From: Planctomycetota bacterium
GTDB lineage: Bacteria > Planctomycetota > MHYJ01 > JACQXL01
Length of the DNA stretch: 64,000 nt
Reading direction: 5' to 3'
NCBI GenBank assembly: GCA_038059695.1
Contig: JBBTIZ010000023.1
Location: 13,427-77,426 of the forward strand
Shown: positions 1 to 64,000 of the stretch, one piece after another
Numbering within the stretch: the first letter of the stretch is position 1
Layout: the number at the start of each line of letters is the position of its first letter
Program-made: the position numbers and the translations under genes
The notes under the pieces: generated by a model
What the model was told of the DNA's origin: nothing
What the model saw: the letters and a program-made list of their open reading frames with translations, nothing else
Databases searched by the model: none

Positions 1-127
1 CCTTAGTGGCACAAAAGATATGGATTTCATTGCCTTCCTTGGTCAGGTAGCGGGCTAAATCATAGGCGTATCGCTCCACCCCGCCCTTGGATTCAGACCA
101 ATTGTAGATAACGAAGGCAATCTTCAT
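1..127 (-). CDS. Partial CDS (N-terminus only, continues beyond window start): putative GT4-type glycosyltransferase
   Basis: Minus-strand ATG at about 125-127 overlaps the stop of the downstream GT2 gene (ATGA). Its translation MKIAFVIYNWSESKGGVERYAYDLARYL resembles a GT4 N-terminal motif. Lies in the LPS-core cluster. Confidence 0.35.
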   Translation of the reverse strand, partial: MKIAFVIYNWSESKGGVERYAYDLARYLTKEGNEIHIFCATK

Positions 128-897
128 ACCTTCTTTTTCTTCTCCCACATCTTGGCATATTTAATAAAGACATAGAAAGCGGAGGCAACGGAGATAATCA
201 ATCCAGGCAGGCCGTCCAGAAATCCTAACTTGAAAAGATAGGTCTCGATGAACTTTACCGGCGGCCTAAAGAGCAGGTTACACAGGCAGAAGGTCTGGCC
301 TGCATTCATGAGCGCCTCGGACGAGGCGTCTGAAAAACGGTCTATGGTCTTTATCTGATGCGCCAGATTTTTATAGGTGTAGTGAACGATATCATTATTC
401 AGTTTCCCGGTGCTTGAGCCCTGTTCCATTATGATACGATCGTGCGGGTCCATCCCGCCCCATTTGGACTTACTCTTGCGGGCCAGCCGAATCTTATAAT
501 CAGGATACCAACCGCCGTGATTTATCCATTGGCCCAGGTAAAAGGTGTGCCGCTTCATCCAGTAGGCGTCTTTATTTTCATAACCGCCCTTGGCCCATTC
601 GGATATTATCTCATCCCGTAATTGGTCGGAAATCACCTCGTCGGCATCCACGGACAGGACCCATTCGTTCTGAGCCAAAGACAGAGCATGATTTTTCTGA
701 TTGACAAACCCGGGCCATTTGTTCTGGAAAACCTTATCCGTATATTCCCTGACAATCCCCAGGGTTTTATCCGTGCTGAATGAATCAACGATAACTATTT
801 CACCGCCCCTATCTTTCACCCATTTGACCGATTCCAAGCATCGGCGGATATTGTCTTCCTCGTTAAAACAGATTATACAAACGCTAATCTTTTCCAT
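124..897 (-). CDS. Family 2 glycosyltransferase (LPS core biosynthesis, KdtX/WaaE-like)
   Basis: ORF-track protein has ICFNEEDNIRRCLESV and a DxD-like SVDADE motif typical of the GT2 fold. Operon context with heptosyltransferases. Confidence 0.7.
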   Translation of the reverse strand: MEKISVCIICFNEEDNIRRCLESVKWVKDRGGEIVIVDSFSTDKTLGIVREYTDKVFQNKWPGFVNQKNHALSLAQNEWVLSVDADEVISDQLRDEIISEWAKGGYENKDAYWMKRHTFYLGQWINHGGWYPDYKIRLARKSKSKWGGMDPHDRIIMEQGSSTGKLNNDIVHYTYKNLAHQIKTIDRFSDASSEALMNAGQTFCLCNLLFRPPVKFIETYLFKLGFLDGLPGLIISVASAFYVFIKYAKMWEKKKKV

Positions 898-903
898 AAT
901 TTC

Positions 904-1914
904 TTATAAGTACTTTTCGCACTCCTCATAAACATCCTCAACCGAAATACGCGTCATACAGCGATGGTCAGTCGGACAGATCCGTTTCAGGCATGGACTG
1001 CAGGCCACCTCCTTGCGGACAATAGTATGATTATTCCCAAAAGGCGGCGTGGTAATATGATCGGTCGGCCCGAAAATCGCCACCACCGGAGTATTTACTG
1101 CCGCAGCCACATGCATTGTGCCAGTATCGTTAGTAACTAATAATTTACATGCTGACAACAACCCGGCCATCTGGGTAATAGAGGTCTGGCCGGTAAAATC
1201 AAGCACCTGATGGTGCTTAATTTGAGATGCGATAGCTGAATTAAGTTTTTCCTCAGCCGGGCTGCCAAATATTATCACCCAGACCTTTTTCTTATTAATT
1301 AACTCCCTGGCTAACCAGGCATATCGTTCAGCCGGCCAGCATTTGGCGCTGCCATAAGCCGCGCCCGGATTCAAGCCCACTACCGCGTGTCCTTTAACAT
1401 AGGCCAATTTATCTGTGACCCAATCCCTGATTGCCTTAGAGATGGTGATTCTCGGCGCAGAGAACGCCACCGGCCGACCTATCATATTCAGAAGATTCAG
1501 GAAATAATAAACCCGATTTTGCGCGAGGGCTTCTTTGTCGCGAGGCAAACTCTGGGTCAATAACTTACCGCGCGAATCGGCTGAATAACCAATCCGGTTG
1601 GGTATCTTGCTAAGAAATCCAATCAGCGCGGAATGAAACGAACGCGGTAAAATCAGGGCCAGGTCAAACCCTTTGGATTTCACCTCTTTGATTAGTTTAT
1701 ATTCCGAACTGAGCCGTTTTAATCCCTTTCTGGATTCGTAACTGATAACCTCGTTGATGTCCGGATCATGTTGGAACAGGTCAGCCAATTCGGATTTTAC
1801 CAGGACGGCCAGGTGGCTGGCCGGGAACAAGGCCCGCATACCTTTGATAGTCGGCAAAGCCATAACCGCATCGCCCAGCCAGTTCGGCGCCTTAACCAGA
1901 ATTCTCTTATACAT
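904..1914 (-). CDS. ADP-heptose:LPS heptosyltransferase (GT9 family, WaaC/WaaF-like)
   Basis: GT9 signatures LVKAPNWLGDAVMALP and NDTGTMHVAAAVNTPVVAIFGPTD. Confidence 0.75.
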   Translation of the reverse strand: MYKRILVKAPNWLGDAVMALPTIKGMRALFPASHLAVLVKSELADLFQHDPDINEVISYESRKGLKRLSSEYKLIKEVKSKGFDLALILPRSFHSALIGFLSKIPNRIGYSADSRGKLLTQSLPRDKEALAQNRVYYFLNLLNMIGRPVAFSAPRITISKAIRDWVTDKLAYVKGHAVVGLNPGAAYGSAKCWPAERYAWLARELINKKKVWVIIFGSPAEEKLNSAIASQIKHHQVLDFTGQTSITQMAGLLSACKLLVTNDTGTMHVAAAVNTPVVAIFGPTDHITTPPFGNNHTIVRKEVACSPCLKRICPTDHRCMTRISVEDVYEECEKYL

Positions 1915-1927
1915 AACTATTATAATA

Positions 1928-3004
1928 TCAAATAAACAAGCGGGGGTAAATCAATTTCCACCACCATTTATGCAGTCCGGCTTGTTGAAGGCATTTGTTT
2001 ATAATCACCTGCTTTTGGGCCCGGTTTGATCCCTCGCCCTGAAAATATAACTCAAAAAGACGCAGGCGGTCTGTATGACTGATGACTACCTTGAGGGAAG
2101 ACCCGGTCTTAAACAGCATCTTGTCTAAGGAACGGTTCAATCGTATCAGGTTATCAATCCTTTTATCAAGAGAAAGTCCTGTCTTGCTGAGCTCATAAGC
2201 GGACTTGTCCAGGTCTATGATATAAGCCGTAAAATCTATTCCTGATTGTTTAATTAGGATATTGCGGATATTCAAATCGCGATGGTTCATCCCGGCATTA
2301 TGGAGTTGCCTGATGGCCTTGACCAACGAAGCAATCAGATTGATTTTCTTGAGGTATAAGACAGGCCCCATTCTGTCATTGCGAGCGATCGAAGGGAGCG
2401 GGGCAATCTCTGTTTCCCGTACTGGTAAGATTGCTTCGTCGCTCCGCTCCTCGCAATGACACTTTTGGGACAGCATAAAACTATCTTGGCGATGCTCGTT
2501 TTCCTTGGCGAGGGAAAATATCGTTTCCTCCAACGTCACCGCATCGGGTATCTTTTTAACAACTATCTTGGCCCGGTAGAAAAACGGCAGGACCCATTTT
2601 ATCTGCAGGCCCAGGATTTCCGGCAATGGCACCCCGCCGGCGCGCCCCTTTTCGGTCAGGACCAGTTCATTCAGAGGCCGCCTGGCATCATTAAATATAT
2701 CCGGCAATACCAAGCCGGCCAGCCCGCCCCGCCGGTAAACCCGGACAATAACCTCAGATTCTTTTCCGGTTGATGATTTTATCCGGGCCACCGGATAATC
2801 ACCCCGGCCTTGGACCCGTCTGGTGCCGTTGGCGCCATCCGGGCAGGCCGTTTCGGAATTAGCCGTACCGTGTCCTTCATCCAGGAGTGAATCAATTGCG
2901 GATTCATAATCAACGTGGATGATACGCCATTCACCGGCTGATTCCTTGACCCGAAAATACGCCGGGATAACCAAATCCGGATAACTGTCATTAATGGTCA
3001 ACAT
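1928..3004 (-). CDS. Lipopolysaccharide kinase family protein (Kdo/WaaP-type), carrying an in-frame palindromic insertion
   Basis: Catalytic loop HRDLNIRNILIK followed by IIDLDKS (PF06293-like). About 33 residues in the middle of the protein are encoded by a palindromic repeat at 2352-2462. Confidence 0.6.
   Translation of the reverse strand: MLTINDSYPDLVIPAYFRVKESAGEWRIIHVDYESAIDSLLDEGHGTANSETACPDGANGTRRVQGRGDYPVARIKSSTGKESEVIVRVYRRGGLAGLVLPDIFNDARRPLNELVLTEKGRAGGVPLPEILGLQIKWVLPFFYRAKIVVKKIPDAVTLEETIFSLAKENEHRQDSFMLSQKCHCEERSDEAILPVRETEIAPLPSIARNDRMGPVLYLKKINLIASLVKAIRQLHNAGMNHRDLNIRNILIKQSGIDFTAYIIDLDKSAYELSKTGLSLDKRIDNLIRLNRSLDKMLFKTGSSLKVVISHTDRLRLFELYFQGEGSNRAQKQVIINKCLQQAGLHKWWWKLIYPRLFI
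2352..2462. repeat. Imperfect palindromic element of tgtcattgcgagcg...cgctcctcgcaatgaca type, located inside a CDS
   Basis: Left arm gtcattgcgagcgatcgaagggagcggggcaatctc and right arm aagattgcttcgtcgctccgctcctcgcaatgac are reverse complements apart from a few mismatches. A related element lies at 53295-53363. Confidence 0.7.
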
Positions 3005-3088
3005 TGCTTTACTTTCCTAAATAAGTTGATAAGATTGTTAAGAAAGTCCTCCAAAGTGTTTGGCGCCAATAGCGCCACCATAAATCCT

Positions 3089-3114
3089 GGATTCCCGCCT
3101 ACGCGGGAATGACA
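3089..3114. repeat. 25-nt palindromic REP-like element ggattcccgcctacgcgggaatgac (copy 1)
   Basis: Identical 25-mer at 56012-56036. Hairpin attcccgc/gcgggaat. Intergenic. Confidence 0.7.
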
Positions 3115-3156
3115 GAAGGGGCGTTTCGCAAGAGTTCAGATATAAACTAAAAAGAG

Positions 3157-4233
3157 ATGGAATTCAATAAAATTCTGATAGTTCGGCTGAGCGCCATCGG
3201 CGATGTGATTAACACCATCCCGACCCTGATGGCCTTGAGGCAGAATTTCCCGAAGTGTCTTATCGGCTGGGTGGTTGAGGACAAAGCCAAGGATTTGCTG
3301 ACCGACCTGTCTGCCGCGCCGGGTACGGCACAGGCAGGTCTCCCGCTTCTTGATAAGGTCTTCGTCTGGCACAGGCGCGGCAACCAGAAAATAACCGATA
3401 CACTCGGCCTTATCCAGGAATTACGCCGGCATAAGTTTGATATAGCCATTGATTTCCAAGGGAATCTTAAGAGCGGGCTGATTACCTCATTAAGCGGCGC
3501 CAAGACCCGGGTCGGAATGAAACCGGCCAAGGAAGGCAACACGCTTTTTACTAATCTCAAGGTGGCCCTGCCTGATAAAAAGATAAACCGGGTGGAACGG
3601 AATCTTTATATCCTTAACCAACTCGGCATAAATACGGACATTCTTGACTGGAAGAAAACCCCGGCCCTATCCGGCCCGGCCGATGAATCATATATTGATA
3701 AATTCCTGGCCGCCCACAATTCGTCCAAAAGACCCGTAATCATCCTGCATCCGGGCACGAGTGAATTCGGTTTATTCAAACGTTGGGCGCCGGCCAAATA
3801 CGCCCAATTGGCTGACCGGCTGGCCGAAGAACTCAAAGCCATTTGCATCATCTCCTGGGCCGGTAAGGAGAAATCACTGGCTGAATCCATTGCCAAGCAG
3901 ATGAGTCATAAACCATTGATTTTCCCTGAACAGTTATCGCTCAATAAATTAGCGGCTTTAATAAAACGTTCCAGGTTATTTATCGGCAGTGATTCCGCGC
4001 CTCTGCATCTGGCCAACCTGCTGGGAGTTAATGTGCTGGGGCTTTACGGACCCAAAGACCCGGCTGTTTACAGCCCTTTTCTGCCTCCTAATGCCGCGCA
4101 CCAGGCCGTAATCATCAGGAAGGATTTACCCTGCAGTCCCTGCCAAAAGCGGAGATGCGATAAACCCGTGTGTATGGAATCAATCACCGTGGAAGATGTG
4201 TTCCAGAAATCCATTCAGATGATGGGAAAGTAA
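3157..4233 (+). CDS. ADP-heptose:LPS heptosyltransferase (GT9 family)
   Basis: ILIVRLSAIGDVINTIPTL at the N-terminus and GSDSAPLHLANLLGVNVLGLYGP near the C-terminus are GT9 hallmarks. Confidence 0.75.
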   Translation: MEFNKILIVRLSAIGDVINTIPTLMALRQNFPKCLIGWVVEDKAKDLLTDLSAAPGTAQAGLPLLDKVFVWHRRGNQKITDTLGLIQELRRHKFDIAIDFQGNLKSGLITSLSGAKTRVGMKPAKEGNTLFTNLKVALPDKKINRVERNLYILNQLGINTDILDWKKTPALSGPADESYIDKFLAAHNSSKRPVIILHPGTSEFGLFKRWAPAKYAQLADRLAEELKAICIISWAGKEKSLAESIAKQMSHKPLIFPEQLSLNKLAALIKRSRLFIGSDSAPLHLANLLGVNVLGLYGPKDPAVYSPFLPPNAAHQAVIIRKDLPCSPCQKRRCDKPVCMESITVEDVFQKSIQMMGK

Positions 4234-4357
4234 CAAGTGGGAATCCGCCATATCAACAGGGACTTTAAGAGACATTTACGAGACGAAATACCTAAAAACA
4301 TAATGAATTAATTTCTTACAGGTCTCGTTTAAGTTCCTGTGAGAATAGTTTTTATTT

Positions 4358-5059
4358 TCACGCAGAGGCATGTTGAATAAACGCCCTAAATAGATTAACC
4401 TGTTCCTGGCTGTCCATCATCCGCTCCGGATGCCATTGAATCCCCAGGCAAAATCCGTCCGGAGATTCTACACCCTCAATTATGGTATCTTCAGCCCGGG
4501 CATTGATAATCAGGTTCTTACCCAACGTTTTAATGGACTGGTGATGCGTGGAATTGGTAATGATGGATTTCCGGCCGAGGATGCGGTGCAAAAGCGTCCC
4601 TTCGCAGAGATACACCTTATGGTAACTCTTTCGGTGACCGATGGCGGATTTAATCTGGCTGGCGATATCCTGAAAGAGAGCGCCGCCTAAAGCCACATTG
4701 ATTAACTGGGCTCCGTAGCAGGTTCCCAGAATCGGCATTTTCAGTTTAAGGGCTGATTTAACCAGCGCTAGGTCAAACCTTTGTTTTAACTCGGGCAGTA
4801 AAATCACCTTATTATTGATTACTTTTTCACCGTAAAAACGCGGCGATAAATCGTGCCCGCCGCTCAAGAGAAGCCCGTCTATTCTATCAAGAATGCGTTC
4901 CAACATCCCACCCGCCCGACTGCCTGCCAGCGGCAAGGACGGCAGTATAACAGGAATGCCTCCGGCCTTCAGCACCGCGCGGCTATATTCCTGGCTGAGT
5001 TTGGCATATCGCCCGTCCTTGGTCAGGTTGCCGTTAATGCCAATAATAGGTTTTTTCAT
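4358..5059 (-). CDS. Class I glutamine amidotransferase-like gamma-glutamyl hydrolase (peptidase C26, PuuD-like)
   Basis: GTCYGAQLINVALGG (Cys nucleophile) and a WHPE motif (IQWHPER) characteristic of the C26 family; catalytic His inferred, not explicitly seen. Confidence 0.65.
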   Translation of the reverse strand: MKKPIIGINGNLTKDGRYAKLSQEYSRAVLKAGGIPVILPSLPLAGSRAGGMLERILDRIDGLLLSGGHDLSPRFYGEKVINNKVILLPELKQRFDLALVKSALKLKMPILGTCYGAQLINVALGGALFQDIASQIKSAIGHRKSYHKVYLCEGTLLHRILGRKSIITNSTHHQSIKTLGKNLIINARAEDTIIEGVESPDGFCLGIQWHPERMMDSQEQVNLFRAFIQHASA

Positions 5060-5107
5060 CTTTTTCTTGCTAAACCCCTTATCATATATTATTTAAAGCA
5101 ATCCGAT

Positions 5108-5181
5108 TGCGGGATCGTCTAACGGTAGGACACAAGACTCTGAATCTTGTTGTTTAGGTTCGAATCCTAATCCCGCAACCA
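5108..5181 (+). tRNA. tRNA-Gln (anticodon CTG)
   Basis: Cloverleaf folds by hand: acceptor tgcggga/tcccgca, U8, anticodon stem caaga/tcttg with loop cuCUGaa, T-arm ttagg-TTCGAAT-cctaa, encoded CCA. Confidence 0.8.
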
Positions 5182-5183
5182 AC

Positions 5184-5256
5184 GCCCCCATCGTCTAGTG
5201 GTCTAGGATATGAGATTCTCAGTCTCAGGACCAGGGTTCGAATCCCTGTGGGGGTA
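5184..5256 (+). tRNA. tRNA-Glu (anticodon CTC)
   Basis: Layout is close to E. coli tRNA-Glu: acceptor gccccca/tgggggt (G1-U72), anticodon loop ttCTCag, T-arm caggg-TTCGAAT-ccctg. No encoded CCA. Confidence 0.8.
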
Positions 5257-5289
5257 TTTTTATATCATTACTTACCGAGAGTCAATTTA

Positions 5290-6474
5290 ATGGCGCTAAA
5301 AAACATCAAGGCCGAGCGGCTGGTACAATTACCGCCCTATATGTTCGCTGACTTTGACCACAAGAGAGACCTGGTCAAAGCCCAATGCAATGACCTGATA
5401 GATCTCTCGGTGGGCGACCCGGATATCCCGCCTTCGGCCCGTCTTAAAGGATATTTCAGGGAGGCGTTGAACGAGCCCAATATCCACCGTTACCCGCCGT
5501 ATAAAGGCACGCGCGCTTTCTGCCGGGCCATCTCCGGCTGGCATAAACAAAAAGGCATTTCTATTAACCCGGATAATGAGGTCTGGTCTCTGCTCGGTTC
5601 CAAAGAAGGCCTGGTCCATCTGATTATGGCGCTGGTTAATCCCGGCGAAGCGGTTCTGCTGCCCAATCCTTATTTTCCCTGTTATCTCTCGGCTATAATT
5701 ATGGCCGGCGGAGTCCCGGTGGATATGCCACTGCTCAGGGAAAACAATTTCCTGCCGGACCTCAAATCCATTAAGCCATCCGTGGCCAAAAGAACCAAGT
5801 TGATGCTCCTGAATTACCCAAACAATCCCACCTCGGCTGATGCGCCCAGAGAATTTTACGAGGAAGCAGTCCGGTTTGCTAGGAAATACAACATCGTCAT
5901 CTGCCAGGATGCGGCTTACAGCGAGATGTATTTCAATAAGCCGGCGGTTTCCATACTTTCTATAAAAGGCGCCAAGGATGTGGCTGTGGAGATGAATTCA
6001 TTCAGCAAGATGTTAAATATCGCCGGCTGGCGCATCGGCTGGGCCGCCGGAAATCAACAGGTAATCAGAGCGCTCGGGCAGATAAAGATGAATATCGACT
6101 CCGGCGCCTTTCTGGCCATCCAGCGGGCCGTTACCAGAATGCTTACGGAAAATACCGGACAGACCCAAAAAGAAGTAACCCAAATCAGGGAGACCTATAA
6201 ACGCCGGCAGGATATTATGGTAAAAGGCCTGACCCGAATCGGACTTGACCCGATAGTCCCGGATGCCACCTGCTTTATCTGGCTGCCCCTGCCCAAGGGC
6301 TGGAAGTCCTCAATGGAATTCTGCGAATATCTCCTGACCAAACTCCATATCCATACCAATCCGGGCATTGGCTTCGGCAAATACGGCGAGGGCTATATCA
6401 GGATTTCCCTGACATCACCGGAATCCGTTTTACTCCAGGCCATTAAAAGATTCAGTTATGCGAATCCTCAGTAA
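5290..6474 (+). CDS. PLP-dependent class I/II aminotransferase, LL-diaminopimelate aminotransferase (DapL)-like
   Basis: ATG at 5290. The track start at 5248 is a GTG inside tRNA-Glu. LSVGDPDIPP motif and PLP-lysine region SFSKMLNIAGWRIGW. About 394 aa. Confidence 0.6.
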   Translation: MALKNIKAERLVQLPPYMFADFDHKRDLVKAQCNDLIDLSVGDPDIPPSARLKGYFREALNEPNIHRYPPYKGTRAFCRAISGWHKQKGISINPDNEVWSLLGSKEGLVHLIMALVNPGEAVLLPNPYFPCYLSAIIMAGGVPVDMPLLRENNFLPDLKSIKPSVAKRTKLMLLNYPNNPTSADAPREFYEEAVRFARKYNIVICQDAAYSEMYFNKPAVSILSIKGAKDVAVEMNSFSKMLNIAGWRIGWAAGNQQVIRALGQIKMNIDSGAFLAIQRAVTRMLTENTGQTQKEVTQIRETYKRRQDIMVKGLTRIGLDPIVPDATCFIWLPLPKGWKSSMEFCEYLLTKLHIHTNPGIGFGKYGEGYIRISLTSPESVLLQAIKRFSYANPQ

Positions 6475-6979
6475 CGAAAAGGTCTATTCCGGCAAGGTAT
6501 TCAATCTCTATAAAACTAATCTCAAAGATAATGACGGTTCCAGGATGCTGCGCGAAACCGTGGTCCATCCGGGCGCAGTGGCCATTATCCCGCTTATCTC
6601 CAAAAATAAGGTCATCCTGGTCCGGCAATACCGTTATGCCACAGGCAAATACATCTGGGAATTACCAGCCGGCACGTTGGGCAAGCGCGAGCCGCCCCTG
6701 GCCTGCGCCAAAAGGGAATTAGAAGAAGAAACGGGATTTGCGGCCGGCCGGATAAAAAAGATTATGGAATTCTATACCTGTCCGGGTTTCTGCACCGAAA
6801 AGATGCACTTATATCTGGCTGAAAATCTCAGGCCGACAGCCCAAAAACTTGACCCTGACGAGAAAATAACCTATAAGGCATTCAGTCGTTCAGAGATTAG
6901 ACACCTTGTTAAAATCAACAAAATAATAGACGCAAAGAGTTTAATTGGATTAATCTTATGGCTTCAAAAGAAGATTTAG
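6458..6979 (+). CDS. NUDIX hydrolase (ADP-ribose pyrophosphatase-like)
   Basis: Nudix box GTLGKREPPLACAKRELEEETGF. Confidence 0.7.
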   Translation: MRILSNEKVYSGKVFNLYKTNLKDNDGSRMLRETVVHPGAVAIIPLISKNKVILVRQYRYATGKYIWELPAGTLGKREPPLACAKRELEEETGFAAGRIKKIMEFYTCPGFCTEKMHLYLAENLRPTAQKLDPDEKITYKAFSRSEIRHLVKINKIIDAKSLIGLILWLQKKI

Positions 6980-7494
6980 CATTCGGTGAGATTGCGGTAA
7001 AATCACGTTTGATTACCCAGGAACAGTTGGAAGAATGCCTGAATGAACAGAGAAACAACCCCAACTGGAAATCCCTGGGCGAACTCCTGATAGCCAAGCA
7101 GTATCTGGCGCCCCACCAATTGCAATTCCTGATAGACGTCCAGAAAAGAAACCTGGAACTCAAGGCCAACCAATCCCGCAGGATTAAACAGGATAACCTC
7201 TTCGGCCGGTTACTGATGCGCCTCGGATTTGCCACCGATAAGCAGGTGGAGGAAAGTTTGGGAATGCAATTGATGATAAATGACACCCATTTCCTGCGGC
7301 TGGGCGAGATTATGGTCAAAAAAGGGTTTATCAGCGACGACCAGCTGAAAAAGGTGGTTGATTTCCAGGCCCTGCGCCAGATTATCTGCACCGGCTGCGG
7401 GCAGAAATATAATATGGTCCTGTTCAACGAGGGCTCAAGAATCCCCTGCTATAATTGCAACAACGAAATCCTGGTTACCGCTTCGCCAAAATAG
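6958..7494 (+). CDS. Protein with three T2SSE_N/MshEN-like repeats and a C-terminal CxxC...CxxC zinc ribbon
   Basis: Three copies of the pattern (F/L)GE(I/L)xVxxxxItxeQLeexLxxQ, then CTGCGQKYN...CYNCNNE. Confidence 0.45.
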   Translation: MASKEDLAFGEIAVKSRLITQEQLEECLNEQRNNPNWKSLGELLIAKQYLAPHQLQFLIDVQKRNLELKANQSRRIKQDNLFGRLLMRLGFATDKQVEESLGMQLMINDTHFLRLGEIMVKKGFISDDQLKKVVDFQALRQIICTGCGQKYNMVLFNEGSRIPCYNCNNEILVTASPK

Positions 7495-7513
7495 CATTGC
7501 CTGAGATATAAAT

Positions 7514-8002
7514 ATGCCTCGTTTTGCGATTCAGAAACACCTGAAAAGAAAGACGCATCACTTTGACCTGATGCTGGAAAAAGACGGCGTCTTGAAGACC
7601 TGGTCTCTGGAGAAATTGCCCGGTATATACCGTTCCAGGTTATCATATCAGCCAATAAAATTACTGCCGGACCATCGGATGGCTTACCTTACTTATGAAG
7701 GCAGAATTCCCCGCAACCGGGGCAGGGTAAAAATCTGGGATAAAGGGATTTACCAACGCGTTATCTGGAATGACAAATTTAAGGTAATTGCAATTCAGGG
7801 GCAAAAGGTAGCGGGCTATTTTATTATTCTGTCTCTTCCTCCTCGTTCTCGGCTTCGTCTGCTTCCGCTAATTCACTTTCAACGAACTCGTTATATTCGT
7901 CGTGGGAAATCAAAATCTCCACCTCGGCCGGGTCCGAAAGTTTTATCCGCATCAACCAGCCCTCGTCATAATTATCCTCTAATAACAACTGGTGATTCTT
8001 GA
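7514..8002 (+). CDS. Stand-alone DNA ligase D 3'-phosphoesterase (LigD-PE) domain protein; C-terminal tail of the ORF is probably non-genuine
   Basis: FAIQKHLKRKTHHFDLMLEKDGVLKTWSLEKLP...YEGRIP...VKIWDKGIY matches the LigD PE consensus (fvvQkHdAsrLHYDfRLE..GVLkSWavPkGP...EG.IP...v.iWD.GtY). The last ~50 codons are low-complexity and overlap the minus-strand gene 7824-8261. Confidence 0.5.
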   Translation: MPRFAIQKHLKRKTHHFDLMLEKDGVLKTWSLEKLPGIYRSRLSYQPIKLLPDHRMAYLTYEGRIPRNRGRVKIWDKGIYQRVIWNDKFKVIAIQGQKVAGYFIILSLPPRSRLRLLPLIHFQRTRYIRRGKSKSPPRPGPKVLSASTSPRHNYPLITTGDS

Positions 8003-8261
8003 GCAGGTCATTATTAACGTTCAATATCTTGCCGCTGACCGGCGATATCAAGGTAGTTAACCCCTCATCCGTATCAATCTCGCAAAAGAAAGCATCCTGC
8101 TCAATCTCGGTTTTGGCCTTGGGCAGTTTAATGGAATTTATCGTTTCCATATTCCTGATAAGATAATCAGTCACGCCGAGAACCACCTCGTTCTTTTCCT
8201 CTAATTTCAGCCAGAGGTGCGCTTCCGAATAATACAAATCCTTCGGTCTTTTCACTCTCAT
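7824..8261 (-). CDS. GcvH-like protein (glycine-cleavage H-protein fold) lacking the lipoyl-lysine, with an acidic C-terminal tail
   Basis: Aligns to GcvH (HLWLK..GVTDY, ISPVSGKI, EGWLMRIKLSD), but the ESVK lysine position reads CEIDTDEG. Tail EADEAENEEEETE. The canonical gcvH is at 37041-37427. Confidence 0.55.
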   Translation of the reverse strand: MRVKRPKDLYYSEAHLWLKLEEKNEVVLGVTDYLIRNMETINSIKLPKAKTEIEQDAFFCEIDTDEGLTTLISPVSGKILNVNNDLLKNHQLLLEDNYDEGWLMRIKLSDPAEVEILISHDEYNEFVESELAEADEAENEEEETE

Positions 8262-8321
8262 ATTTTAATGCTCGTATAAAATATTTTAAACCGGGTCAAG
8301 GTTTTTTATATTATTATATGA

Positions 8322-8867
8322 TTAAGAATACTTAATCTGCATGTTGCCGGACCGAGCCGGGATAATCTCAAATTCTATGCTTTTGAGGATGCGCCCCTGC
8401 TCATCCACAATATCCACCCTGGATGGCCCGGAGGCCTTGGGGTCAATATTCCTGGGGCACCAGGCCCGGAAACGGTTGCTGGTAATATTCAGCCAGTTGC
8501 TGGCCGAGACCTTTTCGCCGATATACCAGATGTAGCGGACCTTTTTACCCTCGCCGTTGATAAAGATTGACCAGCAGAAAATCTTTCCGGCATTGGAACT
8601 GATGCGCTGGCATTCCTGAACCGGTAGGCGGTCCTTGATATCCAGGCAAACCGACGCCTTGTCCACAATAATGTAATTATGGCCGGCTGAGGACTCCTTA
8701 ACATCGGAAAATCCGAGTTCCAGCATATTATTTTCCCTGACCGATGATGAACCAGGCAGGCCGGGAATGGATTGAAGATTAGAGGTCCGGGCTATGACTA
8801 AATAAGAAAAAGTGAATATTATGGCCACAGATATAACGACTACCAAAGTTTTTCTATTTCGAATCAT
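8322..8867 (-). CDS. Hypothetical exported protein (N-terminal signal/TM)
   Basis: N-terminal hydrophobic segment LVVVISVAIIFTFSYLVIA. No recognised domain. Confidence 0.4.
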   Translation of the reverse strand: MIRNRKTLVVVISVAIIFTFSYLVIARTSNLQSIPGLPGSSSVRENNMLELGFSDVKESSAGHNYIIVDKASVCLDIKDRLPVQECQRISSNAGKIFCWSIFINGEGKKVRYIWYIGEKVSASNWLNITSNRFRAWCPRNIDPKASGPSRVDIVDEQGRILKSIEFEIIPARSGNMQIKYS

Positions 8868-8970
8868 AGACGTATTCCTTTCGCGTTAACTCTCTTAACA
8901 TCGGCAAATTAACCTGAAAACTTTACTTGACAATGTTCCCCCGGCATGATAAAAAACGCAATAACGAATT

Positions 8971-10005
8971 ATGCGATACCCGATTATACTATTTATATTA
9001 ATGGACGCTCTGGCGGCGGTCTGCCTGCCCCCCGAAAATATCTGGGTTCGGGCGGACCTGTCTGAGCCGGAAGCGCCGCCCTCTCCGGCCGCCGGCGCCA
9101 AAATCGTAGCCCGGGTCAACGAAAGTTTTATTACCCTGCGCGATGTAGTCCGCCGGGCCACAATTATGGGCGCTAATAATCCCGCCGCGCTCCAGACCCT
9201 GATTGAAGACAAAGTTCTGGCTAACCAAGCCGTCAAGGAAAATATTAAAATCACCGACGAGGAAGGACAAAAGATTGTCAAGGAACGCCTTATCCATTTC
9301 ACCTCTATGGAGGAATTCGCCAAGAATATCCTCACCCCCCTGGGTATGAGCATTGAAGAATATACCGCCGATATGAAGGAACAGTTATTGCGGGAAAAAT
9401 ATATCCAGAGCAAAATCGGCGCCCATCGGCTGGCAGGTAAAAATCCGCCCGAATTTGTCATTGACACCTATGTTTCGCCCAGGGAAATCAAGGAGTTCTT
9501 TGAAGTCAATAAGAAGAAGTTCAACCAGCCCGAAAAGATCAAGGCCCGCCAGATTATCCTCAAGTTCGCGGATGGCGAGGAACGGATAAAAAAGGAATCC
9601 CTGGCCGAGAAAATACTGGCCCGCCTACAAAAGGACGAGGATTTTGCGGCCCTAGCCAAGGAGTATTCAGAGGTCAAGGCCGAGTCAGGCGGCGACTGGG
9701 ATTGGACCGCCAAAGACACCTTTGCCGAGGAGGTGGAACAGGTGCTTTTCTCCCTGAAAGTCGGCGAAATCAGTCCGGTTATCCCAACCGAAAGAAGTTT
9801 CATTATCGCCAAGGTGGAAGACAAGACCGAGTTTAAGCCCGCCTTTGACACCCCGGAGATTCAGGAAGAAATCCGCCGGACCCTGGCCAACCAGAAATTC
9901 GTCCGCGGCGCCCGGGCTATCAAGGACAAACTCCTTAAAGAAGCCAGTATCTACGTGGACCCGGATTTCATAGCGAAACCACAGATTAACACAGATGGAC
10001 ACTGA
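8971..10005 (+). CDS. SurA/PrsA-like periplasmic chaperone with parvulin-type PPIase domain
   Basis: Signal-like N-terminus, SurA_N-like region, parvulin-like segment KARQIILKF...SGGDWDW...FSLKVGEISPVIPTERSFIIAKVED. Confidence 0.6.
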   Translation: MRYPIILFILMDALAAVCLPPENIWVRADLSEPEAPPSPAAGAKIVARVNESFITLRDVVRRATIMGANNPAALQTLIEDKVLANQAVKENIKITDEEGQKIVKERLIHFTSMEEFAKNILTPLGMSIEEYTADMKEQLLREKYIQSKIGAHRLAGKNPPEFVIDTYVSPREIKEFFEVNKKKFNQPEKIKARQIILKFADGEERIKKESLAEKILARLQKDEDFAALAKEYSEVKAESGGDWDWTAKDTFAEEVEQVLFSLKVGEISPVIPTERSFIIAKVEDKTEFKPAFDTPEIQEEIRRTLANQKFVRGARAIKDKLLKEASIYVDPDFIAKPQINTDGH

Positions 10006-10010
10006 TGTTT

Positions 10011-10047
10011 AAAATCCCCTCTAATAAGAGGGATTTAGGGGTGTGTT
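10011..10047. repeat. Hairpin REP-like element aaatcccctctaataagagggatttaggggtgtgtta (copy 1)
   Basis: Near-identical copy at 23058-23093. Stem cccctct/agagggg. Confidence 0.65.
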
Positions 10048-11194
10048 ATCAATCCGCTTACTCCAAAATATGGAAAAGTTCGTCCTCAAACAATTTACCT
10101 GTAAGCCATGGAACGAATTCATTATGTTCCCCTGGAAATCCGGGATTTATAAGAACGACTCTTACTGGGTCCCGCCTTTAATCAGTGAGGACAAGAAACT
10201 ATTCAATCCGGCGGTTTACCCTTTCCACAAGAATGCCGAGGTAAAACTGTTTCTACTCTACGCTAACGGCAAACCAGTCAGCCGGGTAGCTGCGATTATC
10301 AACCACAACCACAATAAATTCCATAATGAGAAGACCGGATTCTTCGGGTTCTTTGAGTGTGTCAATTCGCCTGAGGCAGCCAAATACATCCTGGATGCGG
10401 CCAGCCGATTCTGCCAGGAAAAAGGAATGGAACGCATGCGCGGGCCGATGAATTTCTCCACCAACGACACCTGCGGTATATTGATTGAGGGCTTTGATTC
10501 CCCACCCCTGATTATGATGCCTTACAACCCTGCCTACTATATCGACCTGATGGAAAAGAGCGGGTTTGCCAAGGCCAAGGACCTCTACGCCTACTTTGCG
10601 GACTATCGTATCAAAGAGCAGATTCCCCGTATGGAGCGCCTGGCCCAGAGAGTTACAAAATCCAGCGATGTCGTTATTCGCAACATCAATTTTAAGAATA
10701 TTACCAACGACATCAGGGTCATCAAGCATATCTACAACAACGCCTGGGACAAGAACTGGGGATTCGTGCCCATGACAGACGGGGAATTTGATTATATGGC
10801 GTCTGATATGAAAAAGGTAGTTGACCCTGACCTAGCGCTGATAGCCGAGATAGGCGGCAACCCGGCCGGATTCTCCCTGGCCCTGCCCGATTATAACCAG
10901 ATAATCAAGAAATGCAACGGCCGTCTTTTCCCGTTCGGGTTCCTGCATTTCCTGTTCGGCAAATCAAGCATTGACGCGGTCCGGCTCCTGACCATGGGCG
11001 TGGTCCACCAATACCGCCAAAAAGGATTAGACGTGGTCTTTTACCTGGAATCCATAAAAAGGACATTTGCCAAGGGATACCGGGGTGGCGAACTATCCTG
11101 GATACTGGAGGACAACGTCATGATGAACCGCATCCTTGAATCTATCGGCACAAAGGTCTATAAAAAATACCGCATCTACGAAAGGCCTATTTAG
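10043..11194 (+). CDS. Hypothetical protein, possibly GNAT-fold acyltransferase-like (FemAB/BioF2-like)
   Basis: Long ORF with good coding appearance. Weak resemblance only. Start may be the MEKFVLK Met 9 codons in. Confidence 0.3.
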   Translation: MLSIRLLQNMEKFVLKQFTCKPWNEFIMFPWKSGIYKNDSYWVPPLISEDKKLFNPAVYPFHKNAEVKLFLLYANGKPVSRVAAIINHNHNKFHNEKTGFFGFFECVNSPEAAKYILDAASRFCQEKGMERMRGPMNFSTNDTCGILIEGFDSPPLIMMPYNPAYYIDLMEKSGFAKAKDLYAYFADYRIKEQIPRMERLAQRVTKSSDVVIRNINFKNITNDIRVIKHIYNNAWDKNWGFVPMTDGEFDYMASDMKKVVDPDLALIAEIGGNPAGFSLALPDYNQIIKKCNGRLFPFGFLHFLFGKSSIDAVRLLTMGVVHQYRQKGLDVVFYLESIKRTFAKGYRGGELSWILEDNVMMNRILESIGTKVYKKYRIYERPI

Positions 11195-12188
11195 ATTTTT
11201 CCACTTCGTGTTTGGTGAAAACGACATTAACCGGATTAGGTTCGTTGCGGCGCACCAGTGTTTTGCCATCCCTGTCAAGACGCGTTATCTGGAGGTTTGA
11301 AATAACCATCACTTTTTCAATCGGATGCGCATAAGTAAATGATACTTTGGCCCGGTCCTTGAACGCAAAGGACGGCGGCGGAAAGGGCTCGCTTGAGTCC
11401 TCCCCGCCTGAACGGTCGTCAGGTCGGGCAGGTTTTTCAGGCCGGGTAACCTTATAAGTGGTGATGTCCAGTTGGCCGACATTCCACATCTTGATGTATT
11501 TGACCGGCGTTAAAACCCCGACTATTTTTTCCTTGTAGCCGCGTATTTCAAGGCGGGTTATCTGGTTATCGGCGTTAAGCCAAACCGTGATATTATCCGG
11601 CAGTTTCTCTTCATTAGAACTGTCTTCTTCCTTGGAGCGGTCCGTTTTCCGGTGGCGTCTCCTGGTTTTTTCGCTATCTTTGATAGTCAATTCTATCTTC
11701 TGTAATTTGCCGTCCGGGGTGGAGGTGATTTCATAACGTTCGGTTTTTTGCAGGGTATTTACCTGTTTAACCACCTCGTTAACCGGGTCGGTAAACTTGA
11801 AGAACTCCTGGAGTTGGGCGGCCATAGCCTTGGCATATAGTTCAGATTCGCTCTTGGCTTCCCAGCCAAAATAGGCCGGGATGTCCCTGGGTTTTACGGT
11901 CAGTGATTTGTCCTGCTCCCAAATCATCTCGTAATCCACTTTTTCCAGGATATACCTGGAGCGGTATTCCTGGGACTTGAATATTTCAGGCGCCTGGACA
12001 AAACAGGCAATTCGGGTAACCTTGGCTTTTTCCTGTGTATAAAAAGTATCAGCGCATTTGTTGAGTTGCTCCAAGGCAACCGCTGCGGAAGATAACGGTT
12101 TATCCTCATCCGCGCCGTAGATACAGAAAAACCCTCCGGCGATTAAAATAATGCCTGCCACAGCCGGCGCTAATATTCTATGATTCAT
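11187..12188 (-). CDS. Hypothetical membrane-anchored/exported protein
   Basis: N-terminal TM APAVAGIILIAGGFFCIYGA, charged K/E-rich mid region. Confidence 0.4.
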   Translation of the reverse strand: MNHRILAPAVAGIILIAGGFFCIYGADEDKPLSSAAVALEQLNKCADTFYTQEKAKVTRIACFVQAPEIFKSQEYRSRYILEKVDYEMIWEQDKSLTVKPRDIPAYFGWEAKSESELYAKAMAAQLQEFFKFTDPVNEVVKQVNTLQKTERYEITSTPDGKLQKIELTIKDSEKTRRRHRKTDRSKEEDSSNEEKLPDNITVWLNADNQITRLEIRGYKEKIVGVLTPVKYIKMWNVGQLDITTYKVTRPEKPARPDDRSGGEDSSEPFPPPSFAFKDRAKVSFTYAHPIEKVMVISNLQITRLDRDGKTLVRRNEPNPVNVVFTKHEVEKSK

Positions 12189-12273
12189 AATATTAATCCT
12201 ACTAAAAAATCATTACAAGTCAAAGAAATATATGGAATAGTTTTAAGGCAATGGTATAATAACCGTCAGCATT

Positions 12274-13260
12274 ATGAGTTATTATAAAACACTATTCATT
12301 CTGGTTTTCATCCCCCTTGCCGTTCTGGTCTTAATAGGCGACCCCTTACCCCTACGGGACTTCCTTCGGTCGCAGGACAAAGAGAAAGAAGCCAGCCCGC
12401 CGCCTTTGGCAGGCCTCCCGCCATTAGTCCCGCCGAAGCGGGATGCGGGCGACACCCTTCGGGACGGGAATAATACTGATGCAACCGCTGCCGAAAAGAA
12501 AACCCTAAAGGCAGTAGCCGAATCCCGTGAGGGAAAAGATAAGATAGTTGTAGGCCAGTGGGTTAAATACCGGGTCAAGCGATACCGTAAGGGCGCGGCC
12601 GAAGACACCGTTAACGCCCTTTCAGAAACGGATATCAAAATCAGCATCGTAGCTAAGGAAACCGTGATAGAGAACGAATATCTCTGGGTGGAATTTGACA
12701 TCAACGAAAATAAAGAAGAACAGCGGATTGTAAAATTAATGATAGATAAAGACGGTATTCCCCAGGCCGAGAGGTTAGTATTAAAATACGGCAAACTGCC
12801 GGCCGTGGAGATACACCTGAAAATCTGGGAGGTCAAGACCAGAATCACCCGCGAGATGCTCTTTGACGAGATGACCTCTGAACTCAATATCATTCCGTTT
12901 ACCCGGATGCTGGCACCGGAGACCTTTGACGAAAGTTCGGTCAGTTACGAAACCCTACCCATCAAAATAGGCAACAAGGAAAACGCGCTGAATTGCACCC
13001 GGGTATTATTAAAACAGGACGAGTCCGACAAAATGGACATATTCGCTCCGTCTGCTGCCACAGGATATATCTGGTATTCCGACAAGGTGCCGTTAGCCGG
13101 GCTGGTAAAGCTGATGTTCGCAGAGGATAAATACAGAACAATGATTCTCATCTCGGATTATGGCCATACCAACGCCCAATCGCTCATTACGGAAACACCG
13201 AGCAAACTAGATTTCAGAGAAAAAGAAATAGAACCACAGATAGACACAGATAAACGCTGA
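12274..13260 (+). CDS. Hypothetical exported protein, translationally coupled to the giant OM protein gene
   Basis: Signal-like LFILVFIPLAVLVLIG. Stop overlaps the next start (TGATG at 13258-13262). Confidence 0.4.
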   Translation: MSYYKTLFILVFIPLAVLVLIGDPLPLRDFLRSQDKEKEASPPPLAGLPPLVPPKRDAGDTLRDGNNTDATAAEKKTLKAVAESREGKDKIVVGQWVKYRVKRYRKGAAEDTVNALSETDIKISIVAKETVIENEYLWVEFDINENKEEQRIVKLMIDKDGIPQAERLVLKYGKLPAVEIHLKIWEVKTRITREMLFDEMTSELNIIPFTRMLAPETFDESSVSYETLPIKIGNKENALNCTRVLLKQDESDKMDIFAPSAATGYIWYSDKVPLAGLVKLMFAEDKYRTMILISDYGHTNAQSLITETPSKLDFREKEIEPQIDTDKR

Positions 13261-16200
13261 TGAAATACATATTTTATCCACAAAAAGTTATTATTTTGTT
13301 TCTGTTATTTCTTTCTGCAACTTTGTCTTATACCGATGTCCCGTCGGGTCGCCCAGCGGACGACAAAACGGAAGAGGCGGAAAACGAGGCCTCAATAAAG
13401 CCGGAAATAATATTTGAGGAGGAATTGCCAACCGATGTAGGGAAACTCATCGAGGTGATCTATCGGTGGAAAGAGCCTCAGAGCAGCGTTGACGAGATTG
13501 TCTATAAGCGCCTGATTAAGGTCCAGGGCGAACGGCTGGGTTGTTATTACTATTCAATGTATGCCCGCTGCAAGGATGATATCCTGGTGGAAAAAACGTC
13601 TTCACCCAATGCCTGGACGCCTGAACGCGTTTTAATAAGCGGAAAGAATGTTTCTGTCGCCGCATATAAAGGAGTGATTGAGCGGAGTGAGAGCAAAAAC
13701 TTCAGGATTATTTATTACCAGCAAACGCCCTTTGGTTTGTTGAGATTGGGCGAAGTTAGACGTTCAAGCGATGAGTTTATTGCGGAGATTAAGTTTGTCA
13801 GGTGTATCGCCTCTGAAGTTGGCAAAGATACTCCGCCTACTTTATGGCATATCAGCGCTTTTGTGTCCGGGTCCCTGGCGCTCTTTGATTATTTCAATCC
13901 CAAAGAGGAAAAGAAGAATCACGCGCCGGTTGCGGACTTTCGCGCCATCCCAATTACCGGCACCGTTAATACCAGTTTCTATTTTGACGCCTCAATATCA
14001 ACCGATGCGGATGAGCCGAGTTCAGCCGGGCTCTTGGTCCGCTGGGATTTGGACGGCGACAGCAACTGGGACAACGTATTTACCTTTGACAAGATTACCA
14101 CCACCTCGTTTGCCCTCTCTGGGTCTCATGCCATCGGTATCCAGGTACGCGACCGACAGGGCGCGTTTTCCACTATTACCAAGACCGTTACGACCATCGC
14201 AGTCGGTCCCGCCTTGGCGGGATCAACGCCCCATCCGATGTTCCGTAATACCATCACTCATACCGGTGTTTCTATTTATAACGGGCCGGTGGTTACTACC
14301 ACGAAATGGACGACGCTGACCGGCGAACGGATAGAGTCATCGCCTTCTATCGCCTCGGACGGGACCATCTATATCGGCTCTTATGACGGCGGTCTATACG
14401 CCCTGAGCCCGACTACCGGAAGCACTCTCTGGACCAGTCCTTTGGCCGGCGTGATACATTCATCCGCTGCCATTGCCACAGACGGCACGATTTATACCGG
14501 CGCAGGCAATAACCTCTATGCAATTAACCCGGTAAACGGCAACCAATATTGGTCATACGATACGGGCAGTTTAGTTCGTTCGTCGCCGGTGATTGACTCG
14601 GACGGAACGATTTATATCGGCTCGGTTAATAACAATCTTTATGCGGTCAATCCGGACGGCAGTTTCAAGTGGTCATTTGCCACCGGCGGGCAAATCTGGT
14701 CATCACCGGCCATCGGGCCCGACGGCACCATCTACGTTGGTTCCCTGGATAATAAACTCTATGCCATAAACCAGAACAGCACCCTTAAATGGAGTTTTGC
14801 CACCGGCGGCGGGATTTATTCATCTCCGGCGGTGGATAATTCCAGCGTGGTTTATGTGGGCAGTTGGGACGGTTCGTTCTACGCCATAAATTCCAACGGC
14901 ACTCTGAAATGGAGTATTCCAACCGGCGGGCAAATCTGGTCTTCAGCGGCATTGGACGCAGGAAATGTTTATTTCGGTTCGGACGACGATAAGTTGTATT
15001 GCCGCAATGCCTCAGATGGTACGCCTCAATGGAGTGCGACCTGCGGTAGCAATGTCCGCTCTTCGCCCACCATAGATGCAGGAGGACAGATTTATTTCGG
15101 GACTGATGACGGTAAACTCTACGGCCTGAATTCCGCAGGCGGTAACCTGTCTGCGGATTGGCCCATTGACTTATCAGGCGCCATCACACCGATTCGCTCC
15201 TCGGTTGCGATTGCCAATGCCGTAACGCCGACTCTGTATGTCGGTTCTTATGACCGTAAAATCTATGCCATAGGCGCCGCAACGGTTGACCCGGCTGACC
15301 TGACCATTCAAAAATATGCCAACAAGACACAGGTATCTATCGGCGAAGTAGTAACCTACAAGATTGTGATTACCAACCGGGGCGTGGACCCGACCTCGTC
15401 AACCGCCACCACGGTCATAGACAGCATTCCGGCCGGATTCAAATATCTCAAGGGCTCAAGCAGATTGTCCGGCGTGGCCCAACCAGACCCGATTGGCAGC
15501 GACGCCTTAACATTTGATGTCGGGCATTTCACACCCGGGCTTTCCAAAACCCTGACTTACCAACTGATAGTGGGAAGTGGCGTTGCTCCAGGCCGCTATG
15601 TCAACCGGGCATACGCTCGATATTATTATGACAAGCCGCCGGTGACCGAAGCCGTTACGGCCATTGCCAAGAGCGAGGTCTGGGTTGTGCCTGACCCGCT
15701 ATTCGACCTGGGCACAATTATCGGCAAGGTCTTTTGGGATAAGAACGCCAACGGCATGCAGGATAAAGGCGAAGACGGTTACAACGTGGTCCAAATTATA
15801 ATGGAGGACGGCACTTTAATCACTACGGATAAAAACGGTAGTTATCATATTCCGGGCGTGAGACCGGGCGCCCATATCCTGCATCTCAAGGATATACCCG
15901 CATCCTGGATAACCACTGATAGTCCGTGTCTGGTGCGGGTAACACCGGGATTATTAGTCAAAGCGAATTTCGGAATAAAGCCGATGGACCAGGAGCCGCC
16001 GGATTCACCATTCCCGTTCTTTAACGATTTAACCTTTGTTTTATTGGGCGAAGGCACAATAGACAGCGTTTCCACCAACGGACGCGATGCAAGTAAACAG
16101 GATAAGAACGTCAAGGAGGGCAACCGTTTAAATGGACGAGTGGCCTACTATCTTACCGGCAAGATAGAAAATAAGTTCACGATTGTCTCATCGCTGGATA

Positions 16201-18731
16201 CCCAGCGCACCCAGCCCCTGCTCGCAGGGGCTGGGTTCCGCTACATTGACCCGGATAAGTATTATACTGAATACGGCGATAACTCTTCCGTGTCATTCGA
16301 TGCCGCCAACACCGCCGGCCCGTTTTACCTGAGGATAGAATCCTTACCCGAGGCGAATCTGGGCAAATCCAGCTTGCTTTATGGCTCATATAATTCTGGT
16401 ATCAACAAAACCGAATTGGCCGCCTATCAGAGAACACTGGCCGGCGTGAAATTAGACGCCGCACAAGTGCCTGTCTACAAGAATAACCATCTGAATATAA
16501 AGGCATCAGGCACGATTTTCGCCTCTTCCCAAGGGACGAGAGCCGAACAGATTCCAGCCCATAACGAATTCCGGGCCACCGGCGGCTCGGTTTATTATCT
16601 TAAGAACAAGGATGTCGTGCAGGGGTCGGAGCATATTACCATTGAGACACGAGATAAACTCAACAACCTGCTGCTGGCTACCCGGCAATTAATGCGGGAC
16701 AGCGATTACGAAATAGATTATTCCAACGGGCGCATTATATTCAGGCAGCCGCCGCTGATGGTTGATACTTCAACATACATCACTTCGAATAATATCCTCG
16801 GAGGCAATCCGGTTTATATCGTGGCGGATTACGAATATGCGCCGGCCGGGACCAGGGGCCTTAATGACGGCCCCTACGGCGGCAGATTGTCGGGCGAATT
16901 GTCCGACGACCGCAACAATAAAATGCAATTAGGCGGCACATATATTGCAGAAAAGGACGACAGCGCCTATGAGTTAAAAGGCGTTGACTTCTCGCTGGCC
17001 GAGTCAACCAAGTTCATCACGCCGGTGAGATTATCCCTGTCTGCCGAATACGCTGAATCAACCTCCCGAAGCATGGATGGTTATATTTCCACAAACGGCG
17101 GCCTGGGATTTAACACTGTAGCCGGAAATAATAACAGCCAGGGAACCGCCTACAAAATCAAGGGTGGTCTACAGCCGGCCGAATGGTTTTCGCTTGATTC
17201 ATACTATCAGAAGGTAGAGCCCGGATTTATATCTTCCTCGTCATATAATTATCAGGGCTCGCTGCGATATGGTTATTTAATCCAATATGACGCCTCAAAA
17301 GAACTGAAGATAAACCTCCGCTATGATAATCAGGAATTATTGAGGAATGCCGGTATTACGTCCCAGGGCAAGATCGGCGCGGCCAGGACCGAAACCGGCG
17401 CCCTGCAGGGGATTTATCGCAAAGACCAATGGACCCTCACCAACGAATACCGCTATCAGGAAGCAACCGGCCGGGTTGACAGTATTCAGACCGAGACCAA
17501 TCAAGACCTGATATTAGACGCGCTTAAGGTTGACTATGCCTTCAGCCAAAGGAGCAATCTTTACCTGATTCAGCAGTCCACCCTCAAAGGTGACGCCAAC
17601 TCCCAGACCACGCTCGGGACATCCTTTGGCTATAGCGAAAATATAGCGGTCAACCTTCAGGCCACCAACGGCACTAATGGCCAGGCGTTCTTAGCCGGTA
17701 TTAATAAAAAGGTGTCCGACAAAACCGAAACCTTTTCCAATGTCAGCATCAGCAATGATAAATCTTCCAGCACCCTGCAGACCTCTAATGGGGCTTCGCA
17801 CCAGTTAACGCCGGCAACGCGCATAAACGCCCAACAGGACTATGCGACCAAGAATACCCAGGCCACAGACACTACCCAACGTTCAACCGGTACTACTCTG
17901 GGCCAAGAAACCAAGCTTTCGGACCGCTGGCAATTCTGGGCCAGCGCCCAGCAGGGAATCGTTAATGACTACAACGGGACAACAAACATCGAAACCATTA
18001 GGGAATCCGGCTCGCTTCGTTTCAGGTATGCGGACAAAAACAAGACCGCATTTGATACCAAACTCGAAGCCCGGTTTGACGAAGGCGACGTGGACAAGCA
18101 TCAATACCTAACCGCCAATACCCTCAGGCATAAAATTACCGAGGATATCACGGTTTCATTGAGAGAGAATTATTCCCGGACAGAGAACCGGACCACTGAC
18201 AAGACCGAGGCGCTCTTCAACGAAACCGGATTGGGCCTGGCCTTGCGTCCGGTCAAATGGGACAAATGGCATCTGCTGGCTAAATATACCTATCTCAAGG
18301 ACATCTATCCGGTCGCTCAGGTAGATACAAGCATTGGCCCGACCAGGACCCGGTCCGATATCTACGCATTAGAAACCGCTTATGACTTATCCGAATATTT
18401 ACAGTTAGTGGAAAAATACGCCTTAAAGGATATGAAAGAAACCGTGGCCGGCTATGACGAAACCGATAACCAGGTTTCCCTCTGGATAACCCGGATTAAT
18501 TACAATGTCATCAAACAATGGTATGCGGCCGTGGAATACCGCATACTCAGGCAGACCCTGGGCGAAGACAAAAAGAGCGGATTCCTAATTGAGGCCATGC
18601 ACAAGGTCAACCAGAATATCCAGTTAGGGGTCGGTTATAATTTCACTGATTTCTCGGACGACCTCAGGCGTAACAACGATTACTCCAGCACCGGATTCTT
18701 TATCAGGATTAATACCATGTTTGAGTATTAA
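13260..18731 (+). CDS. Giant (1823 aa) surface/outer-membrane protein: signal peptide, PKD domain, PQQ-type beta-propeller repeats, DUF11 repeat, SdrD-B/Cna-B-like domain, large C-terminal beta-barrel-like region ending in an aromatic residue
   Basis: PKD-like segment ADFRAIPITGTVNTSFYFDASISTDADEP...VRWDLDGD. At least eight GTIY(I/V)GS..(N/G)LYAIN propeller blades. DUF11-like VTYKIVITNRGVDPTSS. GKVFWDKNANGMQDKGEDGYN. Ends ...FFIRINTMFEY. Confidence 0.6.
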   Translation: MKYIFYPQKVIILFLLFLSATLSYTDVPSGRPADDKTEEAENEASIKPEIIFEEELPTDVGKLIEVIYRWKEPQSSVDEIVYKRLIKVQGERLGCYYYSMYARCKDDILVEKTSSPNAWTPERVLISGKNVSVAAYKGVIERSESKNFRIIYYQQTPFGLLRLGEVRRSSDEFIAEIKFVRCIASEVGKDTPPTLWHISAFVSGSLALFDYFNPKEEKKNHAPVADFRAIPITGTVNTSFYFDASISTDADEPSSAGLLVRWDLDGDSNWDNVFTFDKITTTSFALSGSHAIGIQVRDRQGAFSTITKTVTTIAVGPALAGSTPHPMFRNTITHTGVSIYNGPVVTTTKWTTLTGERIESSPSIASDGTIYIGSYDGGLYALSPTTGSTLWTSPLAGVIHSSAAIATDGTIYTGAGNNLYAINPVNGNQYWSYDTGSLVRSSPVIDSDGTIYIGSVNNNLYAVNPDGSFKWSFATGGQIWSSPAIGPDGTIYVGSLDNKLYAINQNSTLKWSFATGGGIYSSPAVDNSSVVYVGSWDGSFYAINSNGTLKWSIPTGGQIWSSAALDAGNVYFGSDDDKLYCRNASDGTPQWSATCGSNVRSSPTIDAGGQIYFGTDDGKLYGLNSAGGNLSADWPIDLSGAITPIRSSVAIANAVTPTLYVGSYDRKIYAIGAATVDPADLTIQKYANKTQVSIGEVVTYKIVITNRGVDPTSSTATTVIDSIPAGFKYLKGSSRLSGVAQPDPIGSDALTFDVGHFTPGLSKTLTYQLIVGSGVAPGRYVNRAYARYYYDKPPVTEAVTAIAKSEVWVVPDPLFDLGTIIGKVFWDKNANGMQDKGEDGYNVVQIIMEDGTLITTDKNGSYHIPGVRPGAHILHLKDIPASWITTDSPCLVRVTPGLLVKANFGIKPMDQEPPDSPFPFFNDLTFVLLGEGTIDSVSTNGRDASKQDKNVKEGNRLNGRVAYYLTGKIENKFTIVSSLDTQRTQPLLAGAGFRYIDPDKYYTEYGDNSSVSFDAANTAGPFYLRIESLPEANLGKSSLLYGSYNSGINKTELAAYQRTLAGVKLDAAQVPVYKNNHLNIKASGTIFASSQGTRAEQIPAHNEFRATGGSVYYLKNKDVVQGSEHITIETRDKLNNLLLATRQLMRDSDYEIDYSNGRIIFRQPPLMVDTSTYITSNNILGGNPVYIVADYEYAPAGTRGLNDGPYGGRLSGELSDDRNNKMQLGGTYIAEKDDSAYELKGVDFSLAESTKFITPVRLSLSAEYAESTSRSMDGYISTNGGLGFNTVAGNNNSQGTAYKIKGGLQPAEWFSLDSYYQKVEPGFISSSSYNYQGSLRYGYLIQYDASKELKINLRYDNQELLRNAGITSQGKIGAARTETGALQGIYRKDQWTLTNEYRYQEATGRVDSIQTETNQDLILDALKVDYAFSQRSNLYLIQQSTLKGDANSQTTLGTSFGYSENIAVNLQATNGTNGQAFLAGINKKVSDKTETFSNVSISNDKSSSTLQTSNGASHQLTPATRINAQQDYATKNTQATDTTQRSTGTTLGQETKLSDRWQFWASAQQGIVNDYNGTTNIETIRESGSLRFRYADKNKTAFDTKLEARFDEGDVDKHQYLTANTLRHKITEDITVSLRENYSRTENRTTDKTEALFNETGLGLALRPVKWDKWHLLAKYTYLKDIYPVAQVDTSIGPTRTRSDIYALETAYDLSEYLQLVEKYALKDMKETVAGYDETDNQVSLWITRINYNVIKQWYAAVEYRILRQTLGEDKKSGFLIEAMHKVNQNIQLGVGYNFTDFSDDLRRNNDYSSTGFFIRINTMFEY

Positions 18732-18955
18732 CCTTTTCGTGTTTCTTTAATTATCTGAAGCGCCTTATCCGCATCGGATTCCCGCACCTGTAATTTAACG
18801 CTGAACTCACCTCCAGGAAAAGGTAAGACAAAGAATACATTGGTATTTTCATCTGTAATAAAGCACTCTATTTCTTCTTCCTCAAGGCGTATTCTAGCCA
18901 TATGGGCTGCTGTGGGCGATTCAAATTCAGCTATAGTTACCAATTTTTCTGACAT
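18728..18955 (-). CDS. Small DUF2007-like protein (putative signal-transducing protein)
   Basis: Start taken at the internal Met (MSEKLVTIAEF) so as not to overlap tsaD. Resembles DUF2007. Confidence 0.4.
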   Translation of the reverse strand: MSEKLVTIAEFESPTAAHMARIRLEEEEIECFITDENTNVFFVLPFPGGEFSVKLQVRESDADKALQIIKETRKG

Positions 18956-18960
18956 ATATT

Positions 18961-20010
18961 TTATTGCGCCGTGGAATAGGCGTCCAGCTGCAATTGTTTC
19001 GCCGAGGGGTTCCGCCATTCAGATGAAGCTCGGTATTGGGCGTGGGCCATAGTCGCCACCATGACCGCATTGTCCGTACAGAGTTTCTTGGCCGGCAGAT
19101 AGAGTTTGACACCTTCTTTATTAGCCAATGACTGAAATCTATTGCGCAATGCCTCGTTGCAGGCCACGCCGCCGCCTAAGACAATGGCTTTGGCCTTTTT
19201 AAGGCGCGCCGCCTGGAAGGCCTTGGCTGTCAACGTATCAACCACCGCCGCCTGAAATGAGGCGCAAATATCCGGGATATTCAATCCCTTCTTAATCGGC
19301 GTTTTGGCCGAGGCATTCTGGCCCTTGCAATGATACAACACCGCGGTTTTTAATCCGCTGAAACTGAAATCCAACGACCCTTCTGATGCAATGCCTCTGG
19401 GGAATTTAATCGCGCTGGGATTGCCCTGGCGGGCCATCTTCTCAATAAGCGGGCCGCCCGGATAACCCAGTCCCAACATCTTAGCCACCTTGTCAAATGA
19501 TTCCCCGGCCGCATCATCCCGGGTCCGGCCCAGCACGCGATAACTAACCGGAGATTTAACATAAAACAAGGTCGTGTGCCCGCCTGAAACCACTAACCCC
19601 ACATAAGGATACACTAAATCCTCAACTAAATTATTAACATAGAGATGCGCCTCAATATGATTAATCGGAATCAGCGGTTTATTCAGAACCCAGGCCAGTG
19701 TCTTGGCTGTGGACAACCCGACCAATAATGCCCCGATTAAACCCGGCCGATTGGTCACAGCCACGGCAGAAATATCATTCAACTCAACGCGGGCATCCTT
19801 TAACGCCTTTTTCATAATCGGCAGGATTGTCTCGATATGCGCCCGGCAGGCAATCTCCGGAACCACGCCTCCATAGACGCTGTGTATGTCAATCTGGGAC
19901 AGGACCACATCAGCCAGAACCTCTTTCCCGTCTCTAACAATACTTGCTGCGGTCTCGTCGCAGGATGTCTCAATACCCAGACAGATAAAGGATTTGATTT
20001 TATTTCCCAT
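18961..20010 (-). CDS. tsaD: tRNA N6-adenosine threonylcarbamoyltransferase TsaD (Kae1/Gcp)
   Basis: LGIETSCDETAASIV and the GGV..N region are typical of TsaD. Confidence 0.85.
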   Translation of the reverse strand: MGNKIKSFICLGIETSCDETAASIVRDGKEVLADVVLSQIDIHSVYGGVVPEIACRAHIETILPIMKKALKDARVELNDISAVAVTNRPGLIGALLVGLSTAKTLAWVLNKPLIPINHIEAHLYVNNLVEDLVYPYVGLVVSGGHTTLFYVKSPVSYRVLGRTRDDAAGESFDKVAKMLGLGYPGGPLIEKMARQGNPSAIKFPRGIASEGSLDFSFSGLKTAVLYHCKGQNASAKTPIKKGLNIPDICASFQAAVVDTLTAKAFQAARLKKAKAIVLGGGVACNEALRNRFQSLANKEGVKLYLPAKKLCTDNAVMVATMAHAQYRASSEWRNPSAKQLQLDAYSTAQ

Positions 20011-20107
20011 TTCGTATTCTTATCCTGTTTGTCATTCCGTGCTTGAGCCACTGGCTCCCTGTGGGACACGGAATCCAGTATTTAAGATATTGCGCTAGAT
20101 TCCTGCT

Positions 20108-20119
20108 GGAGTTTATCCC
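20108..20119. repeat. Core of dispersed repeat family ggataaactcc (copy in reverse orientation)
   Basis: 11-mer core shared with 42123-42133, 45283-45293 and 47465-47475, all intergenic or at 5' ends. Confidence 0.55.
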
Positions 20120-20167
20120 AGTGGGGCAGGACTGACATCTTTGAGTAACTCGCTTGTGTTCCCCGGC

Positions 20168-21496
20168 CTATTTTCCCTCTTGCAGGAACTTTATGGCCCG
20201 CTCCAGTTGGACATCCGTAAAATCATCCGTACCATCGTCCGGGTCGCCTGCCCGTTCGTCAGTCGGGTCAGCGGCCTTTGAGGCCGGATTCAATCTGGTC
20301 TTGAGCAGTTTGGCCTCTTCCTGGGGCGACATCTCCACCAGGATATCCGGCTCCAGTCCGAAATCCTTAACGCCCTTGTCGCGCTCCAGGCACCGGCCCG
20401 AAGGCGTATAATAACGGGCCGTGGTCAGTTTCACCGCGCCGGTCACATTCTTCTTGGCATCCCGGATGGTAAAGACGGACTGGACCGAACCTTTGCCGTA
20501 GGTATGCGAGCCGATTAACGTGGCCCGGCGATGGTCTTTCAGGGCGCCGGCCAGAATCTCCGAAGCGCTGGCCGAACTGCCGTTAACCAGAATCACAATC
20601 GGCGTTGCCGTAATGGCCTTGTCGCCCGAATCCGCCTTGATTTCCTCATTCATGGTCTTGCCCTTGAGCGAAATCAGGATTCCGGACGGAATAAAGCGGT
20701 TAGCCATCTTGAGCGCGGCATCCATCAGCCCGCCGCCGTTGAATCGCAAATCAACAATCAGCGAATTCATCTGCTTGTCCTGGAGTTTCTGTAAGGCCTG
20801 GTCGAATAAATCAGCTGTATCCTCTTGGAAAGCCGTGATTCTGAGATAACCGATGCGCGCCTTCCGGTCCACAATCCTGATATCCTTGACGCTCTTCATA
20901 TTGATGACTTCCCGAACCAACGTGATATCCACTGTAGTTTCATCTTTATGCAATATCTTTAAGGTGACCGAGGTGCCGGGCTTACCCCTGACTTTCTTGG
21001 AGCAATCAGAAATAGACAGACCTTCGGTTGTCTCGCCGTTGATTTCCAGAATCTTATCGCCGGGCAGGATGCCGGCCCTGAAGGCCGGGGTATCCTCGAA
21101 CGGAGCGATTATGGTGATAATCCCGTCTTCCACGGAGATTTCCACGCCGATGCCGCCGTATTCGCCCTTGGTTTCCGAGATAAAAGAGTTGTATTCATCA
21201 GCATTCATATACTGGCTGTAGGGGTCCAGCCCGCTGACCATGCCCTTGATGGCGCTCTCAAACACCGCATCCTTGTCTGGCTCCTTGAAAAAATTATCCT
21301 TGATGAGATGGTAGATATTTTCTATGTCCTGAAGTGTTTTCTGGTTATTCTGGGGAGCGCTCGTTGTCGTTGCCGCCGTTGCCCCGGCGTAGAAATTCCT
21401 GCCCTCCAGGATGGTCTTGCCGACCAGAAAGGTCATGGCCAGCAGAACGATTAGGAATACGACGTTGAGCCATTTTTGATAAGTAATTGATTTCAT
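20168..21496 (-). CDS. ctpA: Carboxyl-terminal processing protease (S41 family, CtpA/Prc)
   Basis: PDZ segment (GILPGDKILEINGE) and S41 catalytic region VILVNGSSASASEILAGALKD...GKGSVQ. Confidence 0.8.
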   Translation of the reverse strand: MKSITYQKWLNVVFLIVLLAMTFLVGKTILEGRNFYAGATAATTTSAPQNNQKTLQDIENIYHLIKDNFFKEPDKDAVFESAIKGMVSGLDPYSQYMNADEYNSFISETKGEYGGIGVEISVEDGIITIIAPFEDTPAFRAGILPGDKILEINGETTEGLSISDCSKKVRGKPGTSVTLKILHKDETTVDITLVREVINMKSVKDIRIVDRKARIGYLRITAFQEDTADLFDQALQKLQDKQMNSLIVDLRFNGGGLMDAALKMANRFIPSGILISLKGKTMNEEIKADSGDKAITATPIVILVNGSSASASEILAGALKDHRRATLIGSHTYGKGSVQSVFTIRDAKKNVTGAVKLTTARYYTPSGRCLERDKGVKDFGLEPDILVEMSPQEEAKLLKTRLNPASKAADPTDERAGDPDDGTDDFTDVQLERAIKFLQEGK

Positions 21497-21581
21497 CTGT
21501 GAATCTCCTTAGTAATTAACAACGGGATTTAACGGATTGAATAGATTAAACAATCAGATAAATCCTGCTTAATCCTGTTGT

Positions 21582-22928
21582 TTAAAGTTTACTTAATCTG
21601 GCCGCCACGGCTTGGGCCGCAATCATCACCGGTTCCCAGACATCGGTCACCGGCGGCGAGTAACAGAAATCGCTCTTTAAGATATCGGCTATTGTCATCT
21701 TATTCTGAATAGCCAGTGAAATCATATTTACCCGCAGGGCCGCTCCGGATTTACAGAGCACCTGGCCGCCGATAATCCGTTTGGTTTCCTTGTCCGCTAT
21801 AAGTTTAATATGCACGTCCGTCCCGCCCGGATAATAATGCGGTAACGAAGGGTACTTTATCAGAGCCGAAACCGGGTCAATCCCGAATCCCGTATCCCGA
21901 ATCCCGTATTCTGTCATCCCCACACTACCAATTTCAAGGTCCAGCAGTTTCAGGACCGAGGCGTTTAATATAGCCGGCCCGGTCTCGTCTTTGCCCGTTG
22001 CATTGACTCCGGCCACTACGCCCTGCCGGGCCGCAATCGTGCCCAGTCCGATGACTATGGGCTGGCCGGTCAGGTCAGAGATGCTCTCGGCGCAATCACC
22101 AACCGCATAGACCTCAGGCAGGTTGGTCCTGAGGGCCTTATCAACCTTTATTCCGCCGGTCACGCCGATAGTCACGCCCATGTCCTTGGCTAATTTCACG
22201 GACGGCCTGACACCGGTGGAAATAACCACCAGAGAATCTTTATATTCATTCAAATCCGAAATGCTCTTGTCTTCTATTAACTTTATTCCCTCGGCGATGA
22301 GTCGCTGCCGGGCCATCTGGCTGATTTCCTTATCCAGCATCCGCCAGAGCAGGTATTTCTGTTCTATGACCGTGACATCTAATCCCAGATGTTTTAATGC
22401 CTCGGCGGTTTCGAGACCGATGAAACTGGCGCCGACAGTAACCGCTGATTTAGCGGATTTTGCAGATTCCATTATTCTTTTGGCGTCATCAATCGTGCGC
22501 AGGACACAGACATTCTTGCCATCAATTCCGGCAATGGGCGGCTTGGCCGGCGTGGAACCCGTGGCGAATATCAGAGCGTCGTATCCAACTGTGTCTGTTT
22601 TATCTGTAAGCACATTACGGTAGGTAACCTCGTGCGCTTGATGGTTTATCCCGGTTACCTCTGTAGCCAGTTTCTGGGTGATTTTCTGCGATGCAAATAT
22701 CTTTGGTGGAAACACCACCAGGTTTTCTATGGGACTAATCGTACCCTTGATGGCAAAGGGCAGTCCGCACCGGGAATAGGTGGAATGCGACTCCTTATCA
22801 ATGATGGTGATTTCTGTCATGCCTTCGGCAGATCCGCCGTGGCGGACAGTCCGGTCGGTCTTGCGGGCCGAGAATGCGGCCGAGGCGCCGGCTGTCCCGC
22901 CCCCGATTATCACGATTCTCTTTGGCAT
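21582..22928 (-). CDS. FAD-dependent pyridine nucleotide-disulfide oxidoreductase (CoA-disulfide reductase/NADH oxidase family)
   Basis: N-terminal FAD Rossmann IVIIGGGTAGASAA, second Rossmann VTVGASFIGLETAEAL, and GDCA motif. Confidence 0.7.
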   Translation of the reverse strand: MPKRIVIIGGGTAGASAAFSARKTDRTVRHGGSAEGMTEITIIDKESHSTYSRCGLPFAIKGTISPIENLVVFPPKIFASQKITQKLATEVTGINHQAHEVTYRNVLTDKTDTVGYDALIFATGSTPAKPPIAGIDGKNVCVLRTIDDAKRIMESAKSAKSAVTVGASFIGLETAEALKHLGLDVTVIEQKYLLWRMLDKEISQMARQRLIAEGIKLIEDKSISDLNEYKDSLVVISTGVRPSVKLAKDMGVTIGVTGGIKVDKALRTNLPEVYAVGDCAESISDLTGQPIVIGLGTIAARQGVVAGVNATGKDETGPAILNASVLKLLDLEIGSVGMTEYGIRDTGFGIDPVSALIKYPSLPHYYPGGTDVHIKLIADKETKRIIGGQVLCKSGAALRVNMISLAIQNKMTIADILKSDFCYSPPVTDVWEPVMIAAQAVAARLSKL

Positions 22929-22998
22929 ATTCCAAGATTAACCTATGGGAATTGTAAAATCAATAAATATCCGCATAAAATGCAACCACAGATGCACA

Positions 22999-23056
22999 CA
23001 GATATACACAGATAAATGCGAACACGAATGGCACGAATAGAACGAATATCACGAAT
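22999..23056. repeat. Array of short direct repeats (cacagat x3, then NNcgaat x4), one of the CACGAAT-family arrays
   Basis: cacagatgcacacagatatacacagataaatgcgaacacgaatggcacgaatagaacgaatatcacgaat. Related arrays at 25871-25966, 35522-35640 and 52663-52722. Confidence 0.6.
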
Positions 23057-23057
23057 T

Positions 23058-23093
23058 AAATCCCCTCTATTAAGAGGGGTAAGGGGTGTGTTA
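23058..23093. repeat. Hairpin REP-like element aaatcccctctattaagaggggtaaggggtgtgtta (copy 2)
   Basis: Matches 10011-10047. Confidence 0.65.
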
Positions 23094-23146
23094 ATTACAT
23101 TACTTGCCTCTTGACAATAGTACCCTAATTTAGTAGTAAATCAACT

Positions 23147-23707
23147 ATGTCTCGTACCATTCTTATTGTTATCGGTATCCTCTGTGCCGTGATTACCGCC
23201 GCTGGCTCCATTTACCTTCTAACTTATGACCCGGAATACCAGCATAAGGAAGTTCTATCCGTCACAACTTATGTGCTACCCACAGCCAATAAATTAGATG
23301 AATGTTTATTCTCAACCCATGACGAATCTGCCCCGCCTATAACACTGACTGATAATAATAACCCCATTACGCCTTTTATTATCCCGGGCGAAATTACTAT
23401 GGATGAATCTGTTAATGCTATGAATATACAGGAGGCAAAAAATCTGGAAAAACTAGTGTTGGAACGCATAAATAAAATCATGCGTTTGAAAGACAGACAA
23501 GAAGGCGTAAAAGCCAGGGCCGAAATAAGATTTTTCCCTAATCAGAAATTAGTCAACTATCAATTATACATATACAAAGATCTATATAGCGGTAGTTTTT
23601 ATGATATAAAATGCCGGAAAGATAGTAACAAGTGGATTATTATCGATGACGGCAACGGTTCAATAGGATCTTTCCAGATGACTCACTGTTTCCAGGGTCG
23701 TTACTAA
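23147..23707 (+). CDS. Hypothetical membrane-anchored protein
   Basis: N-terminal TM ILIVIGILCAVITAAGSIYLL. No recognised domains. Confidence 0.35.
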   Translation: MSRTILIVIGILCAVITAAGSIYLLTYDPEYQHKEVLSVTTYVLPTANKLDECLFSTHDESAPPITLTDNNNPITPFIIPGEITMDESVNAMNIQEAKNLEKLVLERINKIMRLKDRQEGVKARAEIRFFPNQKLVNYQLYIYKDLYSGSFYDIKCRKDSNKWIIIDDGNGSIGSFQMTHCFQGRY

Positions 23708-23864
23708 TTCAACCGCCTGAAAATAATTTTCTATAAGGAATCCAGGAGACCCGAATGCTGCCCCTGCATTCCTGGCCTCCTTATAAATATTCTCTGCGTA
23801 ATCTGCGTTTATCTGCGTCCAAATACTCTCCGTGCCCTCTGTGTCTCTGTGGTAAAAATGTATT

Positions 23865-23890
23865 GACATTTATGGTATCGCGTGGTAAAA
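23865..23890 (+). promoter_or_regulatory. Sigma70-like promoter TTGACA-17 nt-TAAAAT upstream of or overlapping the arsM-like start
   Basis: ttgacatttatggtatcgcgtggtaaaat. The -10 box abuts the ATG at 23890, so the real start may be the Met at 23899 (leaderless) or transcription may initiate further upstream. Confidence 0.3.
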
Positions 23891-24837
23891 TGGAATCTAT
23901 GAAGAAATCAGACATAAAGAAAATCGTGCGCAAGGGCTATGGCCAAATCGCCACCAAGAGTTCATCCTGTTGCGGACCGGCTGTTTCGAAATGCGGTTGC
24001 CCGCCCTCTGGGCGAGGCCTCGCTGCGGCGGGTGGATGTAATACCAAGGCATCAAGTATATCCCTGAGCAAGGCCATGGGTTATTCGGATAAGGAAATGG
24101 CATCCGTGCCCCAGGAGGCCAATCTCGGACTAGGCTGCGGCAACCCCATTGCCCTGGCGTCCCTGAAGCCGGGCGAAACCGTGCTGGACCTGGGTTCGGG
24201 TCCGGGCCTGGACTGCTTCCTGGCCGCCAATAGGGTCGGCCCAACCGGTAAGGTCATCGGCATAGATATGACCCCGGAGATGATAGCCAAGGCGTCCGCC
24301 CTAAAGGCGAGACCTCGCTTCGGCGGGCGTAATAATACTAAGAAGAAATATACTAATGTCGAATTCCGTTTAGGCGAGATAGAAAAACTGCCTGTCGCGG
24401 ACAATTCGGTTGACGTCATCATTTCCAATTGCGTCATTAACCTCTCGCCGGACAAACCGGCCGTATTCAAAGAGGCGTTCCGGGTCTTAAAGCCGGGCGG
24501 CCGGCTGATGGTCTCGGACGTGGTCACCACCAACCAGTTGCCGGATGCGCTCAAGGAATCCATCGGCGCCTATGTCGGGTGCTTAAGCGGCGCGATAATG
24601 AAGGGCCAGTATCTCGGCACTATCAAGAAGGTCGGATTCAAGGATGTCCGGATTCTGGACGAAGCCAAATTCCCCATCAAGTTCATGCTCAACGACCTGT
24701 CTGCGTGCGACGCACAGGCAGGCCCGACCGCCAAAGCCCTGGCTGACACCATCAACCTGTCCTCAAAATCGCTCAAAGGCATCGGCGATGCGGTTGAAAG
24801 CATCAAGGTCGCGGCGGTTAAACCGGGTAGAAAATAA
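23890..24837 (+). CDS. SAM-dependent methyltransferase, arsenite methyltransferase (ArsM)-like
   Basis: Start at the MESMKK Met. Cys-rich SSSCCGPAVSKCGCP. Motif I VLDLGSGPGLD, then ...VDVIISNCVINL...VLKPGGRLMVSD. Confidence 0.6.
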   Translation: MESMKKSDIKKIVRKGYGQIATKSSSCCGPAVSKCGCPPSGRGLAAAGGCNTKASSISLSKAMGYSDKEMASVPQEANLGLGCGNPIALASLKPGETVLDLGSGPGLDCFLAANRVGPTGKVIGIDMTPEMIAKASALKARPRFGGRNNTKKKYTNVEFRLGEIEKLPVADNSVDVIISNCVINLSPDKPAVFKEAFRVLKPGGRLMVSDVVTTNQLPDALKESIGAYVGCLSGAIMKGQYLGTIKKVGFKDVRILDEAKFPIKFMLNDLSACDAQAGPTAKALADTINLSSKSLKGIGDAVESIKVAAVKPGRK

Positions 24838-24842
24838 AATAA

Positions 24843-24890
24843 GCCCCTCCCCGACATCACATCGGAGAGGGGCTATTTCTTTCTTAGAGT
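24843..24890 (+). terminator. Rho-independent terminator downstream of the arsM-like gene
   Basis: GC-rich hairpin gcccctccccgacatcacatcggagaggggc followed by tatttctttctt. Confidence 0.6.
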
Positions 24891-24940
24891 CAGTTTAAGC
24901 ATAGCGAATTACTGACTATTAGATCCGCCTCTGGCGGATA
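24887..24940. repeat. Direct repeat A (double-hairpin element) flanking the 24.9-26.9 kb cassette
   Basis: agtcagtttaagcatagcgaattactgact hairpin plus ccgcctctggcgg hairpin. About 75% identical to repeat B at 26844-26900 in the same orientation. Confidence 0.6.
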
Positions 24941-25867
24941 CTATATTACATACCCCACCACATACGGATTGAAGGTGACACTCATATTTCCGTTGGCATC
25001 AGTGAACGCATATTGGAACGAGCCAGCGATTATGGGCACAATAACCTGACCGCCGTAGACCTGATTGACATTACGCGCCTCTACGCCGATAGCGTAACAT
25101 TCAGGTTGTGTTGCATCGCGCCTGAGACGGCAATTGAGCCAACCCTGGGGCGGCGGGGCAATGCTCTGCTGCACCAATTCAATCTGCAAGATTAATGCCG
25201 TGGCCTCTGGCGGAATACTCGGATTCGGAGCCGAGGGCATCCAATCTTGGTTGCCCATCACCATCAAACTGGTCAACTGTATCCGGGTCGGCAGGAAGGT
25301 GATTCTGCTTCCCCCGCCCGCGCCGGGCGCGAGTTTCTCGGCCGTCACCGCGCCGTTGGCGATTTCGCTCGTTCCCACTGCGTTAGCCGCAATCTCGGAA
25401 GCGCCGACCGAATTGGGCGCCAGTTTGGATGCGGTTATGGCATTATCCGCTATCTTGGCATTAGTCACGGCGCTGGACGCCAGTTTTCCGCTGGTTACAT
25501 TCAGGTCCTTGATATTATCGCTCTCCACCGCATTAACCGCTATCTTGGCTCTGGTAATCGCCCCGTCTTTGATTTCCGAGCTCTCCACTTGCGGCGTAAT
25601 CGGCCTGATAAGCGGCGATGGCGGAACGATTGGCAGAACCAATTTATCCTGGGTAATCGTCCGGTCCGCAATCTTGTCGTTGGTTACGCACAGGTCAGCC
25701 AGTTTATTGGTGGTGACGCACTCCTCCTGCAACTTAGCGCTGTTGACAGCGCCGTCGGCTATCTTATCGGTCGTGACCGCGCTCTTGGCAATCTTGGATG
25801 TCGTGATTGCATAGGTCGCGATGTTTGAGGTCTTTACTTCGTTAGGTTTTAACATATAAATCTCCAA
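24941..25867 (-). CDS. Tandem nonapeptide-repeat protein (x-A-V-T-x-x-K-I/L-A periodicity) with a C-terminal globular domain of about 130 aa; fibre/surface-type
   Basis: Roughly 18 consecutive 9-residue units, e.g. SAVTTDKIADGAVNSAKLQEECVTTNKLADLCVTNDKIADRTITQDKL... The repetition is also visible at the DNA level. C-terminus from RITFLPTRIQ... is non-repetitive. Confidence 0.5.
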   Translation of the reverse strand: MEIYMLKPNEVKTSNIATYAITTSKIAKSAVTTDKIADGAVNSAKLQEECVTTNKLADLCVTNDKIADRTITQDKLVLPIVPPSPLIRPITPQVESSEIKDGAITRAKIAVNAVESDNIKDLNVTSGKLASSAVTNAKIADNAITASKLAPNSVGASEIAANAVGTSEIANGAVTAEKLAPGAGGGSRITFLPTRIQLTSLMVMGNQDWMPSAPNPSIPPEATALILQIELVQQSIAPPPQGWLNCRLRRDATQPECYAIGVEARNVNQVYGGQVIVPIIAGSFQYAFTDANGNMSVTFNPYVVGYVI

Positions 25868-25870
25868 TCT

Positions 25871-25966
25871 TTAACACGAATCACACGAATCCGGCGAATC
25901 GCACGAATAATCCATTAATTCATTCGTGTCATTCGTTCCCATTCGTCCCATTCGTGTTCGTATTTT
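25871..25966. repeat. CACGAAT-family array with palindromic arrangement (4 forward, then about 4 inverted copies)
   Basis: cacgaatcacacgaatccggcgaatcgcacgaat ... attcgtgtcattcgttcccattcgtcccattcgtg, in the intergenic region between the two cassette genes. Confidence 0.6.
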
Positions 25967-26031
25967 GTTTTAATTAAAGGGAAGCGGGGCACGGTTAATT
26001 CCGCACCCCGCATTCCACATTTCCCGTTTGG

Positions 26032-26826
26032 TTACGGTGTTGCCACCTTTATCTCCAGGTATTTCCGGCCGTCTATCAAAATCCAATCGCAATGCGAGAC
26101 CCCGGCCGTGGCAAAAGCCACATAAGCCACGTTCTGCAAAGAGGCAATCAGATTATTGATATGGTCGTTCTCCTGAGTCATGACAGTCGGGTCCCAATCC
26201 GCGCTAATCAGCGTCTTGCCTGACTGCACGATTCGGTTAACCACTGCCGACTTCAGGGCCGTTCTCATATCCGGCATCACCCGGGCCACGTTGATGGGCC
26301 CGCCCAGGCCGACCTGGTCGTCGCCCCTGAGCAGCCGTTCGGTCTTGATATCGCCGGTCAGCCACATGGCCGCTATCGGCGCCATACCTATACCAATCTC
26401 CCGTGAGCCGGTAAAAGGCAGGACGCTCCGGGCCACATGCTGTCCATAGACCTCGGCTGAGGCGTCAATCGCCTCCTTATACCGCTTGCAGGGTTCGCCA
26501 TCCACGGTCTCGAACGCCTGGGCCAGTGAACCGCGGTAGTTCTCATAACCATTGGCGATATTATCCGCCTGCTTGCGGACAATCCGGTTACGGTCCAGAC
26601 CTGAACGGGACACATAAGCCGGATTCATAGTCGGCGCGTATGCCGTGGCCGCCGGCAAAGCCATTTTGGACTTATAATCGGACTCATTGCCGATGGCCTG
26701 TTGCATCTGCTGATAGGTCAGGTCAGCGTTATTCTTGGTCCCGCGCTTCCAGCGCTCCACCTGGACCTCCCCGGCCTCTGCCAAATCCAGCAACACGGCC
26801 AGTTTTACCTCACTGATTGTTCCCAT
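26032..26826 (-). CDS. Hypothetical protein (264 aa), no recognisable domain; first gene of the cassette
   Basis: Long ORF with a balanced composition. No motif I can assign. Confidence 0.45.
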   Translation of the reverse strand: MGTISEVKLAVLLDLAEAGEVQVERWKRGTKNNADLTYQQMQQAIGNESDYKSKMALPAATAYAPTMNPAYVSRSGLDRNRIVRKQADNIANGYENYRGSLAQAFETVDGEPCKRYKEAIDASAEVYGQHVARSVLPFTGSREIGIGMAPIAAMWLTGDIKTERLLRGDDQVGLGGPINVARVMPDMRTALKSAVVNRIVQSGKTLISADWDPTVMTQENDHINNLIASLQNVAYVAFATAGVSHCDWILIDGRKYLEIKVATP

Positions 26827-26843
26827 AATCTAATCTCCTTTTC

Positions 26844-26900
26844 TTACTGACCGTTTGAGCAAAGCAAATTACGGTCAGTTAGACCCGCCTCTGGCGGGTT
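26844..26900. repeat. Direct repeat B (double-hairpin element)
   Basis: ctgaccgtttgagcaaagcaaattacggtcag hairpin plus cccgcctctggcggg hairpin. See repeat A. Confidence 0.6.
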
Positions 26901-26968
26901 ATCGTTTTAGAATCAGCCGGTTGGGCTACCGGTTCACGATAGCCCGAACCCGGCTGAGACAGATGAAG

Positions 26969-27052
26969 TTATTTCTTCACCTTATCGCGAATCACCGTAA
27001 GAACGATTTCCAAGACCGTCCTGATGATGCGCCTCCAAAAACTCTTTTTCAT
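26969..27052 (-). CDS. Candidate small ORF (27 aa), basic/hydrophobic peptide MKKSFWRRIIRTVLEIVLTVIRDKVKK
   Basis: Strong RBS AGGTGGA 7 nt upstream of the ATG. A stable hairpin (26913-26958, agccggttgggcta/tagcccgaacccggct) lies immediately downstream. Not in the ORF track because it is under 60 aa. Confidence 0.3.
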   Translation of the reverse strand: MKKSFWRRIIRTVLEIVLTVIRDKVKK

Positions 27053-27330
27053 AGTTGTTTCCACCTATTTTGTTATTTAAATGACTAACTGCCAAACAGG
27101 CATCAAGCAGATACTCATAGAAGACAAGCCGGGGCCGGGGCAAGCGGCATGACTCACCTGCGCCCGATCATGCGCCCTGGTCTTGTGTCCTGCTAATAAC
27201 ATACCGAATAGTAAGGAACTCTTCAAAGAGGGACGAACGATTACAGATTGTTTAAGATTGGCTGTTGCAACCGATTGTATTCTAAGGAGTTATGCGAGAC
27301 GGTCAAAATGAACGAAAATGAAATATGAAA

Positions 27331-28473
27331 TTATTCATCCGTAGATGGATGCGTATTGAGAGATTCCTTCAATCTATTAATATTCGGGCGGGCTTTACCA
27401 GAAGATGTTGGAGCAACGATTTCAATATCCTTTAAAAATATCGGGCATAGATAACCCTTTTTACTATCAAGACGTCCGATTTCTGGTAATCCGGCTGATA
27501 CTAATACCTTGTTTATTTTGCTGATTGCCCCGCTGATACGGTTTTTATAGTTTTCCGGCTCAAGCTTATAATCCTCCATTTTCCAGCCACACGCCTTGAC
27601 AATATCTTCTAAAGAAATATAAGTATTCTTGGTCTTGCCGGAAACCTTATCAAGTATTCTTAATAGGATTTTATGCGTCTGGTTTATTAATCCTATTAGC
27701 TGTTTATCCTTGTATTGGAATACGCTTTTGGTCAGGTTTATTTTTGATTTCTTTGCCTTGCTGAACGAAATGATTTTCTCCTTCTGGCTGATTTTAGTAA
27801 GGATATCCTGGCTGATAACCCAATTCTTATCGCCGAAAGCGTCTGCAAAATTGACATAATGAATATTCCTATCCTCTAATATCCGGCGAGTATTTTGGCT
27901 AATCTTATCAAAGAAAGGCATCAGGACAATCCCTGCCTGGTATCTCGCTATTTGGGATGGTATGCTCAAAAGCAGTGTCCCGGCTGTCTTGGGATTACTG
28001 CACAGGGCCAGAATAATCGCGGTTGACTTTCCCCTGACATTCAAAACGCCGATAAAATAAAGCCGGTCGTCAAGTTTGTCATAGTTACCAGCCAGATTAT
28101 TATCATTACGGATTAGTTCTACGAATGCCCTAATATTAAAGGAATACCTGCATAGGTCGTTTTTATCAATAGAAACCATCCCTTCAGATGGATGTATCAT
28201 ACAAAATGCCTCAAGGTTTCCGTCCTGTTTTTTGACGGATAATGTGCAACCGTGTGGACAGCGGGGGGATTTAATATTTTCGATTACACCATCGGAATGG
28301 TTAATATAACTTAAAATATTCTTCTTGGTCAAATCGGCACAGTTTGATGGAGAAATGGCGAGCAGTTCTTTTTTGCTAAATAAGGAATTAGGGCTTTTCT
28401 CTATCTGCTTTAAAAGGAACTTTATCATTTTCTTTAATGCCGATATCTTCCAGGTACTTATTGATAATTTCAT
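27331..28473 (-). CDS. Hypothetical protein (380 aa) in the Type III R-M island, last gene of the co-oriented operon
   Basis: AT-rich codon usage matching the island. Cys/His cluster SPRCPHGCTL...AFCMIHP. Degenerate P-loop-like GVLNVRGKST. Real start possibly the internal Met MIKFLL. Confidence 0.45.
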   Translation of the reverse strand: MKLSISTWKISALKKMIKFLLKQIEKSPNSLFSKKELLAISPSNCADLTKKNILSYINHSDGVIENIKSPRCPHGCTLSVKKQDGNLEAFCMIHPSEGMVSIDKNDLCRYSFNIRAFVELIRNDNNLAGNYDKLDDRLYFIGVLNVRGKSTAIILALCSNPKTAGTLLLSIPSQIARYQAGIVLMPFFDKISQNTRRILEDRNIHYVNFADAFGDKNWVISQDILTKISQKEKIISFSKAKKSKINLTKSVFQYKDKQLIGLINQTHKILLRILDKVSGKTKNTYISLEDIVKACGWKMEDYKLEPENYKNRISGAISKINKVLVSAGLPEIGRLDSKKGYLCPIFLKDIEIVAPTSSGKARPNINRLKESLNTHPSTDE

Positions 28474-29545
28474 TATATTTTTTGCTTCCCAAGTCAGTAC
28501 TGCTGGGCGGGGTTATTTCAAAACTCACTTCTATTGCTTTTCCATTAACCTGTAATATAAATAGAAATTTAGCCGAAGTCAATTCGCCTGAATCTATCCC
28601 TAATCCGGCAATGTCATTATTAAATGTCTGGTTAATATCAGTTGAATCTATGCGAATAGTCGGTTTTGTAGAACCATTTAGGACCATAGTTACGGCAGTT
28701 AATTTAACCGACCGTATTGTCTCATTGACGGGGAAACTAAAATCATCTTCTTGAAGTGGTTTTAGGATATAGGTGTCATCTCTATCAGGGCGCATCGCTT
28801 GACTTTTGTCACAGATAATAATATCGGCAAAAACATCAATATATTTTTCTCTGTCTTTTCGAAGTGAAGTATGTACGGAAAAAGATGTTTTCCCGTCGTA
28901 TTGCAGAATATCCTCATAAGCGGGTCTAAAAATAATGGTTTCTGTATTTACCTCTTTGTCTTCATCTTTCAAGACCAATTGATGCTTTTTATTTTTCCCG
29001 CGTATTACTGCAATAATCAATTTGCCATTTTCCTCATAATGCCTGATAATACAATCCTTCCCTTGACGCCTGTCTTTAAACCATGCTTTAATCTGCGCCT
29101 TGAACTGTTCCATTTTTCCTGGCGTTATTGTAAAGCTGGTACATTCCATTTTATGTCGGCTCAATTTATTGCCTGAGCCATAAAGCAGGTAATAATCGCT
29201 GAGATGGTTATAGGCCGGTTTACTCTTCAGGAATATACCGAGTATCAATTGGTGTTGGTTTTCTTTCCCCGTGGACGCAATATGATATTTCTGGATTACA
29301 TCCGGGATAAAACCAGTCATCGTTTTAGCAATATCATAAAGACGTGCTATTTCTTCTTCAATCGTATCTTTCAGGTCGGTATCCGTGAGATTATCTAAAT
29401 ATGCTATAACCGTGCTAAAAGGCGCCGTTGATTCTTTTAAGTTAAGCGTAATATGATACTTCCTAAAATATTCCTCTAGAATGTCTGGAGTTGATATTGC
29501 CGCATCCAAAAACTCAGTTACCTTGGTAGAACGAAACTTACCCAT
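28388..29545 (-). CDS. Hypothetical protein (385 aa) immediately downstream of res, same strand
   Basis: No recognisable motif. Tightly packed after res (res ends 29565). Confidence 0.45.
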   Translation of the reverse strand: MGKFRSTKVTEFLDAAISTPDILEEYFRKYHITLNLKESTAPFSTVIAYLDNLTDTDLKDTIEEEIARLYDIAKTMTGFIPDVIQKYHIASTGKENQHQLILGIFLKSKPAYNHLSDYYLLYGSGNKLSRHKMECTSFTITPGKMEQFKAQIKAWFKDRRQGKDCIIRHYEENGKLIIAVIRGKNKKHQLVLKDEDKEVNTETIIFRPAYEDILQYDGKTSFSVHTSLRKDREKYIDVFADIIICDKSQAMRPDRDDTYILKPLQEDDFSFPVNETIRSVKLTAVTMVLNGSTKPTIRIDSTDINQTFNNDIAGLGIDSGELTSAKFLFILQVNGKAIEVSFEITPPSSTDLGSKKYNEIINKYLEDIGIKENDKVPFKADREKP

Positions 29546-29564
29546 TTTAGGCCCCCTTTATAAC

Positions 29565-31946
29565 TCAACCTAATCTTAATTCTTCCCAATCGCTCCAGTC
29601 ATTCCGCAAGCATTTTTCCCAATCGTATTGTGCTTTTTGGTTGATTTTCCAAATGCCATTTACCGGAACGACTATTCCGCCGAAGAGTTTCTTACCCTTT
29701 TTAGTCTGTTCTTTGATATACTCCTGCAATCGTTCTGATTTTGCCTTGGTATAACTGCTACCCCCCCAGTCGCCCATATCCTTTGTCTCAAAAACGCCTA
29801 TTCTTCCATCCGCAAACCGGACTAAATAATCAGGATAGAATGTATGGACCACTCCGGTTGGATATTCATATTTAATGCCGAAATAATCCTTCTTGTTTTC
29901 GCCGTTCTTCCACCACCAAACGATGTTTTTAGCATTCGTTTTATCCTCTAAAAACCTCTCGAATTCCCTTTCGGGATTAGTGCGGTCAATATTCAAATAG
30001 CAATTATCATAGACATAGTTTTTAACCTTGAGCAATTCGTCGGTATGCGCGTTATAAAAACTCTCGTTTGGTATCTCGAAATCATAAATCTGTTCGCTCT
30101 CCTCAACACGCTTGGCAATCTCTTTCTCCCGAACAGTTTTATACTCCTCAACCGCTTTTAACAGAATACGCTCAAAGATATCCCTATTGCCGTTATGGAC
30201 AAAGATTTTCTGTATCATCATCGCTTCTTCATCCCAATCCTTAGCGCCCAGATGTCGCATAAACCAGACGTAAATCGTATTCTTGACCTTCGGCACCGAC
30301 CGCTTAATATTTTTGAATGAGCCAAGATGCTCCTTAATAATCTGCACAAATACCGCATCCAGATCGTTACCGGCAATATTCAAACTGGCTTTCTGGGCAG
30401 AATCTATTTCGCCCTCTAATTCGTCAAAAGTCTTGCCATCAATCTTTGCATCTCGGATAATTTCCTGCTGGTATTTCTTTAAATCAACAACAATACCTTT
30501 TTTCTCAAGCAGTTTCTTATTCTGGTCAAAGAATTCCCTTTGTTTAATGCCAAACTCCGCGCAGGCAACCTTCTCAAACACCGGGTCAAAACTCGAGGTG
30601 ATATCTCCGTAATCAGCCCGCGATTTATAGTAGGAGCTAAGCTTTATATCCTTATAACAATCTTTAAGCGTCCCCTTTAGATGCTTGATGATATTCGGAT
30701 TATATTCTTCCTTTTTGACAATAATGCTCTGGACGTTGGTGTATATATATCCGGTATTCAGGGCTTCGCTTGGGTAATGCCTTAATTCCGGCATCCGCAG
30801 TATCCGGCCCACGGTCTGGATTTCAAAGGTCTCGCTGTGTGATTCCCGGAATTTGACCAGAATATGCGCCCGGGGACAATCCCATCCCGTATCAACTACT
30901 TGCTTGAATACAAAAAATTCTATTATATTATCCGGTTCGGCAATCGATTCTATTTCTTCTATTGCTGGATAGCCATGAATTCGAATTGCTAATTTCTTAT
31001 TTGCTTCAGCAATACCTTTCTTCGCCAAAAATTCTTCAACAGCTTTTTTCTTGTCATCTCCGGCGTCGGCATTCGGTATCTGTATTAAAGCCAGCGGATT
31101 AATATTTGCCCCCTCCGCCTCAAATAATCTCTTTAATTCCAACCTCTTCCGATATGCTGCCTCTAAAACTACTTCCTGCGAATCGGTTTCATTATTGGCA
31201 ATTTTATCTATCTTCTCATTAATGATTATTTCTTTCTTTATTATACCTGCATCAATGACATCTTTCGGCTCTACACAAACATACCCGGCAATCCCCCGCT
31301 TTTCATCTCTGCGGTCAGGAATAAGTTTTGGCGTGGCGCTCATTTCCAGAATAATATCGGCGTTTATCTCGTCCCGCAATTCGTTGGTTCGTTCAGCCGT
31401 GGCGCCGATATGGCTTTCGTCTATAATCATTATTACCTTCCGTTGTTCCCGTGTTCTGGTAAGGACATCCCTGAAATTTATCTTTTCTCCGTCCTTCATC
31501 AGGATGTTTTTCCAATCGCCGGTTTCCTTATCTTTACTCCGTAATTTCTCCCAGTTAACCACTACAACCTCGTTACGGACAATCCGTTCCCTGCCGCCGG
31601 AAAATTCATCCTCAACCAAAGACACCCTCGGCGCTCCGCCGTAAATCTTTTCTAAAGCGCGTTTACTCTGAAGATGTAATTCGCCCTTACCAATACTCAC
31701 CCAAAGAAAACAAATATCCTCATCTGGTAATTCTTTAATAATCTCCTCAATAAACTTAGCTGTCATCAGGGTCTTGCCGCTTCCGGTCGGGGCCTGGAAA
31801 ACACAGACCTTTTTCATTCCCTCGTTAGCCAGCAGTTTCTTAACGGCGGTAAGCAATTGCTCAATGGCTGTTTCCTGATACGGCTTAAGGTCAATATTCA
31901 TAAATATCCTCGTATATATCCAGAATCTTCTGCGGAATCGGCTCAA
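29565..31946 (-). CDS. res: Type III restriction enzyme Res subunit (SF2 helicase plus C-terminal PD-(D/E)xK nuclease)
   Basis: Walker A QAPTGSGKT, DEAH-like IIDESH, helicase motif VI region, C-terminal nuclease motif PDYLVRF...GVFETKD. Probable start at the MNIDLK Met. Confidence 0.8.
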   Translation of the reverse strand: MSRFRRRFWIYTRIFMNIDLKPYQETAIEQLLTAVKKLLANEGMKKVCVFQAPTGSGKTLMTAKFIEEIIKELPDEDICFLWVSIGKGELHLQSKRALEKIYGGAPRVSLVEDEFSGGRERIVRNEVVVVNWEKLRSKDKETGDWKNILMKDGEKINFRDVLTRTREQRKVIMIIDESHIGATAERTNELRDEINADIILEMSATPKLIPDRRDEKRGIAGYVCVEPKDVIDAGIIKKEIIINEKIDKIANNETDSQEVVLEAAYRKRLELKRLFEAEGANINPLALIQIPNADAGDDKKKAVEEFLAKKGIAEANKKLAIRIHGYPAIEEIESIAEPDNIIEFFVFKQVVDTGWDCPRAHILVKFRESHSETFEIQTVGRILRMPELRHYPSEALNTGYIYTNVQSIIVKKEEYNPNIIKHLKGTLKDCYKDIKLSSYYKSRADYGDITSSFDPVFEKVACAEFGIKQREFFDQNKKLLEKKGIVVDLKKYQQEIIRDAKIDGKTFDELEGEIDSAQKASLNIAGNDLDAVFVQIIKEHLGSFKNIKRSVPKVKNTIYVWFMRHLGAKDWDEEAMMIQKIFVHNGNRDIFERILLKAVEEYKTVREKEIAKRVEESEQIYDFEIPNESFYNAHTDELLKVKNYVYDNCYLNIDRTNPEREFERFLEDKTNAKNIVWWWKNGENKKDYFGIKYEYPTGVVHTFYPDYLVRFADGRIGVFETKDMGDWGGSSYTKAKSERLQEYIKEQTKKGKKLFGGIVVPVNGIWKINQKAQYDWEKCLRNDWSDWEELRLG

Positions 31947-33405
31947 GTGTTACACCTTTCCAATCATGAAAATCATTTTTATCCAGCCCGAACGGGTCAA
32001 GTTCAAAGCAATAGAGAGTTTTCTCGCCTGTCATTTTATCTAATTCTTTCTTGAGTGATTTTAATTCAGTCCGGTCAGGCGAATAATATACTGCCATAAT
32101 ACGCTCACCCTGCTCAAAGATACGGTAATCGTCCGTCTTCTTCTTCTCCTCAAAAATACCCTCTCTGAGGCAAAGCATCTCAGTGCATTCCTTGGTAATA
32201 CGGATTTTCAGGGTGTCCTTGCTAAAAGTCCGCTTCACAAAGGCGGTCTTGAAATATTTAAGTTCATCACTATGATCAGAAAGGCGAGGGTAGCCACTCA
32301 TGCATTTTTTTATTCGTGGATAGCATACTTCTTCGGCAATTTCATTTTCATTATTTGTACACAATATAAATTTTCTATTTCCCCCATCTTTTCTATTAAG
32401 TTCTAAAACCGCATGACCAGTTGTCCCTGAACCAGCGAAAAAATCTAAAACTATCGCTTCTTTATTATCATCTATACATATTTGTAATGTATCAAAAACC
32501 GCGTATAGCGATTTGGGATAATCAAAAGACCTTGATTTTCCAAGTATTTTTTGTAGCAATATTGTTCCATGAGATGAAGCATCATATTTTGGATCAGCCC
32601 ATACCGTTTTCGGCTTTCTGCCACCCTTTATCCTATCTTTTGCGAAAACTGTATACTTGCCATTATTCTCTTTAATAACAATTTCAGTTTCAGCTTTCTC
32701 CGTAAAACTCACCTTACCCCACCGCCAAACCCTTTTTCCATCATGTGAATCAATCGGTAAAATTTTAACCAAATCTTTATTCTTTTCTTCTTCTACTGAA
32801 ACTCGTTTTGTTTTTTTATTGTAATATATCGGATAGAAAAGATTAGGCCTTTTATCGGGAGTTGAATTAGACCCTGTTCTTTTTAGGGGTAGTAATCGGT
32901 AAAAAGATATTTCGTCTTCTAATGGAAAACCCTCGACCTGTTCTTCTGTTAGCTTTAATTTATTAGTTTTAGTAACCTGGGTATTTAGTCCATAGAAAAG
33001 AGCGTATTCGTGAGAGGTTGCAAAATATTTATCGTCGCTTCTTCCTCGAGGGTTGTGCATGATAGTAACCACCCCAAGTTTATTACCCTCCCCAAAAATT
33101 TCGTTCATCAATAAATTGAGATTTCCAATTTCATAGTCATCAATAGTTACAATTATTATTCCTTCGTCTTTTAATAAATTTTTAGCAAGGCGCAAGCGTT
33201 TGCTCATAAACGAAAGCCATTTGCTGTGCTTATAGGTGTCATCTTTTTCTACATACTGATTGTTGTATTTCCAGCTCTTATTACCCGTATTGTATGGTGG
33301 GTCAATATAGATAACATCAATCTTGCCTTGATGGGTATAGTTCAAAACAGATAAGGCGTGGTAATTATCGCCTTCTATACAGGATGTTAACTGGTTTAGA
33401 GTCAC
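31891..33405 (-). CDS. mod: Type III DNA methyltransferase Mod (beta-class N6A/N4C MTase), main reading frame
   Basis: Motif IV DPPY (YIDPPYNTG) precedes motif I FDFFAGSGTTGHAV, which is the beta-class order. This frame begins at a GTG immediately after a C9 homopolymer. Confidence 0.8.
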   Translation of the reverse strand: MTLNQLTSCIEGDNYHALSVLNYTHQGKIDVIYIDPPYNTGNKSWKYNNQYVEKDDTYKHSKWLSFMSKRLRLAKNLLKDEGIIIVTIDDYEIGNLNLLMNEIFGEGNKLGVVTIMHNPRGRSDDKYFATSHEYALFYGLNTQVTKTNKLKLTEEQVEGFPLEDEISFYRLLPLKRTGSNSTPDKRPNLFYPIYYNKKTKRVSVEEEKNKDLVKILPIDSHDGKRVWRWGKVSFTEKAETEIVIKENNGKYTVFAKDRIKGGRKPKTVWADPKYDASSHGTILLQKILGKSRSFDYPKSLYAVFDTLQICIDDNKEAIVLDFFAGSGTTGHAVLELNRKDGGNRKFILCTNNENEIAEEVCYPRIKKCMSGYPRLSDHSDELKYFKTAFVKRTFSKDTLKIRITKECTEMLCLREGIFEEKKKTDDYRIFEQGERIMAVYYSPDRTELKSLKKELDKMTGEKTLYCFELDPFGLDKNDFHDWKGVTLEPIPQKILDIYEDIYEY

Positions 33406-33596
33406 TGGGGGGGGGCGGTAATGGCTTTGTTCTTTACTTCCTTAAGAATCGGCAGGGCGTTTTCTGAATCTTTCTCAAACTGTTCCTTGGTATGTTCCTC
33501 ATCCCAGACCAAGCCGTATTTTTTGCGGCTTTCTAATTTCTCTATTCTCTTAATTAATTCTTTCTTATCCCAATCCTGATAGGTATTCTTCGGCAT
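33402..33596 (-). CDS. mod: N-terminal fragment of Mod (64 aa), separated from the main mod frame by a homopolymer frameshift
   Basis: Peptide ...YGLVWDEEH... resembles Type III Mod N-termini. Ends ...AITAPPQ-stop, reading through the C9 tract. One extra C fuses it in-frame to MTLNQL... Confidence 0.6.
   Translation of the reverse strand: MPKNTYQDWDKKELIKRIEKLESRKKYGLVWDEEHTKEQFEKDSENALPILKEVKNKAITAPPQ
33407..33415. repeat. Homopolymeric G9 (C9 on the coding strand) tract at the mod frameshift site
   Basis: gtcactgggggggggcggtaatgg. C10 (or C7) would give one continuous mod ORF of about 568 aa. Confidence 0.85.
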
Positions 33597-33764
33597 AAAT
33601 ATTAATAATAAACATCTTTTTCAGGAAAGCAACAAATAACCTGCGTTTTTAAGTAGGGTATAGGATTAATACACACCAGCACACCATATCATAAACACTA
33701 TATGATGGCGCGCTATGGGGTAGGTATGGTTATTGTTTACACCATACGGCCAAGCCCTGTATTA

Positions 33765-33874
33765 TACATCAGCCGCGCATAATCTGTATATCAGCCGTGC
33801 GCATGTTATATATCAGCCGGTGACAAGTTATATATCAGCCGTGCGTATAGTGTATATCAGCCGTGGGCGTAGTG
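33765..33874. repeat. Five tandem 22-bp direct repeats (consensus TATCAGCCGTGCGyaTaGTgTA) in the mod-operon upstream region
   Basis: tacatcagccgcgcataatctgta / tatcagccgtgcgcatgttata / tatcagccggtgacaagttata / tatcagccgtgcgtatagtgta / tatcagccgtgggcgtagtgta. Confidence 0.8.
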
Positions 33875-34066
33875 TACACGATTATTGCGCTTACTCTATA
33901 TAAGCTAAGCGGTTACTGTATATGGCTCATGCCCTCACCACCAGTCAGGGAGTCTTGAGGGGTACTACCCCCCACCCTCCCCCCTCCCCCTGTTGGGAAA
34001 GTGAAAAGATGAGAGTGGAAAGATGAAAGCTTGAGAAAATCAGGAAACACGGATTGCGCAGGTGTT

Positions 34067-35518
34067 TTAAGGCTTCTTCCAACAGACCCTTAGTTCTCGC
34101 GCTGCCTTGACCTCATCCAGCCGGCCGACGGGGGTAGTTGTTGGCGCGGACTTGACCACATCGGGTGTGGTTTCGGCCTCTTTGGCGATAGCAATCATGA
34201 CCTTGATGAATTCGTCCAGGGTCTCTTTGCTTTCGGTCTCGGTCGGTTCTATCATCAATGCCTCGTGAACGATGAGCGGGAAATAAATCGTGGGTGGATG
34301 GTATCCGTAGTCCAACAGCCGCTTGGCTATGTCCAAAGTCCTGACCCCGAATTTCTTTAACTGAATCGTCGCGTCCAGGACACATTCGTGCATGCAGTGC
34401 CGGTCATACTGGAGATGGTAGTGTTGCTTGAGTTGGGCCATGACGTAGTTGGCATTTAAGACGGCCATCTGGCTGGCCTTTTTCAGGCCGGCTGGCCCCA
34501 TCATCCGGATATAGACATAGGCCCGAATCAGGACCGCGATGTTGCCGAAGAATCCCTTGATTTGGCCGATAGAATCGGGACGGTCATAGTCCAGCGAGTA
34601 TTCGTCGTTGTTCTTGACGACAATCGGCACGGGCAGGTAAGGCGTGAGTTTGGCTGTGACCGCAATCGGGCCCGCACCCGGACCGCCGCAGCCGTGCGGC
34701 GTGGAAAAGGTCTTGTGGAGATTAAAGTGCAGGACATCGGCGCCGGCCAGGGCCGGAGTGGTGATGCCCATAATGGAATTGAAATTGGCGCCGTCCATAT
34801 AAATAAATCCGCCGCTGTCGTGGACTATCTTGCAAATCTCCACAATGTGCTCGTCAAACAGGCCGAGCGTATTGGGGATAGTCAGCATCAGGCAGGCCAC
34901 TTCATTGTTCATCTTGGCCTTCAGGTCCGGGATATCGACATTGCCGTGCGCATCGGACTTGACCTCGACGGCATGGAATCCGCACAGGGCGCCAGAAGCC
35001 GGGTTGGTGCCGTGCGCCGAATCCGGGATAAGGACCTTGGTTCTCTTATCATTATGTTTCTTGAAATACTGATGGATGACTTTTAGGCCGGTGTATTCGC
35101 CGTGCGCGCCGGCCGCCGGGGTCAGCGACACGCCGTCAAAACCGGAGATTTCCTTCAAGAACTCGCCCAGTTCATACATTATCCGCAGGATGCCCTGAAC
35201 CGTTGAGGCCGGCTGGTAGGGATGGAGCTGGGCAAAGCCGGTCAGGCCGCACAGGGTCTCGTTGACCTTGGGATTGTATTTCATGGTGCAGGAACCGAGC
35301 GGATAGAAACCGGTATCAACGCCGAAGTTCTTGCGGGCCAGATTGGTATAATGGCGCACCAGGGTGAGTTCGTCCACCTCAGGCAGGTCTGCCAGCGTCG
35401 GCCTTAAGGCGGCGGACGGCAATAATTTATTTATATCCTGGGCCGGCACGTCCAGGGCCGGCAAGGCGCAGGCGCTCCGGCCCGGACGGGATTCTTCAAA
35501 GATAAGCTTGTCGTTCAT
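34067..35518 (-). CDS. gcvPB: Glycine dehydrogenase (decarboxylating) subunit 2
   Basis: Typical GcvPB sequence throughout, e.g. [16 protein letters not shown]. Confidence 0.85.
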
Positions 35519-35521
35519 AAA

Positions 35522-35640
35522 ACTAATTCTAACACGAATGTCACGAATAGAGCGAATGGCACGAATAAATTCGTGTGATTAGTCGCATTCGCTTCGCGGT
35601 CTCTTCGAGTTCGTGTGATTCGTGTTCTATACTTAATCCT
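35522..35640. repeat. CACGAAT-family array with palindromic arrangement between gcvPA and gcvPB
   Basis: cacgaatgtcacgaatagagcgaatggcacgaataaattcgtgtgatt...gagttcgtgtgattcgtgtt. Confidence 0.6.
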
Positions 35641-37003
35641 TAATTGTGTTTACGAGTTTATCAATCTCCTCTTTCGTGTTCATTTCGGTCACACACAGGA
35701 GCATGGCGTTCTTTAGTTTGGGATAAAATCTCTTTAAGGCCAGGCCGCCGATGATATTGCTTTTCAATAGTTTCTTGTTAATCTGCTCCGGATTCCTGGG
35801 ACATTCGATAACGAATTCGTTGAAATACGGGCCGCTGAACAGGAGTTTGAAGCCCGGGATTTTGGATATCTGGTCAGCCGCGCAGTGCGCCTTTTGTAGA
35901 TTGAGTTCAGCCACCTGCTTCAGGCCGGTCTTGCCCACGGCGGACAGGTAGATGGCCGTCCGGATGGCGCAGAGGGCCTGGTTGGAACAGATGTTGGACG
36001 TGGCCTTTTCCCGCCTGATATGCTGTTCCCGGGTGGACAGGGTCAGGACGAACCCGCGCCGGCCTTTGGCGTCTGTGGTCTCGCCGACTATCCGGCCGGG
36101 CATCTTGCGGATATGGGCCATCTTGGTAGCCATAAAACCCAGATGCGGGCCGCCGAATGACATCCGGTTGCCTAACGGCTGGGCATCGCCCACAACTATG
36201 TCAACTCCGTAATCGCCGGGCGGCTTGAGCAATCCTAAGGAAATCGGATTGACCACCGCTATCAAAACAACCCCCTTATATTCCCCCTTTGTTAAGGGGG
36301 ATTGAGGGGGTTGTCTCCGGATGATTTCAGCAATTTTATCCGCCGGTTCGATGATGCCGAAGAAATTGGGCGATTGATAAGCCACGCAGGCCGTATTGCT
36401 ATCTAATACTTTTTCTAATGCCTCTACTGAGGTGACGCCATCGGAGAAATCTATTTCTATGATATTGATATCCAAGTCCTCCAGCCAGGCCTTGACCGTA
36501 GCCCGGTATTCCGGATGGATGGTCTTGGAGATAATGACCTTCTTTTTGTTGGTGGTGTGGAGCGCCATGAGGATGGCCTCGGCCAAAGCGGTCGCGCCGT
36601 CATAGAGCGATGCGTTGGACACCTCCATGCCGGTCAGCTGGCACATCATGGTCTGGTATTCAAAAATAGTGGTCAGCGCGCCCTGGCTGGTCTCGGGCTG
36701 GTACGGGGTATAGGCCGTATAGAATTCGCTCCGAGCAGCCAGGTGGTCCACCACGGCCGGGATAAAGTGGTTGTAACAGCCCGCGCCCAGGAAAGACGGG
36801 GTGTTGGCGACATTGGTATTTTTGTCTGCCAGTTCGGCCAGTAGTTTGGTGGCTTCCATCTCGCTTAGCGGGGCCGGCAGGGCCAGGGGTTTAGTCAGAT
36901 GTAATTCTTTGGGGATGCTGGAAAACAGGTCTTCCAGGTTGGCCACATTGGCCGCGGCCAGCATTTCCCGGATGTCAGTATCAGTATGCGGAATATAGGG
37001 CAT
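35633..37003 (-). CDS. gcvPA: Glycine dehydrogenase (decarboxylating) subunit 1
   Basis: Typical GcvPA sequence (ISLGLLKPPGDYGVDIVVGDAQPLG). Contains a short hairpin-encoding insertion near 36271-36320. Confidence 0.85.
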   Translation of the reverse strand: MPYIPHTDTDIREMLAAANVANLEDLFSSIPKELHLTKPLALPAPLSEMEATKLLAELADKNTNVANTPSFLGAGCYNHFIPAVVDHLAARSEFYTAYTPYQPETSQGALTTIFEYQTMMCQLTGMEVSNASLYDGATALAEAILMALHTTNKKKVIISKTIHPEYRATVKAWLEDLDINIIEIDFSDGVTSVEALEKVLDSNTACVAYQSPNFFGIIEPADKIAEIIRRQPPQSPLTKGEYKGVVLIAVVNPISLGLLKPPGDYGVDIVVGDAQPLGNRMSFGGPHLGFMATKMAHIRKMPGRIVGETTDAKGRRGFVLTLSTREQHIRREKATSNICSNQALCAIRTAIYLSAVGKTGLKQVAELNLQKAHCAADQISKIPGFKLLFSGPYFNEFVIECPRNPEQINKKLLKSNIIGGLALKRFYPKLKNAMLLCVTEMNTKEEIDKLVNTIKD

Positions 37004-37040
37004 AGCAGTTAGGTTATTGGGTTATTAGGCCATAAGGTTA

Positions 37041-37427
37041 TCAATGGCTCGCTGATTCCGTTTCACAAAGTTTCTGATATGCCTCTTTGGTCAGGAGATT
37101 CTTGAGTTCCCCGCTGTCCGATAATTTAATCTTAACCAGCCAGCCGGCATTGAAAGAGTCGGTGCTGATCAGGTTAAGGTTGGAGACGACCGGTTCGTTG
37201 ACCTCAATAACCTGGCCGCTCAAAGGGCTGTTGATGTCCACCACGGTTTTGACTGATTCCACCTCGCCCATGGGTTCGGCCTGTTTTACCGCCTGCTTAA
37301 GCTTGGGCAGGTTGATAAAAATCAGGTCGCTCAGCTGCTGAGCGGCGAAATCAGTGATGCCGATTGTAGCCGTCGCGCCGTCCACCTTGGCCCATTCATG
37401 CGTTTGCGAATAATATAACTCTGCCAT
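37041..37427 (-). CDS. gcvH: Glycine cleavage system H protein (canonical, lipoyl-lysine present)
   Basis: Start at the MAELYYSQTHEWAKV Met. Lipoyl motif EVESVKTV. The upstream part of the track ORF is translated repeat sequence. Confidence 0.8.
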   Translation of the reverse strand: MAELYYSQTHEWAKVDGATATIGITDFAAQQLSDLIFINLPKLKQAVKQAEPMGEVESVKTVVDINSPLSGQVIEVNEPVVSNLNLISTDSFNAGWLVKIKLSDSGELKNLLTKEAYQKLCETESASH

Positions 37428-37480
37428 ACACGCGCTACTTTCTATGAAGAACAATAAATCCTTGAAACTTCTGCCACTGA

Positions 37481-37514
37481 GCGCCATAAGGGCGCCATGG
37501 CGCTTCGGCGCCAG
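37481..37514. repeat. 34-nt repeat gcgccataagggcgccatggcgcttcggcgccag (copy 1), contains the palindrome ggcgccatggcgcc
   Basis: Identical 34-mer at 52746-52779. Confidence 0.75.
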
Positions 37515-37557
37515 AAGGCACAAAGACACTAAGAAGAAATTAACTGGTCGTTTTCTT

Positions 37558-37586
37558 CGTGCCTTAGTGTCTTGGTGGCTAAATTT
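37558..37586. repeat. 29-nt repeat cgtgccttagtgtcttggtggctaaattt (copy 1); forms a hairpin with upstream aaggcacaaagacactaag
   Basis: Identical 29-mer at 53366-53394. Confidence 0.75.
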
Positions 37587-37660
37587 TATACCTTCCTGCA
37601 CCTTACATTATGTTATGTTATTAAAAAGGGCAAATAAAATCAGATAAAATACAAATAAGG

Positions 37661-37741
37661 TTGACCTCGCACATAAATTTATTATACTTATATTTATAGT
37701 TGGCTGTATAAACGCGATATAAATTTATGTGCGGGGTTGAC
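37661..37741. promoter_or_regulatory. Inverted repeat (cgcacataaattta / taaatttatgtgcg) with TTGAC boxes in the gcvH-htrA divergent intergenic region; likely operator/promoter
   Basis: 14-bp arms about 38 bp apart. A TTGACA at the right end sits about 45 nt upstream of the htrA ATG, with a possible -10 TATCTA and RBS GGAGGTG. Confidence 0.35.
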
Positions 37742-37785
37742 AGAATTACTCGGGCTTATTATCTAACTTATGGAGGTGTACTCAT

Positions 37786-38922
37786 ATGAGAAAAAGAATT
37801 GCGCTAATCGGGGTATGCATTATTGGAGCGTTATGTCTAACGGCGAATATTTATCCCCAGACATCCAAGCCATCGTCAAGCGGGGCGGGCGACAGCCAGA
37901 CAATAACCAGGAATACATTCATCCAGATTGCCCAAAAAGTTTCTCCATCTGTGGTAAACGTTTTTAATTTTATTGAGTACGGCGCTTTCAAAACACGCGT
38001 TAAAGCTTCATTGGGCACAGGCTTTATTATTGATTGCAAAAAAGGCATTGTTTTAACCAATCATCACGTCGTAGAAGGCGCGAAAGAACTGATGGTGGCG
38101 CTGCAAGATAAGCGAGTTCTTAAAACAAAACTACTGGGAAGCGACCCGATGTACGATGTAGCGGTGTTAGAAATACAGAACCCGCCGGCAGACCTAAAAC
38201 AAGCCAATGTAGGAAATTCGGCTAAGCTCGCTCAAGGCGAACTTGTTGTCGCCATCGGCCAGCCGCGCGGTTATGAATATACAGTCACTACCGGAATTAT
38301 TTGCGGATTCGGAAGAGAAATAAGAATCGGCAAAACCCAATGGTCCACTGTAGAATACACCCCGTCTTATTTGCAAATAGACGCCATAATAGACGCGGGG
38401 AACAGCGGCGGCCCTTTATTTAACCTGAACGGCGAGGTGGTGGGGATTAACACAGTCGGTTTTTATAAGTACGGCGGCTCCATACCTATCAATACAGCCA
38501 TGCAGGTAAAAGAGGAAATCGTAAAAAACGGGCGCGTTATCAGGGCATACTTAGGCTTAAGGGGCAGCGATTTTAATGATGAACTCGCCTGGAGATTTAA
38601 CTCCACCATAGAAGATTTAACCAGGGAACTGGGATTAAAAACAGCCAAGGGTATTTTTATACAGGGATGCGAGGAGGGTTCTCCGGCGGAATTAGTCGGC
38701 CTGGCAGAATCTGACGTGCTAATTGAACTGTCCGACAAGAAAGTCGACAACCTGAATGATTATCGCGCAATAATAAAAACCTTAAAACCTGAGACCGAAG
38801 TTAAGATAAAGTATATCCGTAAGGGTAAGGAAGAAGTGGCTACAGTAAAATTGGCGGAAATGAAAACAGGCAAAAAACCCAATGACAAACAGCCATCCGA
38901 GGGAGGCGACGAGGACGAATAA
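37786..38922 (+). CDS. htrA: HtrA/DegP-family periplasmic serine protease with PDZ domain
   Basis: Catalytic His (LTNHHVV), Ser motif GNSGGPLFN, and a PDZ region. Confidence 0.8.
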   Translation: MRKRIALIGVCIIGALCLTANIYPQTSKPSSSGAGDSQTITRNTFIQIAQKVSPSVVNVFNFIEYGAFKTRVKASLGTGFIIDCKKGIVLTNHHVVEGAKELMVALQDKRVLKTKLLGSDPMYDVAVLEIQNPPADLKQANVGNSAKLAQGELVVAIGQPRGYEYTVTTGIICGFGREIRIGKTQWSTVEYTPSYLQIDAIIDAGNSGGPLFNLNGEVVGINTVGFYKYGGSIPINTAMQVKEEIVKNGRVIRAYLGLRGSDFNDELAWRFNSTIEDLTRELGLKTAKGIFIQGCEEGSPAELVGLAESDVLIELSDKKVDNLNDYRAIIKTLKPETEVKIKYIRKGKEEVATVKLAEMKTGKKPNDKQPSEGGDEDE

Positions 38923-38949
38923 TAAAAGAGTAATCGGAGGCATTTATTT

Positions 38950-40710
38950 ATGGAAAACATCATATTTTGCGGGGGATGCGGGACGTTTATTTCAGCCAAT
39001 GAAATCTCAGCCGGCAAGGCATCCAAAATAAACAATATCTACTATTGCCAAAAATGCTCAAGCGGGACGCAATCAGCACCGGCCCGCCCGGCATCTGTTC
39101 CTCAAGCATCCCGTCCGGGCGGGATTCAGGCCAGTCCCACGGCTATGCCACCAAAACAACCCGTCCAGGCCGCGAGACCGGCTGCTGTTCCTGTTCAGCC
39201 AAGGCCTAACCCGGTTGCGCCTACAGCAAAGCAACCCATACCAGCTACTTCGGCATCAAGACCTCAGGCGCAAAAACCACTGCCGGCAAAACCCACCGTT
39301 CCCGAAGGTCAGATACGCGCCGTAACTCCGGCTGGCCCGCCCGCCCGCCCAGCCGTGGGTCAGGCAAAACCATCGCCACTGCATCAAACGCAAAAGGCGG
39401 CGCATCCGCAACCGCCGCCGAGGCCAGCGCAGACCTCGCGTCTTAGGCCGGCAGTAAAAGAAGAGGATATTGAAGAAGAAGCCGTTCCGTCCCGGCATCA
39501 TTTCGGACAGGCAAAGACCGCCAAGGGCGGGATAAAGAAAATCTATCTTATCGCTGGGGCGGCCGCGGTTATAATCATTGTGGTGATAATGATAATAACC
39601 AGCATGTCAAACGCGGCAAACCAGAAGGCAGAGGAAACCCGGCAGAAGACCCTTAAGGGCTATTTTAGCGAGATAAAAGACGCCGAAAATGATTATCCGA
39701 ATGAACCCCAAAAGGTTATTGACCAGATAAAGAAAAGGGCGGATGCGTTAAAAGGCACTGCGTACGAAAAAGATATAGATGAAATGGAGAGAAACGCCAA
39801 GGCGCGGATAGAAATTGCCGATAAAATTAAAGAACTGGAAAAACCGGTTGATACGGCAGAAGAGGTTGATAAGAGATTAAAAGATATCAGCGCGCTGAAA
39901 AGCAATCCGGCCGTTAACGACTCGCTCGGAAGCAAACTCAAGGGCCTGCTGAGCGACTTCACGAAACAGAAAAAGAAATTGGCCGAGGAGGAAAAGAAGG
40001 CCCGCGAGGGGCAGGAAGCGGCCGAGAAAAAGGCATACGAGGATTTCAAGACAAAGGTAGAGGGCTTAAAGAACAAGAAGGAATGGAAAGCAATGCTCAG
40101 GGAATGCGACGTTCTTTTAGGGCGGCCCAATACCTTACAATACCAGGAGGAAGTGGATAAAATCAAGGAGGAAGCTAAAACAGCCCTGGAAGAACAGCAG
40201 GAAAAGACAAAGAAGCGCAAGGAATGGCAGATTCTTAACGATGATATCTCCAAGTGGGATAGAAATGGCGATTCCAAATCGGAGATTTATGTTGACGAGG
40301 ATAAAATACTGCTGAAAAATCCTAATTCATCTGCTAACCGCGGGGCAATAACCACCATTACAAATAATAATGAAAAAGATGGTTGGAAGGATTTTACCCT
40401 AACAATAGAATTCAAGGTGTTAAGCGGCGCCTTGGATATATCTCTGCGGGGCGGGTTGCAAGTTTTAAATTATCAAGGGTTCCAATACCAGATATTTACC
40501 GGGATACCGGTAAAGTTCCCGAGAAGTTTCAAGGATGAGTGGCAGAAATATACCATAGAAGTAAAGGGCAAGAAGTTAACCATCAGCGGGACCGGTTTAC
40601 CAGAGCCAGCAATTAGTGATATCCCTGAAGGATCTGGTGAAATCGGAATAAACGTAAAAGGCGGCGATAATATAATTGTCAAGGAATTGAAAGTAAAGGT
40701 GATAGAATAG
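38950..40710 (+). CDS. Hypothetical membrane protein: N-terminal zinc ribbon, Pro-rich linker, TM helix, K/E-rich coiled coil, C-terminal beta-rich domain
   Basis: CGGCGTF...YYCQKCSSG, then a Pro/Ala/Gln-rich linker, IYLIAGAAAVIIIVVIMIITSM, a long K/E-rich segment, and a C-terminal domain of about 170 aa. Confidence 0.4.
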   Translation: MENIIFCGGCGTFISANEISAGKASKINNIYYCQKCSSGTQSAPARPASVPQASRPGGIQASPTAMPPKQPVQAARPAAVPVQPRPNPVAPTAKQPIPATSASRPQAQKPLPAKPTVPEGQIRAVTPAGPPARPAVGQAKPSPLHQTQKAAHPQPPPRPAQTSRLRPAVKEEDIEEEAVPSRHHFGQAKTAKGGIKKIYLIAGAAAVIIIVVIMIITSMSNAANQKAEETRQKTLKGYFSEIKDAENDYPNEPQKVIDQIKKRADALKGTAYEKDIDEMERNAKARIEIADKIKELEKPVDTAEEVDKRLKDISALKSNPAVNDSLGSKLKGLLSDFTKQKKKLAEEEKKAREGQEAAEKKAYEDFKTKVEGLKNKKEWKAMLRECDVLLGRPNTLQYQEEVDKIKEEAKTALEEQQEKTKKRKEWQILNDDISKWDRNGDSKSEIYVDEDKILLKNPNSSANRGAITTITNNNEKDGWKDFTLTIEFKVLSGALDISLRGGLQVLNYQGFQYQIFTGIPVKFPRSFKDEWQKYTIEVKGKKLTISGTGLPEPAISDIPEGSGEIGINVKGGDNIIVKELKVKVIE

Positions 40711-40713
40711 TTT

Positions 40714-41058
40714 ATGAGCGATATAATAAAAGAAGTTACAGACCAGACGTTCGGGAATGAGGTGTTAAAATCAAGCAATCCGGTCTTGGTGGATTTCTGG
40801 GCGCCCTGGTGCGGGCCCTGCCGGATGCTGACGCCCATTTTAACCAAACTGGCCTCTCAATATCAGGGAAAACTGAAGGTGGTAAAATTGAATACCGACG
40901 AGAACCCTGATACGGCTACCACCTATAATATTTCGGCCATTCCCACCCTGCTGTTCTTCAATGGCGGGCAAATGGTAAACCAGATTATCGGGGTGAAACC
41001 ACCCGATGAGTTGAAAAAGATAATTGACGAGGTGCTACCCCTGCGGGATAGCAATTAG
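40714..41058 (+). CDS. trxA: Thioredoxin
   Basis: Active site WAPWCGPCRM. Confidence 0.85.
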   Translation: MSDIIKEVTDQTFGNEVLKSSNPVLVDFWAPWCGPCRMLTPILTKLASQYQGKLKVVKLNTDENPDTATTYNISAIPTLLFFNGGQMVNQIIGVKPPDELKKIIDEVLPLRDSN

Positions 41059-41075
41059 ATAGGATACCGTTAGGT

Positions 41076-42041
41076 ATGAAATATTTAATTACGGGCGGGG
41101 CCGGATTCATCGGCTCCCATTTAGCCGAAACCCTGCTCAACCAGAATGACGAAGTCTGGATTATTGACAACCTCTCCACCGGCAGCATCAATAATATAGA
41201 GCATCTCAAATCCAATCCTAGATTCCATTACACGATTGACACTATATTCAATGAACCGCGGTTAGCGGAATTGATAGATAATTGCGATATCGTGTTCCAT
41301 CTGGCCGCGGCTGTGGGCGTCCGGCTTATTGTGGAAAGCCCGGTTAACACCATCGAAACCAACATCGCCGGGACCGAGAGCGTTCTCAAACTGGCAAACA
41401 AGAAGAACAAGATTGTCCTGATTGCCTCAAGTTCCGAGGTCTACGGCAAGAGCACTAAAATTCCATTCAATGAAGATGACGATACGATTATGGGCCCAAC
41501 TGTCAAATCACGCTGGAGTTATGCCTGTTCCAAGGCGATAGATGAATTCCTGGCGCTGGCTTACTGGCGGGAGAAGAAATTGCCCACTATCGTAGTCCGG
41601 CTCTTTAATACGGTCGGGCCGAGGCAATCAGGCCGGTACGGAATGGTGATTCCCCGCTTTGTCCAGCAGGCGCTGGCCGGAGAGCCATTTACGGTTTACG
41701 GAACGGGCAAACAATCACGATGCTTTACGGATGTGAGCGACGTGGTCGGCGCATTAATAAAAGTGGTCACTCATCCCAAGTCAATCGGCCAGGTCTTTAA
41801 TGTCGGCAGTGAGCAGGAAATTACCATTGAGACGCTGGCATCCAAGATAAAAGAAAAGACAAAGAGTTCATCAAAGATAAAATATATTCCTTATGACGAA
41901 GCATACGAGAGCGGGTTTGAGGATATGCTCAGGCGCGTTCCGGACCTGACCAAGATAGGAAAACTTATCAATTACCAGCCAACCCAGAATATCGACCAGA
42001 TACTGGATAAAATAATCAGGTATTTCAGAGAACAGAAATAA
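41076..42041 (+). CDS. NAD-dependent epimerase/dehydratase (extended SDR; UDP-sugar epimerase/decarboxylase-like)
   Basis: ITGGAGFIGSHL Rossmann motif and a YxxxK region (YACSKAIDE). Confidence 0.75.
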   Translation: MKYLITGGAGFIGSHLAETLLNQNDEVWIIDNLSTGSINNIEHLKSNPRFHYTIDTIFNEPRLAELIDNCDIVFHLAAAVGVRLIVESPVNTIETNIAGTESVLKLANKKNKIVLIASSSEVYGKSTKIPFNEDDDTIMGPTVKSRWSYACSKAIDEFLALAYWREKKLPTIVVRLFNTVGPRQSGRYGMVIPRFVQQALAGEPFTVYGTGKQSRCFTDVSDVVGALIKVVTHPKSIGQVFNVGSEQEITIETLASKIKEKTKSSSKIKYIPYDEAYESGFEDMLRRVPDLTKIGKLINYQPTQNIDQILDKIIRYFREQK

Positions 42042-42179
42042 CAAAAGTAAATCCCGCCATCTCCGTCCCGTAGAGCGGTAGCGGAGCGGGGTCGGCGGGA
42101 CATAACGAGGCTGTAACGCTCCGGAGTTTATCCTGAGTATAACAAAGGGTCGCTAACAGCCTCTAATGGGAGAATAAAA

Positions 42180-42635
42180 ATGATTAGCGGCGTTAAAATA
42201 AAGAGGTTGAATCCGATTTCTGATGAAAGAGGCCGGGTGATGGAAATCCTGAGATGTGATGATGAAATCTTCAGGAAATTCGGGCAGGTTTATGTTACTA
42301 CGGCCTATCCGGGCGTGGTCAAGGCCTGGCATTACCATAAAAAGCAGACCGATTCTTTTACGGTACTGCACGGAATGGTTAAGATGGTGCTTTACGATGA
42401 CCGCAAGAATTCCTCAACCAAAGGGGATGTCAACGAATTCTTTATAGGCCTGCATAATCCGATTCTGCTCCAGATTCCGCCTGAGGTCTATCACGGATTC
42501 AAGTGTATCAGCGAATACGAGTCCATAATGCTCAATTGCCCCAACGAATCCTATAACCGCAAGCAACCCGACGAATACCGGATTCCGGCTCATACCAAAA
42601 AGATACCGTATAGCTGGGCGCGAAAAGACGGCTAA
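42180..42635 (+). CDS. RmlC-like cupin (dTDP-4-dehydrorhamnose 3,5-epimerase/sugar 3,4-ketoisomerase-like)
   Basis: About 150 aa cupin with a conserved His pair (KAWHYHK). Lies next to a nucleotide-sugar epimerase. Confidence 0.5.
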   Translation: MISGVKIKRLNPISDERGRVMEILRCDDEIFRKFGQVYVTTAYPGVVKAWHYHKKQTDSFTVLHGMVKMVLYDDRKNSSTKGDVNEFFIGLHNPILLQIPPEVYHGFKCISEYESIMLNCPNESYNRKQPDEYRIPAHTKKIPYSWARKDG

Positions 42636-42660
42636 ATTACAACCCGGCCAAGCAGTATTT

Positions 42661-43512
42661 ATGAATATAAACGGCATCGATGTTTATCTCGTCAGCGACG
42701 GTTCTTTCCGGCTGGACGGCGGGGCAATGTTCGGCGTGGTGCCGCGTCTGCTCTGGGAAAAACGCGCTCCCCCGGACGATAAAAACCGCATTAAAATGGG
42801 ACTCTGGTGCCTGCTTATCAGGACAAATAATAAAAACATCCTTATTAATACCGGCATCGGCGATAAATTTAACAGCCGTTATCAGGATATCTTTGAGGTT
42901 CAACACCCGCCATCTCTTATATCTTCTCTGGCTGAATATGCTGTTAAGCCGGCTGATATAGACGTCGTGATTCTGACCCATCTGCATTTTGACCACTGTG
43001 GCGGCAATACCAGCCAATTGCGAAATACGAAAGGCGAATTGCAAGTTGTTCCGACATTTCCCAAGGCCAGGTATATTGTGCAGAAAACGGAATGGGAAAA
43101 ATCCGTCAATCCGAATGAACGCACCAGGGCCAGTTATATAAAGGATAATCTTATTCCCATCAAAGAGGCAAACCAGATGGAACTGATTGACGGCGATAAG
43201 GAAATCCTGCCCGGGATATCTGTCCGGGTTACCGGCGGCCATACCCGCGGCCATCAGATTGTTTTTATTGAATCCGGCAATAAAAAGGCGGTTTATTGGA
43301 GCGACCTGATTCCCACCACGGCACACATTGACCTGCCTTATATTATGAGTTATGACCTCTACCCTGAGGAAACCCTGGAAGAGAAAAGACGGCTGGTTGA
43401 ACAGGCGATAAAAGAAGAATGGATTTGTTTCTGGGAGCACGACCCAATGATAAATTGCGGGTACATCCGCAAAGATACCAACGGCAAGTTAACGGTTGAA
43501 CCATTATCATAA
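42661..43512 (+). CDS. MBL-fold metallo-hydrolase
   Basis: HxHxDH motif ILTHLHFDHCGG. Confidence 0.7.
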   Translation: MNINGIDVYLVSDGSFRLDGGAMFGVVPRLLWEKRAPPDDKNRIKMGLWCLLIRTNNKNILINTGIGDKFNSRYQDIFEVQHPPSLISSLAEYAVKPADIDVVILTHLHFDHCGGNTSQLRNTKGELQVVPTFPKARYIVQKTEWEKSVNPNERTRASYIKDNLIPIKEANQMELIDGDKEILPGISVRVTGGHTRGHQIVFIESGNKKAVYWSDLIPTTAHIDLPYIMSYDLYPEETLEEKRRLVEQAIKEEWICFWEHDPMINCGYIRKDTNGKLTVEPLS

Positions 43513-43683
43513 ATTAGCCCCTTCACCCTTCCCTCTCCCCTATGGGGAGAGGATAGATGAGGGGGAACTGGCATTGAAATTCCATACGATAAAATACTTG
43601 ACATATCGGTGAATAGAGATATAATCTTTTAATAGTAATATCAGGAATGGACGCCCAAAGGCGTCAAGAGGAGGAGGGTCTTT

Positions 43684-44388
43684 ATGGTAAAAACGCTATT
43701 TATCGGAACAACGGCAGGAATAATTCTTGCCTTGGCTGGTTGCGGAATGAGTCGGGTGTCTTCAACCTATTCGGTTGATACCACACCGGTAAAGACATAT
43801 ACACCGCCTCCGGCGACAATCAAGGTAAAAACTATCGCGATCCTGCCCTTTAAGGACAAAACCACCAACAGCCCGATTAAAGGAGATGTGGGCAGTATGG
43901 CCGTGGACCAGCTAACCACACTTCTGGTGAATTCTGAACGTTTCAGTGTTATTGAACGTGAACGTCTGGATGCGGTCCTGGCCGAACAAGGCCTGGCCGG
44001 AAAAGGCATCGTGGATTCCGCAACCGCGGCTCAGGTCGGCAAGGTTTTAGGCGTTGACCTAATATTTACCGGCGCCGTCACCAACTGGGAGGTCAAGGAG
44101 TCAAAATCAGCCACCTTTGTGCTGATTGGCGGCGGGTCTGAAAGAGCCCTTGATATTGACATGGCAGTAGACGGCCGGATTATTGATACGACCACCGGCC
44201 AGATTTTCTTTGCCGACTCCGGCGAGGTAAAACGGACGGAAAGCGTCTCTAAATCTGCCATCTTAAGTTTCGCTCCGGATGGCTATATTAAATTGGACCA
44301 GTCAGTGGCCGGCAAACAACTGCGCCTGGTACTGGATAATATGCTTTCCAAAATAATTCCGAAGGTGGATGCCAAGTTCAGCAGATAA
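43684..44388 (+). CDS. CsgG-family lipoprotein (paralog 1)
   Basis: Lipobox LALAGCG, then IAILPFKDKT...ERFSVIERERLDAVLAEQGL...GKVLGVDLIFTGAVT. Confidence 0.55.
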   Translation: MVKTLFIGTTAGIILALAGCGMSRVSSTYSVDTTPVKTYTPPPATIKVKTIAILPFKDKTTNSPIKGDVGSMAVDQLTTLLVNSERFSVIERERLDAVLAEQGLAGKGIVDSATAAQVGKVLGVDLIFTGAVTNWEVKESKSATFVLIGGGSERALDIDMAVDGRIIDTTTGQIFFADSGEVKRTESVSKSAILSFAPDGYIKLDQSVAGKQLRLVLDNMLSKIIPKVDAKFSR

Positions 44389-44432
44389 TACCCGCTCCGC
44401 CCGTACGGGCGCCAGGGCCCAAAGAGTAAAGT

Positions 44433-45242
44433 ATGCGGTATACATTATGCAAAATAATAAAAGGCGGGCTACTACTTTTTACCATTTGCTTATTACTTAC
44501 TCCTTTTATATCGGGATGTGCGGCCGCCAGGGTTAATACCACCTATCAGGATGATGACAGTAAGTGCGGGATTTATCCGCCTCCGCCGGCTAATTTCGTC
44601 AGGAAGCGGATAGCCATAATCCCACTTAAGGACAAGACCAACCAGCAATACACCAAAACCGACCTGGGTTCCCAGGCCGTGGATATCGGCATAACGTTAT
44701 TGCTGAATGCCGAGCGGTTTGACGTAGTGGAGCGGGAACGGCTGGATGCCCTGTTAGCCGAGCAGAAACTGGTCGGAATAGTTGACCCGGAAACCGCGGC
44801 CAAGGCCGGCAAGATTTTAGGCGTTGATTTGATATTTACCGGAGCCATAACTAACTTTGAAATAGAACGTTCCAAAACCGGCGGTAATTTTGGATTGCCC
44901 CGCATCGGCAAGATGCCGGCTTTTGCTGTTCAAAAACAGACCTCTATTATGGCGATTTCGTTAGCCATTGACGGCCGGGTAATTGAGGTGGAAACCGGCC
45001 GGGTTCTCTTTGCCGGTTCCGGCGAGATTAAGCGGGAGGAGAGAGCGGATAACTGGGGTGTCTGGCTGGAAAGCGGAGCCCATGTTTCATCCAAAGAGAA
45101 AATAAAGATAGACCAGAATGCAGCCGGCAAGCAACTCCGTTTTGCGCTGGACGCCCTGATTAAGAAACTTATTCCCAAGATTGACGCGACCTATGGCGTA
45201 ATAACGCCTGCGCCGGAAAAACAAACAGAGAATGAACCCTGA
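44433..45242 (+). CDS. CsgG-family lipoprotein (paralog 2)
   Basis: Lipobox FISGCAA, then IAIIPLKDKT...ERFDVVERERLDALLAEQKL...GKILGVDLIFTGAIT. Confidence 0.55.
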   Translation: MRYTLCKIIKGGLLLFTICLLLTPFISGCAAARVNTTYQDDDSKCGIYPPPPANFVRKRIAIIPLKDKTNQQYTKTDLGSQAVDIGITLLLNAERFDVVERERLDALLAEQKLVGIVDPETAAKAGKILGVDLIFTGAITNFEIERSKTGGNFGLPRIGKMPAFAVQKQTSIMAISLAIDGRVIEVETGRVLFAGSGEIKREERADNWGVWLESGAHVSSKEKIKIDQNAAGKQLRFALDALIKKLIPKIDATYGVITPAPEKQTENEP

Positions 45243-45412
45243 CTCTGATTGTCTTACGACATATTTGAGCCCCGTTAAAGCGGGATAAACTCCGCGAATT
45301 ATCCGCCGAAGGCGGATCCGCCTTTGGCGGACAGGCCGTAAGACCCCGCCGGGAATTTATTGTCGGCGGGCAACCTAATCAATAAAAAGGGGTAAATAGA
45401 ATAGGATGCATT

Positions 45413-45886
45413 ATGGAAAAGACATTAGTAATTATCAAGCCCGATGGAGTCCAGCGGAAATTAATAGGCGAGATTATCAACCGTTTTGAGAACAAGGGCC
45501 TGAAAATCGTGGCGCTAAAAATGCTCAAGGTCTCGCCCAAACAGGCCGAAACCCTTTACGCCGTGCATAAAAAGAAGCCGTTTTACCAGGGACTGCTTAA
45601 ATTCATCACGGCCGGACCGGTAGTAACTATGGTCATAGAGGCAATTAGCGCGGTGAATATCTGCCGCAAGTTGCTCGGGGCAACCTTCGGCCCTGATGCC
45701 GAAGCCGGCACCATCCGCGGCGATTTCGGAGCCAGTATCAGTTATAACCTGATTCACGCCTCGGATTCGCCCGAAGCCGCCGGTAACGAAATTGCCATCT
45801 TCTTTAAGGATACCGAAATCCTGGCTTACCACCTGGATAACCTTAAATGGGTTTATCATCCTTCCGAAGAAGAAGAGATGAATTAA
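45413..45886 (+). CDS. ndk: Nucleoside diphosphate kinase
   Basis: IIKPDGVQR and active-site NLIHASDS. Confidence 0.85.
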   Translation: MEKTLVIIKPDGVQRKLIGEIINRFENKGLKIVALKMLKVSPKQAETLYAVHKKKPFYQGLLKFITAGPVVTMVIEAISAVNICRKLLGATFGPDAEAGTIRGDFGASISYNLIHASDSPEAAGNEIAIFFKDTEILAYHLDNLKWVYHPSEEEEMN

Positions 45887-45916
45887 TCTTATACCTTAAT
45901 ACGAATGGAGGGTTCC

Positions 45917-46342
45917 ATGAACAACAGAAATAACCGCGGATTCACGCTGATAGAACTGATGATGGTCGTGATTATCATCGGAATACTGGCGGCCATTGTA
46001 GTGCCTAAGTTTACCGGCCAAGTCGGAAGGGCGCGAATAGCCGCGGCGAAATTAGAAATCAGGAATATCGACATGGCCTTGGAGAGATACGAGATGGAAA
46101 ACGGCTCATTCCCTACCACCGAACAGGGTCTAAGGGCCCTGAGGGAAAAGCCCACTTCTTCTCCGGTACCCCGGGATTGGAGCGGTCCTTATCTGAAGGA
46201 TGACCCCAAAGACCCCTGGCAACAACCCTATCAATACCGCCGCCCTTCACAAAATAACCTTGATTATGACATCTGGTCTATTGGCGATGATGGCAAGGAT
46301 GGAACCGAAGATGATATCGCAAATTGGAAGAAAGATAAATAA
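45917..46342 (+). CDS. gspG: Type II secretion system major pseudopilin GspG
   Basis: Prepilin leader plus GFTLIELMMVVIIIGILAAIVVP. GspG-type DPWQQPYQY. Start at the second ATG with GGAGGG RBS. Confidence 0.75.
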   Translation: MNNRNNRGFTLIELMMVVIIIGILAAIVVPKFTGQVGRARIAAAKLEIRNIDMALERYEMENGSFPTTEQGLRALREKPTSSPVPRDWSGPYLKDDPKDPWQQPYQYRRPSQNNLDYDIWSIGDDGKDGTEDDIANWKKDK

Positions 46343-46724
46343 ATCTTCTGCTGACAATCCCGCCTCATTATCAGCCGGGATAACCCTTTTGGAGGTCCTG
46401 ATTGCTATTTCTATTCTGGCAATCTGCATCGTGGCTATTTTTACTGTCTTTATCAGTTGCTTTGATGCCCAGTTAAGGGCGGAAAACCACTCTAAAGCCG
46501 CGCTTATCGCAATGGATGCCCTGGAATATGCCAATGAATTCCCCATCCCTTTAAGTTCGCAGGAATTAAACGAGGATGTCCGTAAGTTTACCTGGGAGTT
46601 CAGCCAGAATGATATTGAGGAATATCCTAAACTAAAGGAAATTATTATTGATATTATCTGGGAACAGGGTAAAAGACAGGGTAAATTTTCTCTGACTACA
46701 TACTGTTGGAACCCCCAGAAATAA
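46311..46724 (+). CDS. Minor pseudopilin (GspH/GspI-like); start uncertain
   Basis: Prepilin-like N-terminal helix GITLLEVLIAISILAICIVAIF. Track ORF starts at 46200 inside gspG; the true start is probably near or after the gspG stop. Confidence 0.45.
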   Translation: MISQIGRKINKSSADNPASLSAGITLLEVLIAISILAICIVAIFTVFISCFDAQLRAENHSKAALIAMDALEYANEFPIPLSSQELNEDVRKFTWEFSQNDIEEYPKLKEIIIDIIWEQGKRQGKFSLTTYCWNPQK

Positions 46725-46731
46725 TAACCTT

Positions 46732-47406
46732 ATGCCGAAGATTAGATTATCGGGTTTTACCCTGATAGAGTTAATGATTGCCAGCGTATTAATGGCCCTG
46801 GCCGGCTTGGCCGCATACCATTCTTATAGCCAGGGAATCCTGGTCTGGAAAAAAGGGCAGGAGAATTCCAACCAGGATAAGGCCCTGCTAACAATGGAAA
46901 GGATTAATCGCGACCTCAAGAACACCTTTTCCTTTAGTCCGGTTGGCTTCAACGGCGAGGAGACGAAAATCTCCTTTCCCTACCTTACCCTAAAATACGA
47001 CTGGACTCGGCCGGAAGAGAACGGCGAAACAGAAGACATATCTGCCGCCACAGAATCGTCCGTCCCCCTGCCGCTTATTACCAAGATGACCTATGAATAT
47101 AACCAGAGCGAGGGAAAACTCTCCCGCCTCTCGGAGATATACGCCTATCCCAATCTTGATGAATTAAAGGTCAATCCCGACGATACGAAAAAGGAGTCCT
47201 CCCGCGTTCTCCTTGAAGACGTAGAAATACTAAAATTCTCCTATGCGATAACCAAAACCCCGGAACTTAGTTTCTCTAATAATGCCATTAACTCCGGCAT
47301 ACCCTATGCAATAAAGATAGAGTTAAAGTTAAAGAGCATGAAGAATGCCCTAACGCGCACGATAATTATCCCTATTATTAAGCCGCCCCGAAACGAGGGC
47401 AAATGA
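46732..47406 (+). CDS. Minor pseudopilin (GspJ-like)
   Basis: GFTLIELMIASVLMALAGLAAY prepilin N-terminus. Confidence 0.5.
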   Translation: MPKIRLSGFTLIELMIASVLMALAGLAAYHSYSQGILVWKKGQENSNQDKALLTMERINRDLKNTFSFSPVGFNGEETKISFPYLTLKYDWTRPEENGETEDISAATESSVPLPLITKMTYEYNQSEGKLSRLSEIYAYPNLDELKVNPDDTKKESSRVLLEDVEILKFSYAITKTPELSFSNNAINSGIPYAIKIELKLKSMKNALTRTIIIPIIKPPRNEGK

Positions 47407-47414
47407 GATAAAGT

Positions 47415-48545
47415 ATGTTTTTATCCCGTAAAAATGGCGGAGTCGCAACCCCAATCTTCAGTCGGGATAAACTCCGTCCCGCCTGTCCCGACAAATGTCG
47501 GGAATTGTTTCGGGGCAGTGTCCTGATAATTGTCCTCTGGGTAATAATCATCCTCACCATCCTGGCCGTGAGTGTCAGCGTGGTCGCCTCGTCCCAGGTG
47601 TTTTCTGCCAGGCGATACCGCAATCAAGTAACGGCTTATTTCATTGCCCGGTCCGGCATTGCTTTATGCCTTGCCGAATTAAACCGCGACAAGGAAACCA
47701 ACACCTATGACGCCTTAAAAGAGACGTGGAGCAATAAAGCCGAATTGTTTAACGACAAACCGGTGGGCAGCGGATTCCTGGGCGTGGCCTATGAATACTC
47801 CAATCAAATCAAGACCGTTTCCAGCGAAGGCGAATCAACCGTAACCAACACCTTTTACGGAATGATTGACGAAGAACGCAAGATAAACATCAATACCGCC
47901 AGCGCCGCGGTTCTTGAAACGTTATTCCAGGACCGGGCATCTCTCAGCCCGGGCCAGGCAAAGGAAATAGCGGACAGCATTGTTGACTGGCGCGACACCG
48001 ACGACACCAGAAGGGATAACGGCGCCGAAACCGGCTATTACCAGAGTTTGTCATCACCATACCCCTGCAAGAATAATAAGTTTGATATACTTGAAGAAGT
48101 GATACTGGTCAAAGGAATGCGGCCTGAAATCTTCCAGACCGTCCGGGATTTTATCACCGTTTACGGCGACGGCCGGGTCAATATTAATACCGCCCCTTTC
48201 CCGGTCTTGCATGCCCTGGGACCGTCTGAAATTCTGGCCGAGAAAATCATCCGCTGCCGGTCCGGCTCAGATGAAATAGACGGCACCGAAGACGACGAGG
48301 TCTTTACCCAGCCGTCCGCTATTATCAGCGCCCTCAACAAGAAACAAACCCTCACCCAGGAAGAAACCAATCAGATAAATAACCTGATTACCACCAACGC
48401 CATCGGCGTAAAATCAACCTACTTTCAGATTATCTCTTCCGGCTATCTTGCCGATATAAACACGGGCGAAAAGGACCCTAAAAATAGTAAGAGAATTACT
48501 TGTATTATCACCCGAAATGGTAAGATAGTACTCTGGCAGGAGTAA
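47415..48545 (+). CDS. gspK: T2SS minor pseudopilin GspK; real start probably about 47505 (TTG) after the repeat elements
   Basis: RGSVLIIVLWVIIILTILAV N-terminal helix and the GspK hallmark ININTASAAVLETL. The first ~30 codons of the track ORF are translated repeat sequence (ggataaactcc core plus the tcccgacaaatgtcggga hairpin). Confidence 0.6.
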   Translation: MFLSRKNGGVATPIFSRDKLRPACPDKCRELFRGSVLIIVLWVIIILTILAVSVSVVASSQVFSARRYRNQVTAYFIARSGIALCLAELNRDKETNTYDALKETWSNKAELFNDKPVGSGFLGVAYEYSNQIKTVSSEGESTVTNTFYGMIDEERKININTASAAVLETLFQDRASLSPGQAKEIADSIVDWRDTDDTRRDNGAETGYYQSLSSPYPCKNNKFDILEEVILVKGMRPEIFQTVRDFITVYGDGRVNINTAPFPVLHALGPSEILAEKIIRCRSGSDEIDGTEDDEVFTQPSAIISALNKKQTLTQEETNQINNLITTNAIGVKSTYFQIISSGYLADINTGEKDPKNSKRITCIITRNGKIVLWQE

Positions 48546-48583
48546 TCAGGTGCTTCATAATTAATAATTCGTAATTACAAATA

Positions 48584-50050
48584 ATGTTTGGCTCTAAAGA
48601 TTTGCTTGGTATTGAAATAGGCGGCCAGTATCTCAAAATTATCCACCTTAATAATAAGCAGGAGATACTGAACTGGGTTTCCACCGATATCCGGACGTTA
48701 AATGATGACGGTATCGTGGATTTCATCCGCAATTATCTCCGGGAAAAGAACATTAAGACCGTAGATGTGATTAATCCGGTCCCGGCCCGATATACCATCA
48801 GTAAAAACATTGAATTGCCCTCCACCAATCCGGCGGAAATCAAGCAGATTATCAAACTCCAGGCCGGCCACCATTCGCCTTATTCGCCGGAAGAGATTGT
48901 TATTGATTATATTCCCATCGGCGTCTTCCGGGGCGGCTATACCAGGATATTCCTGATAATTGTTAACCGCGATAACGTCAAACGTAACTTTGATATCATC
49001 GAGCGCTCCGGCCTGAGATTGAAGAAGATGGTCCTGTCCCTGGAGACCATGGTCCTCTGGTATAAAGACCGTTCCCCGTCCAATTCCCTGGGCATACTTC
49101 ACCTGGATGCCGACAACACCGATTTTCTGGTGATTAAAGAGCAGAAACCTATATTCCTGCGTAATATTCCGGTCGGCGTAGAGCAGTTATTATATGACCG
49201 CGATAAATATGTCCCGCAGTTATTGGAAGAAATTAATCATTCGCTTGAGGCATATCAGACCGAGCAGATGGAATCGCTCTCAAAAATAGTTGCCTGCGGC
49301 GCCACCTCAAAAGCCGCTGAATTCCTGCGCCAGATACCGGAAAAGAGCAATATCACGGTTGATATTGAAGACAATCTTGAGGGGCTAAAACTCGCCCCCG
49401 GCGCGCCGGATATTAAAGGCGCGGCTTCAGACCTGTCGGTTATCGGCCTAGCCGCCGGCGTGGTTAAATATAACAAGACCCATCTGGACCTGACGCCGGA
49501 AGAGGTGAAACTGCGCGAGTCCGTGGCTGAAAAGAGCCGCGACATTATCTGGCTCGGCACCTTGATGTTCTTTATTCTGATACTCTTTCTTTCCATCTTC
49601 GCCCAGAAAATCTGGATGAAGAATAGGATGGTAAAAGTCCTGGAGAGCGAAAGCCAGAAATACCAAAAAGAAGCCGCCGGGTTAAAAGGCACCAAGCGCA
49701 AGATTGGACTGGTCAAAACCCATTTCCTGCGCCGGAATTTCGCCCTGGACGCCCTGACCGAAATTCATAAGTGTATGACCCCGGAGATTTACCTGACCAG
49801 ATTGCTTATTGACGACCAGCAAAATAGCGGCCGCGACCAGCAGAATACGACACGGTTTGTATTGCACGGAACTGCCAATACTACGGCAGATGTTCATCAG
49901 ATGGCGGATAGATTGGGAAAATCTGATTATTTTAAGGATGTCAAGGCGCCGCCGACTACGCCCCGGACTGAAATCAATCGCGATACCAGAATCAAAAGAG
50001 AAGTGGTTGACTTTGAAATAAGCGGCAAACTGGAGCTGGAGTTAAAATAA
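48584..50050 (+). CDS. GspL-like assembly protein (PilM-like cytoplasmic actin-fold domain + TM + PilN-like periplasmic domain)
   Basis: N-terminal LLGIEIGGQYLKI is PilM/GspL-like. TM WLGTLMFFILILFLSIFAQ. Position in the operon. Confidence 0.5.
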   Translation: MFGSKDLLGIEIGGQYLKIIHLNNKQEILNWVSTDIRTLNDDGIVDFIRNYLREKNIKTVDVINPVPARYTISKNIELPSTNPAEIKQIIKLQAGHHSPYSPEEIVIDYIPIGVFRGGYTRIFLIIVNRDNVKRNFDIIERSGLRLKKMVLSLETMVLWYKDRSPSNSLGILHLDADNTDFLVIKEQKPIFLRNIPVGVEQLLYDRDKYVPQLLEEINHSLEAYQTEQMESLSKIVACGATSKAAEFLRQIPEKSNITVDIEDNLEGLKLAPGAPDIKGAASDLSVIGLAAGVVKYNKTHLDLTPEEVKLRESVAEKSRDIIWLGTLMFFILILFLSIFAQKIWMKNRMVKVLESESQKYQKEAAGLKGTKRKIGLVKTHFLRRNFALDALTEIHKCMTPEIYLTRLLIDDQQNSGRDQQNTTRFVLHGTANTTADVHQMADRLGKSDYFKDVKAPPTTPRTEINRDTRIKREVVDFEISGKLELELK

Positions 50051-50052
50051 TT

Positions 50053-50571
50053 ATGAAATTTATTTCCAAACTGTCTCAGCGAGAACGGATGTACTTTTAC
50101 ATTACCGCGGTGATTATTACCCTCTTTCTGGTGGACCGTTTTATCTTCGGCATGATGCTCGGACAGATTAACCAACTGGATGAACGGATATCTACCCTGA
50201 AAGATGAACTGGCTAATGATAAAAAGATTATCTCTTCTAAAGATAACATCAACAAGGAAAGCGAACTCTACGGCAAATACCTGGCCAAAGAAGAAAACCC
50301 TGACCGTGAATTGCCGAAAATAATAAACACCCTGGCTATCCAGTCCGAATTGATTAACTCTGAATTAAAGCCCATTCCATCAAAAGATGGGAATAGATAT
50401 CTGGTGGAACTAAACGCCGAGGGCAAGATGAAGAATATAGTTAGCTTTATGTATAACCTGAATATGGGGCATTCACTGCTCAAGGTGGAAAAAATAGACC
50501 TCTCGCCCAAAGCGGCAAAATCGGAAACCCTTAAGATATATATCTTAATCTCCAAGGCCGTGGTGCAATAG
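50053..50571 (+). CDS. GspM/PilO-like bitopic protein
   Basis: Single TM YFYITAVIITLFLV. Size and position after gspL. Confidence 0.4.
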   Translation: MKFISKLSQRERMYFYITAVIITLFLVDRFIFGMMLGQINQLDERISTLKDELANDKKIISSKDNINKESELYGKYLAKEENPDRELPKIINTLAIQSELINSELKPIPSKDGNRYLVELNAEGKMKNIVSFMYNLNMGHSLLKVEKIDLSPKAAKSETLKIYILISKAVVQ

Positions 50572-50598
50572 CCATTATAGTAAGGCAGTCTGCCAAAT

Positions 50599-52662
50599 AT
50601 GATTCCTCAAGAAAGAGAAATCTACTGGTATATCCCCCGCATCCTGATCGTGGTTCATTACGGCCTGTTCATTATCGCTTCAATCATATTTTTCTACGGC
50701 GTCCTTAAACACTTCCGGCTCATTCGCCTGGGCAAGAAAGACAACCGCCTTTCGTCTCTGCCCCAGCGCCTTTTTCATCTGGTTTATTACGGGCTGTTCC
50801 AGCGCCGTATCCTGGAACGGCTCTATCAGGGCGCTACCCACACCGGCATCTTCTACGGCCTGGGCCTCCTCTATATCGGCACCCTCGTAGTCCTGGTCCA
50901 GTCCGACCTGGGCATCATCATACTGACCGGCGCATTCTATCAATACTTTTCACTGGCTATGGATTTAGCCGGCGCAGCGCTTTTAATCGCCCTGTTATTC
51001 GTCATTATCCGGCGCTATATCATCAGGCCGGTTGAATTAGACAACCAATGGGACGACCTGCTGGTTATCTTGTTCCTGGGCGCTCTTGTCATCACCGGAT
51101 TCCTCCTGGAAGGCAGCCGGATGGCAATAACCGAGATACCTCAACAATTCGCCATTCGCTATTTCTCGCCGCTCGGGCTCCTGGCCGGAAAATTAATTAT
51201 CGCTTTGGGCATAACCGAATCCGCGGTCCGGATTTATTATCCCATCTGCTGGTTCACCCATTCCACTGTGCTGGTGGCTCTTATTGCTTATTTTCCCTGG
51301 TCCAAACTGATGCACATATTCACCGCGCCATTGAATATATTCTTCCGTGATTTGGAACATCCGGGCACGCTGGTCAACCTGGACCTGGAAACATCAGAAG
51401 AATTCGGCATCACCAAGATAACCGACTTCACCTGGAAACACCTGCTGGACCTGGATGCCTGCACCAGATGCGGACGCTGTAACACCGGCTGTCCCACCAA
51501 CCTGAGCAATAAATCGTTGAAGCCCAAACAACTGATTCAGAACCTCAAAAACCACCTGTTCGCCCAGCCCCTGCGCGCAGGAACGGGGTTCAACAAGGTA
51601 TCTGTCAAGGGGCAGTTGCCCAATCTGGCGCCCGAGACCGTTTCCTATGACGAAATCTGGGATTGCACCACCTGCGGATTCTGTAAGTCCAATTGCCCGG
51701 TCTTTATCGACCATCCACCCAAACTGTTGGAATTCCGGCGCCATCTGGTCCTGGCTGAAAGCAATTTCCCGCCTGAGGTCAAGACCATGTTCAAGAATAT
51801 GGAAACCAACGGCAACCCCTGGCCAATCAGCTGGGACAAACGCAGTGATTGGGTTAAAGCGGAGCCCGCTACCGCGGGCGGAGTCCCGACGAATGTCGGG
51901 AACTTGAGAATCCTAAACGAGGGCGATAAAACCGATATCCTGCTCTGGGTGGGTTGCGCCGGCGCCACCGATGACCGCAATACCCGGGTAGCCCGGGCCC
52001 TGGTCAAGGTGCTCCAAAAAGCCGGAGTGGATTTCGCCATTCTCGGCAATGCCGAACGCTGTTGCGGCGACCCGGCCCGGCGCATCGGCAACGAATATCT
52101 CTACCAGCAACTGGCCGATGAAAATATCCAGACCCTCAAGAAATATAAATTCTCCCGGATTCTGACCTATTGCCCGCATTGCCATAACACCCTCAAGAAC
52201 GAATACCACCAGATGGACGCTAATTTCAACGTCCTGCATCACAGCGAATTCATCTGGGAACTAATCCAATCAGGTAAATTATCAGTTTCGCAATCAGCCA
52301 TTGCCAATCTGCAATCGGTCACGTATCACGACTCCTGTTATCTGGGCCGGTATAACGACATCTACAATGCGCCCCGGCAGATTCTAAAATCCATACCCGG
52401 CGTGGAATTTAAGGAGATGCCCCGCAACCACAAAAAGAGTTTCTGTTGCGGCGCCGGCGGCGGACGGATGTGGATGGAGGAAAAACGAGGCGACCGGATT
52501 AACCAGATTCGCATCCAGGAAGCGCTTGGTACAGTCAAGCAGGGAACGGTTATCACGGCCTGTCCCTACTGCCTGACTATGTTAGGGGATGGCATCAAGG
52601 AAAAAGGCATTACCGACCAACTCAAAGCGCTGGATATCGTTGAGATACTAAGCAATTCTTAA
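50599..52662 (+). CDS. Fused membrane oxidoreductase: NarI/DsrM/HdrE-like heme-b TM domain + two [4Fe-4S] ferredoxin motifs + two CCG domains (HdrD/DsrK-like)
   Basis: About 6 TM helices with conserved His residues, CTRCGRCNTGCP and CTTCGFCKSNCP, and CCG motifs CCGDPA and CCGAGGG. Confidence 0.6.
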   Translation: MIPQEREIYWYIPRILIVVHYGLFIIASIIFFYGVLKHFRLIRLGKKDNRLSSLPQRLFHLVYYGLFQRRILERLYQGATHTGIFYGLGLLYIGTLVVLVQSDLGIIILTGAFYQYFSLAMDLAGAALLIALLFVIIRRYIIRPVELDNQWDDLLVILFLGALVITGFLLEGSRMAITEIPQQFAIRYFSPLGLLAGKLIIALGITESAVRIYYPICWFTHSTVLVALIAYFPWSKLMHIFTAPLNIFFRDLEHPGTLVNLDLETSEEFGITKITDFTWKHLLDLDACTRCGRCNTGCPTNLSNKSLKPKQLIQNLKNHLFAQPLRAGTGFNKVSVKGQLPNLAPETVSYDEIWDCTTCGFCKSNCPVFIDHPPKLLEFRRHLVLAESNFPPEVKTMFKNMETNGNPWPISWDKRSDWVKAEPATAGGVPTNVGNLRILNEGDKTDILLWVGCAGATDDRNTRVARALVKVLQKAGVDFAILGNAERCCGDPARRIGNEYLYQQLADENIQTLKKYKFSRILTYCPHCHNTLKNEYHQMDANFNVLHHSEFIWELIQSGKLSVSQSAIANLQSVTYHDSCYLGRYNDIYNAPRQILKSIPGVEFKEMPRNHKKSFCCGAGGGRMWMEEKRGDRINQIRIQEALGTVKQGTVITACPYCLTMLGDGIKEKGITDQLKALDIVEILSNS

Positions 52663-52722
52663 ACACGAATCCCTCGACTATTCGTGTCCATTCACTTCTA
52701 TTCGTGTCATTCGTGTTCTCTT
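52663..52722. repeat. CACGAAT-family array (1 forward, 3 inverted copies)
   Basis: cacgaatccctcgactattcgtgtccattcacttctattcgtgtcattcgtg. Confidence 0.55.
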
Positions 52723-52745
52723 CTTTATGCCTTTGCGTCCTTTTG

Positions 52746-52779
52746 GCGCCATAAGGGCGCCATGGCGCTTCGGCGCCAG
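52746..52779. repeat. 34-nt repeat gcgccataagggcgccatggcgcttcggcgccag (copy 2)
   Basis: Identical to 37481-37514. Confidence 0.75.
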
Positions 52780-52788
52780 TGGCAAAAT

Positions 52789-53223
52789 CTATTTCAAATA
52801 AATCAACCCATCCAGGAACAGCATCCCGCCGCCCATAATCATAAACAGAATCCCCAGGTCCGGCTTGACCTCGGCCAATTTGAGAAAAAGATACACATCG
52901 CTGGTCTCTATCCGGCCCCAGACATAAAACCCCAGGGCTGCCGCGAGAATGCCGGCCAAAAGAATCAAGACGCCATAGATAGATTTGGAGGGGACAACCA
53001 GCGAGATAAACCCTGAGAAAAAGGCAAAGGCAATAATGGCGATAAGAATTCTGAATGCCAAATAGAGTTTCGGCTCGCTATATGCGTAGGCGGTTTGATT
53101 AATCAGCCCAAATGTGCCCTTACCTGTTGCCCAGGGCGTATAAAGCGACCAGATTAACAGCCCCAGCCCGGCCGACAGCAGGAAGAAATGCAATACCCAT
53201 AACAGGAAAGTTGGCTTTTTCAT
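52789..53223 (-). CDS. Hypothetical polytopic membrane protein (4 predicted TM helices), flanked by the 34-nt and 29-nt repeats
   Basis: Four hydrophobic helices, no motif. Confidence 0.4.
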   Translation of the reverse strand: MKKPTFLLWVLHFFLLSAGLGLLIWSLYTPWATGKGTFGLINQTAYAYSEPKLYLAFRILIAIIAFAFFSGFISLVVPSKSIYGVLILLAGILAAALGFYVWGRIETSDVYLFLKLAEVKPDLGILFMIMGGGMLFLDGLIYLK

Positions 53224-53294
53224 CTTCTTCTACTGATACTTGGCATCCCTAATCTGGTCAAGAAATTTCACTACAAAGAGCACCAAATAACCCT

Positions 53295-53394
53295 TGTCAC
53301 CCTGAGCGGAGCGAAGGGTCTCGTTAATAATTAGATTCTTCGCCTGAGGCTCAGAATGACACCTTCGTGCCTTAGTGTCTTGGTGGCTAAATTT
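53295..53394. repeat. Composite repeat: tgtcaccctgagcggagcgaagg...cttcgcctgaggctcagaatgaca palindrome (related to the 2352-2462 element) followed by copy 2 of the 29-nt cgtgccttagtgtcttggtggctaaattt repeat
   Basis: Inverted arms tgtcaccctgagcgg / cctgaggctcagaatgaca. The 29-mer at 53366-53394 is identical to 37558-37586. Confidence 0.7.
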
Positions 53395-53547
53395 AAACTC
53401 TCCTGTACTATAAAAAATCCCCCTTGACCCCGTTAGAGATAGGGCATCTTTCTCTGACGACCGTCCTGGCGTAAAACCGCGCGGAATCCACGAAACACCC
53501 AAATAATGATGTTTTATCTTATAATGAACAAAATATCTCTAACGGGG

Positions 53548-53576
53548 TTGACAAAACCGGGGATATCTGCTATAAT
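53548..53576 (+). promoter_or_regulatory. Consensus sigma70 promoter TTGACA-17-TATAAT
   Basis: ttgacaaaaccggggatatctgctataat lies about 50 nt upstream of the 3D-domain gene, which has RBS AGGGAGG. Confidence 0.5.
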
Positions 53577-53628
53577 TACTGGAGTATTGGCCGGCTAAAA
53601 GCAAGCGAATACAAGGGAGGTAAGACAG

Positions 53629-54069
53629 ATGAAAGGGATAATAATCACGGTGGCGATACTGGCGGTCATCCTGGGGCCGGGCTGGTATCTCATAAACCTA
53701 AATGCGGAACGGAACGCCCAAGCCGCTCCTAAATACGCCTGGAAACCGGTTCAGGCCAGGGTCACTCATTACAGTTGCAATGAAAAAGCCGAGCGGAGAT
53801 GGAAGGGCAAGACCTCGCTCAACAAATCAGCCCGTAATAATGACGGCGTGGCAGTTGACCCCAGGATAATCCCTTATGGCTCAGTTATTCACATCCCGGG
53901 CATCGGCACCAGGGTTGCCGACGACACCGGCGGCAAGTGCCGGCAGTATGGCAGGAATAACCAGGTGCTGGTTGACGTGCGCTGGAATGACAAAACCCGG
54001 CAGGAAATGCTGGATATGGGCTCGGAATGGCAGACCGTTTACATCCTTCAAAAGGTCAGCAACGATTAG
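53629..54069 (+). CDS. 3D-domain protein (MltA/YuiC-like peptidoglycan-binding/lytic domain) with N-terminal TM anchor
   Basis: N-terminal TM helix. 3D-domain motif GVAVDPRIIPYGSVIHIPGIG...ADDTGG. Confidence 0.55.
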   Translation: MKGIIITVAILAVILGPGWYLINLNAERNAQAAPKYAWKPVQARVTHYSCNEKAERRWKGKTSLNKSARNNDGVAVDPRIIPYGSVIHIPGIGTRVADDTGGKCRQYGRNNQVLVDVRWNDKTRQEMLDMGSEWQTVYILQKVSND

Positions 54070-54913
54070 CCAGGAAAACACGCGGAATGCGGTTGTAATC
54101 CTTGAGGATTTTTATATCACGGAAACATTCCGATGCCTTTATGATTCTGAGCACGGATTTTGCCTGCCCTTGTCCTATTTCCAGCAGGAGCCAACCGCCG
54201 GGCTTGAGATAATCCGGCGCCTGGGTGATTATCTTTTCAATATAAGCCAGGCCCTTTTTGCCGGCCCATAATGCCTTGGACGGTTCATATCTCAGTCCGG
54301 CCTGCCACCTGGATTTCTCGGCCCTGTCAACATAGGGCGGGTTGGAGACGATTATGTCCGCTTTAATGCCTTTGAACGGCTCAAATAAATCGCCATAGCA
54401 AAACCTAATATATTTACCAACTTGATGACGTTTAACATTGAGCCGGGCGATGCGCAGCGCCTTTTTAGATATATCAGACGCAAAGATACGCAGGTTTTTA
54501 ACGCCGCTCTGCTTGGCGATTGATACGGCGATATTGCCTGAGCCCGTGCCGAGGTCCATAACGTATAGCGTAGAGCGTAGAGCGCTATGCGTTAAGACAT
54601 TGATACATTTTAGCGTTTGCTCCACCAGCAGTTCGGTTTCGGGCCTGGGAATCAGAACCGCCGGCGTGACCACAAAGTCCAGGGACATAAATTCTTTGTG
54701 TCCGGTCAGATATGCCATTGGATACCCCCTGTTATATTTCCTGAGCAGTTTTCGGAAACGAGAGTATTGCGCCGGGGTGATAATCTTCTGAGGGTCTTTG
54801 TATAAATCAATCCGTTCACATTTCAGGATATGGGCCAGTAAAATTTCTGTATCAGAACGTAACAAGGGTGAAAGGTATGAACCATCTTTCATCTTTCCAC
54901 TTTTATCTTTCAT
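54056..54913 (-). CDS. prmC: Release factor glutamine N5-methyltransferase PrmC/HemK
   Basis: NPPY motif (IIVSNPPYV) and SAM motif VMDLGTGSGNIA. Immediately downstream of prfA. The first few track codons may be repeat-derived (gtggaaagatgaaag repeat). Confidence 0.75.
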   Translation of the reverse strand: MKDKSGKMKDGSYLSPLLRSDTEILLAHILKCERIDLYKDPQKIITPAQYSRFRKLLRKYNRGYPMAYLTGHKEFMSLDFVVTPAVLIPRPETELLVEQTLKCINVLTHSALRSTLYVMDLGTGSGNIAVSIAKQSGVKNLRIFASDISKKALRIARLNVKRHQVGKYIRFCYGDLFEPFKGIKADIIVSNPPYVDRAEKSRWQAGLRYEPSKALWAGKKGLAYIEKIITQAPDYLKPGGWLLLEIGQGQAKSVLRIIKASECFRDIKILKDYNRIPRVFLANRC

Positions 54914-54915
54914 CT

Positions 54916-55995
54916 TTACTTAGAGGCCGAGATATTCTGGATTTTGAGCTTGCGGTCTTCTTCCATGAGTTTATTAATCATCTCATCCAATTCGCCTTCC
55001 ATCACAACCGGCAGGTTATGGAGCGAGAAATTGATGCGATGGTCGGTAACCCGGCTTTGGGGAAAGTTGTAGGTGCGGATTTTCTCGCTCCGGTCGCCGG
55101 AGCCAATCTGGGTCTTGCGCATCTTATCCCGGACCTCTTTAGTTTTAGAGGCCAGATTTTCGTAGATGCGGCTTCTCAGGAGGCGCATGGCCAAATCCTT
55201 ATTGCGGTGCTGGGAACGTTCCACCTGGCAGGCCACGACCGTGTTGGTCGGAAGATGGGTGATGCGCACGGCCGAGGCGGTTTTATTGACGTGCTGTCCG
55301 CCCGGACCGCCGGCTGAATAGGTGTCAATCTTGAGGTCTTCTGACCTAATTTCCACTTCTACTTCTTCGGCTTCGGGCAGGACCGCCACCGTGCAGGCCG
55401 AGGTATGAATCCGGCCGCTGGCCTCGGTGTGCGGGACCCGCTGGACCCGATGTCCGCCGCTTTCAAATCTCAGGTGCTTGTAAACGCTCTCGCCTTCTAT
55501 GGAAAAGGTGACATCCTTGAATCCGCCCAGTCCGGTCGGGCTGGAATCCATCAGCAGGCACTTCCATCCTTTCCTGTCGGCATACTTGGTGTACATCCGG
55601 AAAAGTTCGGCGGCAAACAGGGCCGATTCTTCGCCGCCGGTGCCGGCCCGGATTTCCATAATCACATTCCGGTCGCCATGTTCTTCGTCAGTCAGGAACA
55701 TCTCTTCCATTTCGCCTAAAATCTTCTTTTCTTTTTCGGCTAATGTATTGAGCTCCTCGGTGGTCATCTCAATAAAATCCTTATCGTTTTTGTGCTGCTG
55801 GATTAACTCCTGGGTGTCCTTCTTTTCCTTGCGGATTTCCCCCAGCGCCTTGATGCGGGTTACGAATTTGGTGAGTGCGCCGCGTTCTTTCATCAGTGAA
55901 GCATAACGGGACTGATTGCCGATTATCTCCGGCTGGACAATGAGCGTCTCTATCTCCTCGTATCGTCTCAATATTTCGGCAAGTTTATTTTCCAT
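54916..55995 (-). CDS. prfA: Peptide chain release factor 1
   Basis: Start at the MENKLAEIL Met. GGQ motif [15 protein letters not shown]1-type tripeptide region RVQRVPHTE. Confidence 0.85.
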
Positions 55996-56011
55996 AATCA
56001 ATGGTTTTGCT

Positions 56012-56036
56012 GGATTCCCGCCTACGCGGGAATGAC
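56012..56036. repeat. 25-nt palindromic REP-like element ggattcccgcctacgcgggaatgac (copy 2), between the dehydrogenase gene and prfA
   Basis: Identical to 3089-3113. It is translated artefactually as the 5' extension of the prfA track ORF. Confidence 0.7.
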
Positions 56037-56050
56037 GCAAACGGAAATAT

Positions 56051-57364
56051 TTACGCCCGGACGATACGTTCGCTGAAACCGGCAACATTTTTGGCGGCGT
56101 TCCGGGTGTCAATAACCAGCCGGCTATGCTGGACCAACCACTGATAGTCATAAGCCGTATGGTCAGTGGAAATAACCACCACGTCCTGTTTCTTGAGCAT
56201 CTCTGCTGAAAGCGGGGTTGATTTCAGCGGCGGGAATTTATAGTGCCTCAGGTGCGGCAGTTTCGGGATAAAGGGGTCGTTATAAATTACTTTAGCGCCC
56301 TGCTCCTGGAATAACTCCATCAGTTTCAGGGACGGCGACTCCCTAATGTCATCTACATCCTTTTTATAAGCCATCCCCAATATGAGGATGCGGGAATTCT
56401 TTACTGATTTAGAACGTTTATTCAACGCTTCTATTGTCCTGGCCACGACATAATAAGGCATAGAGATGTTTATTTCACCGGCCAGTTCAATGAATCTGGT
56501 GGTCATCTCATATTGCCGCGCCTTCCAGGAAAGATAAAACGGGTCTATGGGAATGCAGTGGCCGCCCAGGCCCGGACCAGGATAAAAACTCTGGAATCCG
56601 AATGGCTTGGTGGCCGCGGCAGAAATCACCTCCCAGATATTGATGCCCATTTTGTCAAAGAGCATCTTGAGTTCGTTAACCAAAGCGATATTGACACAGC
56701 GATAGATATTCTCCATCAGTTTGGTGGACTCAGCCACCCGGGCCGAAGAGACCCGAATAACCTTGGCCACCGCCTTTTCATAGAGCATAACTGCAATATC
56801 CGTGGCGACCTTATCTACCCCGCCGACCACCTTGGGAATTTTCTCGGTAGAATATTTGGGATTGCCCGGGTCTTCGCGTTCAGGCGAAAATGCCAGATAA
56901 AAGTCCCGGCCGCATTTCAGGCCGGTTTTTTCCAGGATGGGCTTAACCACTTCATCTGTCGTGCCCGGATAGGTAGTGCTTTCCAGAACGATTAACTGTC
57001 CTTTTCTCAAATTGGCGGCGATACTTCGGGCGGTATTTTCAATGTATGACATATCCGGGTCGCGCATAACGGTCAAGGGTGTCGGAACGCAGATAATAAT
57101 CGCGTCCATGGCCTTAAGTTCCTTGAAATTGTCCGTGGCGTGAAAATGGTATTTCCGGCGCATCTCCTGGATGAGCGATGCCGGAATATGCTTGATATAC
57201 GATTTGCCCTGCTTTAAGGCCTTTATCTTAACCTGGTCAATATCAAATCCGGTTACCGGGAATCCCTTATAAGAAAAGACCTTGGCCAGGGGGAGTCCGA
57301 CATAGCCCATTCCAATAATGCCGACCTTTGCCTTGTGCGCCTTGATAAGCTCTGCAATCTTCAT
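56051..57364 (-). CDS. Nucleotide-sugar dehydrogenase (UDP-N-acetyl-D-mannosamine/glucosamine dehydrogenase-like)
   Basis: N-terminal Rossmann [15 protein letters not shown], catalytic-Cys region, about 437 aa. Confidence 0.75.
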
Positions 57365-57552
57365 AATTATGTTTACCCGTCCGGCCTATATTAGATGTCT
57401 TCTGCAAACGCTTTATTTATACTGATGTGCAGGATAGTTAATTCTGCGGATAAGTCAATAATTCAATGCCGTCTTTTTCTTGCCTTATTCAACAAGATTT
57501 AGTAGAAGAAATCCTTGATTAATTATTAGTTTAAGAAAGAAGGGGTTTAACT

Positions 57553-57717
57553 ATGCAAAGCACATACAGGCCATCAAAAACAAAACGGCGCCGCAAGGGC
57601 GGTTTCAGGGCCAGAATGAAAACCAGGGGCGGCCGCAAGGTGTTATCGCGCCGCCGGGCCAGAGGTTGCTGGAAACTAACGGTCAGCGACGAGCCGACAC
57701 TGAAGAATCGGAAGTAA
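57553..57717 (+). CDS. rpmH: 50S ribosomal protein L34 (with about 10-aa C-terminal extension); absent from the ORF track
   Basis: Translates to [54 protein letters not shown]. The first 44 aa match the L34 consensus (..P...KR.R.HGFRARM.T..GR.VL..RR.KGR..LTV). RBS GAAGGGG. Confidence 0.6.
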
Positions 57718-57731
57718 TCCCTGCGCCATGG

Positions 57732-58220
57732 TTACTTGCGGTACAGTTTCTTTTTAAGAGCATCCTGGATTTCGGCCGGAACAAACAACCTCATATCCGC
57801 ACCCAACGAAATCGCTTCTTTCAGCAGGTGGGACGAAATATAAGAATATTTCTCGCAGGTCATCACAAAGACCGTTTCTATGTCCGGCGCAATGGCCCGG
57901 TTGGTTAGGGCCATCTGGAATTCATATTCAAAATCTGAAATTGTCCTGATACCGCGCAGGATAATATTGGTCTTCTGCCGGCGGACATAATCAATTAACA
58001 GCCCCTTGAACGAATCTACTTTGACATTAGAATATTTAACCGCTACCTTTTTTATATGCTTGACCCGCTCCTGCCTGGAGAAAATGGGATTTTTGGCGGG
58101 ATTGTCAGCCACAGCCACAATCAGCTCGCTGAATATCTTGGCGCCGCGTTCAATCACATCAATATGCCCTTTGGTCAACGGGTCAAAGGTTCCGGCATAA
58201 ATGGCTTTACTCATAATCAA
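57732..58220 (-). CDS. coaD: Phosphopantetheine adenylyltransferase
   Basis: IYAGTFDPLTKGHIDVIERG. Confidence 0.85.
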   Translation of the reverse strand: MIMSKAIYAGTFDPLTKGHIDVIERGAKIFSELIVAVADNPAKNPIFSRQERVKHIKKVAVKYSNVKVDSFKGLLIDYVRRQKTNIILRGIRTISDFEYEFQMALTNRAIAPDIETVFVMTCEKYSYISSHLLKEAISLGADMRLFVPAEIQDALKKKLYRK

Positions 58221-59515
58221 CTCCTCCCGATTCCATAATAAATAAATCCCTGTTGTTTCATACCGGCCGGTTCAAAGATATTGCGTCCATCAAGAATGAC
58301 GGGCCGGCGCATCAGTTTCTTTATTCTGGCTAAATCAACCTGTCTGAATTCATCCCATTCGGTGGCAATGAACAGGCAGTCGCTTTTCTGAACCGCCTCG
58401 TAAGGATTGGAACAATAATGAACGGCCGGCAATAGTGTACGGGTTTCTTTCATTGCCTGCGGATCGTAGGCCTTGATATACGCCTTCTCGCGGAGTAACT
58501 GCTCTATGATATAAATTGACGGCGATTCCCGGATATCATCGGTATTGGGCTTGAAGGAAAGCCCCCAGACCGCGATATGCTTACCCTTGAGATTCCCGCC
58601 CAGCGCCTTTTTAATCTTATTAATAACCATTTCGCGTTGATGAAGATTAACCTTTTGAACGGCTTTGAGTATGCCAAAGTCATAGCCCAATTTTCTTGAT
58701 ATATGGATAAAGGCGGCTACATCCTTGGGGAAACAGAAGCCGCCATATCCGATACCTGCATTAAGGAAATGCGGATTGATTCTCTTGTCCAGGCCGATGC
58801 CGTGGGTCACCATTTTTATATCGGCGCCGCTCTGTTCGCAAATATTGGCCAGGGAGTTGGCATAGGATATTTTCAGCGCCAGGAACGAATTAGCCGCATG
58901 TTTGATAAGTTCGGCGCTTTTGATGTCGGTAACCAGTATTTCGGAGCGGAATGAACCAAAAACCCGGCGCATTACCCTTTCGGCCGCTTTGCTTTTAACT
59001 CCAAGCACGATGCGGTCCGGGTAAAGAGTGGTTTTGATGGCCGAGCCCTCCTGCAGGAACTCCGGGTTTGAGACGATATCAAAACTGGCATTTTTAGGGG
59101 CGTGCAGTTTGATGATGCGCTCCATTTCTTCGGCCGTGCCGACCGGCACCGTGCTCTTTTCCACGATAATCTTATATTGGCAATTAAGGTTTACCGCTAT
59201 TTCTTTTGATACGCGGCGGATTTGCGAGAGGTTGGCGCCGCCCCACTTGCCCAGCGGAGTGCCGACCGCAATGAATATAACCTCAGCAAACCGCACGGCT
59301 TCTTTGACGTCGGTTGAGAAACTCAGCCGTCTATTGGCATAATGGCGCTTAATCAGTTTTTCCAGGCCCGGCTCATAAAAAGGCGTAATTCGTTTTCGGA
59401 GCGTCTCTATTTTCCTACGGTCGCTGTCAACGCAGATAATCTTATGTTTCTTTTCAGCCAGACACACGCCTGTAACTAAACCCACATGGCCCGAGCCGAT
59501 AATGGCAATTTTCAT
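58217..59515 (-). CDS. ugd: UDP-glucose 6-dehydrogenase
   Basis: KIAIIGSGHVGLVTGVCLAE and the GGFCFPKD catalytic-Cys motif. Confidence 0.8.
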   Translation of the reverse strand: MKIAIIGSGHVGLVTGVCLAEKKHKIICVDSDRRKIETLRKRITPFYEPGLEKLIKRHYANRRLSFSTDVKEAVRFAEVIFIAVGTPLGKWGGANLSQIRRVSKEIAVNLNCQYKIIVEKSTVPVGTAEEMERIIKLHAPKNASFDIVSNPEFLQEGSAIKTTLYPDRIVLGVKSKAAERVMRRVFGSFRSEILVTDIKSAELIKHAANSFLALKISYANSLANICEQSGADIKMVTHGIGLDKRINPHFLNAGIGYGGFCFPKDVAAFIHISRKLGYDFGILKAVQKVNLHQREMVINKIKKALGGNLKGKHIAVWGLSFKPNTDDIRESPSIYIIEQLLREKAYIKAYDPQAMKETRTLLPAVHYCSNPYEAVQKSDCLFIATEWDEFRQVDLARIKKLMRRPVILDGRNIFEPAGMKQQGFIYYGIGRS

Positions 59516-59517
59516 AT

Positions 59518-61914
59518 TTATTTAATTCCCATAATACCTTCCCCAATGCCCTTGGGTGAAAGCATAATATTGAAATTCTTCTCATCTTTGCCCTTGTCTA
59601 TTATTACGGCAAATTCAAGGAAGAATTCATGCAAGTCCCGGCGCAGGGAATAACGCCGGTTGATAAAATCACCGGCCTGGAAATCATATTGGTCCGCAAC
59701 GGATAATTCCCACTTTTCCAGCGGAGAACAGGTCAGGTTCAGGCCGTAGGTATCGGTGCGGTCCAGGATATAATTGCCGTACAAAGAAACCAGCCACTGG
59801 GAATAAGGCACGAAATTAACATTAAAATACCAGACCTCGCCCTGATGAGTATTGGTATTATACTGCCAAACTGTTCTGAATGAAAACGGCGCCGCCGGGG
59901 TAAGCAGAACATCCAGATTAAGGTCGGAGATTTTCCGTTCGGGAAAATCATTGCTTTCCACCGGCGGAATCGTCAGCGAACTCATCGGGTAAAGATAGTT
60001 TGATGCGGTATTGGTAATCGGCTTGGAATAACGCTCGATGGACAGGCCGATATTCAGGAATTCATTATAAGCGCCGTTATGCTCCGACTTGAAACGGTTC
60101 CTGATTTCAAAGAACCATTCACCAAATTCATCGTACCGGTCGGTATTATCAAAAAAGTATAAGTCCGAAGACGGGGCGCTAACGTAACTGTTATTGGTAT
60201 AGCGGACATCAAAAGACACTGTGTGCACGGGCTTGGAAATGCCCAACGGTTTCTCTTTAAGGTCAAAAGCGCGGTAAAACTGGGTGAACACTCTGGCGCC
60301 TTCCGAGCCGACAAACCGAACGGTATAATTATTATCCTGCGGTGTTTTGTTGTACCCGGTCCACCGGCCCAAGACAAACGGGGTAAATTTAATAAAACTC
60401 ATTTCTAACGGAACGGATATTTCGTTAAAACTGTCTATGCGGTTGGCTTGATAGCCGGGAATTTCAGGCAGGTCATCCCGTTCTCTCTGCATACTGGAAA
60501 TCTCCATAGTTCCCGAATAGTATAAAAACGGTATCGAACCGGAAAAGACCAGCGGCTCATTCATCAGATACGCTTTGAGGCGCGGCTGATAATCTGTTTT
60601 ATTGCGGAAACTGTTAAGGGTCGGCTGTTCAAGCAGAACCATTGCTTTATTATATCGCAGGTAACGCAAATACACATAAGATTCTGGCGGCTTTTGTTCC
60701 TTATACTCATCGTTAAAGAATTCCGGCAGGAAGTAGCGGTCCGAAAGATAATACATCTCCACATCGCCGCGCAGGTTAGGGGTAACATTTTGCCGGTGGA
60801 ACACCTGCAGCCGGCCCCTTTCCTCGTTAGTTACCGTAGCCATTTCCTGGGGCGTTTTGTATAATAAGGTGTTGTATTTCAAATCAGGGTCAGGGCCTTT
60901 ATCCTGGATATAATAACCCTTGGTAAAACCCTCATAGTTCCGCCAGTCGTATTCCAGTTTCGGTTCCGAGGCCCAGCCGCGTTTCTCGTAAATATGTTCA
61001 TCCAGCGTCAGGTCGCCCCATAATTTAGTTTTATAATAACCGTCCCGGTCCTTCATAATCTCCCCTTTTTCGTCACGGACATATTTGGTGATATTCAGCC
61101 CTAATTTTATGTCCGTGCTCTGGCCCAGTCGGGTAGATTTGGAAAAGCGGGCGGTCCTTAAAATAGAATCCTCGCCCAGCGTTTTCTTGTAATAAGGAAT
61201 ATAAAAAACCGGGATGCCGACTATATGCGGCACCAGATGGTTAATAATAATATGCTTGCCGGACTCATCCTTGATAAAAGACACCTGATGCGCCCAAAAA
61301 TAATAATGCGGCTGGCCATGCGGGCAGGTGGTGACCGAAGCATTGCGGGCAATTATCGTGCTTTTATTTACCTGGTAGGCAATGTTTGCCCTGATGACAA
61401 CGGTAAGTTCCTGCCCGCGGTTATCCCGGCTCGAGGTTCTGATTTCCAGGTTGATAATAATCGCCGTATCGTTGATAAAATTATAGTAAAAACGGTCCGC
61501 GGATAAAATGTCGTTCTCGCTAATGACCTTGACATTCTCTTCGGCATAAACCTCATCAAATATAAGATCCTTGCCCGTCATCATATTTTCCTGCTTGGTT
61601 TTATTACGCGCGATAAGCGTTTCGGCTTTTAGTATCTTACCGGCCTGGTATAATTCCACCTTATTGGTAAAAGCCGTAATCTGGACGCTGTCCTCCTTGC
61701 GGATTTCCATCTGCCCGTAACGGACATAGGCCGAGGGCTCGGATTTCTGCGGGGCAGATTCGGCCGGCCCAACAGTTTTGGCAGGCGCCGGCGACGTTGC
61801 GGTATCTTTACCGTTCTTTTCCTGGGCAAAAGAAGCAAAAGGCGCATTGCCAAGCACTCCCAGGCCGCATACGAATAGTATCTTCCAAAACTGTTTCATA
61901 ACACCTATCTTCAT
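59518..61914 (-). CDS. lptD: LPS-assembly outer-membrane protein LptD/OstA-like
   Basis: Signal peptide, OstA-like N-terminal domain, beta-strand-rich C-terminal region of about 550 aa. Size is about 800 aa. Confidence 0.5.
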   Translation of the reverse strand: MKIGVMKQFWKILFVCGLGVLGNAPFASFAQEKNGKDTATSPAPAKTVGPAESAPQKSEPSAYVRYGQMEIRKEDSVQITAFTNKVELYQAGKILKAETLIARNKTKQENMMTGKDLIFDEVYAEENVKVISENDILSADRFYYNFINDTAIIINLEIRTSSRDNRGQELTVVIRANIAYQVNKSTIIARNASVTTCPHGQPHYYFWAHQVSFIKDESGKHIIINHLVPHIVGIPVFYIPYYKKTLGEDSILRTARFSKSTRLGQSTDIKLGLNITKYVRDEKGEIMKDRDGYYKTKLWGDLTLDEHIYEKRGWASEPKLEYDWRNYEGFTKGYYIQDKGPDPDLKYNTLLYKTPQEMATVTNEERGRLQVFHRQNVTPNLRGDVEMYYLSDRYFLPEFFNDEYKEQKPPESYVYLRYLRYNKAMVLLEQPTLNSFRNKTDYQPRLKAYLMNEPLVFSGSIPFLYYSGTMEISSMQRERDDLPEIPGYQANRIDSFNEISVPLEMSFIKFTPFVLGRWTGYNKTPQDNNYTVRFVGSEGARVFTQFYRAFDLKEKPLGISKPVHTVSFDVRYTNNSYVSAPSSDLYFFDNTDRYDEFGEWFFEIRNRFKSEHNGAYNEFLNIGLSIERYSKPITNTASNYLYPMSSLTIPPVESNDFPERKISDLNLDVLLTPAAPFSFRTVWQYNTNTHQGEVWYFNVNFVPYSQWLVSLYGNYILDRTDTYGLNLTCSPLEKWELSVADQYDFQAGDFINRRYSLRRDLHEFFLEFAVIIDKGKDEKNFNIMLSPKGIGEGIMGIK

Positions 61915-62045
61915 AATTTATAATCAGGCAAAGTCAAACAAAACCACCCAAAACTTGACCCCGCACTTATTCCGATGTAGTATTTATAATCGCGCTGGGC
62001 TAAGCGCGGACGCCGGGCATAAATGGATACCCCGCGCCTTTTGAT

Positions 62046-62118
62046 GCTCCCGTAGTTCAATTGGATAGAGCACTGGCCTCCGAAGCCAGGAGTACAGGTT
62101 CGAGTCCTGTCGGGAGTA
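62046..62118 (+). tRNA. tRNA-Arg (anticodon CCG)
   Basis: Acceptor gctcccg/cgggagt (G1-U72), U8, anticodon stem ctggc/gccag with loop cuCCGaa, T-arm with GTTCGAG. No encoded CCA. Confidence 0.75.
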
Positions 62119-62241
62119 ATAAAAGGTGCGGGGGCGGAACCGTAAAATAAAATGAACATTTTCTTGATTTATAGACGGATATATGCTAAATTACTTTATA
62201 GATAATCCGCGTAATAATCTATTACAGGGGAGGATATTTTT

Positions 62242-62718
62242 ATGCCAACTATTGTAGAATGTCCGCTTTGCGATACCAAGTATGATATTGCCTCTCTCAA
62301 AGACGGGATGAAATTAAAATGCACCCGCTGCCATAAAGTAGTCGGCACAATCAGCGGCGGCGATTTGCTGCCCATTTTAGAGACCATTAAAGCCCCGATA
62401 TCTCCAAAGAAAATCGCACCGCCACCGCCGCGCCGTGTTGTTGAGGAGGTTTCTGAGGACGGCGAGGGCGAATACGAAGAAGTTATCGTCCGAAAAAGAA
62501 TCCCGAAAAGCGGAGCGCGTCCCAGATTAGAAATGGCTCCCAGAATACCCAGGGAAAAACCGCCGGCCATGCTGGTGCTGGCCGGATTAACCGGCCTGGC
62601 GGCTCTGGTGGCTGTTATTTATGTTACGGTGCTCCTGTATCAACCGCAGGAAATATTCAAGGCGCCCAAAAAACATGATGCTAAAACCACGGCGGCCGAT
62701 ACCAACTCCGATAAATAA
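62242..62718 (+). CDS. Hypothetical zinc-ribbon protein with C-terminal TM helix
   Basis: CPLCDTKY...CTRCHK, Pro/Glu-rich middle, TM MLVLAGLTGLAALVAVIYV. Confidence 0.4.
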   Translation: MPTIVECPLCDTKYDIASLKDGMKLKCTRCHKVVGTISGGDLLPILETIKAPISPKKIAPPPPRRVVEEVSEDGEGEYEEVIVRKRIPKSGARPRLEMAPRIPREKPPAMLVLAGLTGLAALVAVIYVTVLLYQPQEIFKAPKKHDAKTTAADTNSDK

Positions 62719-62730
62719 CGGAATAGTAAA

Positions 62731-64000
62731 ATGGGAAATGCCTTGTGGCTAAACCTGGGCGAAATGCTCAGGGTAAATTCCGTAAAATATCCCCACAAAA
62801 CCGCATTCAAGGATAAATCCTCAGCCCAAACCTTCAGCCAATTAAACCGGCGGGTCAATAAACTCTCGCATCTCCTGCTCGGTCTCGGCCTGCAAAAAGG
62901 AGATAAGATTTCCTGTTTCCTGGAAAACTGCCTGGAGATTGTTGAGTTATATCTGGCCTGCGCCAAAACCGGCATAATAATAAATCCCATAAATTTCCGC
63001 CTGAACGGCTCTGACGTGTCTTATATCATCAATAACGCCGACAGCAAAGCCCTTTTCGTCCACAGCGAATTTACGCCGCTTATCGAATCAATCAGGAATT
63101 CCCTGGCTCAGGTAAAACATTATTTTATTATCCCCTGTGCGGAGCATCGGTCGGGAGCACCCATCCCCGATGGACATCGGGATGGTCGGGAGCGCACCGG
63201 AGCGCACCGGGAACATAATTCTCCCGGCATTCCGGCCGATATTGCGCCGGCCCTGCGCCGGAAATACGGAGATTATGAACTGTCCCTAAAAGAAATGCCG
63301 GATGCCGAACCAAACTGCCCCGTAAAGCCGGATGATATCTGGGTGCTATTATACACCTCGGGCACGACCGGCCAGCCCAAGGGCGTACTGCGCTCCCACG
63401 AATCTTATATCGCTTTCTATCTTATCAATGCCGGCGACTTCGGGTTTATGCCGGGCGATATCTGCCTAAATGTAATGCCCTTATGCCACGTCAATACCAC
63501 CTTTTTCTCCTTCGCTATCACCTATATGGGCGGCAGTGTTTACGTCCATCCGGCCCGGCGCTTCGACCCAAATGAAATACTCCAGGTTATCGAAAGGGAA
63601 AAAATAACCTTTATTTCGCTGATACCCACGCACTATCATCTCCTCTTGAATCTGCCCGAGGATATCCGCGGGAAATATAATGTCAGTTCCATAAAGAAAC
63701 TGCTTTGCTCCTCGGCGCCGGCCCGCGGTAATATCAAAAAACAGGTAATGGATTATTTTAAGGGCGTGGAATTGTATGAAGGATACGGCTCCACCGAAGC
63801 CGGCATTGTCACGGTCTTAAGGCCCGAAGAACAACTGGCCAAGGCCGGCTCCATCGGCCGGGAATCATCGGGCACCGATTGCATAAAACTGCTGGACAGC
63901 AAGCGCCGGGAGGTTGCCAACGGCCAGGTCGGCGAATTGTATTCCCGCGGCCCGATGCTCTTCAGTGGTTATTACAAATTGCCGGCCAAGACCCAATCGG
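62731..64000 (+). CDS. AMP-dependent synthetase/ligase (acyl-CoA synthetase-like), 3'-partial, with an in-frame low-complexity insertion
   Basis: AMP-binding motif LLYTSGTTGQPKGV, then GYGSTE and LFSGYY. Not in the ORF track because it runs off the window. Insertion ~AEHRSGAPIPDGHRDGRERTGAHREHNSPGIP encoded by hairpin/tandem 9-mers. Confidence 0.6.
   Translation, partial: MGNALWLNLGEMLRVNSVKYPHKTAFKDKSSAQTFSQLNRRVNKLSHLLLGLGLQKGDKISCFLENCLEIVELYLACAKTGIIINPINFRLNGSDVSYIINNADSKALFVHSEFTPLIESIRNSLAQVKHYFIIPCAEHRSGAPIPDGHRDGRERTGAHREHNSPGIPADIAPALRRKYGDYELSLKEMPDAEPNCPVKPDDIWVLLYTSGTTGQPKGVLRSHESYIAFYLINAGDFGFMPGDICLNVMPLCHVNTTFFSFAITYMGGSVYVHPARRFDPNEILQVIEREKITFISLIPTHYHLLLNLPEDIRGKYNVSSIKKLLCSSAPARGNIKKQVMDYFKGVELYEGYGSTEAGIVTVLRPEEQLAKAGSIGRESSGTDCIKLLDSKRREVANGQVGELYSRGPMLFSGYYKLPAKTQS

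Follow-up and report, generated by a model that had tools for sequence, protein, structure and literature searches.

A widespread palindromic repeat lies in-frame in a surface turn of a Kdo/WaaP-family kinase encoded by a groundwater Planctomycetota bacterium

Classical bacterial MITEs are derived from insertion sequences and carry terminal inverted repeats together with a target-site duplication. REPINs/BIMEs (Bertels and Rainey 2011, PMC3116915) are non-autonomous, multi-copy elements in which two inverted REP hairpins form a long hairpin of ca. 90–110 bp; they possess a GTAG head, are mobilised by a RAYT, and are lineage-specific and vertically inherited. Di Nocera, De Gregorio and Rocco (2013, BMC Genomics 14:522, PMC3733652) describe the CGTC-tagged REPs as units with an unpaired 5′ tag CGTC (variants TGTC and CCTC), a stem opening with A-T followed by T-A and a short unpaired tail, which are mostly arranged as head-to-head dimers. 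According to these authors they occur in 5 phyla, include intragenic in-frame dimers encoding 20–30 aa, have no known dedicated transposase and comprise RPE-4 and RPE-6 of Rickettsia. Like the element reported here, the RPEs (Ogata et al. 2000 and 2002, via PMC10969869 and PMC3733652) are palindromic repeats that lie in-frame in unrelated housekeeping genes and encode an apparently fold-compatible peptide; RPE-1 is longer, with about 150 bp, and the present element comes from a groundwater Planctomycetota MAG, a free-living host. PMC10969869 reviews in-frame fusions of both MITEs and RPEs.

In the window (the whole 64-kb stretch of DNA analysed), the palindromic element sits in-frame within a lipopolysaccharide kinase gene, as the initial annotation had proposed. 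The ORF at 1928–3004 (minus strand, 358 aa) belongs to the Kdo/WaaP family (InaA-like) on the basis of PF06293 (Pfam; 59.5 bits versus a cut-off of 21.3, E = 4e-16), and its nearest solved structure, both by sequence profile and by fold, is WaaP (6DFL). The gene is flanked by two GT9 heptosyltransferase-like genes, and the order GT9-kinase-GT9-GT2 is kept in L001, L003 and L124. Since the protein scores 87.8 bits against the KdkA equivalog NF002475 and thus remains under the NCBIfam cut-off of 142, its substrate was left without assignment. Within the same cluster, at a distance of a few genes, lies the gene for another Kdo-family kinase (555 aa). Alignment confirmed that the kinase motifs, HRDLNIRNILIK included, run on at either side of the insert: the catalytic motifs HRD...N and DxD are present with the family-invariant residues H241, D243, N248, D264 and D266, and 14 of 14 invariant family residues are kept.

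Protein and DNA alignments place the segment missing from the orthologues at 2360/2363–2482 (minus strand), which corresponds to 123 nt relative to L001 and 120 nt relative to L003; the empty sites of both appear as a clean gap of 120–123 bp. The inserted residues 175–215, SFMLSQKCHCEERSDEAILPVRETEIAPLPSIARNDRMGPV (40–41 aa), can be laid out as SFMLSQK-CHCEERSDEAILPVRETEIAPLPSIARND-RMGPV. They are absent in all 18 aligned orthologues, the closest one (82 % identity) included, so that the segment is indeed an insertion, and none of the ca. 40 homologues compared contains it. The palindrome originally reported at 2352–2462 with a length of ca. 110 bp is real, but its bounds had to be redrawn. 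The palindromic core measures 88 bp (2374–2461), the former interval extends 8 nt too far at its left end and falls 20 nt short at its right end, and the contribution to the protein amounts to 40–41 residues (120–123 bp) rather than ca. 33. That the segment is a repeat-borne assembly chimera, or an ancestral linker lost by the other lineages, is hardly conceivable. Assemblies do break at the repeat, contig L142 stopping inside the element; three independent assemblies (L124, L125 and L126), however, cover the complete insert without any difference in sequence and encode an identical insert-bearing protein, and the homologues compared all lack the segment, which moreover is one of the copies of a dispersed repeat. 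An H43-well contig, 94–98 % identical, shares the upstream junction and a nearly full core and ends within the element. Near 10.2 kb, L124/L125 seemed to differ in structure from the window; this proved to be a scaffold gap of Ns and has no biological meaning.

In the core, two TGTC-tagged hairpin units are joined head to head; this dimer ends in perfect 12-nt arms, TGTCATTGCGAG/CTCGCAATGACA, at 2374–2385 and 2450–2461, thereby sharing terminal inverted repeats with classical MITEs. Arm A, in mRNA sense (2430–2461, minus strand), reads T-GTC-ATTGC-GAG-GAGCGGAGCGA-CGAA-GCAAT-C, and an identical arm of 43–50 nt is also present in L139, L144 and L146. Arm B on the opposite strand (2374–2407, plus strand) is the more degenerate unit and reads T-GTC-ATTGC-GAG-CGATCGAAGGGAG-CGGG-GCAAT-C. 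Three of the six reading frames across the core are free of stop codons. As RNA, the 116-nt region folds with −50.9 kcal/mol (z = −5.35, 0 of 200 shuffles being as good), and as DNA the 88-nt core folds with −23.6 kcal/mol (z = −4.99). Lying midway along the mRNA, a hairpin of ca. −51 kcal/mol might tune kinase expression by making ribosomes pause, by RNase III cleavage or by stabilising the transcript, and be kept for that reason, a role compatible with the explanation preferred below; REPs and MITEs have been reported as transcript-stabilising or destabilising RNA elements (PMC3733652). We nevertheless consider such an RNA-level role improbable, since the family has members in intergenic and intragenic positions, at gene termini and in arrays, in all orientations, which argues against locus-specific regulation. 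Single-arm nearest-neighbour energies reached no significance, and the arm hairpins are therefore supported by covariation (see below) and not by energy. Rfam yielded nothing but tRNAs at the gathering threshold and, at a relaxed threshold, a single sub-threshold miRNA-hairpin match (23.9 bits versus a cut-off of 100). A reading of the GAG...CGAA portion as a hammerhead or k-turn was rejected (no CUGANGA box, no three-way junction, blank result in Rfam).

Outside the core, a 5′ outer arm GCTGTCCCAAAAG (2462–2474, minus strand) is common to a composite subfamily with the consensus (C)AGGCTGTCCCAAAAG; it adjoins the core in unrelated contexts in L131–L133, L136, L138, L139, L141, L145 and L147, and starts with TATG instead of CAGG in the kinase copy. 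The 3′ outer remnant GAATGGGGCCTGTC (2360–2373, minus strand) was compared with L145 and L137: full-length relatives read GAATGrGGC-TTTTTGGACAsCCTG at this arm, of which the kinase copy lacks ca. 12–13 nt. A copying of the flanks from host sequence by fold-back was rejected, as inspection by eye revealed no match to the reverse complements of both host flanks. The resulting 115-bp element is bordered on both sides, at shifted boundaries, by TTAT (minus strand), upstream in mRNA sense at 2475–2478 and downstream at 2356–2359, where the orthologues have a single TTAT or CTAT. A target-site duplication is possible but uncertain, because 115 + 4 = 119 is not a multiple of three; the pair TTAT/TTAT, the sole clean direct repeat, implies 119 added, frame-shifting nucleotides, which requires one or more additional indels. 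The ends of the kinase copy thus appear degenerate and its duplication ambiguous, in which it differs from classical MITEs.

The element is not unique. Its core motif was matched in at least 120 genome stretches from species-representative genomes, distributed over ca. 20 phyla among the matches listed, including Planctomycetota, Chloroflexota, Patescibacteria and Bacillota; holders among these matches range from cultured isolates to candidate-phyla (CPR) bacteria and endosymbionts, and a Rickettsiales MAG and a Tisiphia endosymbiont (L117, L119) also hold units. Among metagenome stretches, 21 contain the exact junction 20-mer, and two of these are further contigs from the same groundwater well with a window-like tetranucleotide composition. 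At least 75 head-to-head dimers of 66–124 bp are found in the at least 120 loci. The unit can be written as GTC-ATTGC-GAG-[variable hairpin]-CGNN-GCAAT-CT, both stems of which show compensatory changes. In stem 1, 23 of 56 non-ATTGC arms among the matches listed are fully complementary (permuted mean 4.2, maximum 11). Stem 2 is a variable compensated hairpin with stems of at least 4 bp in 38 of 132 cases among the matches listed versus 1.8 expected; the inner hairpin spans 3–33 nt and is often closed on a GNA triloop. The commonest stem pair is ATTGC...GCAAT; the commonest variants, ATCGC, ATTCC and ATTCT, begin with AT as well, and ACTGC and ACCGC retain A alone. The base preceding GTC is T in 52 % of the 188 family arms among the matches listed. 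The tail is C-T-C or C-T-T, T following the first C in 88 % and C thereafter in 62 %, the first C being constant as it was set by the search pattern. A strand-bias check on RNA versus DNA folding gave 7 G.T and 4 A.C mismatches in stem 1, no bias being seen on so few cases.

The related palindrome previously noticed at 53295–53363 proved to belong to the same superfamily and to form another head-to-head dimer, located between ORFs. Its arms, TGTC-ACCCT-GAG-CGGAG-CGA-AGGGT-CT and TGTC-ATTCT-GAG-CCTCAGG-CGA-AGAAT-CT, are both self-complementary, and their stem boxes differ from each other and from that of the kinase element. The 64-kb window contains only these two superfamily copies.

By architecture, the element matches the published CGTC/TGTC-tagged REP superfamily (PMC3733652). 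The arms of both window copies carry the TGTC tag and form head-to-head dimers, the ATTGC...GCAAT unit opens with A-T followed by T-A, and the family shares the presence in multiple phyla, the intragenic in-frame copies, the apparent lack of a dedicated transposase near its units and perhaps the short unpaired tail. Nearest is CGTC-3, whose peptides VIAGLDPAIH...ARVKPGHD back-translate to a unit start GTCATTGC like that of the kinase-element unit. In contrast, the published CGTC families have uninterrupted 8–9-bp stems, 4–5-nt loops and a CCA tail, whereas the ATTGC-stem family possesses a 5-bp stem, a conserved GAG / C-G-N-N internal loop, a variable inner hairpin and a CTC-like tail. Because of the 5-bp stem and internal loop in place of the 8–9-bp stem, the element falls outside the four CGTC families in their described form, unless it corresponds to one of the variants for which loops of different length are mentioned there. 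With REPINs (PMC3116915) it shares the two inverted hairpins that make up one long hairpin, the non-autonomous nature and the multiple copies, but it differs from them in its TGTC head and in the near-identity of its unit across phyla.

Several features bear on how the family spreads. In the composite subfamily, full-length members carry the outer inverted repeats CAGGnTGTCCCAAAAG...CTTTTTGGACAnCCTG (32 nt with 84 % complementarity in L145), which are flanked by 4-bp AT-rich direct repeats; the latter read TTAA, ATAA and TATT in three full-length relatives, and in both properties the subfamily resembles classical MITEs. Copies nested one inside another occur in L139 and L145. The outer inverted repeats and direct repeats suggest cut-and-paste transposition in trans. 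A motif scan and tblastn, both of limited sensitivity, found no RAYT in the window or near the at least 120 family loci, whereas the classical REPIN/RAYT system comprises a single-copy RAYT flanked by the same REPs; the sole RAYT seen (L128) has REPs of another kind on its flanks. Two dimers of L039 enclose an IS256/Mutator-like transposase, whose own ends are different. No protein family was enriched within 1.5 kb of the units in an analysis of limited sensitivity, the top clusters being histidine kinases, ABC ATPases and Fur. We know of no mobilising enzyme for the ATTGC-stem TGTC-tagged family, nor of a parental IS that shares the outer ends of the composite subfamily.

The position of the insert in the fold was derived from AlphaFold models with and without it, a comparison suggested by the initial annotation. 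The model of the insert-free orthologue P0004 contains helices 147–156 and 159–185 with a 2-residue link. The insert-bearing model has a pLDDT of 87.8, dropping to 52–69 over approximately residues 181–210 between helices 158–187 and 214–236; the flanking helices are unchanged and the 2-residue turn has become a low-confidence loop. The same turn holds unrelated inserts in P0014. Inserts of the same kind are present in GuaA (L056) and, as detected by an exhaustive phmmer search with the 41-aa insert, in a GT2/TPR protein (glycosyltransferase) and, twice, in PrmC, which scores just below its NCBIfam cut-off. As regards likeness to RPE peptides, neither the insert nor the related peptides matched any NCBIfam model at E <= 1, and we presume that this release includes RPE models.

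The kinase gene looks selectively maintained since the insertion. Two insert-bearing strains differ by 13 synonymous and 12 non-synonymous codons, a comparison of 25 codon differences over ca. 200 codons in one strain pair. The alternative of a pseudogene, in which the insertion has inactivated the kinase or is doing so and the open frame is fortuitous, would be in line with a possible redundancy with the nearby 555-aa kinase and with the frame-shifting intermediates of the implied history. This we judge very unlikely, given that the ORF is intact in four assemblies, every invariant catalytic residue is retained, synonymous changes exceed the neutral expectation after insertion and the remainder of the fold model is confident. 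The insert-bearing protein is presumed to be translated and active.

Of the two fates initially considered for the insert, toleration is supported by the empty orthologues, the multiple copies of the element and the fold models with unchanged flanking helices; domestication is unsupported, as the segment is restricted to one lineage and disorder is predicted for it. A domesticated loop would have gained a function (interaction surface, membrane contact or kinase regulation) and be kept by selection. Compatible with it are the near-unchanged insert in close strains, with one synonymous and one non-synonymous change in the 94–98 % identical strain, and the inserts of P0014, which might mark the turn as a hot spot of innovation. 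However, the insert is limited to one shallow lineage and missing in the 82 %-identity orthologue, its pLDDT is low, its peptide is what the repeat generically encodes, recurring in unrelated enzymes and spurious ORFs, and the palindrome is nearly intact, as expected of a young unselected insert. Domestication is therefore regarded as quite unlikely, and the modelled loop is probably neutral.

Very probably, then, the kinase gene was invaded by a non-autonomous palindromic repeat, whose sequence is at present translated within the protein; we regard it as a tolerated selfish insertion with ca. 40 apparently harmless residues. In this scenario, a head-to-head dimer of TGTC-tagged REP-like units would have arrived inside a longer subfamily element with outer arms and landed in the 2-residue turn between the post-hinge helix and the helix leading into the catalytic HRDLNxRN loop. 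Its survival there would rest on four features: the net added length (120 nt) is a multiple of three, the reading frame it fell into lacks a stop codon, the peptide it specifies is hydrophilic with predicted disorder, and the turn also accepts unrelated insertions in other orthologues.

The locus is a clean example and not a new phenomenon: a widespread palindromic repeat resides in-frame in a tight surface turn. For annotation this means that the extra 40 residues of the kinase are repeat-derived and not a domain, and that many predicted proteins are lengthened or distorted by this repeat, through spurious ORFs, tails at the C-terminus and broken-up profile matches. Structurally, a helix-turn-helix junction of the protein-kinase-like fold can accommodate a REP dimer. 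With empty sites, two strains that bear the insert and fold models of either state at hand, the locus is a well-controlled natural experiment. More interesting than the kinase case is the wider family with its conserved sequence, covarying stems, GNA-type loops and distribution over ca. 20 phyla among the matches listed. A literature search found neither its DNA motif nor its peptides printed in any paper. We speculate, as a rather doubtful proposal, that the TGTC-tagged unit with its compensated hairpin represents a distinct, structurally constrained and hitherto undescribed family which spreads via a trans-acting or host-universal ssDNA process; if this were true, the family would quite generally supply the enzymes of bacteria with new loops at their surface.

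The host gene (1928-3004, minus strand) encodes a 358-residue member of the Kdo/WaaP lipopolysaccharide kinase family (Pfam PF06293, 59.5 bits, cut-off 21.3), for which Pseudomonas WaaP (6DFL) is the best solved relative by profile (E = 9e-14) and by fold (Foldseek, E = 1e-10). The score against NCBIfam KdkA, 87.8, lies under the cut-off of 142, and the identical NCBI entry is annotated as an InaA-family LPS kinase from a Planctomycetota MAG. All 14 invariant family residues, including H241, D243, N248, D264 and D266, are kept, as is the order GT9-kinase-GT9-GT2 around the kinase genes of the window and of the orthologues P0002 and P0004. Just outside the left edge of the window, in the same LPS-core cluster, the contig L124 encodes a 555-residue protein with two Kdo-family kinase domains (14017-15684), which could be a functional backup for the insert-bearing kinase.

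The closest orthologues among the 42 homologues found measure 303-319 residues, and residues 175-215 of the window protein, SFMLSQKCHCEERSDEAILPVRETEIAPLPSIARNDRMGPV, are found in no other member of two alignments (19 and 41 sequences). Aligned with the P0002 and P0004 genes and their flanks, the DNA displays a clean gap of 123 nt (empty site L001) or 120 nt (L003), corresponding to 2360/2363-2482. These empty sites bear out the initial annotation in regarding the palindrome as an insertion; its interval of 2352-2462 and its 33 residues have to be revised on the basis of the gap, as the core spans 88 bp and the inserted block 120-123 bp, equivalent to 40-41 residues. The core ends in perfectly complementary 12-mers, TGTCATTGCGAG (2374-2385) and CTCGCAATGACA (2450-2461). 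Its predicted DNA fold reaches -23.6 kcal/mol (z = -4.99) and the RNA fold of the 116-nt palindrome region -50.9 kcal/mol (z = -5.35), a value equalled in none of 200 shuffles.

The insert is real sequence. The identical kinase protein occurs on contigs of three independent assemblies, two from Hainich groundwater H41 samples and one the NCBI MAG GCA_964356845.1; along 3.8 kb one of them matches the window at 99.56 % identity, and the element itself is free of differences. A further contig from well H43 (93.6-98.5 % identity) shares the upstream junction and nearly all of the core before ending inside the element, which deviates by two SNPs, one synonymous and one exchanging Pro for Thr. Over the approximately 200 codons compared, the two insert-bearing alleles differ by 13 synonymous and 12 non-synonymous codons; non-synonymous changes are thus fewer than neutrality predicts, and the insert-bearing gene is apparently maintained. 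A second in-frame indel of this gene (2816-2849, minus strand, codons about 52-63) consists of the 33-nt segment GGCCTGCCCGGATGGCGCCAACGGCACCAGACG, roughly ACPDGANGTRR, in a region with a pLDDT below 50. It has a similar form in P0002 and is absent in the 94-98 % identical H43 strain and in most orthologues; the unusual divergence between the window and H43 strains in the codons just downstream suggests recombination.

Structure prediction locates the insert between two helices. In the AlphaFold2 model of the window kinase (mean pLDDT 87.8), helix 158-187 is followed by a coil and by helix 214-236, which leads to the HRDLNIRN motif, and confidence drops to 52-69 across roughly residues 181-210. 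In the model of the insert-free P0004 (pLDDT 90.1), helices 147-156 and 159-185 are joined by only two residues. From this comparison of models with and without the insert, the element would have opened a tight inter-helix turn into a low-confidence loop. At the same turn, the homologue P0014 (L127 1204-2256) bears an unrelated, in-frame 33-residue insert, SDAERRGDRDAQMRGYSEPEGTAGGDASKGKAL, encoded by GC-rich, hairpin-forming DNA, and P0026 (L128 3001-4059) contains three in-frame inserts of the GC-rich hairpin-forming kind in other loops. This kinase family seems to accept repeat-like insertions with unusual ease.

The element is not unique. Scanned for the pattern GTCATTGCGAG-N(8-26)-GCAATCT, species-representative genomes gave at least 120 matching stretches, and among the matches listed the titles comprise about 20 phylum-level groups. 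These include Planctomycetota, Chloroflexota, Pseudomonadota (with a Rickettsiales MAG and a Tisiphia endosymbiont), Bacteroidota (Pedobacter, Chryseobacterium and Hymenobacter isolates), Bacillota (Sporomusa, Oscillospiraceae), Patescibacteria, Nitrospirota, Omnitrophota, Desulfobacterota and others. Each TGTC-tagged arm consists of GTC, a 5-nt box, GAG, a variable segment, C-GAA, C-GTG or C-GCG, the reverse complement of the box and CT(C). When arms were picked by non-stem features only, the boxes of stem 1 were fully complementary in 197 of 238 arms among the matches listed; for arms with boxes other than ATTGC the count was 23 of 56 (permutation mean 4.2, maximum 11), the complementary variants being ATCGC, ATTCC, ACTGC, ATTCT and ACCGC. 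Stem 2, a terminal pairing of 4 bp or more, was present in 38 of 132 distinct variable segments among these matches (1.8 expected), frequently with GCA or GAA triloops closed by a C-G pair, a class of very stable DNA mini-hairpins of the d(GCGAAGC) type. Both stems of the unit covary, the variable segment forming a compensated hairpin. The related palindrome noted earlier at 53295-53363 follows the same principle with differing boxes, ACCCT/AGGGT and ATTCT/AGAAT, each arm being self-complementary.

Head-to-head dimers prevail (75 of 66-124 bp among the matches listed). Same-orientation tandem arrays, described as rare for CGTC REPs, are found in a Chloroflexus MAG (L008 1372-1507, three arms ca. 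50 nt apart) and in P0044, where six dimers are translated as the C-terminal 300 residues of a DUF2779 protein. An Rfam search returned no family matching the element, and genes near the units among the matches listed are not enriched in transposases or other mobility-related genes. Three of 120 unrelated loci among these matches have a gene for a Fur-family regulator no more than 1.5 kb from a unit (L014 957-1403, Dehalococcoidia; L048 248-772, Sporomusa; L097 1598-2062, Oscillospiraceae; chance estimate about 0.4), in L048 with the unit directly upstream.

The kinase copy belongs to a composite subfamily in which the core is extended by outer arms. A 20-mer across outer flank and core, CCCAAAAGTGTCATTGCGAG, was found in 21 metagenome stretches, many of them sharing a longer outer arm, (C)AGGCTGTCCCAAAAG, despite unrelated surroundings; owing to this recurrence, the 13 nt upstream of the kinase core are assigned to the element. 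Full-length copies (L145, L137, L139) end in CTTTTTGGACAnCCTG, with 4-bp direct repeats on either side (TTAA, ATAA, TATT). On its other side the kinase copy lacks about 12-13 nt of the outer arm. TTAT stands on both sides of the 115-bp element, while orthologues have a single TTAT or CTAT there. Since 115 + 4 = 119 nt would shift the frame and one more T in the adjoining T-run yields the observed 120 nt, the insertion history would include at least one later indel, or else the TTAT is coincidental; a target-site duplication, and hence a cut-and-paste mechanism, is suggestive only. Two further copies from the same well, a full dimer (L137) and a single arm (L146), correlate with the window in tetranucleotide usage by 0.956 and 0.876 (the window's own 6-kb pieces, 0.85-0.92 or higher; unrelated loci, at most 0.75), which is consistent with an origin from the same or a closely related genome. 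Nested within composite elements, in the loop or in an arm, are ACCCT, ATTCT and GTTGC units (L139 2871-3108, L145 4080-4242, L137 8004-8165), which indicates that hairpin units inserted repeatedly into one another.

The core is open in three of six frames and the whole insert in two. In the genome sample 2 of 43 dimers lie within long ORFs, one of them in the GATase domain of the GMP synthase GuaA (...LD-VIARPRSGAAISKNSEIASEGAPRNDDG-RV...). Another element forms the C-terminal tail of a membrane protein. Of 1.84 billion representative proteins searched exhaustively by phmmer, 48 matched the 41-residue insert at E <= 1e-3, among them a 2381-residue GT2/TPR protein, a DUF2779 protein bearing six copies in tandem, many spurious ORFs consisting of repeats alone, and a PrmC methyltransferase whose two inserts (CHCEERSDEAIS...ARND) split its TIGR03534 match (194.3 bits, cut-off 199.1). 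In-frame copies are common.

In Di Nocera et al. 2013 (PMC3733652), CGTC-tagged REPs are defined by a tag that is frequently TGTC, a stem starting with A-T then T-A and a 3-nt tail; head-to-head dimers prevail without a dedicated transposase, in-frame intragenic dimers encode 20-30 residues, and Rickettsia RPE-4 and RPE-6 are members. The present unit shares the tag, the A-T stem start, the dimer arrangement and the absence of a transposase, but departs from the stem and loop dimensions of that description. We therefore regard it as a related and possibly additional family within this superfamily. The nearest family is CGTC-3, whose published peptides imply a resembling unit start, GTCATTGC. 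REPIN/RAYT systems (PMC3116915) are similar in architecture, but differ in head sequence and enzyme association.

Two transposase genes were encountered beside repeats. L128 encodes a 175-residue Y1 (IS200-like/RAYT-type) transposase (5605-6132) whose gene has pmbA and tldD as neighbours and lies three genes away from the P0026 kinase; it is bordered on either side by REP-like repeats of its own, TGGGTGTTAGGCTTTAGCCTAAGG and CCCAGACTGAAGTCTGGCACCCAG, which are unrelated to the TGTC-tagged units. On a Patescibacteria contig (L039 556-1838), two head-to-head dimers with facing ends CTCGCAATGGG and CCCATTGCGAG exactly enclose an IS256/Mutator-family transposase gene (308 residues) that has inverted ends of its own, TAATTAGTACCCTAATGGTTGAT...; the IS either used a tail-to-tail dimer pair as its target or moves together with the dimers. 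We know of no mobilising enzyme for the repeat family.

The window contains further repeats. A short module, CCTTAGTGTCTTGGTGGCTAAATTT, occurs at 37516-37580 as the inverted pair AGGCACAAAGACACTAAG / CTTAGTGTCTTGGTGGCT and at 53363-53390, directly abutting the second TGTC-tagged dimer. Intergenic modules at 9985-10050, cacagattaacacagatggacactgat, followed by a hairpin, aatcccctctaataagagggatttaggggtgtg, are presumably widespread 'junk' repeats of environmental genomes. Inverted repeats upstream of ORFs at 37664-37737 (19 nt, 95 % complementarity, 36 nt between arms) and 53427-53548 (15 nt, 100 %, 92 nt), each with TTGAC directly before or after at least one arm, may be operator or promoter arrangements.

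The kinase had been proposed to tolerate the element or to have domesticated it. Maintenance of the gene and the permissive turn speak for tolerance, while no evidence for domestication was found, and we consider a tolerated selfish insertion at a permissive turn very probable. The phenomenon is already known, in-frame fusions of MITEs and RPEs having been reviewed (PMC10969869). Any remaining novelty would lie not with the kinase but with the repeat family, whose hairpin unit is conserved, covaries and reaches about 20 phyla among the matches listed.

Follow-up and report, generated by a model that had tools for sequence, protein, structure and literature searches.

Heptamer arrays in the window

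The window, i.e. the whole 64 kb stretch of DNA that was analysed, comes from a Planctomycetota MAG and contains four arrays of the heptamer CACGAAT, designated E1 to E4 (Table 1). E1 has a divergent lpdA-like gene on one side and a 186-aa gene of no known function on the other. E2 is flanked by two genes of no known function inside a Type III R-M island; it lies upstream of a 304-aa gene, separated from the ATG by 18 nt that include the SD. E3 occupies the gcvPA-gcvPB spacer up to 13 nt before the ATG of gcvPB, and E4 begins on the final stop-codon base of a NarI/4Fe-4S/CCG oxidoreductase gene. A preliminary description of this DNA had reported arrays at these four sites, their gene contexts and inverted copies at three of them, and all of this was confirmed: E2, E3 and E4 are mirror-image arrays able to form imperfect hairpins, and E1 is a single arm. 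The interval given there for the first site (22999-23056) had to be divided, however, as it includes E1 but its first part (22999-23018) belongs to a different repeat, CACAGAT x3 with a period of 10.

Table 1. Arrays and associated repeats in the window (positions in nucleotides from the start of the window)
Feature	Position	Strand	Composition	Remarks
Sister array	9977..10006	+	AACCACAGAT-type x3, period 10	overlaps last codons and stop of a SurA/PpiC-like gene
Sister array	13232..13261	+	AACCACAGAT-type	overlaps last codons and stop of a gene unrelated to the SurA/PpiC-like one
Outer sister-flavour array	22984..23013	+	AACCACAGAT x3 (CACAGAT), period 10	directly upstream of E1; also at the L125 ortholog
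E1	23020..23056	+	four forward nonamer units CACGAAT, CACGAAT, agaaCGAAT, CACGAAT; inverted arm absent	
CCCC/GGGG hairpin repeat	23058..23093	+	second repeat family	abuts E1; other copy at 10012-10048
Inverted-orientation arrays, further flavours	23792..23853	.	ATCTGCG x3, then CTCCGTG / CTCTGTG / CTCTGTGGT	
E2	25873..25958	.	4 forward + 4 inverted units, 13-nt loop	best-preserved copy
E3	35531..35626	.	4 forward + ~5 inverted units, some degenerate; 15-nt interruption	
Mirror-image array, CACNAAG flavour	37473..37579	.	GCCAC..AAGGCACAAAGACACTAAG / CTTCGTGCCTTAGTGTCTTGGTGGC, period 8	gcvH/trypsin spacer
E4	52662..52717	.	1 intact forward + 3 inverted units	decayed copy
Adjacent inverted array, other flavour	52718..52783	.	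TTTATGCC, TTTGCGTCC, ..GTGGC	neighbours E4
Right arm of another CACNAAG-flavour element	53362..53387	.	CCTTCGTGCCTTAGTGTCTTGGTGGC	144-aa/3D spacer

CACGAAT occurs 22 times in the window compared to 8.5 +/- 2.6 expected occurrences (none of 100 shuffles reached 22). The spaced pair CGAAT-N4-CGAAT was found 13 times instead of the expected 0.27 (0/100 shuffles), and all but one of these 13 occurrences are inside E1-E4, while a spacing of N5 was seen once (0.33 expected). From the originally described range of 9-10 bp, only the lower value was thus retained: the measured period is exactly 9 bp, and it does not correspond to the proposed helical turn, which would be 10.5 bp. As each step falls 1.5 bp short of a turn, the four units of an arm do not come to lie on one face of the helix.

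An arm is composed of 2-4 tandem 9-bp units, each consisting of the heptamer and two free bases. The arms of an element face each other across a variable loop, and the element ends read (G/T)AACACGAAT ... ATTCGTGTT(C). E1, E2 and E3 share a fixed layout: the third unit has a 4-base, mostly purine spacer followed by CGAAT, and the others (1, 2 and 4) are CACGAAT; E1, for instance, reads GAACACGAAT gg CACGAAT agaa CGAAT at CACGAAT. In these three copies the spacers of 2-4 nt vary within each array while the heptamers are identical. TRF accordingly gave only 72-85% matches on the arrays, and head-to-tail copies of a whole unit, as in simple-sequence repeats, were not found.

Together with at least 6 sister arrays of other heptamer flavours, which coexist with periods of 8, 9 and 10, the four copies amount to a high density in the 64-kb window, roughly one array per 6-16 kb. 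Two of the sister arrays (9977..10006 and 13232..13261) provide two unrelated genes with the same C-terminal tail, PQI(N/D)TD, and with their stop codon, which is insertion-like behaviour. The elements are also nested with other small repeats. A GC-rich hairpin is inserted after the terminal GCCAC of both the 37473..37579 and the 52718..52783 array (35 nt in the latter, 52744-52778), and the composite seen at 52718..52783 is also found in L378. The CCCC/GGGG hairpin repeat that abuts E1 is missing at the E1 ortholog in L125.

Constraint on heptamer, register and symmetry

Match rates were calculated for partner arms that had not been used in locus finding. The heptamer positions of these arms match in 54-73% and the unit-3 CGAAT core in 63%, as opposed to 20-35% for the spacer positions, where about 25% is expected by chance. 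The constrained features are therefore the heptamer and the 9-bp register, direct and mirrored, rather than continuous base pairing. With heptamers and register kept and the spacers free, the arms look like arrays of binding sites for a putative sequence-specific protein. The covariation score of the inverted arms is 0.199 compared to 0.091 +/- 0.011 in shuffles, none of which (0/500) reached the observed value. The symmetry is that of terminal inverted repeats, and two bases outside the terminal heptamer also co-vary between the arms.

The mirrored copies fold more stably than shuffled sequences, with z = -6.7 / -5.9 for E2 (-31.6 / -37.6 kcal/mol), -3.2 / -3.6 for E3 and -5.4 / -4.9 for E4. 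No hairpin was found in E1 (z = -1.8).

Distribution and turnover of the arrays

The three-unit pattern was found at at least 120 loci (contigs, one genome per species), and the exact four-unit layout at at least 119 metagenome loci. Among the matches of the three-unit pattern that were listed are Bacteroidota, Planctomycetota, Chloroflexota, Acidobacteriota, Nitrospirota, Desulfobacterota, Verrucomicrobiota and others, including the cultivable Herpetosiphon, Flavobacterium and Singulisphaera. Several features that were not part of the search pattern recur: a C stands directly 5' of the first CACGAAT in 77% of the arrays listed, mostly after an A or G, the left flank is rich in T, and an inverted partner arm is present in 59 of 190 listed arrays if at least two exact units are demanded. 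By a looser definition (no inverted CGAAT core within 200 nt), ~40% of the arrays are one-armed. Unit numbers range from 2 to >10. The arrays are mostly located outside long ORFs (129/147) and occupy every intergenic context, including the space after convergent genes (gene orientations ++ 35, -- 26, +- 25, -+ 15); no recurrent neighbouring gene was seen among the 239 loci listed. By a rough count of our own, contig ends hold arrays more often than expected (e.g. L004, L015, L019, L062, L075), which we regard as a soft observation. A literature search did not yield a paper in which the repeat is printed.

Comparison with related genomes revealed a turnover of copies by gain, loss and replacement. 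The syntenic relatives L130 and L131 have an empty E4 site, where the two genes overlap by 9 nt, and three genomes hold three different flavours there. An array fills the gcvH/trypsin spacer in the window and in L126, whereas this spacer is empty in L124 and L125, and the 144-aa/3D spacer carries an array in the window only and none in L129, L130 and L131. Presence/absence at orthologous sites, as known from MITEs, was thus observed at the E4 site and at two further sites. The Type III R-M island that carries E2 is absent in L124, L125 and L126. Related copies also sit at unrelated loci: the left-arm spacers of E2 (CA, CCGG, CG) recur in L324, from another metagenome, upstream of an unrelated gene, and a 29-mer of the 53362..53387 element is found in L125 at a non-syntenic site.

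At the E1 site the composite layout is the same in the syntenic relative L125, with 48/49 heptamer bases identical, while ~1/3 of the spacer bases differ (hand alignment) and the flanks are not alignable. The gcvPA-gcvPB spacer contains an array in all four close relatives, but of a heptamer flavour other than that of E3, and none in the Brocadiia outgroup; in-situ turnover fits this pattern at least as well as repeated insertion. In the relatives, the arrays lengthen the called GcvPB products (501-527 aa compared to about 483).

Target-site duplications were absent in 46/48 elements and no more frequent than in shuffled pairs, and the empty-site comparison at E4 is ambiguous in this respect; mobility is thus inferred from the presence and absence of copies only. 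We did not find an autonomous partner or transposase between or beside the arrays in >239 loci, nor a parent IS with the same ends or an ORF family that recurs between or beside arrays in the 239 loci listed. The ORFs in a candidate interval of L022 have no Pfam match, and no transposase-like family was detected among the Pfam-scanned proteins of the 64-kb window or the Pfam-annotated syntenic loci.

A probable dispersed foldback repeat and its alternatives

Taken together, we consider it somewhat probable that E1-E4 represent a single family of non-coding foldback repeats, dispersed, mirror-symmetric, non-autonomous and REP/MITE-like, whose arms are arrays of putative sites for a trans-acting protein. 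The possibility that the arrays are merely parts of a larger mobile repeat, which had been named as grounds for giving up the regulatory reading, comes close to this: they do form one dispersed family, but the arrays themselves are the repeat. In the proposed mechanism, a sequence-specific DNA-binding protein would recognise the heptamers. Its gene would lie elsewhere, and it would most likely be the mobilising or copying enzyme, binding cooperatively along each arm and drawing both arms together. As target-site duplications are absent, a classical DDE cut-and-paste transposase is less likely than a mechanism that does not generate them; as with REP/REPIN elements, mobilisation might follow a route based on an HUH/Y1 enzyme, a recombinase or recombination. 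Slippage could then shift unit number and flavour. Effects on neighbouring genes, for instance of a hairpin of -15 to -38 kcal/mol between gcvPA and gcvPB, shortly before start codons or after stop codons, would be secondary consequences and not the reason for the existence of the element.

Alternatively, the arrays could be host binding sites on which a regulator, nucleoid-associated or partition-type protein assembles cooperatively along the 9-bp-spaced heptamers, kept by host need and not by movement. The preliminary description had proposed such sites, and the constraint is indeed that of a binding site: the period is fixed, units are direct and inverted, and the motif is kept over the spacer. 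The retention of the E1 layout in L125 despite diverged flanks, the occupied gcvPA-gcvPB spacer in 4/4 close relatives, the lack of strand bias and the use of one heptamer across phyla (among the matches listed) agree with this. Control of the neighbouring genes, however, is not borne out, because arrays are found in every type of intergenic context, also behind convergent genes, and some overlap the 3' ends of genes, with no confinement to regulon promoters and no recurring gene or linked regulator (cognate) gene in the 239 loci listed. Sites are empty in some relatives and change flavour between genomes, one spacer lineage occurs at unrelated loci, and bases beyond the heptamers are part of the inverted repeat, which a binding site does not need. 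We therefore regard host binding sites as an unlikely explanation.

Still less probable is an origin as in-situ simple-sequence repeats, in which local slippage of 9-bp units and template switching between the arms (quasi-palindrome correction) would generate the arrays with no trans factor and no transposition. The variable unit number, the side-by-side occurrence of flavours with periods 8, 9 and 10, the flavour turnover at fixed sites and the missing target-site duplications would all be explained. Control heptamers form 9-bp arrays as well: in viral contigs, two controls gave 42 and 13 loci compared to 76 for CACGAAT. Such arrays are thus not rare there, and the naive expectation for the genome scan is too low; many of these arrays are inside long ORFs and probably represent coding repeats. 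Slippage, however, would copy the spacers too, whereas here the spacers differ and the heptamers are identical. The odd four-unit layout with its shortened third unit at so many metagenome loci and the recurrence of one spacer pattern at unrelated loci also speak against it, as does the fact that inverted partners were found for 0 and 0 control arrays in contrast to 4 and 9 for CAC-type heptamers.

That the elements are cis-acting RNA hairpins, selected in transcripts as 3'-end stabilisers, processing sites, terminators or translational attenuators, appears very doubtful, and the foldable non-coding RNA considered in the preliminary description is disfavoured with it: the strong folding of E2, E3 and E4, their positions in an operon spacer, 13-18 nt before start codons or just past a stop codon, and the complementary spacer dinucleotides between the arms of the 3+3 type (25/65, 7.3 expected) are set against the unfolded E1, spacer pairing not above chance in the subfamily of the window, common one-armed arrays without strand bias (9 sense and 9 antisense relative to the flanking genes), no G:U excess in mRNA-strand mismatches (G:U 18, A:C 18) and no relevant hit in Rfam 15 (gathering score for the window and 10 loci; for E2 also a scan by E-value).

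The foldback repeat that we favour resembles several known systems in part. Bacterial MITEs such as Correia/NEMIS, Nezha, Chunjie and RUP share the terminal inverted repeats, the length of 60-200 bp, the hairpin potential, presence/absence between relatives, insertion by gene starts and ends and in operons, and nesting with other small repeats. Here, in contrast, target-site duplications are missing, a parent IS with matching ends was not found in the loci listed, and the ends are tandem sub-repeats of variable number. Eukaryotic foldback (FB) elements have long inverted termini made of short tandem sub-repeats in variable number, and most copies are likewise non-autonomous, but they belong to another domain of life and are far larger; the resemblance is architectural only, with no evidence of homology. 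The arrays bound by ribbon-helix-helix proteins (the omega heptads of pSM19035, MetJ metboxes, ParR/ParG iterons) are similar on paper: many dimers cooperatively occupy very short direct and inverted repeats with a period below the helical turn. They are known only from positions before controlled operons or at a plasmid centromere, by the gene of the binder, whereas the E1-E4 family is dispersed with no linked gene in the loci listed.

REP/BIME and REPIN elements are repetitive extragenic palindromes mobilised by RAYT Y1 transposases, and each REP unit forms a stem-loop of 20-40 bp that carries a GTAG or CGTC tag (PMC3733652). Like these, the elements described here are short imperfect palindromes of high copy number that lie outside genes, in operon spacers and behind convergent genes; they show no target-site duplication, occur in lineage-specific sequence variants, form inverted pairs that give a longer hairpin, and occupy homologous sites with species-specific sequence. 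Unlike in REPs, the arms of E1-E4 are direct nonamer arrays with free spacers that have neither a GTAG/CGTC tag nor a stem-loop within the arm; the same heptamer is used across phyla, and no RAYT gene was linked at the loci examined. Direct repeats of the heptamer TAACTGA have been described in Beggiatoaceae, Cyanobacteria and Bacteroidetes, together with a review of long simple-sequence repeats (MacGregor 2015, PMC4679880). Similarities are the 2-6 or more heptamer copies in many intergenic regions, often just before start codons, the patchy spread across phyla including Bacteroidetes, the lack of a neighbour-gene pattern and a binding protein that is only putative. TAACTGA repeats, however, are contiguous (period 7), almost always direct and biased in orientation towards the start codon, while the E1-E4 heptamer is followed by two free bases (period 9), usually mirrored and without strand bias.

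More speculatively, the heptamer arrays might be sites of one putative DNA-binding protein common to Bacteroidota, Planctomycetota, Chloroflexota, Acidobacteriota, Nitrospirota and allied phyla and lacking, among the matches listed, in Pseudomonadota, Bacillota and Actinomycetota. Such a protein might be a domesticated enzyme of mobilisation of a new kind, or it might organise the nucleoid or genome, and the arrays would then form a previously undescribed cross-phylum foldback superfamily with the code CAC-N-R-A-N and a period of 8-10; we consider this unlikely. For genome analysis the arrays matter in several ways. In MAGs, several copies are located at contig ends, and copies lengthen called ORFs and provide new C-termini and stop codons; at a distance of 13-18 nt from start codons, they can cause wrong annotation and change expression. 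As marks of rapid intergenic turnover, the arrays can be used for comparing close genomes. If one heptamer-plus-register code underlies small repeats in many poorly studied phyla, it would represent a conserved and still unnamed protein-DNA recognition system.

Anatomy and setting of the arrays

All four CACGAAT sites in the window are present as they had been described from the sequence alone; they are designated E1 to E4 (see table). The heptamer occurs 22 times on both strands of the window, against 8.5 ± 2.6 expected, and the pair CGAAT-N4-CGAAT 13 times against 0.27 expected, a count that was reached by no shuffle. E1 to E4 contain 12 of these 13 pairs. As the N4-spaced pair is enriched and the N5-spaced pair is found at a chance-level count, the period of the arrays is exactly 9 bp, and the phasing with the DNA helix proposed in the preliminary description was not borne out.

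E1, E2 and E3 share the layout (G/T)AACACGAAT, nn CACGAAT, a four-base, mostly purine spacer followed by CGAAT, and nn CACGAAT. This forward arm is mirrored by four inverted units in E2 and by about five, part of them degenerate, in E3. E4 has retained one forward and three inverted units, and the inverted arm is absent from E1. The initial stretch of the interval originally assigned to the first site is a separate repeat (CACAGAT x3, period 10). When single-stranded, E2, E3 and E4 form long imperfect hairpins on both strands (-15 to -38 kcal/mol, z -3.2 to -6.7); no fold was obtained for E1 in the same test.

The window belongs to a groundwater-derived Planctomycetota MAG (Hainich H41 assemblies; NCBI GCA_964356845.1). 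It also carries sister arrays, which have the same construction and other heptamers. The CACAGAT arrays at 9977-10006 and 13232-13261 encode the same C-terminal PQI(N/D)TD and stop for two genes that are unrelated to each other, a SurA/PpiC-like and an uncharacterised one. The island around E2 also encodes four uncharacterised genes, one of them with a weak PD-Lambda-5_A match.

Positions of the arrays and of the island with its Type III genes in the window
Feature	Position	Setting
E1	23020-23056	between divergent lpdA-like gene and 186-aa gene
E2	25873-25958	between two uncharacterised genes, in island with Type III Mod/Res pair
E3	35531-35626	occupies whole gcvPA-gcvPB spacer
E4	52662-52717	begins at final base of NarI/4Fe-4S/CCG oxidoreductase stop codon; convergent gene opposite
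Sister array, CACAGAT, period 10	9977	
Sister array, CACAGAT, period 10	13232	
Sister array, CACAGAT, period 10	22984	
Sister arrays, ATCTGCG and CTCYGTG	23792	
Sister array, CACNAAG, period 8	37473	
Sister array, CACNAAG, period 8	53362	
Further sister array		abuts E4
Island, roughly 9 kb	about 24941-34067	between methyltransferase gene and gcvPB
Type III restriction helicase	29565-31946	in island
Type III methyltransferase	31891-33405	in island

Several known kinds of element were considered and rejected. A known RNA family was rejected, since Rfam searches at the gathering score (window and 10 further loci) gave only tRNAs and chance matches, as did scanning E2 by E-value. A sigma-54 promoter (TGGCACG-N4-TTGC), prompted by TGGCACGAAT, was dismissed on inspection, since units repeated every 9 bp are incompatible with a GG-to-GC spacing of 11. 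The terminal TTAACCACA differs at a single base from the DnaA-box sequence TTATCCACA; DnaA boxes were discarded because the internal units match poorly and because DnaA is universal, whereas the arrays are not. Finally, only 18 of 147 arrays lie inside long ORFs, which speaks against coding repeats of three amino acids, though many of the matches on viral contigs do lie within long ORFs and are probably coding repeats.

The repeat 16-mers were printed in no paper that we found, and a search with two heptamers gave noise; coverage of the literature was partial, and an earlier description is possible. Keyword searches yielded only papers on REP and TAACTGA repeats, as analogues.

Distribution outside the window

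Contigs from a collection that represents each species by a single genome were scanned with a three-unit pattern, which matched at least 120 genome loci. The arrays are widely distributed: the matches listed come from Bacteroidota, Planctomycetota, Chloroflexota, Acidobacteriota, Nitrospirota, Desulfobacterota, Verrucomicrobiota, Spirochaetota and several candidate phyla, with none convincing among them from Gamma-, Alpha- or Betaproteobacteria, Bacillota, Actinomycetota or Cyanobacteria. A contig assigned to Lactococcus garvieae resembles the Prevotella matches and is suspected to be mis-binned. Carriers include Singulisphaera sp. GP187, Herpetosiphon giganteus DSM 589, Flavobacterium spp. 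and Persicobacter JZB09 (CP012852). Features that the pattern does not demand also recur. The left flank is T-rich at the genome loci listed, a C stands immediately 5' of the first CACGAAT in 77% of the arrays listed, usually preceded by A or G, and, by a strict definition, 59 of the 190 arrays listed have an inverted partner arm 8-183 nt downstream. At no fewer than 119 metagenome loci, the window's four-unit layout recurs exactly. In 5,426 E. coli genomes there were no similar arrays; 72,556 plasmids gave one match (a Bacteroidota megaplasmid without annotation) and 50,697 phages likewise one (an uncultured faecal phage).

In viral contigs, CACGAAT arrays were found at 76 loci and CACAGAT arrays at 53, compared to 42 and 13 for 9-bp arrays of permuted control heptamers. 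The excess of CACGAAT over the permuted controls is modest, and since control arrays are not rare in these contigs, the figure of about 4 naively expected in the genome scan is an underestimate. Only the CAC-type heptamers, and not the permuted controls, had inverted partners. On several viral contigs of 4-6 kb (L139, L165 and L175), a CACGAAT x3 array without inverted arm ends 1-2 nt before an ATG that has no Shine-Dalgarno sequence; these start-proximal arrays recall the TAACTGA repeats near start codons.

ORFs near the arrays of 239 listed loci were clustered all-against-all. No recurrent linked family was detected, only housekeeping genes (ABC transporters, kinases, AspRS), and intervals between forward and inverted arrays 250-5000 bp apart contained no recognisable transposase. 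The array-flanked gene of the E1 locus was rejected as a linked partner, as it encodes a non-homologous protein in each genome. Its slot, delimited by the methyltransferase and lpdA-like genes, encodes a 186-aa protein in the window (23147-23707), a 225-aa HEAT-repeat protein in L124 (12899-13576) and a 214-aa, apparently membrane-associated protein in L125 (13118-13762), and is empty in L126, all three being syntenic relatives; arrays bracket the slot gene in the window and L125.

Comparison with related genomes

Syntenic loci were compared in L124 to L126 (GcvPB 88-89% identical) and a Brocadiia outgroup, L127 (69%), and on the E4 side in L128 to L131 (oxidoreductase 80-92% identical). The gcvPA-gcvPB spacer contains a mirrored array in all four close genomes, each with a different heptamer flavour (CACGAAT; CGCAGAT/CGCGGAT forward with CACAGAT inverted; GCRGAT; TACGAAT-like); that of the outgroup contains only ordinary hairpins. 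At the E4 site, the window, L128 and L129 have one mirrored array each, in three different flavours. L130 and L131 have no spacer here, their oxidoreductase and convergent genes overlapping by 9 nt. The CACNAAG element in the gcvH/trypsin spacer is present in the window and L126 and missing in L124 and L125, and the array in the 144-aa/3D spacer occurs in the window only among the relatives compared.

One copy lineage is also shared between loci. The E2-bearing island is missing in L124, L125 and L126, and an element with the left-arm spacers of E2 (CA, CCGG, CG) is found in another metagenome (L324), where it precedes the Shine-Dalgarno sequence and ATG of a gene that is not related to the one next to E2. 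At the E1 site, L125 retains the composite of 3 x CACAGAT and 4 x CACGAAT, and 48 of its 49 heptamer bases agree with those of the window, while about a third of the spacer bases differ in a hand alignment and the flanks are unalignable. Gain, loss, replacement and copy lineages thus point to a repeat that moves, or at any rate turns over rapidly, and not to fixed operators.

Other small repeats were seen in the same genomes. Downstream of gcvPB, a tandem array of 22-24 bp (window 33761-33876; L124 11507-11966; same spacer in L125 and L126) keeps its position in 4 of 4 related genomes, with differing unit sequences and copy numbers. GcvPA (gcvPA 35633-37003, minus strand) carries at 36268-36313 an in-frame 33-nt insertion that adds QPPQSPLTKGE. 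It is missing in L124, L125 and L127, and its position is a gap in one assembly of the window's population; L126 GcvPA has two other in-frame inserts. The insert is coded by a CCCCC/GGGGG hairpin repeat, with related copies at 10012-10048 and 23058-23093, and is reminiscent of the intragenic palindromic elements of Rickettsia. Two MITE-like elements (53425-53553 and 37660-37742) have the terminal inverted repeats CCCCGTTAGAG...CTCTAACGGGG and CYCGCACATAAA...TTTATGTGCGGGG, and each has a direct TTGAC repeat on its two sides. In L129/L130 the unoccupied site, CCCCCTTGACAAAACCGGG...TATAAT, has the look of a -35/-10 promoter, so that the insertion would split and regenerate the -35 box. A 35-nt GC-rich hairpin, TGGCGCCATAAGGGCGCCATGGCGCTTCGGCGCCA (window 37478-37514 and 52744-52778; L378 around 2285-2320), directly follows, in either orientation, the terminal GCCAC of two different arrays, which suggests a site-specific nested insertion.

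Constraint on the arms and nature of the repeat

In 35 two-armed elements the arms co-vary (score 0.199 vs 0.091 ± 0.011, reached by 0 of 500 shuffles; slid controls at most 0.082). Covariation peaks at the two positions on the outer side of the terminal heptamer (A:U 21, G:C 7, U:A 4; C:G 24, A:U 5), and 25 of 65 spacer dinucleotides match between the arms, against 7.3 expected. The four-unit subfamily was anchored on the outermost partner-arm unit only and the inner units were read in register. Here, partner arms match at 54-73% for full heptamer positions, 63% for the CGAAT core of unit 3 and 20-35% for spacer positions, close to the 25% of chance. These rates show that the heptamers and their 9-bp register are kept, as is the mirrored placement of the shortened third unit, and that continuous pairing is not. 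The symmetry lies at the DNA level, and 46 of 48 elements have no target-site duplication.

The reading that we favour, with moderate confidence, is a non-autonomous, foldback-type interspersed repeat whose arms are putative binding-site arrays for a sequence-specific protein encoded elsewhere. The preliminary description had proposed cooperative binding sites, and the conserved heptamer and register are indeed binding-site-like; a local regulator does not agree with gain and loss in relatives and the lack of a recurrent neighbour gene. Sites for a host nucleoid protein or regulator follow the same binding-site logic, but they leave the empty sites, palindromic flanks and copy lineages unexplained, and we regard them as unlikely. 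In-situ slippage, which accounts for the turnover of unit number and flavour, is less probable still, as it explains neither identical heptamers with differing spacers nor the fixed four-unit layout of the metagenome loci. Least probable are cis-acting RNA hairpins, or the foldable non-coding RNA suggested earlier: folding energies and positions fit, but there is no sign of RNA-level selection in the strand tests, with 9 sense and 9 antisense one-armed arrays between co-directional genes and 18 G:U against 18 A:C mismatches on the mRNA strand.

As an interspersed repeat, the CACGAAT element has a lifestyle like that of REP/BIME/REPIN elements and MITEs, but lacks the tagged stem-loop unit that defines the former and the target-site duplication that defines the latter. 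In the nearest published analogue found, the TAACTGA heptamer repeat known from Beggiatoaceae, Cyanobacteria and Bacteroidetes, the copies are contiguous, direct and biased in orientation, unlike those of the CACGAAT arrays. The protein that would read the heptamers may also mobilise the element, presumably by a route without target-site duplication, like that of REP/REPIN elements. Effects of the arrays on gcvPB translation or mRNA stability are plausible as putative side effects.

Follow-up and report, generated by a model that had tools for sequence, protein, structure and literature searches.

We find that two adjoining genes, A and B, form a conserved cassette at the tail of restriction–modification (R–M) operons, a position that they occupy in distant bacteria and behind R–M systems of several types. 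In the window analysed here, a 64,000-nucleotide stretch of a Planctomycetota contig, the pair lies in a low-GC island (~27.0-34.0 kb) whose minus strand carries mod, res, protein A and protein B (Table 1). The predicted folds of both proteins suggest DNA binding, and a conserved pair of this kind at R–M operon tails makes a promising candidate for a controller or accessory factor of restriction that has not been described before. Because we recognised no catalytic motif or effector domain in either protein, and no conserved catalytic residues, autonomous defence is no more likely than a role in regulation or as an adaptor; a new defence function for the pair is hypothetical.

Table 1. Features of the island and its R–M operon, in window coordinates
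Feature	Position	Strand	Details
G-rich box	33962-33990	-	gggggaggggggagggtggggggtag; upstream edge of the island; read directly
Five 22-bp direct repeats	33763-33872	-	Core GGCTGATATAYA; array over the operon promoter
Sigma-70-like promoter	33761-33790	-	TATACA-18-TATAAT; best in the region; inside the last two repeats; consensus match only
N-terminal Mod piece	33402-33596	-	64-aa ORF severed by a frameshift
Homopolymer C9 (coding strand)	33407-33415	-	At the mod frameshift
mod	31891-33405	-	Type III DNA methyltransferase; 504-aa ORF as present
res	29565-31946	-	Type III restriction subunit; SF2 helicase and PD...ETK nuclease motif
Protein A	28388-29545	-	385 aa, ATG start; predicted helical N-domain, alpha/beta CENP-N/L-RdgC-type domain and beta-rich C-terminal domain
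Protein B, longest ORF	27331-28473	-	380 aa, ATG start
Protein B from M16 (28428)	27331-28428	-	365 aa; winged helix, CCCH zinc ribbon, alpha/beta domain, OmpR-type winged helix
Conserved non-coding tail 3' of B	26902-27330	-	Contains a 27-codon ORF, 26969-27052 (MKKSFWRRIIRTVLEIVLTVIRDKVKK)

The R–M genes upstream of the pair form a Type III system. Mod carries an N6/N4 methylase domain (PADLOC MTase_III, 5e-79; Pfam N6_N4_Mtase, 1.8e-30), with DPPY and FAGSGTT (FxGxG) motifs visible in its translation, and the adjoining Res combines an SF2 core with a PD-(D/E)xK motif (Pfam ResIII, 8.4e-20; PADLOC REase_III, 1.4e-15; GSGKT at position 55, DESH at 176, PD at 705 and ETK at 720). The C9 tract that splits mod looks phase-variable: adding one C, or removing two, yields a single Mod ORF of 568 aa.

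The coordinates and sizes that a first-pass annotation had given for the A and B reading frames hold, both frames lie on the minus strand, and the existence of homologues excludes chance ORFs. All 40 protein B homologues in the family alignment start at M16 (MIKFLL...), so that protein B most likely has 365 residues. The reported overlap of the two frames measures 86 nt from the first B ATG and 41 nt from M16, and A begins 19 nt past the res stop, behind a ribosome-binding-like AAGGGGG stretch. That mod, res, A and B are transcribed as a single unit, as the same annotation had proposed, is supported by these tiny or negative gaps, by the res/A junction, where the minus strand has no terminator-like site, and by the recurrence of the order R–M, A, B in many unrelated genomes. 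Terminator-like sites inside B are weak ones only. We found no tRNA near the island, and neither its ORF list nor family scans of it revealed an integrase.

The recurrence emerged from a survey of genomic context among relatives with at least ~30% identity to A, together with loci seeded by B. An R–M gene lies directly upstream of the pair, on the same strand, in ~19 of 25 distinct loci, and the partners span Type III, Type I, IIG-like and Type II systems as well as orphan methylases. The lack of synteny with R–M or defence genes elsewhere that would have counted against a link to restriction is clearly not what these genomes show. A and B adjoin in every locus with enough sequence, and in one case they are fused into a single 755-aa protein. 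Word searches return seven close homologues of A and eight of B, and profile searches return 43 homologues of B and, for A, 855 clusters at E<=1e-3, of which 308 reach E<=1e-10.

Sequence libraries place neither protein in a family. A, B, 51 members of the A family and 42 of the B family had no match in Pfam, NCBIfam, PADLOC or PHROGs, and profile searches against PDB sequences returned nothing. In PADLOC-DB 2.0.0, which covers systems up to 2023, A, B and 51 diverse A members gave no significant match; the best scores were to PDC-M69A (0.021) and, in a single member, PDC-S19 (6e-4). None of the 51 A-family members matched RdgC in Pfam, and hhalign of the A profile against Escherichia coli RdgC gave a probability of 0.1%. 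For Pfam Trans_reg_C, none of 42 B-family members matched at E<=1, and one of 51 members of the A alignment, probably the A–B fusion P0200, scored 0.0024, under the gathering score. The first-pass description of two proteins assignable to no sequence family is thus borne out in these libraries; to call them domain-less is right at the level of sequence and wrong by predicted fold, A being of CENP-N type, with a tentative likeness to RdgC, and B carrying an OmpR-type winged helix.

The predicted model of protein A, of moderate quality, resembles CENP-N/Chl4 and CENP-L and, more tentatively, RdgC, with a helical N-domain and an LN-homology domain as in CENP-N and CENP-L. Known proteins of the RdgC/RexA/CENP-L/N class form dimeric rings or vaults that hold duplex DNA with no sequence preference. 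By this likeness A is predicted to bind DNA in a clamp-like manner, and it may form a dimer or ring. Several features set A apart from RdgC, RexA and CENP-N–CENP-L (Chl4–Iml3): it has no detectable sequence similarity to them, it is longer than RdgC or RexA and, unlike that class, it is tied to R–M operons. Nor did we find, in sequence or structure, a match to lambda RexA with a RexB-like membrane partner: the partner of A is a winged-helix/zinc protein, whereas that of RexA is the membrane channel RexB.

Protein B is basic and falls into two parts. Its N-terminal half (winged helix, Cys3His zinc ribbon and alpha/beta domain) is conserved and always accompanies A, and its C-terminal winged helix, which the predicted model places in the OmpR/PhoB fold, has been swapped between lineages, as expected of a sequence-specificity module. 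In contrast to OmpR/PhoB (Trans_reg_C) proteins, B has no receiver domain bearing a phospho-acceptor, and a winged helix, zinc ribbon and alpha/beta domain precede its OmpR-type domain. The Cys/His cluster that the first-pass annotation had read as suggestive of metal binding is a conserved CCCH site and, judged from its sequence, a putative structural zinc site: the spacing is C-x3-C-x14-C-x2-H inside predicted beta-hairpins, and the ligands are retained in most or all of the family (C57 100%, C61 95%, C76 100% and H79 93%, in 365-aa numbering).

We tentatively favour, at somewhat less than an even chance, the reading that A–B binds DNA and serves its own R–M operon as a controller or adaptor. 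A and B would be two subunits of one cassette, co-transcribed last in R–M operons on mobile islands, both binding DNA and neither having a recognisable enzymatic site. B would anchor the complex at particular DNA sites and A would clamp the duplex, and the complex would control the accompanying R–M operon either through transcription, at the promoter of the operon, or by holding restriction back while the operon becomes established or under DNA stress; A–B itself would not kill the cell. Portable DNA-binding modules beside diverse defence systems are familiar from the C proteins of Type II R–M, the WYL regulators BrxR/CapW, CapH–CapP, CapK–CapS and RptR, some of which have two components, as A–B does. 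These regulators, however, are smaller, belong to other families and are encoded upstream, whereas A–B sits at the 3' end, and A–B lacks recognisable sensor chemistry such as a protease, kinase or WYL domain.

The G-rich box, at the upstream edge of the island, opens a leader of ~375 bp that is near-identical in locus L005 (90% identity), and related boxes are present in L004 and L006. The repeat motif GGCTGATATAYA occurs six times in the window, where 0.5 occurrences would be expected, and five of the six lie in the array over the promoter. L005 has the same 22-bp array; those of L004 and L006 share the 22-bp period but have another core. At the other end, the tail downstream of B shares ~93% identity over 437 bp with the corresponding stretch of L004 and 82% over 223 bp with that of L005. 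Rfam gave no match on this tail and, on the upstream leader, only a spurious sub-threshold miRNA match at the G-rich box. The idea that the C-terminal domain of B reads the 22-bp array is weakened, since the type of domain does not change in step with the repeat core when the window is compared with L004 and L006, and neither inspection by eye nor TRF found an operator motif common to operon upstream regions outside the Planctomycetota loci.

A first alternative to the controller or adaptor reading, which we consider unlikely, is that A–B is itself a defence module or a guard of the R–M system. In the manner of lambda RexA, which binds DNA as a sensor and belongs to the same fold class, A would sense an infection-specific DNA or DNA–protein state, or inhibition of the neighbouring restriction enzyme by the logic of PrrC; the trigger would then pass to an effector not recognised here, either the alpha/beta domain of B or a host factor. 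PrrC (EcoprrI) and RloC are precedents for extra genes in or abutting Type I R–M loci that act upon blocked restriction (PMC12707154). Both, however, belong to the ABC-ATPase-like anticodon nucleases and have clear catalytic domains, of which none is recognised in A or B.

Less probable again is that A–B serves as a physical co-factor of restriction, a clamp, roadblock or loader that modulates ATP-dependent translocating or sliding enzymes, for example by stalling them to trigger cleavage or by shielding host DNA. Type I enzymes cleave where translocation becomes blocked, proteins of the A fold class make rings or vaults round duplex DNA, and in ~16 of 25 loci the partner is a Type I, Type III or related helicase/IIG-like system with SF2 motors. 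However, a Type II AccI system precedes the pair in L006, orphan methylases precede it in L004 and non-R–M genes in L009-L011 and L028, any contact with Res or HsdR is hypothetical, and a generic roadblock needs no swappable, sequence-specific domain.

The conserved island ends invite a further reading, which we regard as improbable: A–B would be part of the backbone of a mobile island, independent of R–M function and with R–M genes as cargo, and B would use its winged helices as an initiator or partition-type protein at the island ends and at iteron-like repeats. The Planctomycetota loci do keep both ends at the DNA level around variable cargo, namely the leader with its G-rich box and 22-bp array, and the 3' part of B with 220-430 bp downstream. 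Plasmid iterons, which such direct-repeat arrays resemble, are bound by Rep proteins with two winged helices, and the pair often has integrases, a serine recombinase and DnaG-like or PrimPol primases close by. Yet 22-bp arrays are absent from the eight other loci scanned by TRF (L001-L003 and L008-L012), A and B have no recombinase, transposase or replication motif, and the pair abuts R–M genes regardless of which mobility genes are present. Nor did we find relatives on plasmids, by tblastn, or in the viral contigs scanned.

An enzymatic B, whether a degenerate P-loop NTPase or metal-dependent, as the GVLNVRGKST stretch and Cys/His cluster of the window's protein might suggest, is scarcely credible: of the P-loop-like stretch picked out in the first-pass annotation only G127 is invariant, most members have D-N-R-V in place of GKST, the stretch is a predicted beta-hairpin instead of the strand-loop-helix of a Walker A motif (GxxxxGK[ST]), the Cys/His cluster is spaced and conserved like a structural CCCH zinc ribbon, and the libraries searched contain no NTPase match. 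Within the same stretch, 93% of the family have K at position 129, where the window's protein has L. A PD-(D/E)xK nuclease in the alpha/beta domain of B was considered and rejected, as the domain has no conserved D...(D/E)xK.

R–M systems are the commonest bacterial defence, and the control, establishment and backup of island-borne Type I and Type III systems are poorly understood. The cassette described here is widespread, with hundreds of A clusters, and has gone unannotated at the 3' ends of R–M operons in distant phyla. If A–B is a controller, it would represent a new class of R–M regulator; as a sensor or co-factor it would add a new layer to restriction. There is some chance, which we put well below even, that the pair is a new partner of restriction in the form of a sequence-targeted clamp with the RdgC/RexA/CENP-L/N fold, either backing up R–M, in which case it may sense infection or the inhibition of restriction, or acting on Type I and Type III motors; A would then rank among the bacterial proteins closest to CENP-N by fold. 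Either way, if the predicted structures hold, the RdgC/RexA/CENP-L/N fold would gain a new biological setting.

The genes for proteins A and B lie in a low-GC island of the window (~27.0-34.0 kb; GC 0.36-0.43 versus 0.50-0.55 in the flanks) that adjoins glycine-cleavage P-protein genes on one side and is filled by five ORFs, all on the minus strand (see table). On their profile matches (see table), and for Res also on its GSGKT, DESH and PD...ETK motifs, we assign Mod and Res to a Type III restriction-modification (R-M) pair. The res stop lies 19 nt from the start of A, and A and B overlap by 86 nt from B's first ATG or by 41 nt from M16. As all B homologues begin at the residue matching M16 (MIKFLL...), the shorter B product is probably correct; the coordinates and description of both genes in the first-pass annotation were right. 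A protein identical to A carries the NCBI locus tag AAB038_02055, in a Planctomycetota metagenome-assembled genome (MAG). A run of nine C (C9) on the coding strand breaks the mod frame, and C10 or C7 would give a single 568-aa Mod; the tract is either a phase-variable (phasevarion-type) switch or a MAG assembly error.

Features of the island and its surroundings (window positions unless a locus is named)
Feature	Position	Strand	Description
456-aa ORF	35633-37003		matches GDC-P
483-aa ORF	34067-35518		by eye, looks like the second glycine-cleavage P-protein subunit
Leader, ~375 bp	33650-33990		90% identical to L005 3817-4189
G-rich box	33962-33990		upstream edge of the island
Five 22-bp direct repeats	33763-33872		core GGCTGATATAYA
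Best promoter-like match	33790-33761		TATACA-18-TATAAT
64-aa ORF	33402-33596	minus	5' part of split mod
C9 homopolymer	33407-33415		splits mod
mod	31891-33405	minus	MTase_III 5e-79, N6_N4_Mtase 1.8e-30
res	29565-31946	minus	ResIII 8.4e-20, REase_III 1.4e-15
Protein A	28388-29545	minus	385 aa
Protein B	27331-28473	minus	365 aa if start is 28428
Non-coding tail of B	26902-27330		L004 7917-8346; L005 11185-11390
27-codon ORF	26969-27052	minus	MKKSFWRRIIRTVLEIVLTVIRDKVKK
264-aa flanking gene	26032-26826	minus	no Pfam family
308-aa flanking gene	24941-25867	minus	no Pfam family; internal repeats
ACGAAT short arrays	23024-23056, 25876-25908 (and 25920-25955), 35534-35592		9-nt spacing; similar array at L004 10466-10502
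G-box and 22-bp arrays, other core	L004 ~480-800; L006 ~4880-5270		
HTH_17-Peptidase_S24 (LexA/CI-like) repressor gene	L004 1059-1652; L006 5436-6011		opens the island

Neither protein matched Pfam, PADLOC, NCBIfam or PHROGs, nor did 51 diverse relatives of A or 42 of B. A word-indexed search returned seven relatives of A and eight of B, and a B profile search 43. The A profile, run as a full HMM scan, reached 855 representative clusters at E<=1e-3 (308 at E<=1e-10, 108 at E<=1e-30), so A belongs to a sizeable, unannotated family. No relatives were found on plasmids or viral contigs. Wherever a locus extends far enough, B comes immediately 3' of A, most often overlapping it by 4 nt (hmmsearch of called ORFs; BLAST); in three loci (L004, L006 and L010) A is split into pieces of ~285 and 70-90 aa. 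Additionally, a representative-protein search uncovered a naturally occurring A-B fusion protein (P0200, 755 aa), to which a weak Trans_reg_C match (0.0024; member not named in the output) probably belongs. This adjacency and the fusion point to one function for A and B, and probably one complex.

The pair is a conserved two-gene cassette operonically linked to several types of R-M system. Our context survey, seeded with relatives of at least ~30% identity to A and with B's family, covered 25 distinct loci, mostly metagenomic contigs, from five phylum-level groups (Planctomycetota; Deltaproteobacteria and Desulfobacteraceae; Eubacteriales; candidate division LCP-89; and contigs with Bacteroidota-type secretion tails). 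The immediate upstream neighbours of A, co-directional with it and 0-190 nt away, are Type III Res/Mod genes (the window, L001, L002, L008, L019, L022, L029 and L033), Type I HsdR/M/S genes (L012, L013, L015/L030, L016 and L018), a Type IIG or Type I-like methylase with or without a specificity subunit (L014, L017, L026 and L037), a Type II AccI system (L006) or methylases (L004). Elsewhere A-B sits immediately upstream of Res-Mod (L027) or convergent with a Type I operon (L031), or has R-M genes within 5 kb and a P63C/HTH protein (L009) or a SIR2 protein, with a TIR-domain gene further upstream (L011), as direct neighbour; no R-M genes were seen in L010 or L028. The first-pass annotation would have counted a lack of synteny with R-M or defence genes in other genomes against its reading; such synteny is clearly present. 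Integrases (L008), a large serine recombinase (L023) and primases (DnaG-like in L001, L018 and L028; PrimPol in L014) are frequent neighbours, so the loci carrying A-B are mobile islands.

Both proteins were assigned to DNA-binding classes on the fold of their predicted models. For A, the AlphaFold model is shallow (seven sequences; pLDDT 60.6 overall), with pLDDT ~80 for residues 1-255 and <50 for residues 258-385, leaving the C-terminal third unreliable; a helical N-domain leads into an alpha/beta domain and then a beta-rich C-terminal part. Structural comparison scored highest with CENP-N (10.5, 10.3 and 9.7), followed by Chl4 (9.5), CENP-L (8.0), RdgC (7.4), Iml3 (6.4) and YejK (5.4), and Foldseek independently gave CENP-N/Chl4 all of its top 11 places (E down to 1.4e-6). 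CENP-L/N are described as relatives of the RdgC ring (PMC9235857), the N-domain of YejK is similar to RdgC and Cenp-N (PMC11229321), and the RdgC/Iml3/Chl4 fold also occurs in lambda RexA, the DNA-binding sensor in Rex exclusion (PMC11077077); the literature treats RdgC, CENP-L/N, YejK and RexA as one DNA-gripping fold class (PMC9235857, PMC11229321, PMC11077077). By sequence, no PDB chain matched A at E<=10, and E. coli RdgC aligned to the A profile with a probability of only 0.1% (hhalign). As R207 is the only near-invariant polar residue across the broad family, no active site is apparent in the A alignment. The middle domain is basic (pI 9.1) and the whole protein mildly acidic.

The B model (42 sequences; pLDDT 86.6) runs from a winged helix (~1-42) through beta-hairpins with the zinc site, a helix and an alpha/beta domain (~99-215) to a C-terminal winged helix. 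The Cys/His cluster noticed in the first-pass annotation is borne out by conservation of C57 (100%), C61 (95%), C76 (100%) and H79 (93%), a predicted structural zinc site of the form C-x3-C-x14-C-x2-H. Neither protein shows a conserved catalytic site. The N-terminal ~220 residues are common to every A-linked B, and this core carries at least four unrelated or distant types of C-terminal domain (window/L004, main L001, P0013 and L036); B is thus modular, with a swappable C-terminal DNA-binding domain. The window-type domain also occurs without a B-type N-terminus or an adjoining A gene in P0011, which ends another R-M-like island (L005) and whose NCBI locus tag points to the same MAG as protein A.

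In the Planctomycetota loci, the islands share further architecture. A G-rich box and the five 22-bp repeats lie upstream of mod; the core motif of the repeats, GGCTGATATAYA, occurs six times in the window against 0.5 expected, and the promoter-like match falls inside the last two 22-bp repeats. The leader's counterpart in L005 precedes a different R-M-like operon (MmeI/Eco57I methylases and T5orf172-ResIII) ending in P0011. Downstream, window 28146-26902, from B residue ~94 to its stop plus 430 bp of non-coding DNA, is 87% identical to L004 (L005: 77% over 641 bp), whereas divergence is much greater in B's N-terminal part and in the flanking 264-aa gene; in this lineage, therefore, conserved ends enclose exchangeable cargo. 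The non-coding tail, far more conserved than the neighbouring genes (~93% over 437 bp with L004) and without an Rfam match, may represent an RNA, a recombination tract or regulatory DNA; L004 keeps its 27-codon ORF, with five of eight nucleotide differences synonymous, and the product is possibly a small amphipathic or membrane peptide. The conserved 264-aa and 308-aa genes also follow A-B in L004 and L006 (30% and ~60% identity), so related genomes hold different R-M cargos at one chromosomal site. The L005 contig ends in 55 bp (11476-11530) that match window 26775-26829, where the 264-aa gene starts, at 100% identity; co-existing strains may carry the two islands as alternative alleles of a single site, or the assembly may break at a repeat. 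ACGAAT arrays stand just upstream of gene starts in three intergenic regions (seven matches against 0.06 expected) and may be a lineage-specific regulatory element. In L004 and L006, ATACTATAAT-type short repeats precede the Peptidase_S24 repressor gene, and the presence of this gene hints at DNA-damage-responsive control of those islands.

Everything we say of the pair's function we infer. A and B would form a complex on DNA, B anchoring it at specific sites and A gripping the duplex in the manner of RdgC or CENP-L/N. The role we find likeliest, and favour tentatively, is that the pair controls its R-M operon or restriction as such, by regulating transcription at the operon promoter or by holding restriction back while the operon establishes in a new host or when DNA is under stress; our reason is that A-B always relies on an effector operon next to it and lacks any domain of its own for killing or cutting. 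OmpR-type domains bind direct repeats, which makes B's domain as reader of the 22-bp array a lead, short of a finding; against a clean link, L004 has the window-type domain yet another repeat core, L006 has the L004 core yet another domain, and TRF on eight other loci (L001-L003 and L008-L012) found no 22-bp array. A RexA-like sensor or guard fits the fold of A and would need an effector that escaped recognition, and we consider it unlikely. Less probable still is a physical co-factor or roadblock for translocating motors, which would suit the Type I and III loci and leaves the AccI locus to explain. Island maintenance through iteron-like repeats seems improbable. We give almost no credence to an NTPase or other enzyme, proposed from a P-loop-like GVLNVRGKST in B (G127-T136): apart from the invariant G127 the stretch is not conserved, most members have D-N-R-V in place of GKST, and the model folds it as a beta-hairpin.

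In structure, A comes closest to RdgC, RexA and CENP-L/N, and B to OmpR-type winged helices. Neither protein belongs to these families by sequence, so the likeness is one of predicted fold and probably of manner of working. In function, the nearest analogues are portable regulators of defence operons (C proteins, BrxR/CapW, CapH-CapP, CapK-CapS and RptR) and R-M-embedded guards of the PrrC type; A-B differs from all of these in family, size, 3'-end position and the absence of recognizable sensor or effector chemistry. PADLOC-DB 2.0.0 holds no model for the pair, and full-text searches for proteins resembling RdgC or RexA in connection with R-M or defence islands turned up no account of it. We place A-B among the accessory and controller genes linked to R-M systems, as an apparently undescribed type, with a minority chance that it represents a new mechanism.

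Follow-up and report, generated by a model that had tools for sequence, protein, structure and literature searches.

The locus considered here lies within a 64,000-nt stretch of DNA from a groundwater planctomycete (the window) and comprises a Type III methyltransferase gene (mod) split by a run of nine cytosines, an intact restriction gene (res), two further open reading frames (ORFs), and a low-GC island that holds all of them. Its main features are:

27200..33700: low-GC island with mod, res and two further ORFs, 35-44% GC as against 52-57% in the flanks.
27331..29545, minus strand: two ORFs (385 aa and 365-380 aa) that lie downstream of res within the island.
29565-31901, minus strand: res, 778 aa, intact, with a ResIII domain (SF2 helicase) and, at the C terminus, a PD...ETK motif.
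31891..33405, minus strand: 504-aa ORF that opens at a GTG and forms the Mod core (DPPY motif IV, FAGSGTT motif I).
33596..33402, minus strand: 64-aa ORF, the N-terminal part of Mod (MEK7309587.1, annotated as a hypothetical protein).
33407-33415, minus strand: C9 homopolymer (G9 on the plus strand), in a variable loop at the junction between the N-terminal region of Mod and the methyltransferase core.
33761..33863, minus strand: region upstream of mod with five direct repeats of CGGCTGATATAYA at 22-bp spacing.

When the two mod ORFs are joined, the protein matches the Pfam family N6_N4_Mtase (1.5e-29) and the PADLOC model MTase_III (1.4e-88), and its PDB matches are to Mbo45V (7DSU, 7.7e-59), 6K0W (9e-39), and EcoP15I (4ZCF, 1.3e-25). 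A Foldseek search with the AlphaFold model of an 85%-identical homologue, P0002 (pLDDT 82.6), used as a stand-in for the Mod of the window, returned Type III Mod subunits as all of its top matches. An earlier note on this DNA had called the gene a Type III mod, and the PADLOC and PDB matches bear this out. In the joined protein, DPPY (residues 99-102) precedes FFAGSGTT (386-393); motif IV thus comes before motif I, the order of beta-class N6-adenine methyltransferases, in which a target-recognition region separates the two motifs. The first 11 nt of res lie within the end of mod, and the res product matches the ResIII (8.4e-20) and REase_III (1.3e-15) profiles, with a PDY...ETKD nuclease motif that was seen by eye in the Res alignment. 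This Res is 70% identical to the Res partner of P0002 from end to end, which indicates that res is intact. [quoted passage not shown]

The two ORFs downstream of res had no match in Pfam, NCBIfam, or PADLOC. The island is approximately 6.5 kb long and adjoins gcvH-gcvPA-gcvPB; no flanking direct or inverted repeats were found at its edges, and neither a tRNA nor an integrase accompanies it; the sole tRNAs of the window lie at approximately 5.1 kb and 62 kb. Among GTDB species representatives, homologues were of 65% identity at most and came from unrelated phyla, and there was no sister genome for a comparison of tract length. The occurrence of homologues in many unrelated phyla suggests that the family is horizontally mobile, and this spread fits a putative horizontal acquisition of the mod/res island. 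The direct repeats upstream of mod overlap the only sigma-70-like promoter match there, TATACA-18-TATAAT (33790-33761).

At the tract the minus strand reads ...AAA GCC ATT ACC GCC CCC CCC CAG TGA, so that the 64-aa ORF stops two codons past the C9 run. The TGA (33404-33402) overlaps the GTG start of the downstream ORF (33405-33403) as GTGA; the NCBI annotation of the Mod core is shorter (484 aa, MEK7309586.1). In silico editing of the tract produced a single ORF of 568 aa with C10 and of 567 aa with C7, and left the gene split with C8, C9, C11, and C12. The reported split of mod by C9, with a 64-aa ORF at 33402-33596, is thereby confirmed in coordinates and sequence, as is the expectation that C10 or C7 would fuse the ORFs into one of about 568 aa. 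The 27 full-length homologues (562-694 aa) span both ORFs, which indicates that a single ORF is the ancestral state.

How unusual the run itself is depends on the measure. It is the sole homopolymer of at least eight bases within the 64-kb window, in which C/G runs of 4, 5, 6, 7, and 8 number 209, 30, 5, 1, and 0; by this distribution a 9-mer stands out as an outlier. In dinucleotide-preserving shuffles, G9/C9 matches averaged 1.9 per 64 kb, and 75 of 100 shuffles had at least one, so that a C9 run by itself is not improbable. The two measures of chance conflict.

A second lesion lies a short distance downstream, and it changes the meaning of the frame arithmetic. Two further features are needed here:

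33379, minus strand: extra T (CTG-T-ATA GAA GGC), a second +1 frameshift relative to all homologues, outside any repeat, identified in DNA alignments.
33380-33406, minus strand: 27-nt segment between the tract and this T, read as SDSKPVNIL in the C8/C11 frame and as (V)TLNQLTSC in the frame of the GTG ORF and of C10 and C7.

The extra T is 27 bases downstream of C9 and is identical in all four assemblies available. Four homologue DNAs lack it and have 7 nt fewer at the tract, a surplus in the window that amounts to 6 in-frame nt plus 1 extra. Homologous proteins read ...KEIK-(T/A)D(P/S)(S/A)KP(T/V)NIL-IEGDNYHAL, which the SDSKPVNIL of the window matches in the C8 frame. After SDSKPVNIL the C8/C11 frame ends in YRRR-stop, and IEGDNYHAL sits in the third frame. 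Deletion in silico of one C together with the T at 33379 yields an uninterrupted Mod of 567 aa that agrees with the family along its whole length. From these alignments, the predicted native allele is C8 without the T, the C8 run coding for Ala-Pro-Pro and forming a two-codon insertion in the variable loop. The present allele is, on the same comparison, this predicted native allele plus two +1 insertions, with C9 one C above the native-frame length.

It follows from the second insertion that a single slip of the tract cannot bring back the native protein; C10 (+3 in total) and C7 (net 0) close the frame only with 33380-33406 out of register. A phasevarion is expected to reach a native, functional methyltransferase at some tract length; here, at the level of sequence, the native protein calls for both C8 and loss of the T. 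The statement that the mod frame resumes at the GTG accordingly stands in part: the 504-aa ORF does open there, but its first nine codons are non-native as a result of the T at 33379.

Both insertions are reproducible. MEK7309586.1 and MEK7309587.1 are proteins of a Planctomycetota metagenome-assembled genome (MAG), and both ORFs recur on contigs that were assembled separately from Hainich groundwater well H41. The H41 filter replicates were each sequenced by Illumina NextSeq 2x150 and assembled singly with metaSPAdes (PMC8672522). They comprise replicates R1 and R3 from the 0.2 um filter (64-66x coverage) and replicate R3 from the 0.1 um filter (5x); the three contigs (L006, L007, and L008) have coverages of 64x, 66x, and 5x. 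C9, the T at 33379, and their flanks are identical in these contigs and the NCBI MAG contig. Compared over 6-9.5 kb, the island is identical to that of the window save for one SNP on the low-coverage contig, and a cluster of SNPs in gcvPA on one contig points to some strain variation in the population.

These data bear on the idea that the true gene is intact and the length of the homopolymer was miscalled in sequencing or assembly. Homopolymers are generally error-prone and a single platform (NextSeq) lies behind all of the data, but the MAG contig and the three replicates, at up to 66x and with a SNP variant among them, agree on C9 and T alike, and correction of the tract alone would leave the T frameshift in place. 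An artefact is therefore scarcely credible, and the independent assemblies all but eliminate the homopolymer sequencing error that the earlier note had offered as its alternative. A random miscall of the homopolymer was discarded as a candidate, as separately sequenced replicates agree on C9 and on a T that is not part of a homopolymer.

The segment between the insertions encodes a conserved part of the protein. Among 116 homologues, the positions before IEGDNY hold P at -5 in 107, N at -3 in 107 (the remaining 9 have H), [IVL] at -2 in 114, and [LF] at -1 in 113, so that the motif P-x-N-[IVL]-[LF] is conserved at 92-98%. At these positions the window encodes P, N, I, and L in its native frame and Q, T, S, and C in the C10/C7 frame, which puts NQLTSC in place of the P-x-N-[IVL]-[LF] strand. 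SDSKPVNIL aligns with KPTNTL of the solved Mbo45V Mod. In the AlphaFold (AF2) model of P0002, TNILIE (residues 66-71) is a core beta-strand with pLDDT of about 90, of which the motif residues form the first half; the C9 tract maps to the loop just before it (residues 59-65), and strand 47-52 of the model falls in the part encoded by the 64-aa ORF. Since the native segment is out of register, the products of tract slippage, of re-initiation at the GTG, and of transcriptional slippage would all carry a rewritten core strand.

A rival reading is that of a working contingency locus, in which C9 would be OFF and C10 or C7 ON, the substituted segment of 9-10 residues would still be active, and the T would form half of a compensated frameshift that became fixed and changed the tract lengths that give ON. 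In a published survey, a Type III mod counts as "potentially phase-variable" from a mononucleotide tract of 9 upward, and environmental species are among the listed carriers of such genes with simple sequence repeats (SSRs) (Atack et al., 2018; PMC5909438). C9 meets this threshold, and it was counted in favor of a switch together with its standing as the sole homopolymer of at least eight bases in 64 kb, its position in a variable surface loop close to the 5′ end, the intact and conserved downstream ORF and res, and a distant homologue with an in-frame G9 in the same loop. The two indels also lie as near each other as a compensating pair would, approximately 27-28 nt apart in a 1.7-kb gene (about 3% if independent, by our estimate), a closeness that hints at a compensatory history in which selection restored the frame through the tract. 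Against this, the ON frame would replace four highly conserved core beta-strand positions, and a compensated intermediate would need at least three mutational events as opposed to two for simple decay.

Other tract lengths were also looked for. No tract-length variant was present in the four consensus assemblies, which include a SNP variant, all stem from a single sampling of one well, and would not reveal minority alleles. The C7, C8, C10, and C11 products and the reconstructed native product were absent by exact look-up from a collection of 15 billion proteins, a homology search with the N-terminal peptide recovered the 64-aa form only, plus unrelated truncated homologues, and JGI metagenome contigs, scanned with a gapped DNA pattern, contained no match. 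The repeat is likewise not kept among alleles or close homologues, as would be expected of a phasevarion: the closest homologues, at 65-85% identity, lack a C/G run at the tract site, and no C/G run of at least 7 was found in any of 5 loci of close homologues or in 21 of the 22 homologue loci from GTDB. These searches, which cover consensus sequences from one well at one sampling, argue against frequent, selected switching. Of the checks that had been proposed with the original suggestion, the comparison of homopolymer lengths in relatives found the closest homologues without the tract, and the search for heterogeneity elsewhere found C9 in every assembly and no other allele in public proteins.

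Taken together, the absence of length variation in the four assemblies, of an ON allele in public proteins or the JGI scan, and of the tract in the closest homologues leaves a working contingency locus an unlikely reading. More doubtful still is its specific form, in which a groundwater planctomycete would have re-phased its switch by a fixed compensating frameshift, with ON at C7 or C10 and not at the ancestral C8, and with the rewritten 9-residue strand tolerated. The earlier description of the gene as a probable phase-variable methyltransferase thus holds as far as the C9 tract, which reaches the published threshold (PMC5909438), but not beyond it, as no length variant was seen in the four assemblies or in public proteins and no tract length gives a native ON state.

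Expression of the gene in its split form would provide another way to keep activity. Re-initiation at the GTGA overlap (33405-33402) would yield the 504-aa core, active alone or with the 64-aa peptide, and the intact, conserved downstream ORF and the stability of the arrangement across assemblies are consistent with it. The overlap, however, arises automatically from CAGTGAC in the shifted frame, and the sequence ahead of the GTG, ACCGCCCCCCCCC, has no purine-rich ribosome-binding site. The resulting core would also lack the structured strand 47-52 and begin with the scrambled strand, and the close homologues are all single polypeptides; we consider this arrangement improbable.

Recoding could, in principle, supply some full-length Mod from the present allele, by transcriptional slippage on C9 or by ribosomal frameshifting. 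Nine identical bases suffice for RNA polymerase slippage in other systems, and a +1 mRNA (C10) would contain the 568-aa ORF. Slippage is, however, best documented on A/T runs, no frameshift-stimulating context is evident at the locus, and the product would have the same scrambled strand, whereas the native protein would require two separate +1 ribosomal shifts. Recoding is accordingly very improbable. Double +1 ribosomal frameshifting to the native protein was dismissed, as it combines two independent recoding events with no recognizable signals.

The state of the remainder of the gene is relevant to inactivation. Two +1 indels disrupt the frame in all four assemblies, which is what would be expected of a pseudogene. 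Relaxed selection, which would also be expected, was not detected in the 504-aa ORF: there are no extra stops, conserved residues are kept, and 4 deviations occur at columns of at least 90% conservation, compared with 0-10 in intact homologues. If the gene is inactive, the absence of decay in the rest of mod argues that inactivation was recent. Taken by itself, this absence fits a very recent inactivation and gives no positive support for a pseudogene. Public assemblies often contain truncated fragments of other members of this Mod family.

Overall, mod has probably been inactivated recently, or is a former ON/OFF locus that became locked OFF after it gained the T while OFF. A lineage-specific C8 run, supplying Ala-Pro-Pro codons in a surface loop, would have slipped to C9, the homopolymer acting as a mutational hot spot, and a separate insertion of T would have occurred just before the conserved IEGDNY strand. 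These two events (C8 to C9, and the gain of T) would be the most economical account of the allele. Alternatively, the gene may once have switched at the tract and been locked when it acquired the T in the OFF state. In EcoP15I-type enzymes, Type III Res depends on Mod for recognition of its DNA target. Since Res needs Mod, loss of Mod would silence methylation and restriction together without self-toxicity, and such harmless silencing may account for the intact res. The two indels and their reproducibility, the frame that is native, how well the motif is conserved, and the intactness of res are shown directly, whereas we infer that function has been lost, in what order the events took place, and that the loss was neutral.

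If this recent-inactivation reading is right, the locus represents ordinary decay of an R-M gene at a homopolymer hot spot and its main value is as a warning. A phasevarion call would need more than a split mod whose SSR reaches the threshold length, and the frame that follows the repeat should be checked against homologues. Surveys that score SSR-containing mod genes as phase-variable would include this gene, despite there being no tract length that restores the native protein. Should the minority reading of a switch be true, SSR-based Type III switching would extend to a non-host-associated phylum with large genomes, where it could provide bet-hedging of restriction or methylation against phages, or of a methylation-controlled regulon, in an oligotrophic aquifer. 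The selective rationale of phasevarions in such non-host-associated organisms is a question raised previously (PMC5909438).

The gene belongs to a known class, that of SSR-carrying, frameshifted Type III mod genes, and several described systems resemble it in part. At the level of the protein, Mbo45V (7DSU), 6K0W, and EcoP15I (4ZCF) share its beta-class domain order, its fold, and an aligned KPxNxLIxGxNY; their identity to it is 18-28% only, and the N-terminal 45 residues are unalignable. With respect to the tract, the closest parallels are modH, modJ, and modL of H. pylori and modU of Campylobacter upsaliensis, in which a mononucleotide G/C run inside the mod ORF near the 5′ end sets the frame by its length (PMC5909438). 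Unlike those phase-variable genes, the mod of the window has no known tract polymorphism, its tract is unshared by homologues, and its second, non-repeat frameshift means that no tract length gives the native protein. Its host also differs from the host-adapted bacteria in which the earlier note had placed such a switch, being a free-living groundwater planctomycete.

A likeness in the tract itself is found in a Mycoplasmatales MAG homologue (L031, OZ245334.1), which has G9 in the corresponding loop, 7 codons ahead of LIIGDNY, and is the only one of 27 homologue loci with a G/C run of at least 7. It indicates that the Mod loop can host such tracts. In contrast to the gene of the window, its G9 is in frame (ON) as assembled, the two proteins are 33% identical, and its host is a small-genome Mollicute; homopolymer switches are well known in organisms of this kind. 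Finally, mod or res genes inactivated by frameshifts (pseudogenised) are common in bacterial genomes. The locus resembles such inactivated R-M genes in its broken frame, with one lesion at a homopolymer hot spot, and in its putatively horizontally acquired low-GC island. It differs from them in having undergone no further decay, which suggests either a very recent event or some selection remaining on the gene.

Public assemblies contain many short N-terminal pieces of this family's other Mod proteins, cut off at differing points (P0129-P0140). Some of them lie on contigs too long for truncation at a contig end to account for them, as with the 87-aa fragment P0130, which sits on a 346-kb contig; this suggests that genes of this mod family are often disrupted. 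A homologue in a Mycoplasmatales MAG (L031, OZ245334.1) carries an in-frame G9 tract (positions 4060-4068 of that locus) in the same loop of the protein, seven codons upstream of LIIGDNY. The L031 protein is distant (33% identity to the Mod of the window). This Mollicute has a small genome, and its gene is plausibly a true phase-variable mod.

The window also shows the following features:

23023-23056, 25874-25955 and 35533-35566: a 9-nt unit (CACGAATAG / ACACGAATC / CACGAATGG) repeated in short tandem arrays
27331-29545, minus strand: a pair of ORFs, of 385 aa and 365-380 aa, that follow res within the low-GC island shared with mod and res
29761-29767: C7 on the plus strand, G7 in the coding strand, inside res and close to its 3' end
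33763-33863, minus strand: CGGCTGATATAYA, present as five direct repeats spaced at exactly 22 bp
33965-33990, minus strand: gggggaggggggagggtggggggtag, a G-rich stretch that begins some 75 nt past the stop codon of gcvPB

The G7 run of res is the second-longest G/C run of the window and is in frame as assembled. Neither ORF downstream of res had a match in Pfam, NCBIfam or PADLOC, and neither is present beside the mod-res pair of L001, the closest homologous one. They may be accessory or defence genes of an unknown kind that move together with the R-M system. The 9-nt-unit arrays recur in several intergenic regions.

In a separate assembly from Hainich groundwater well H41 (L006), 12 SNPs relative to the window are clustered in about 100 nt of gcvPA (36466-36569), and the adjoining R-M island is identical in the two. 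This pattern indicates that the population holds co-existing strains or a recombination tract.

The G-rich stretch is located close to the upstream edge of the island. The CGGCTGATATAYA repeats lie within the 470-bp gcvPB-mod spacer, where they overlap the sole promoter-like match (TATACA-18-TATAAT, 33790-33761). A second array of this type was sought at the opposite island end, and none was found there. The array that was found resembles an operator, a set of iterons or the repeats at the end of an element.
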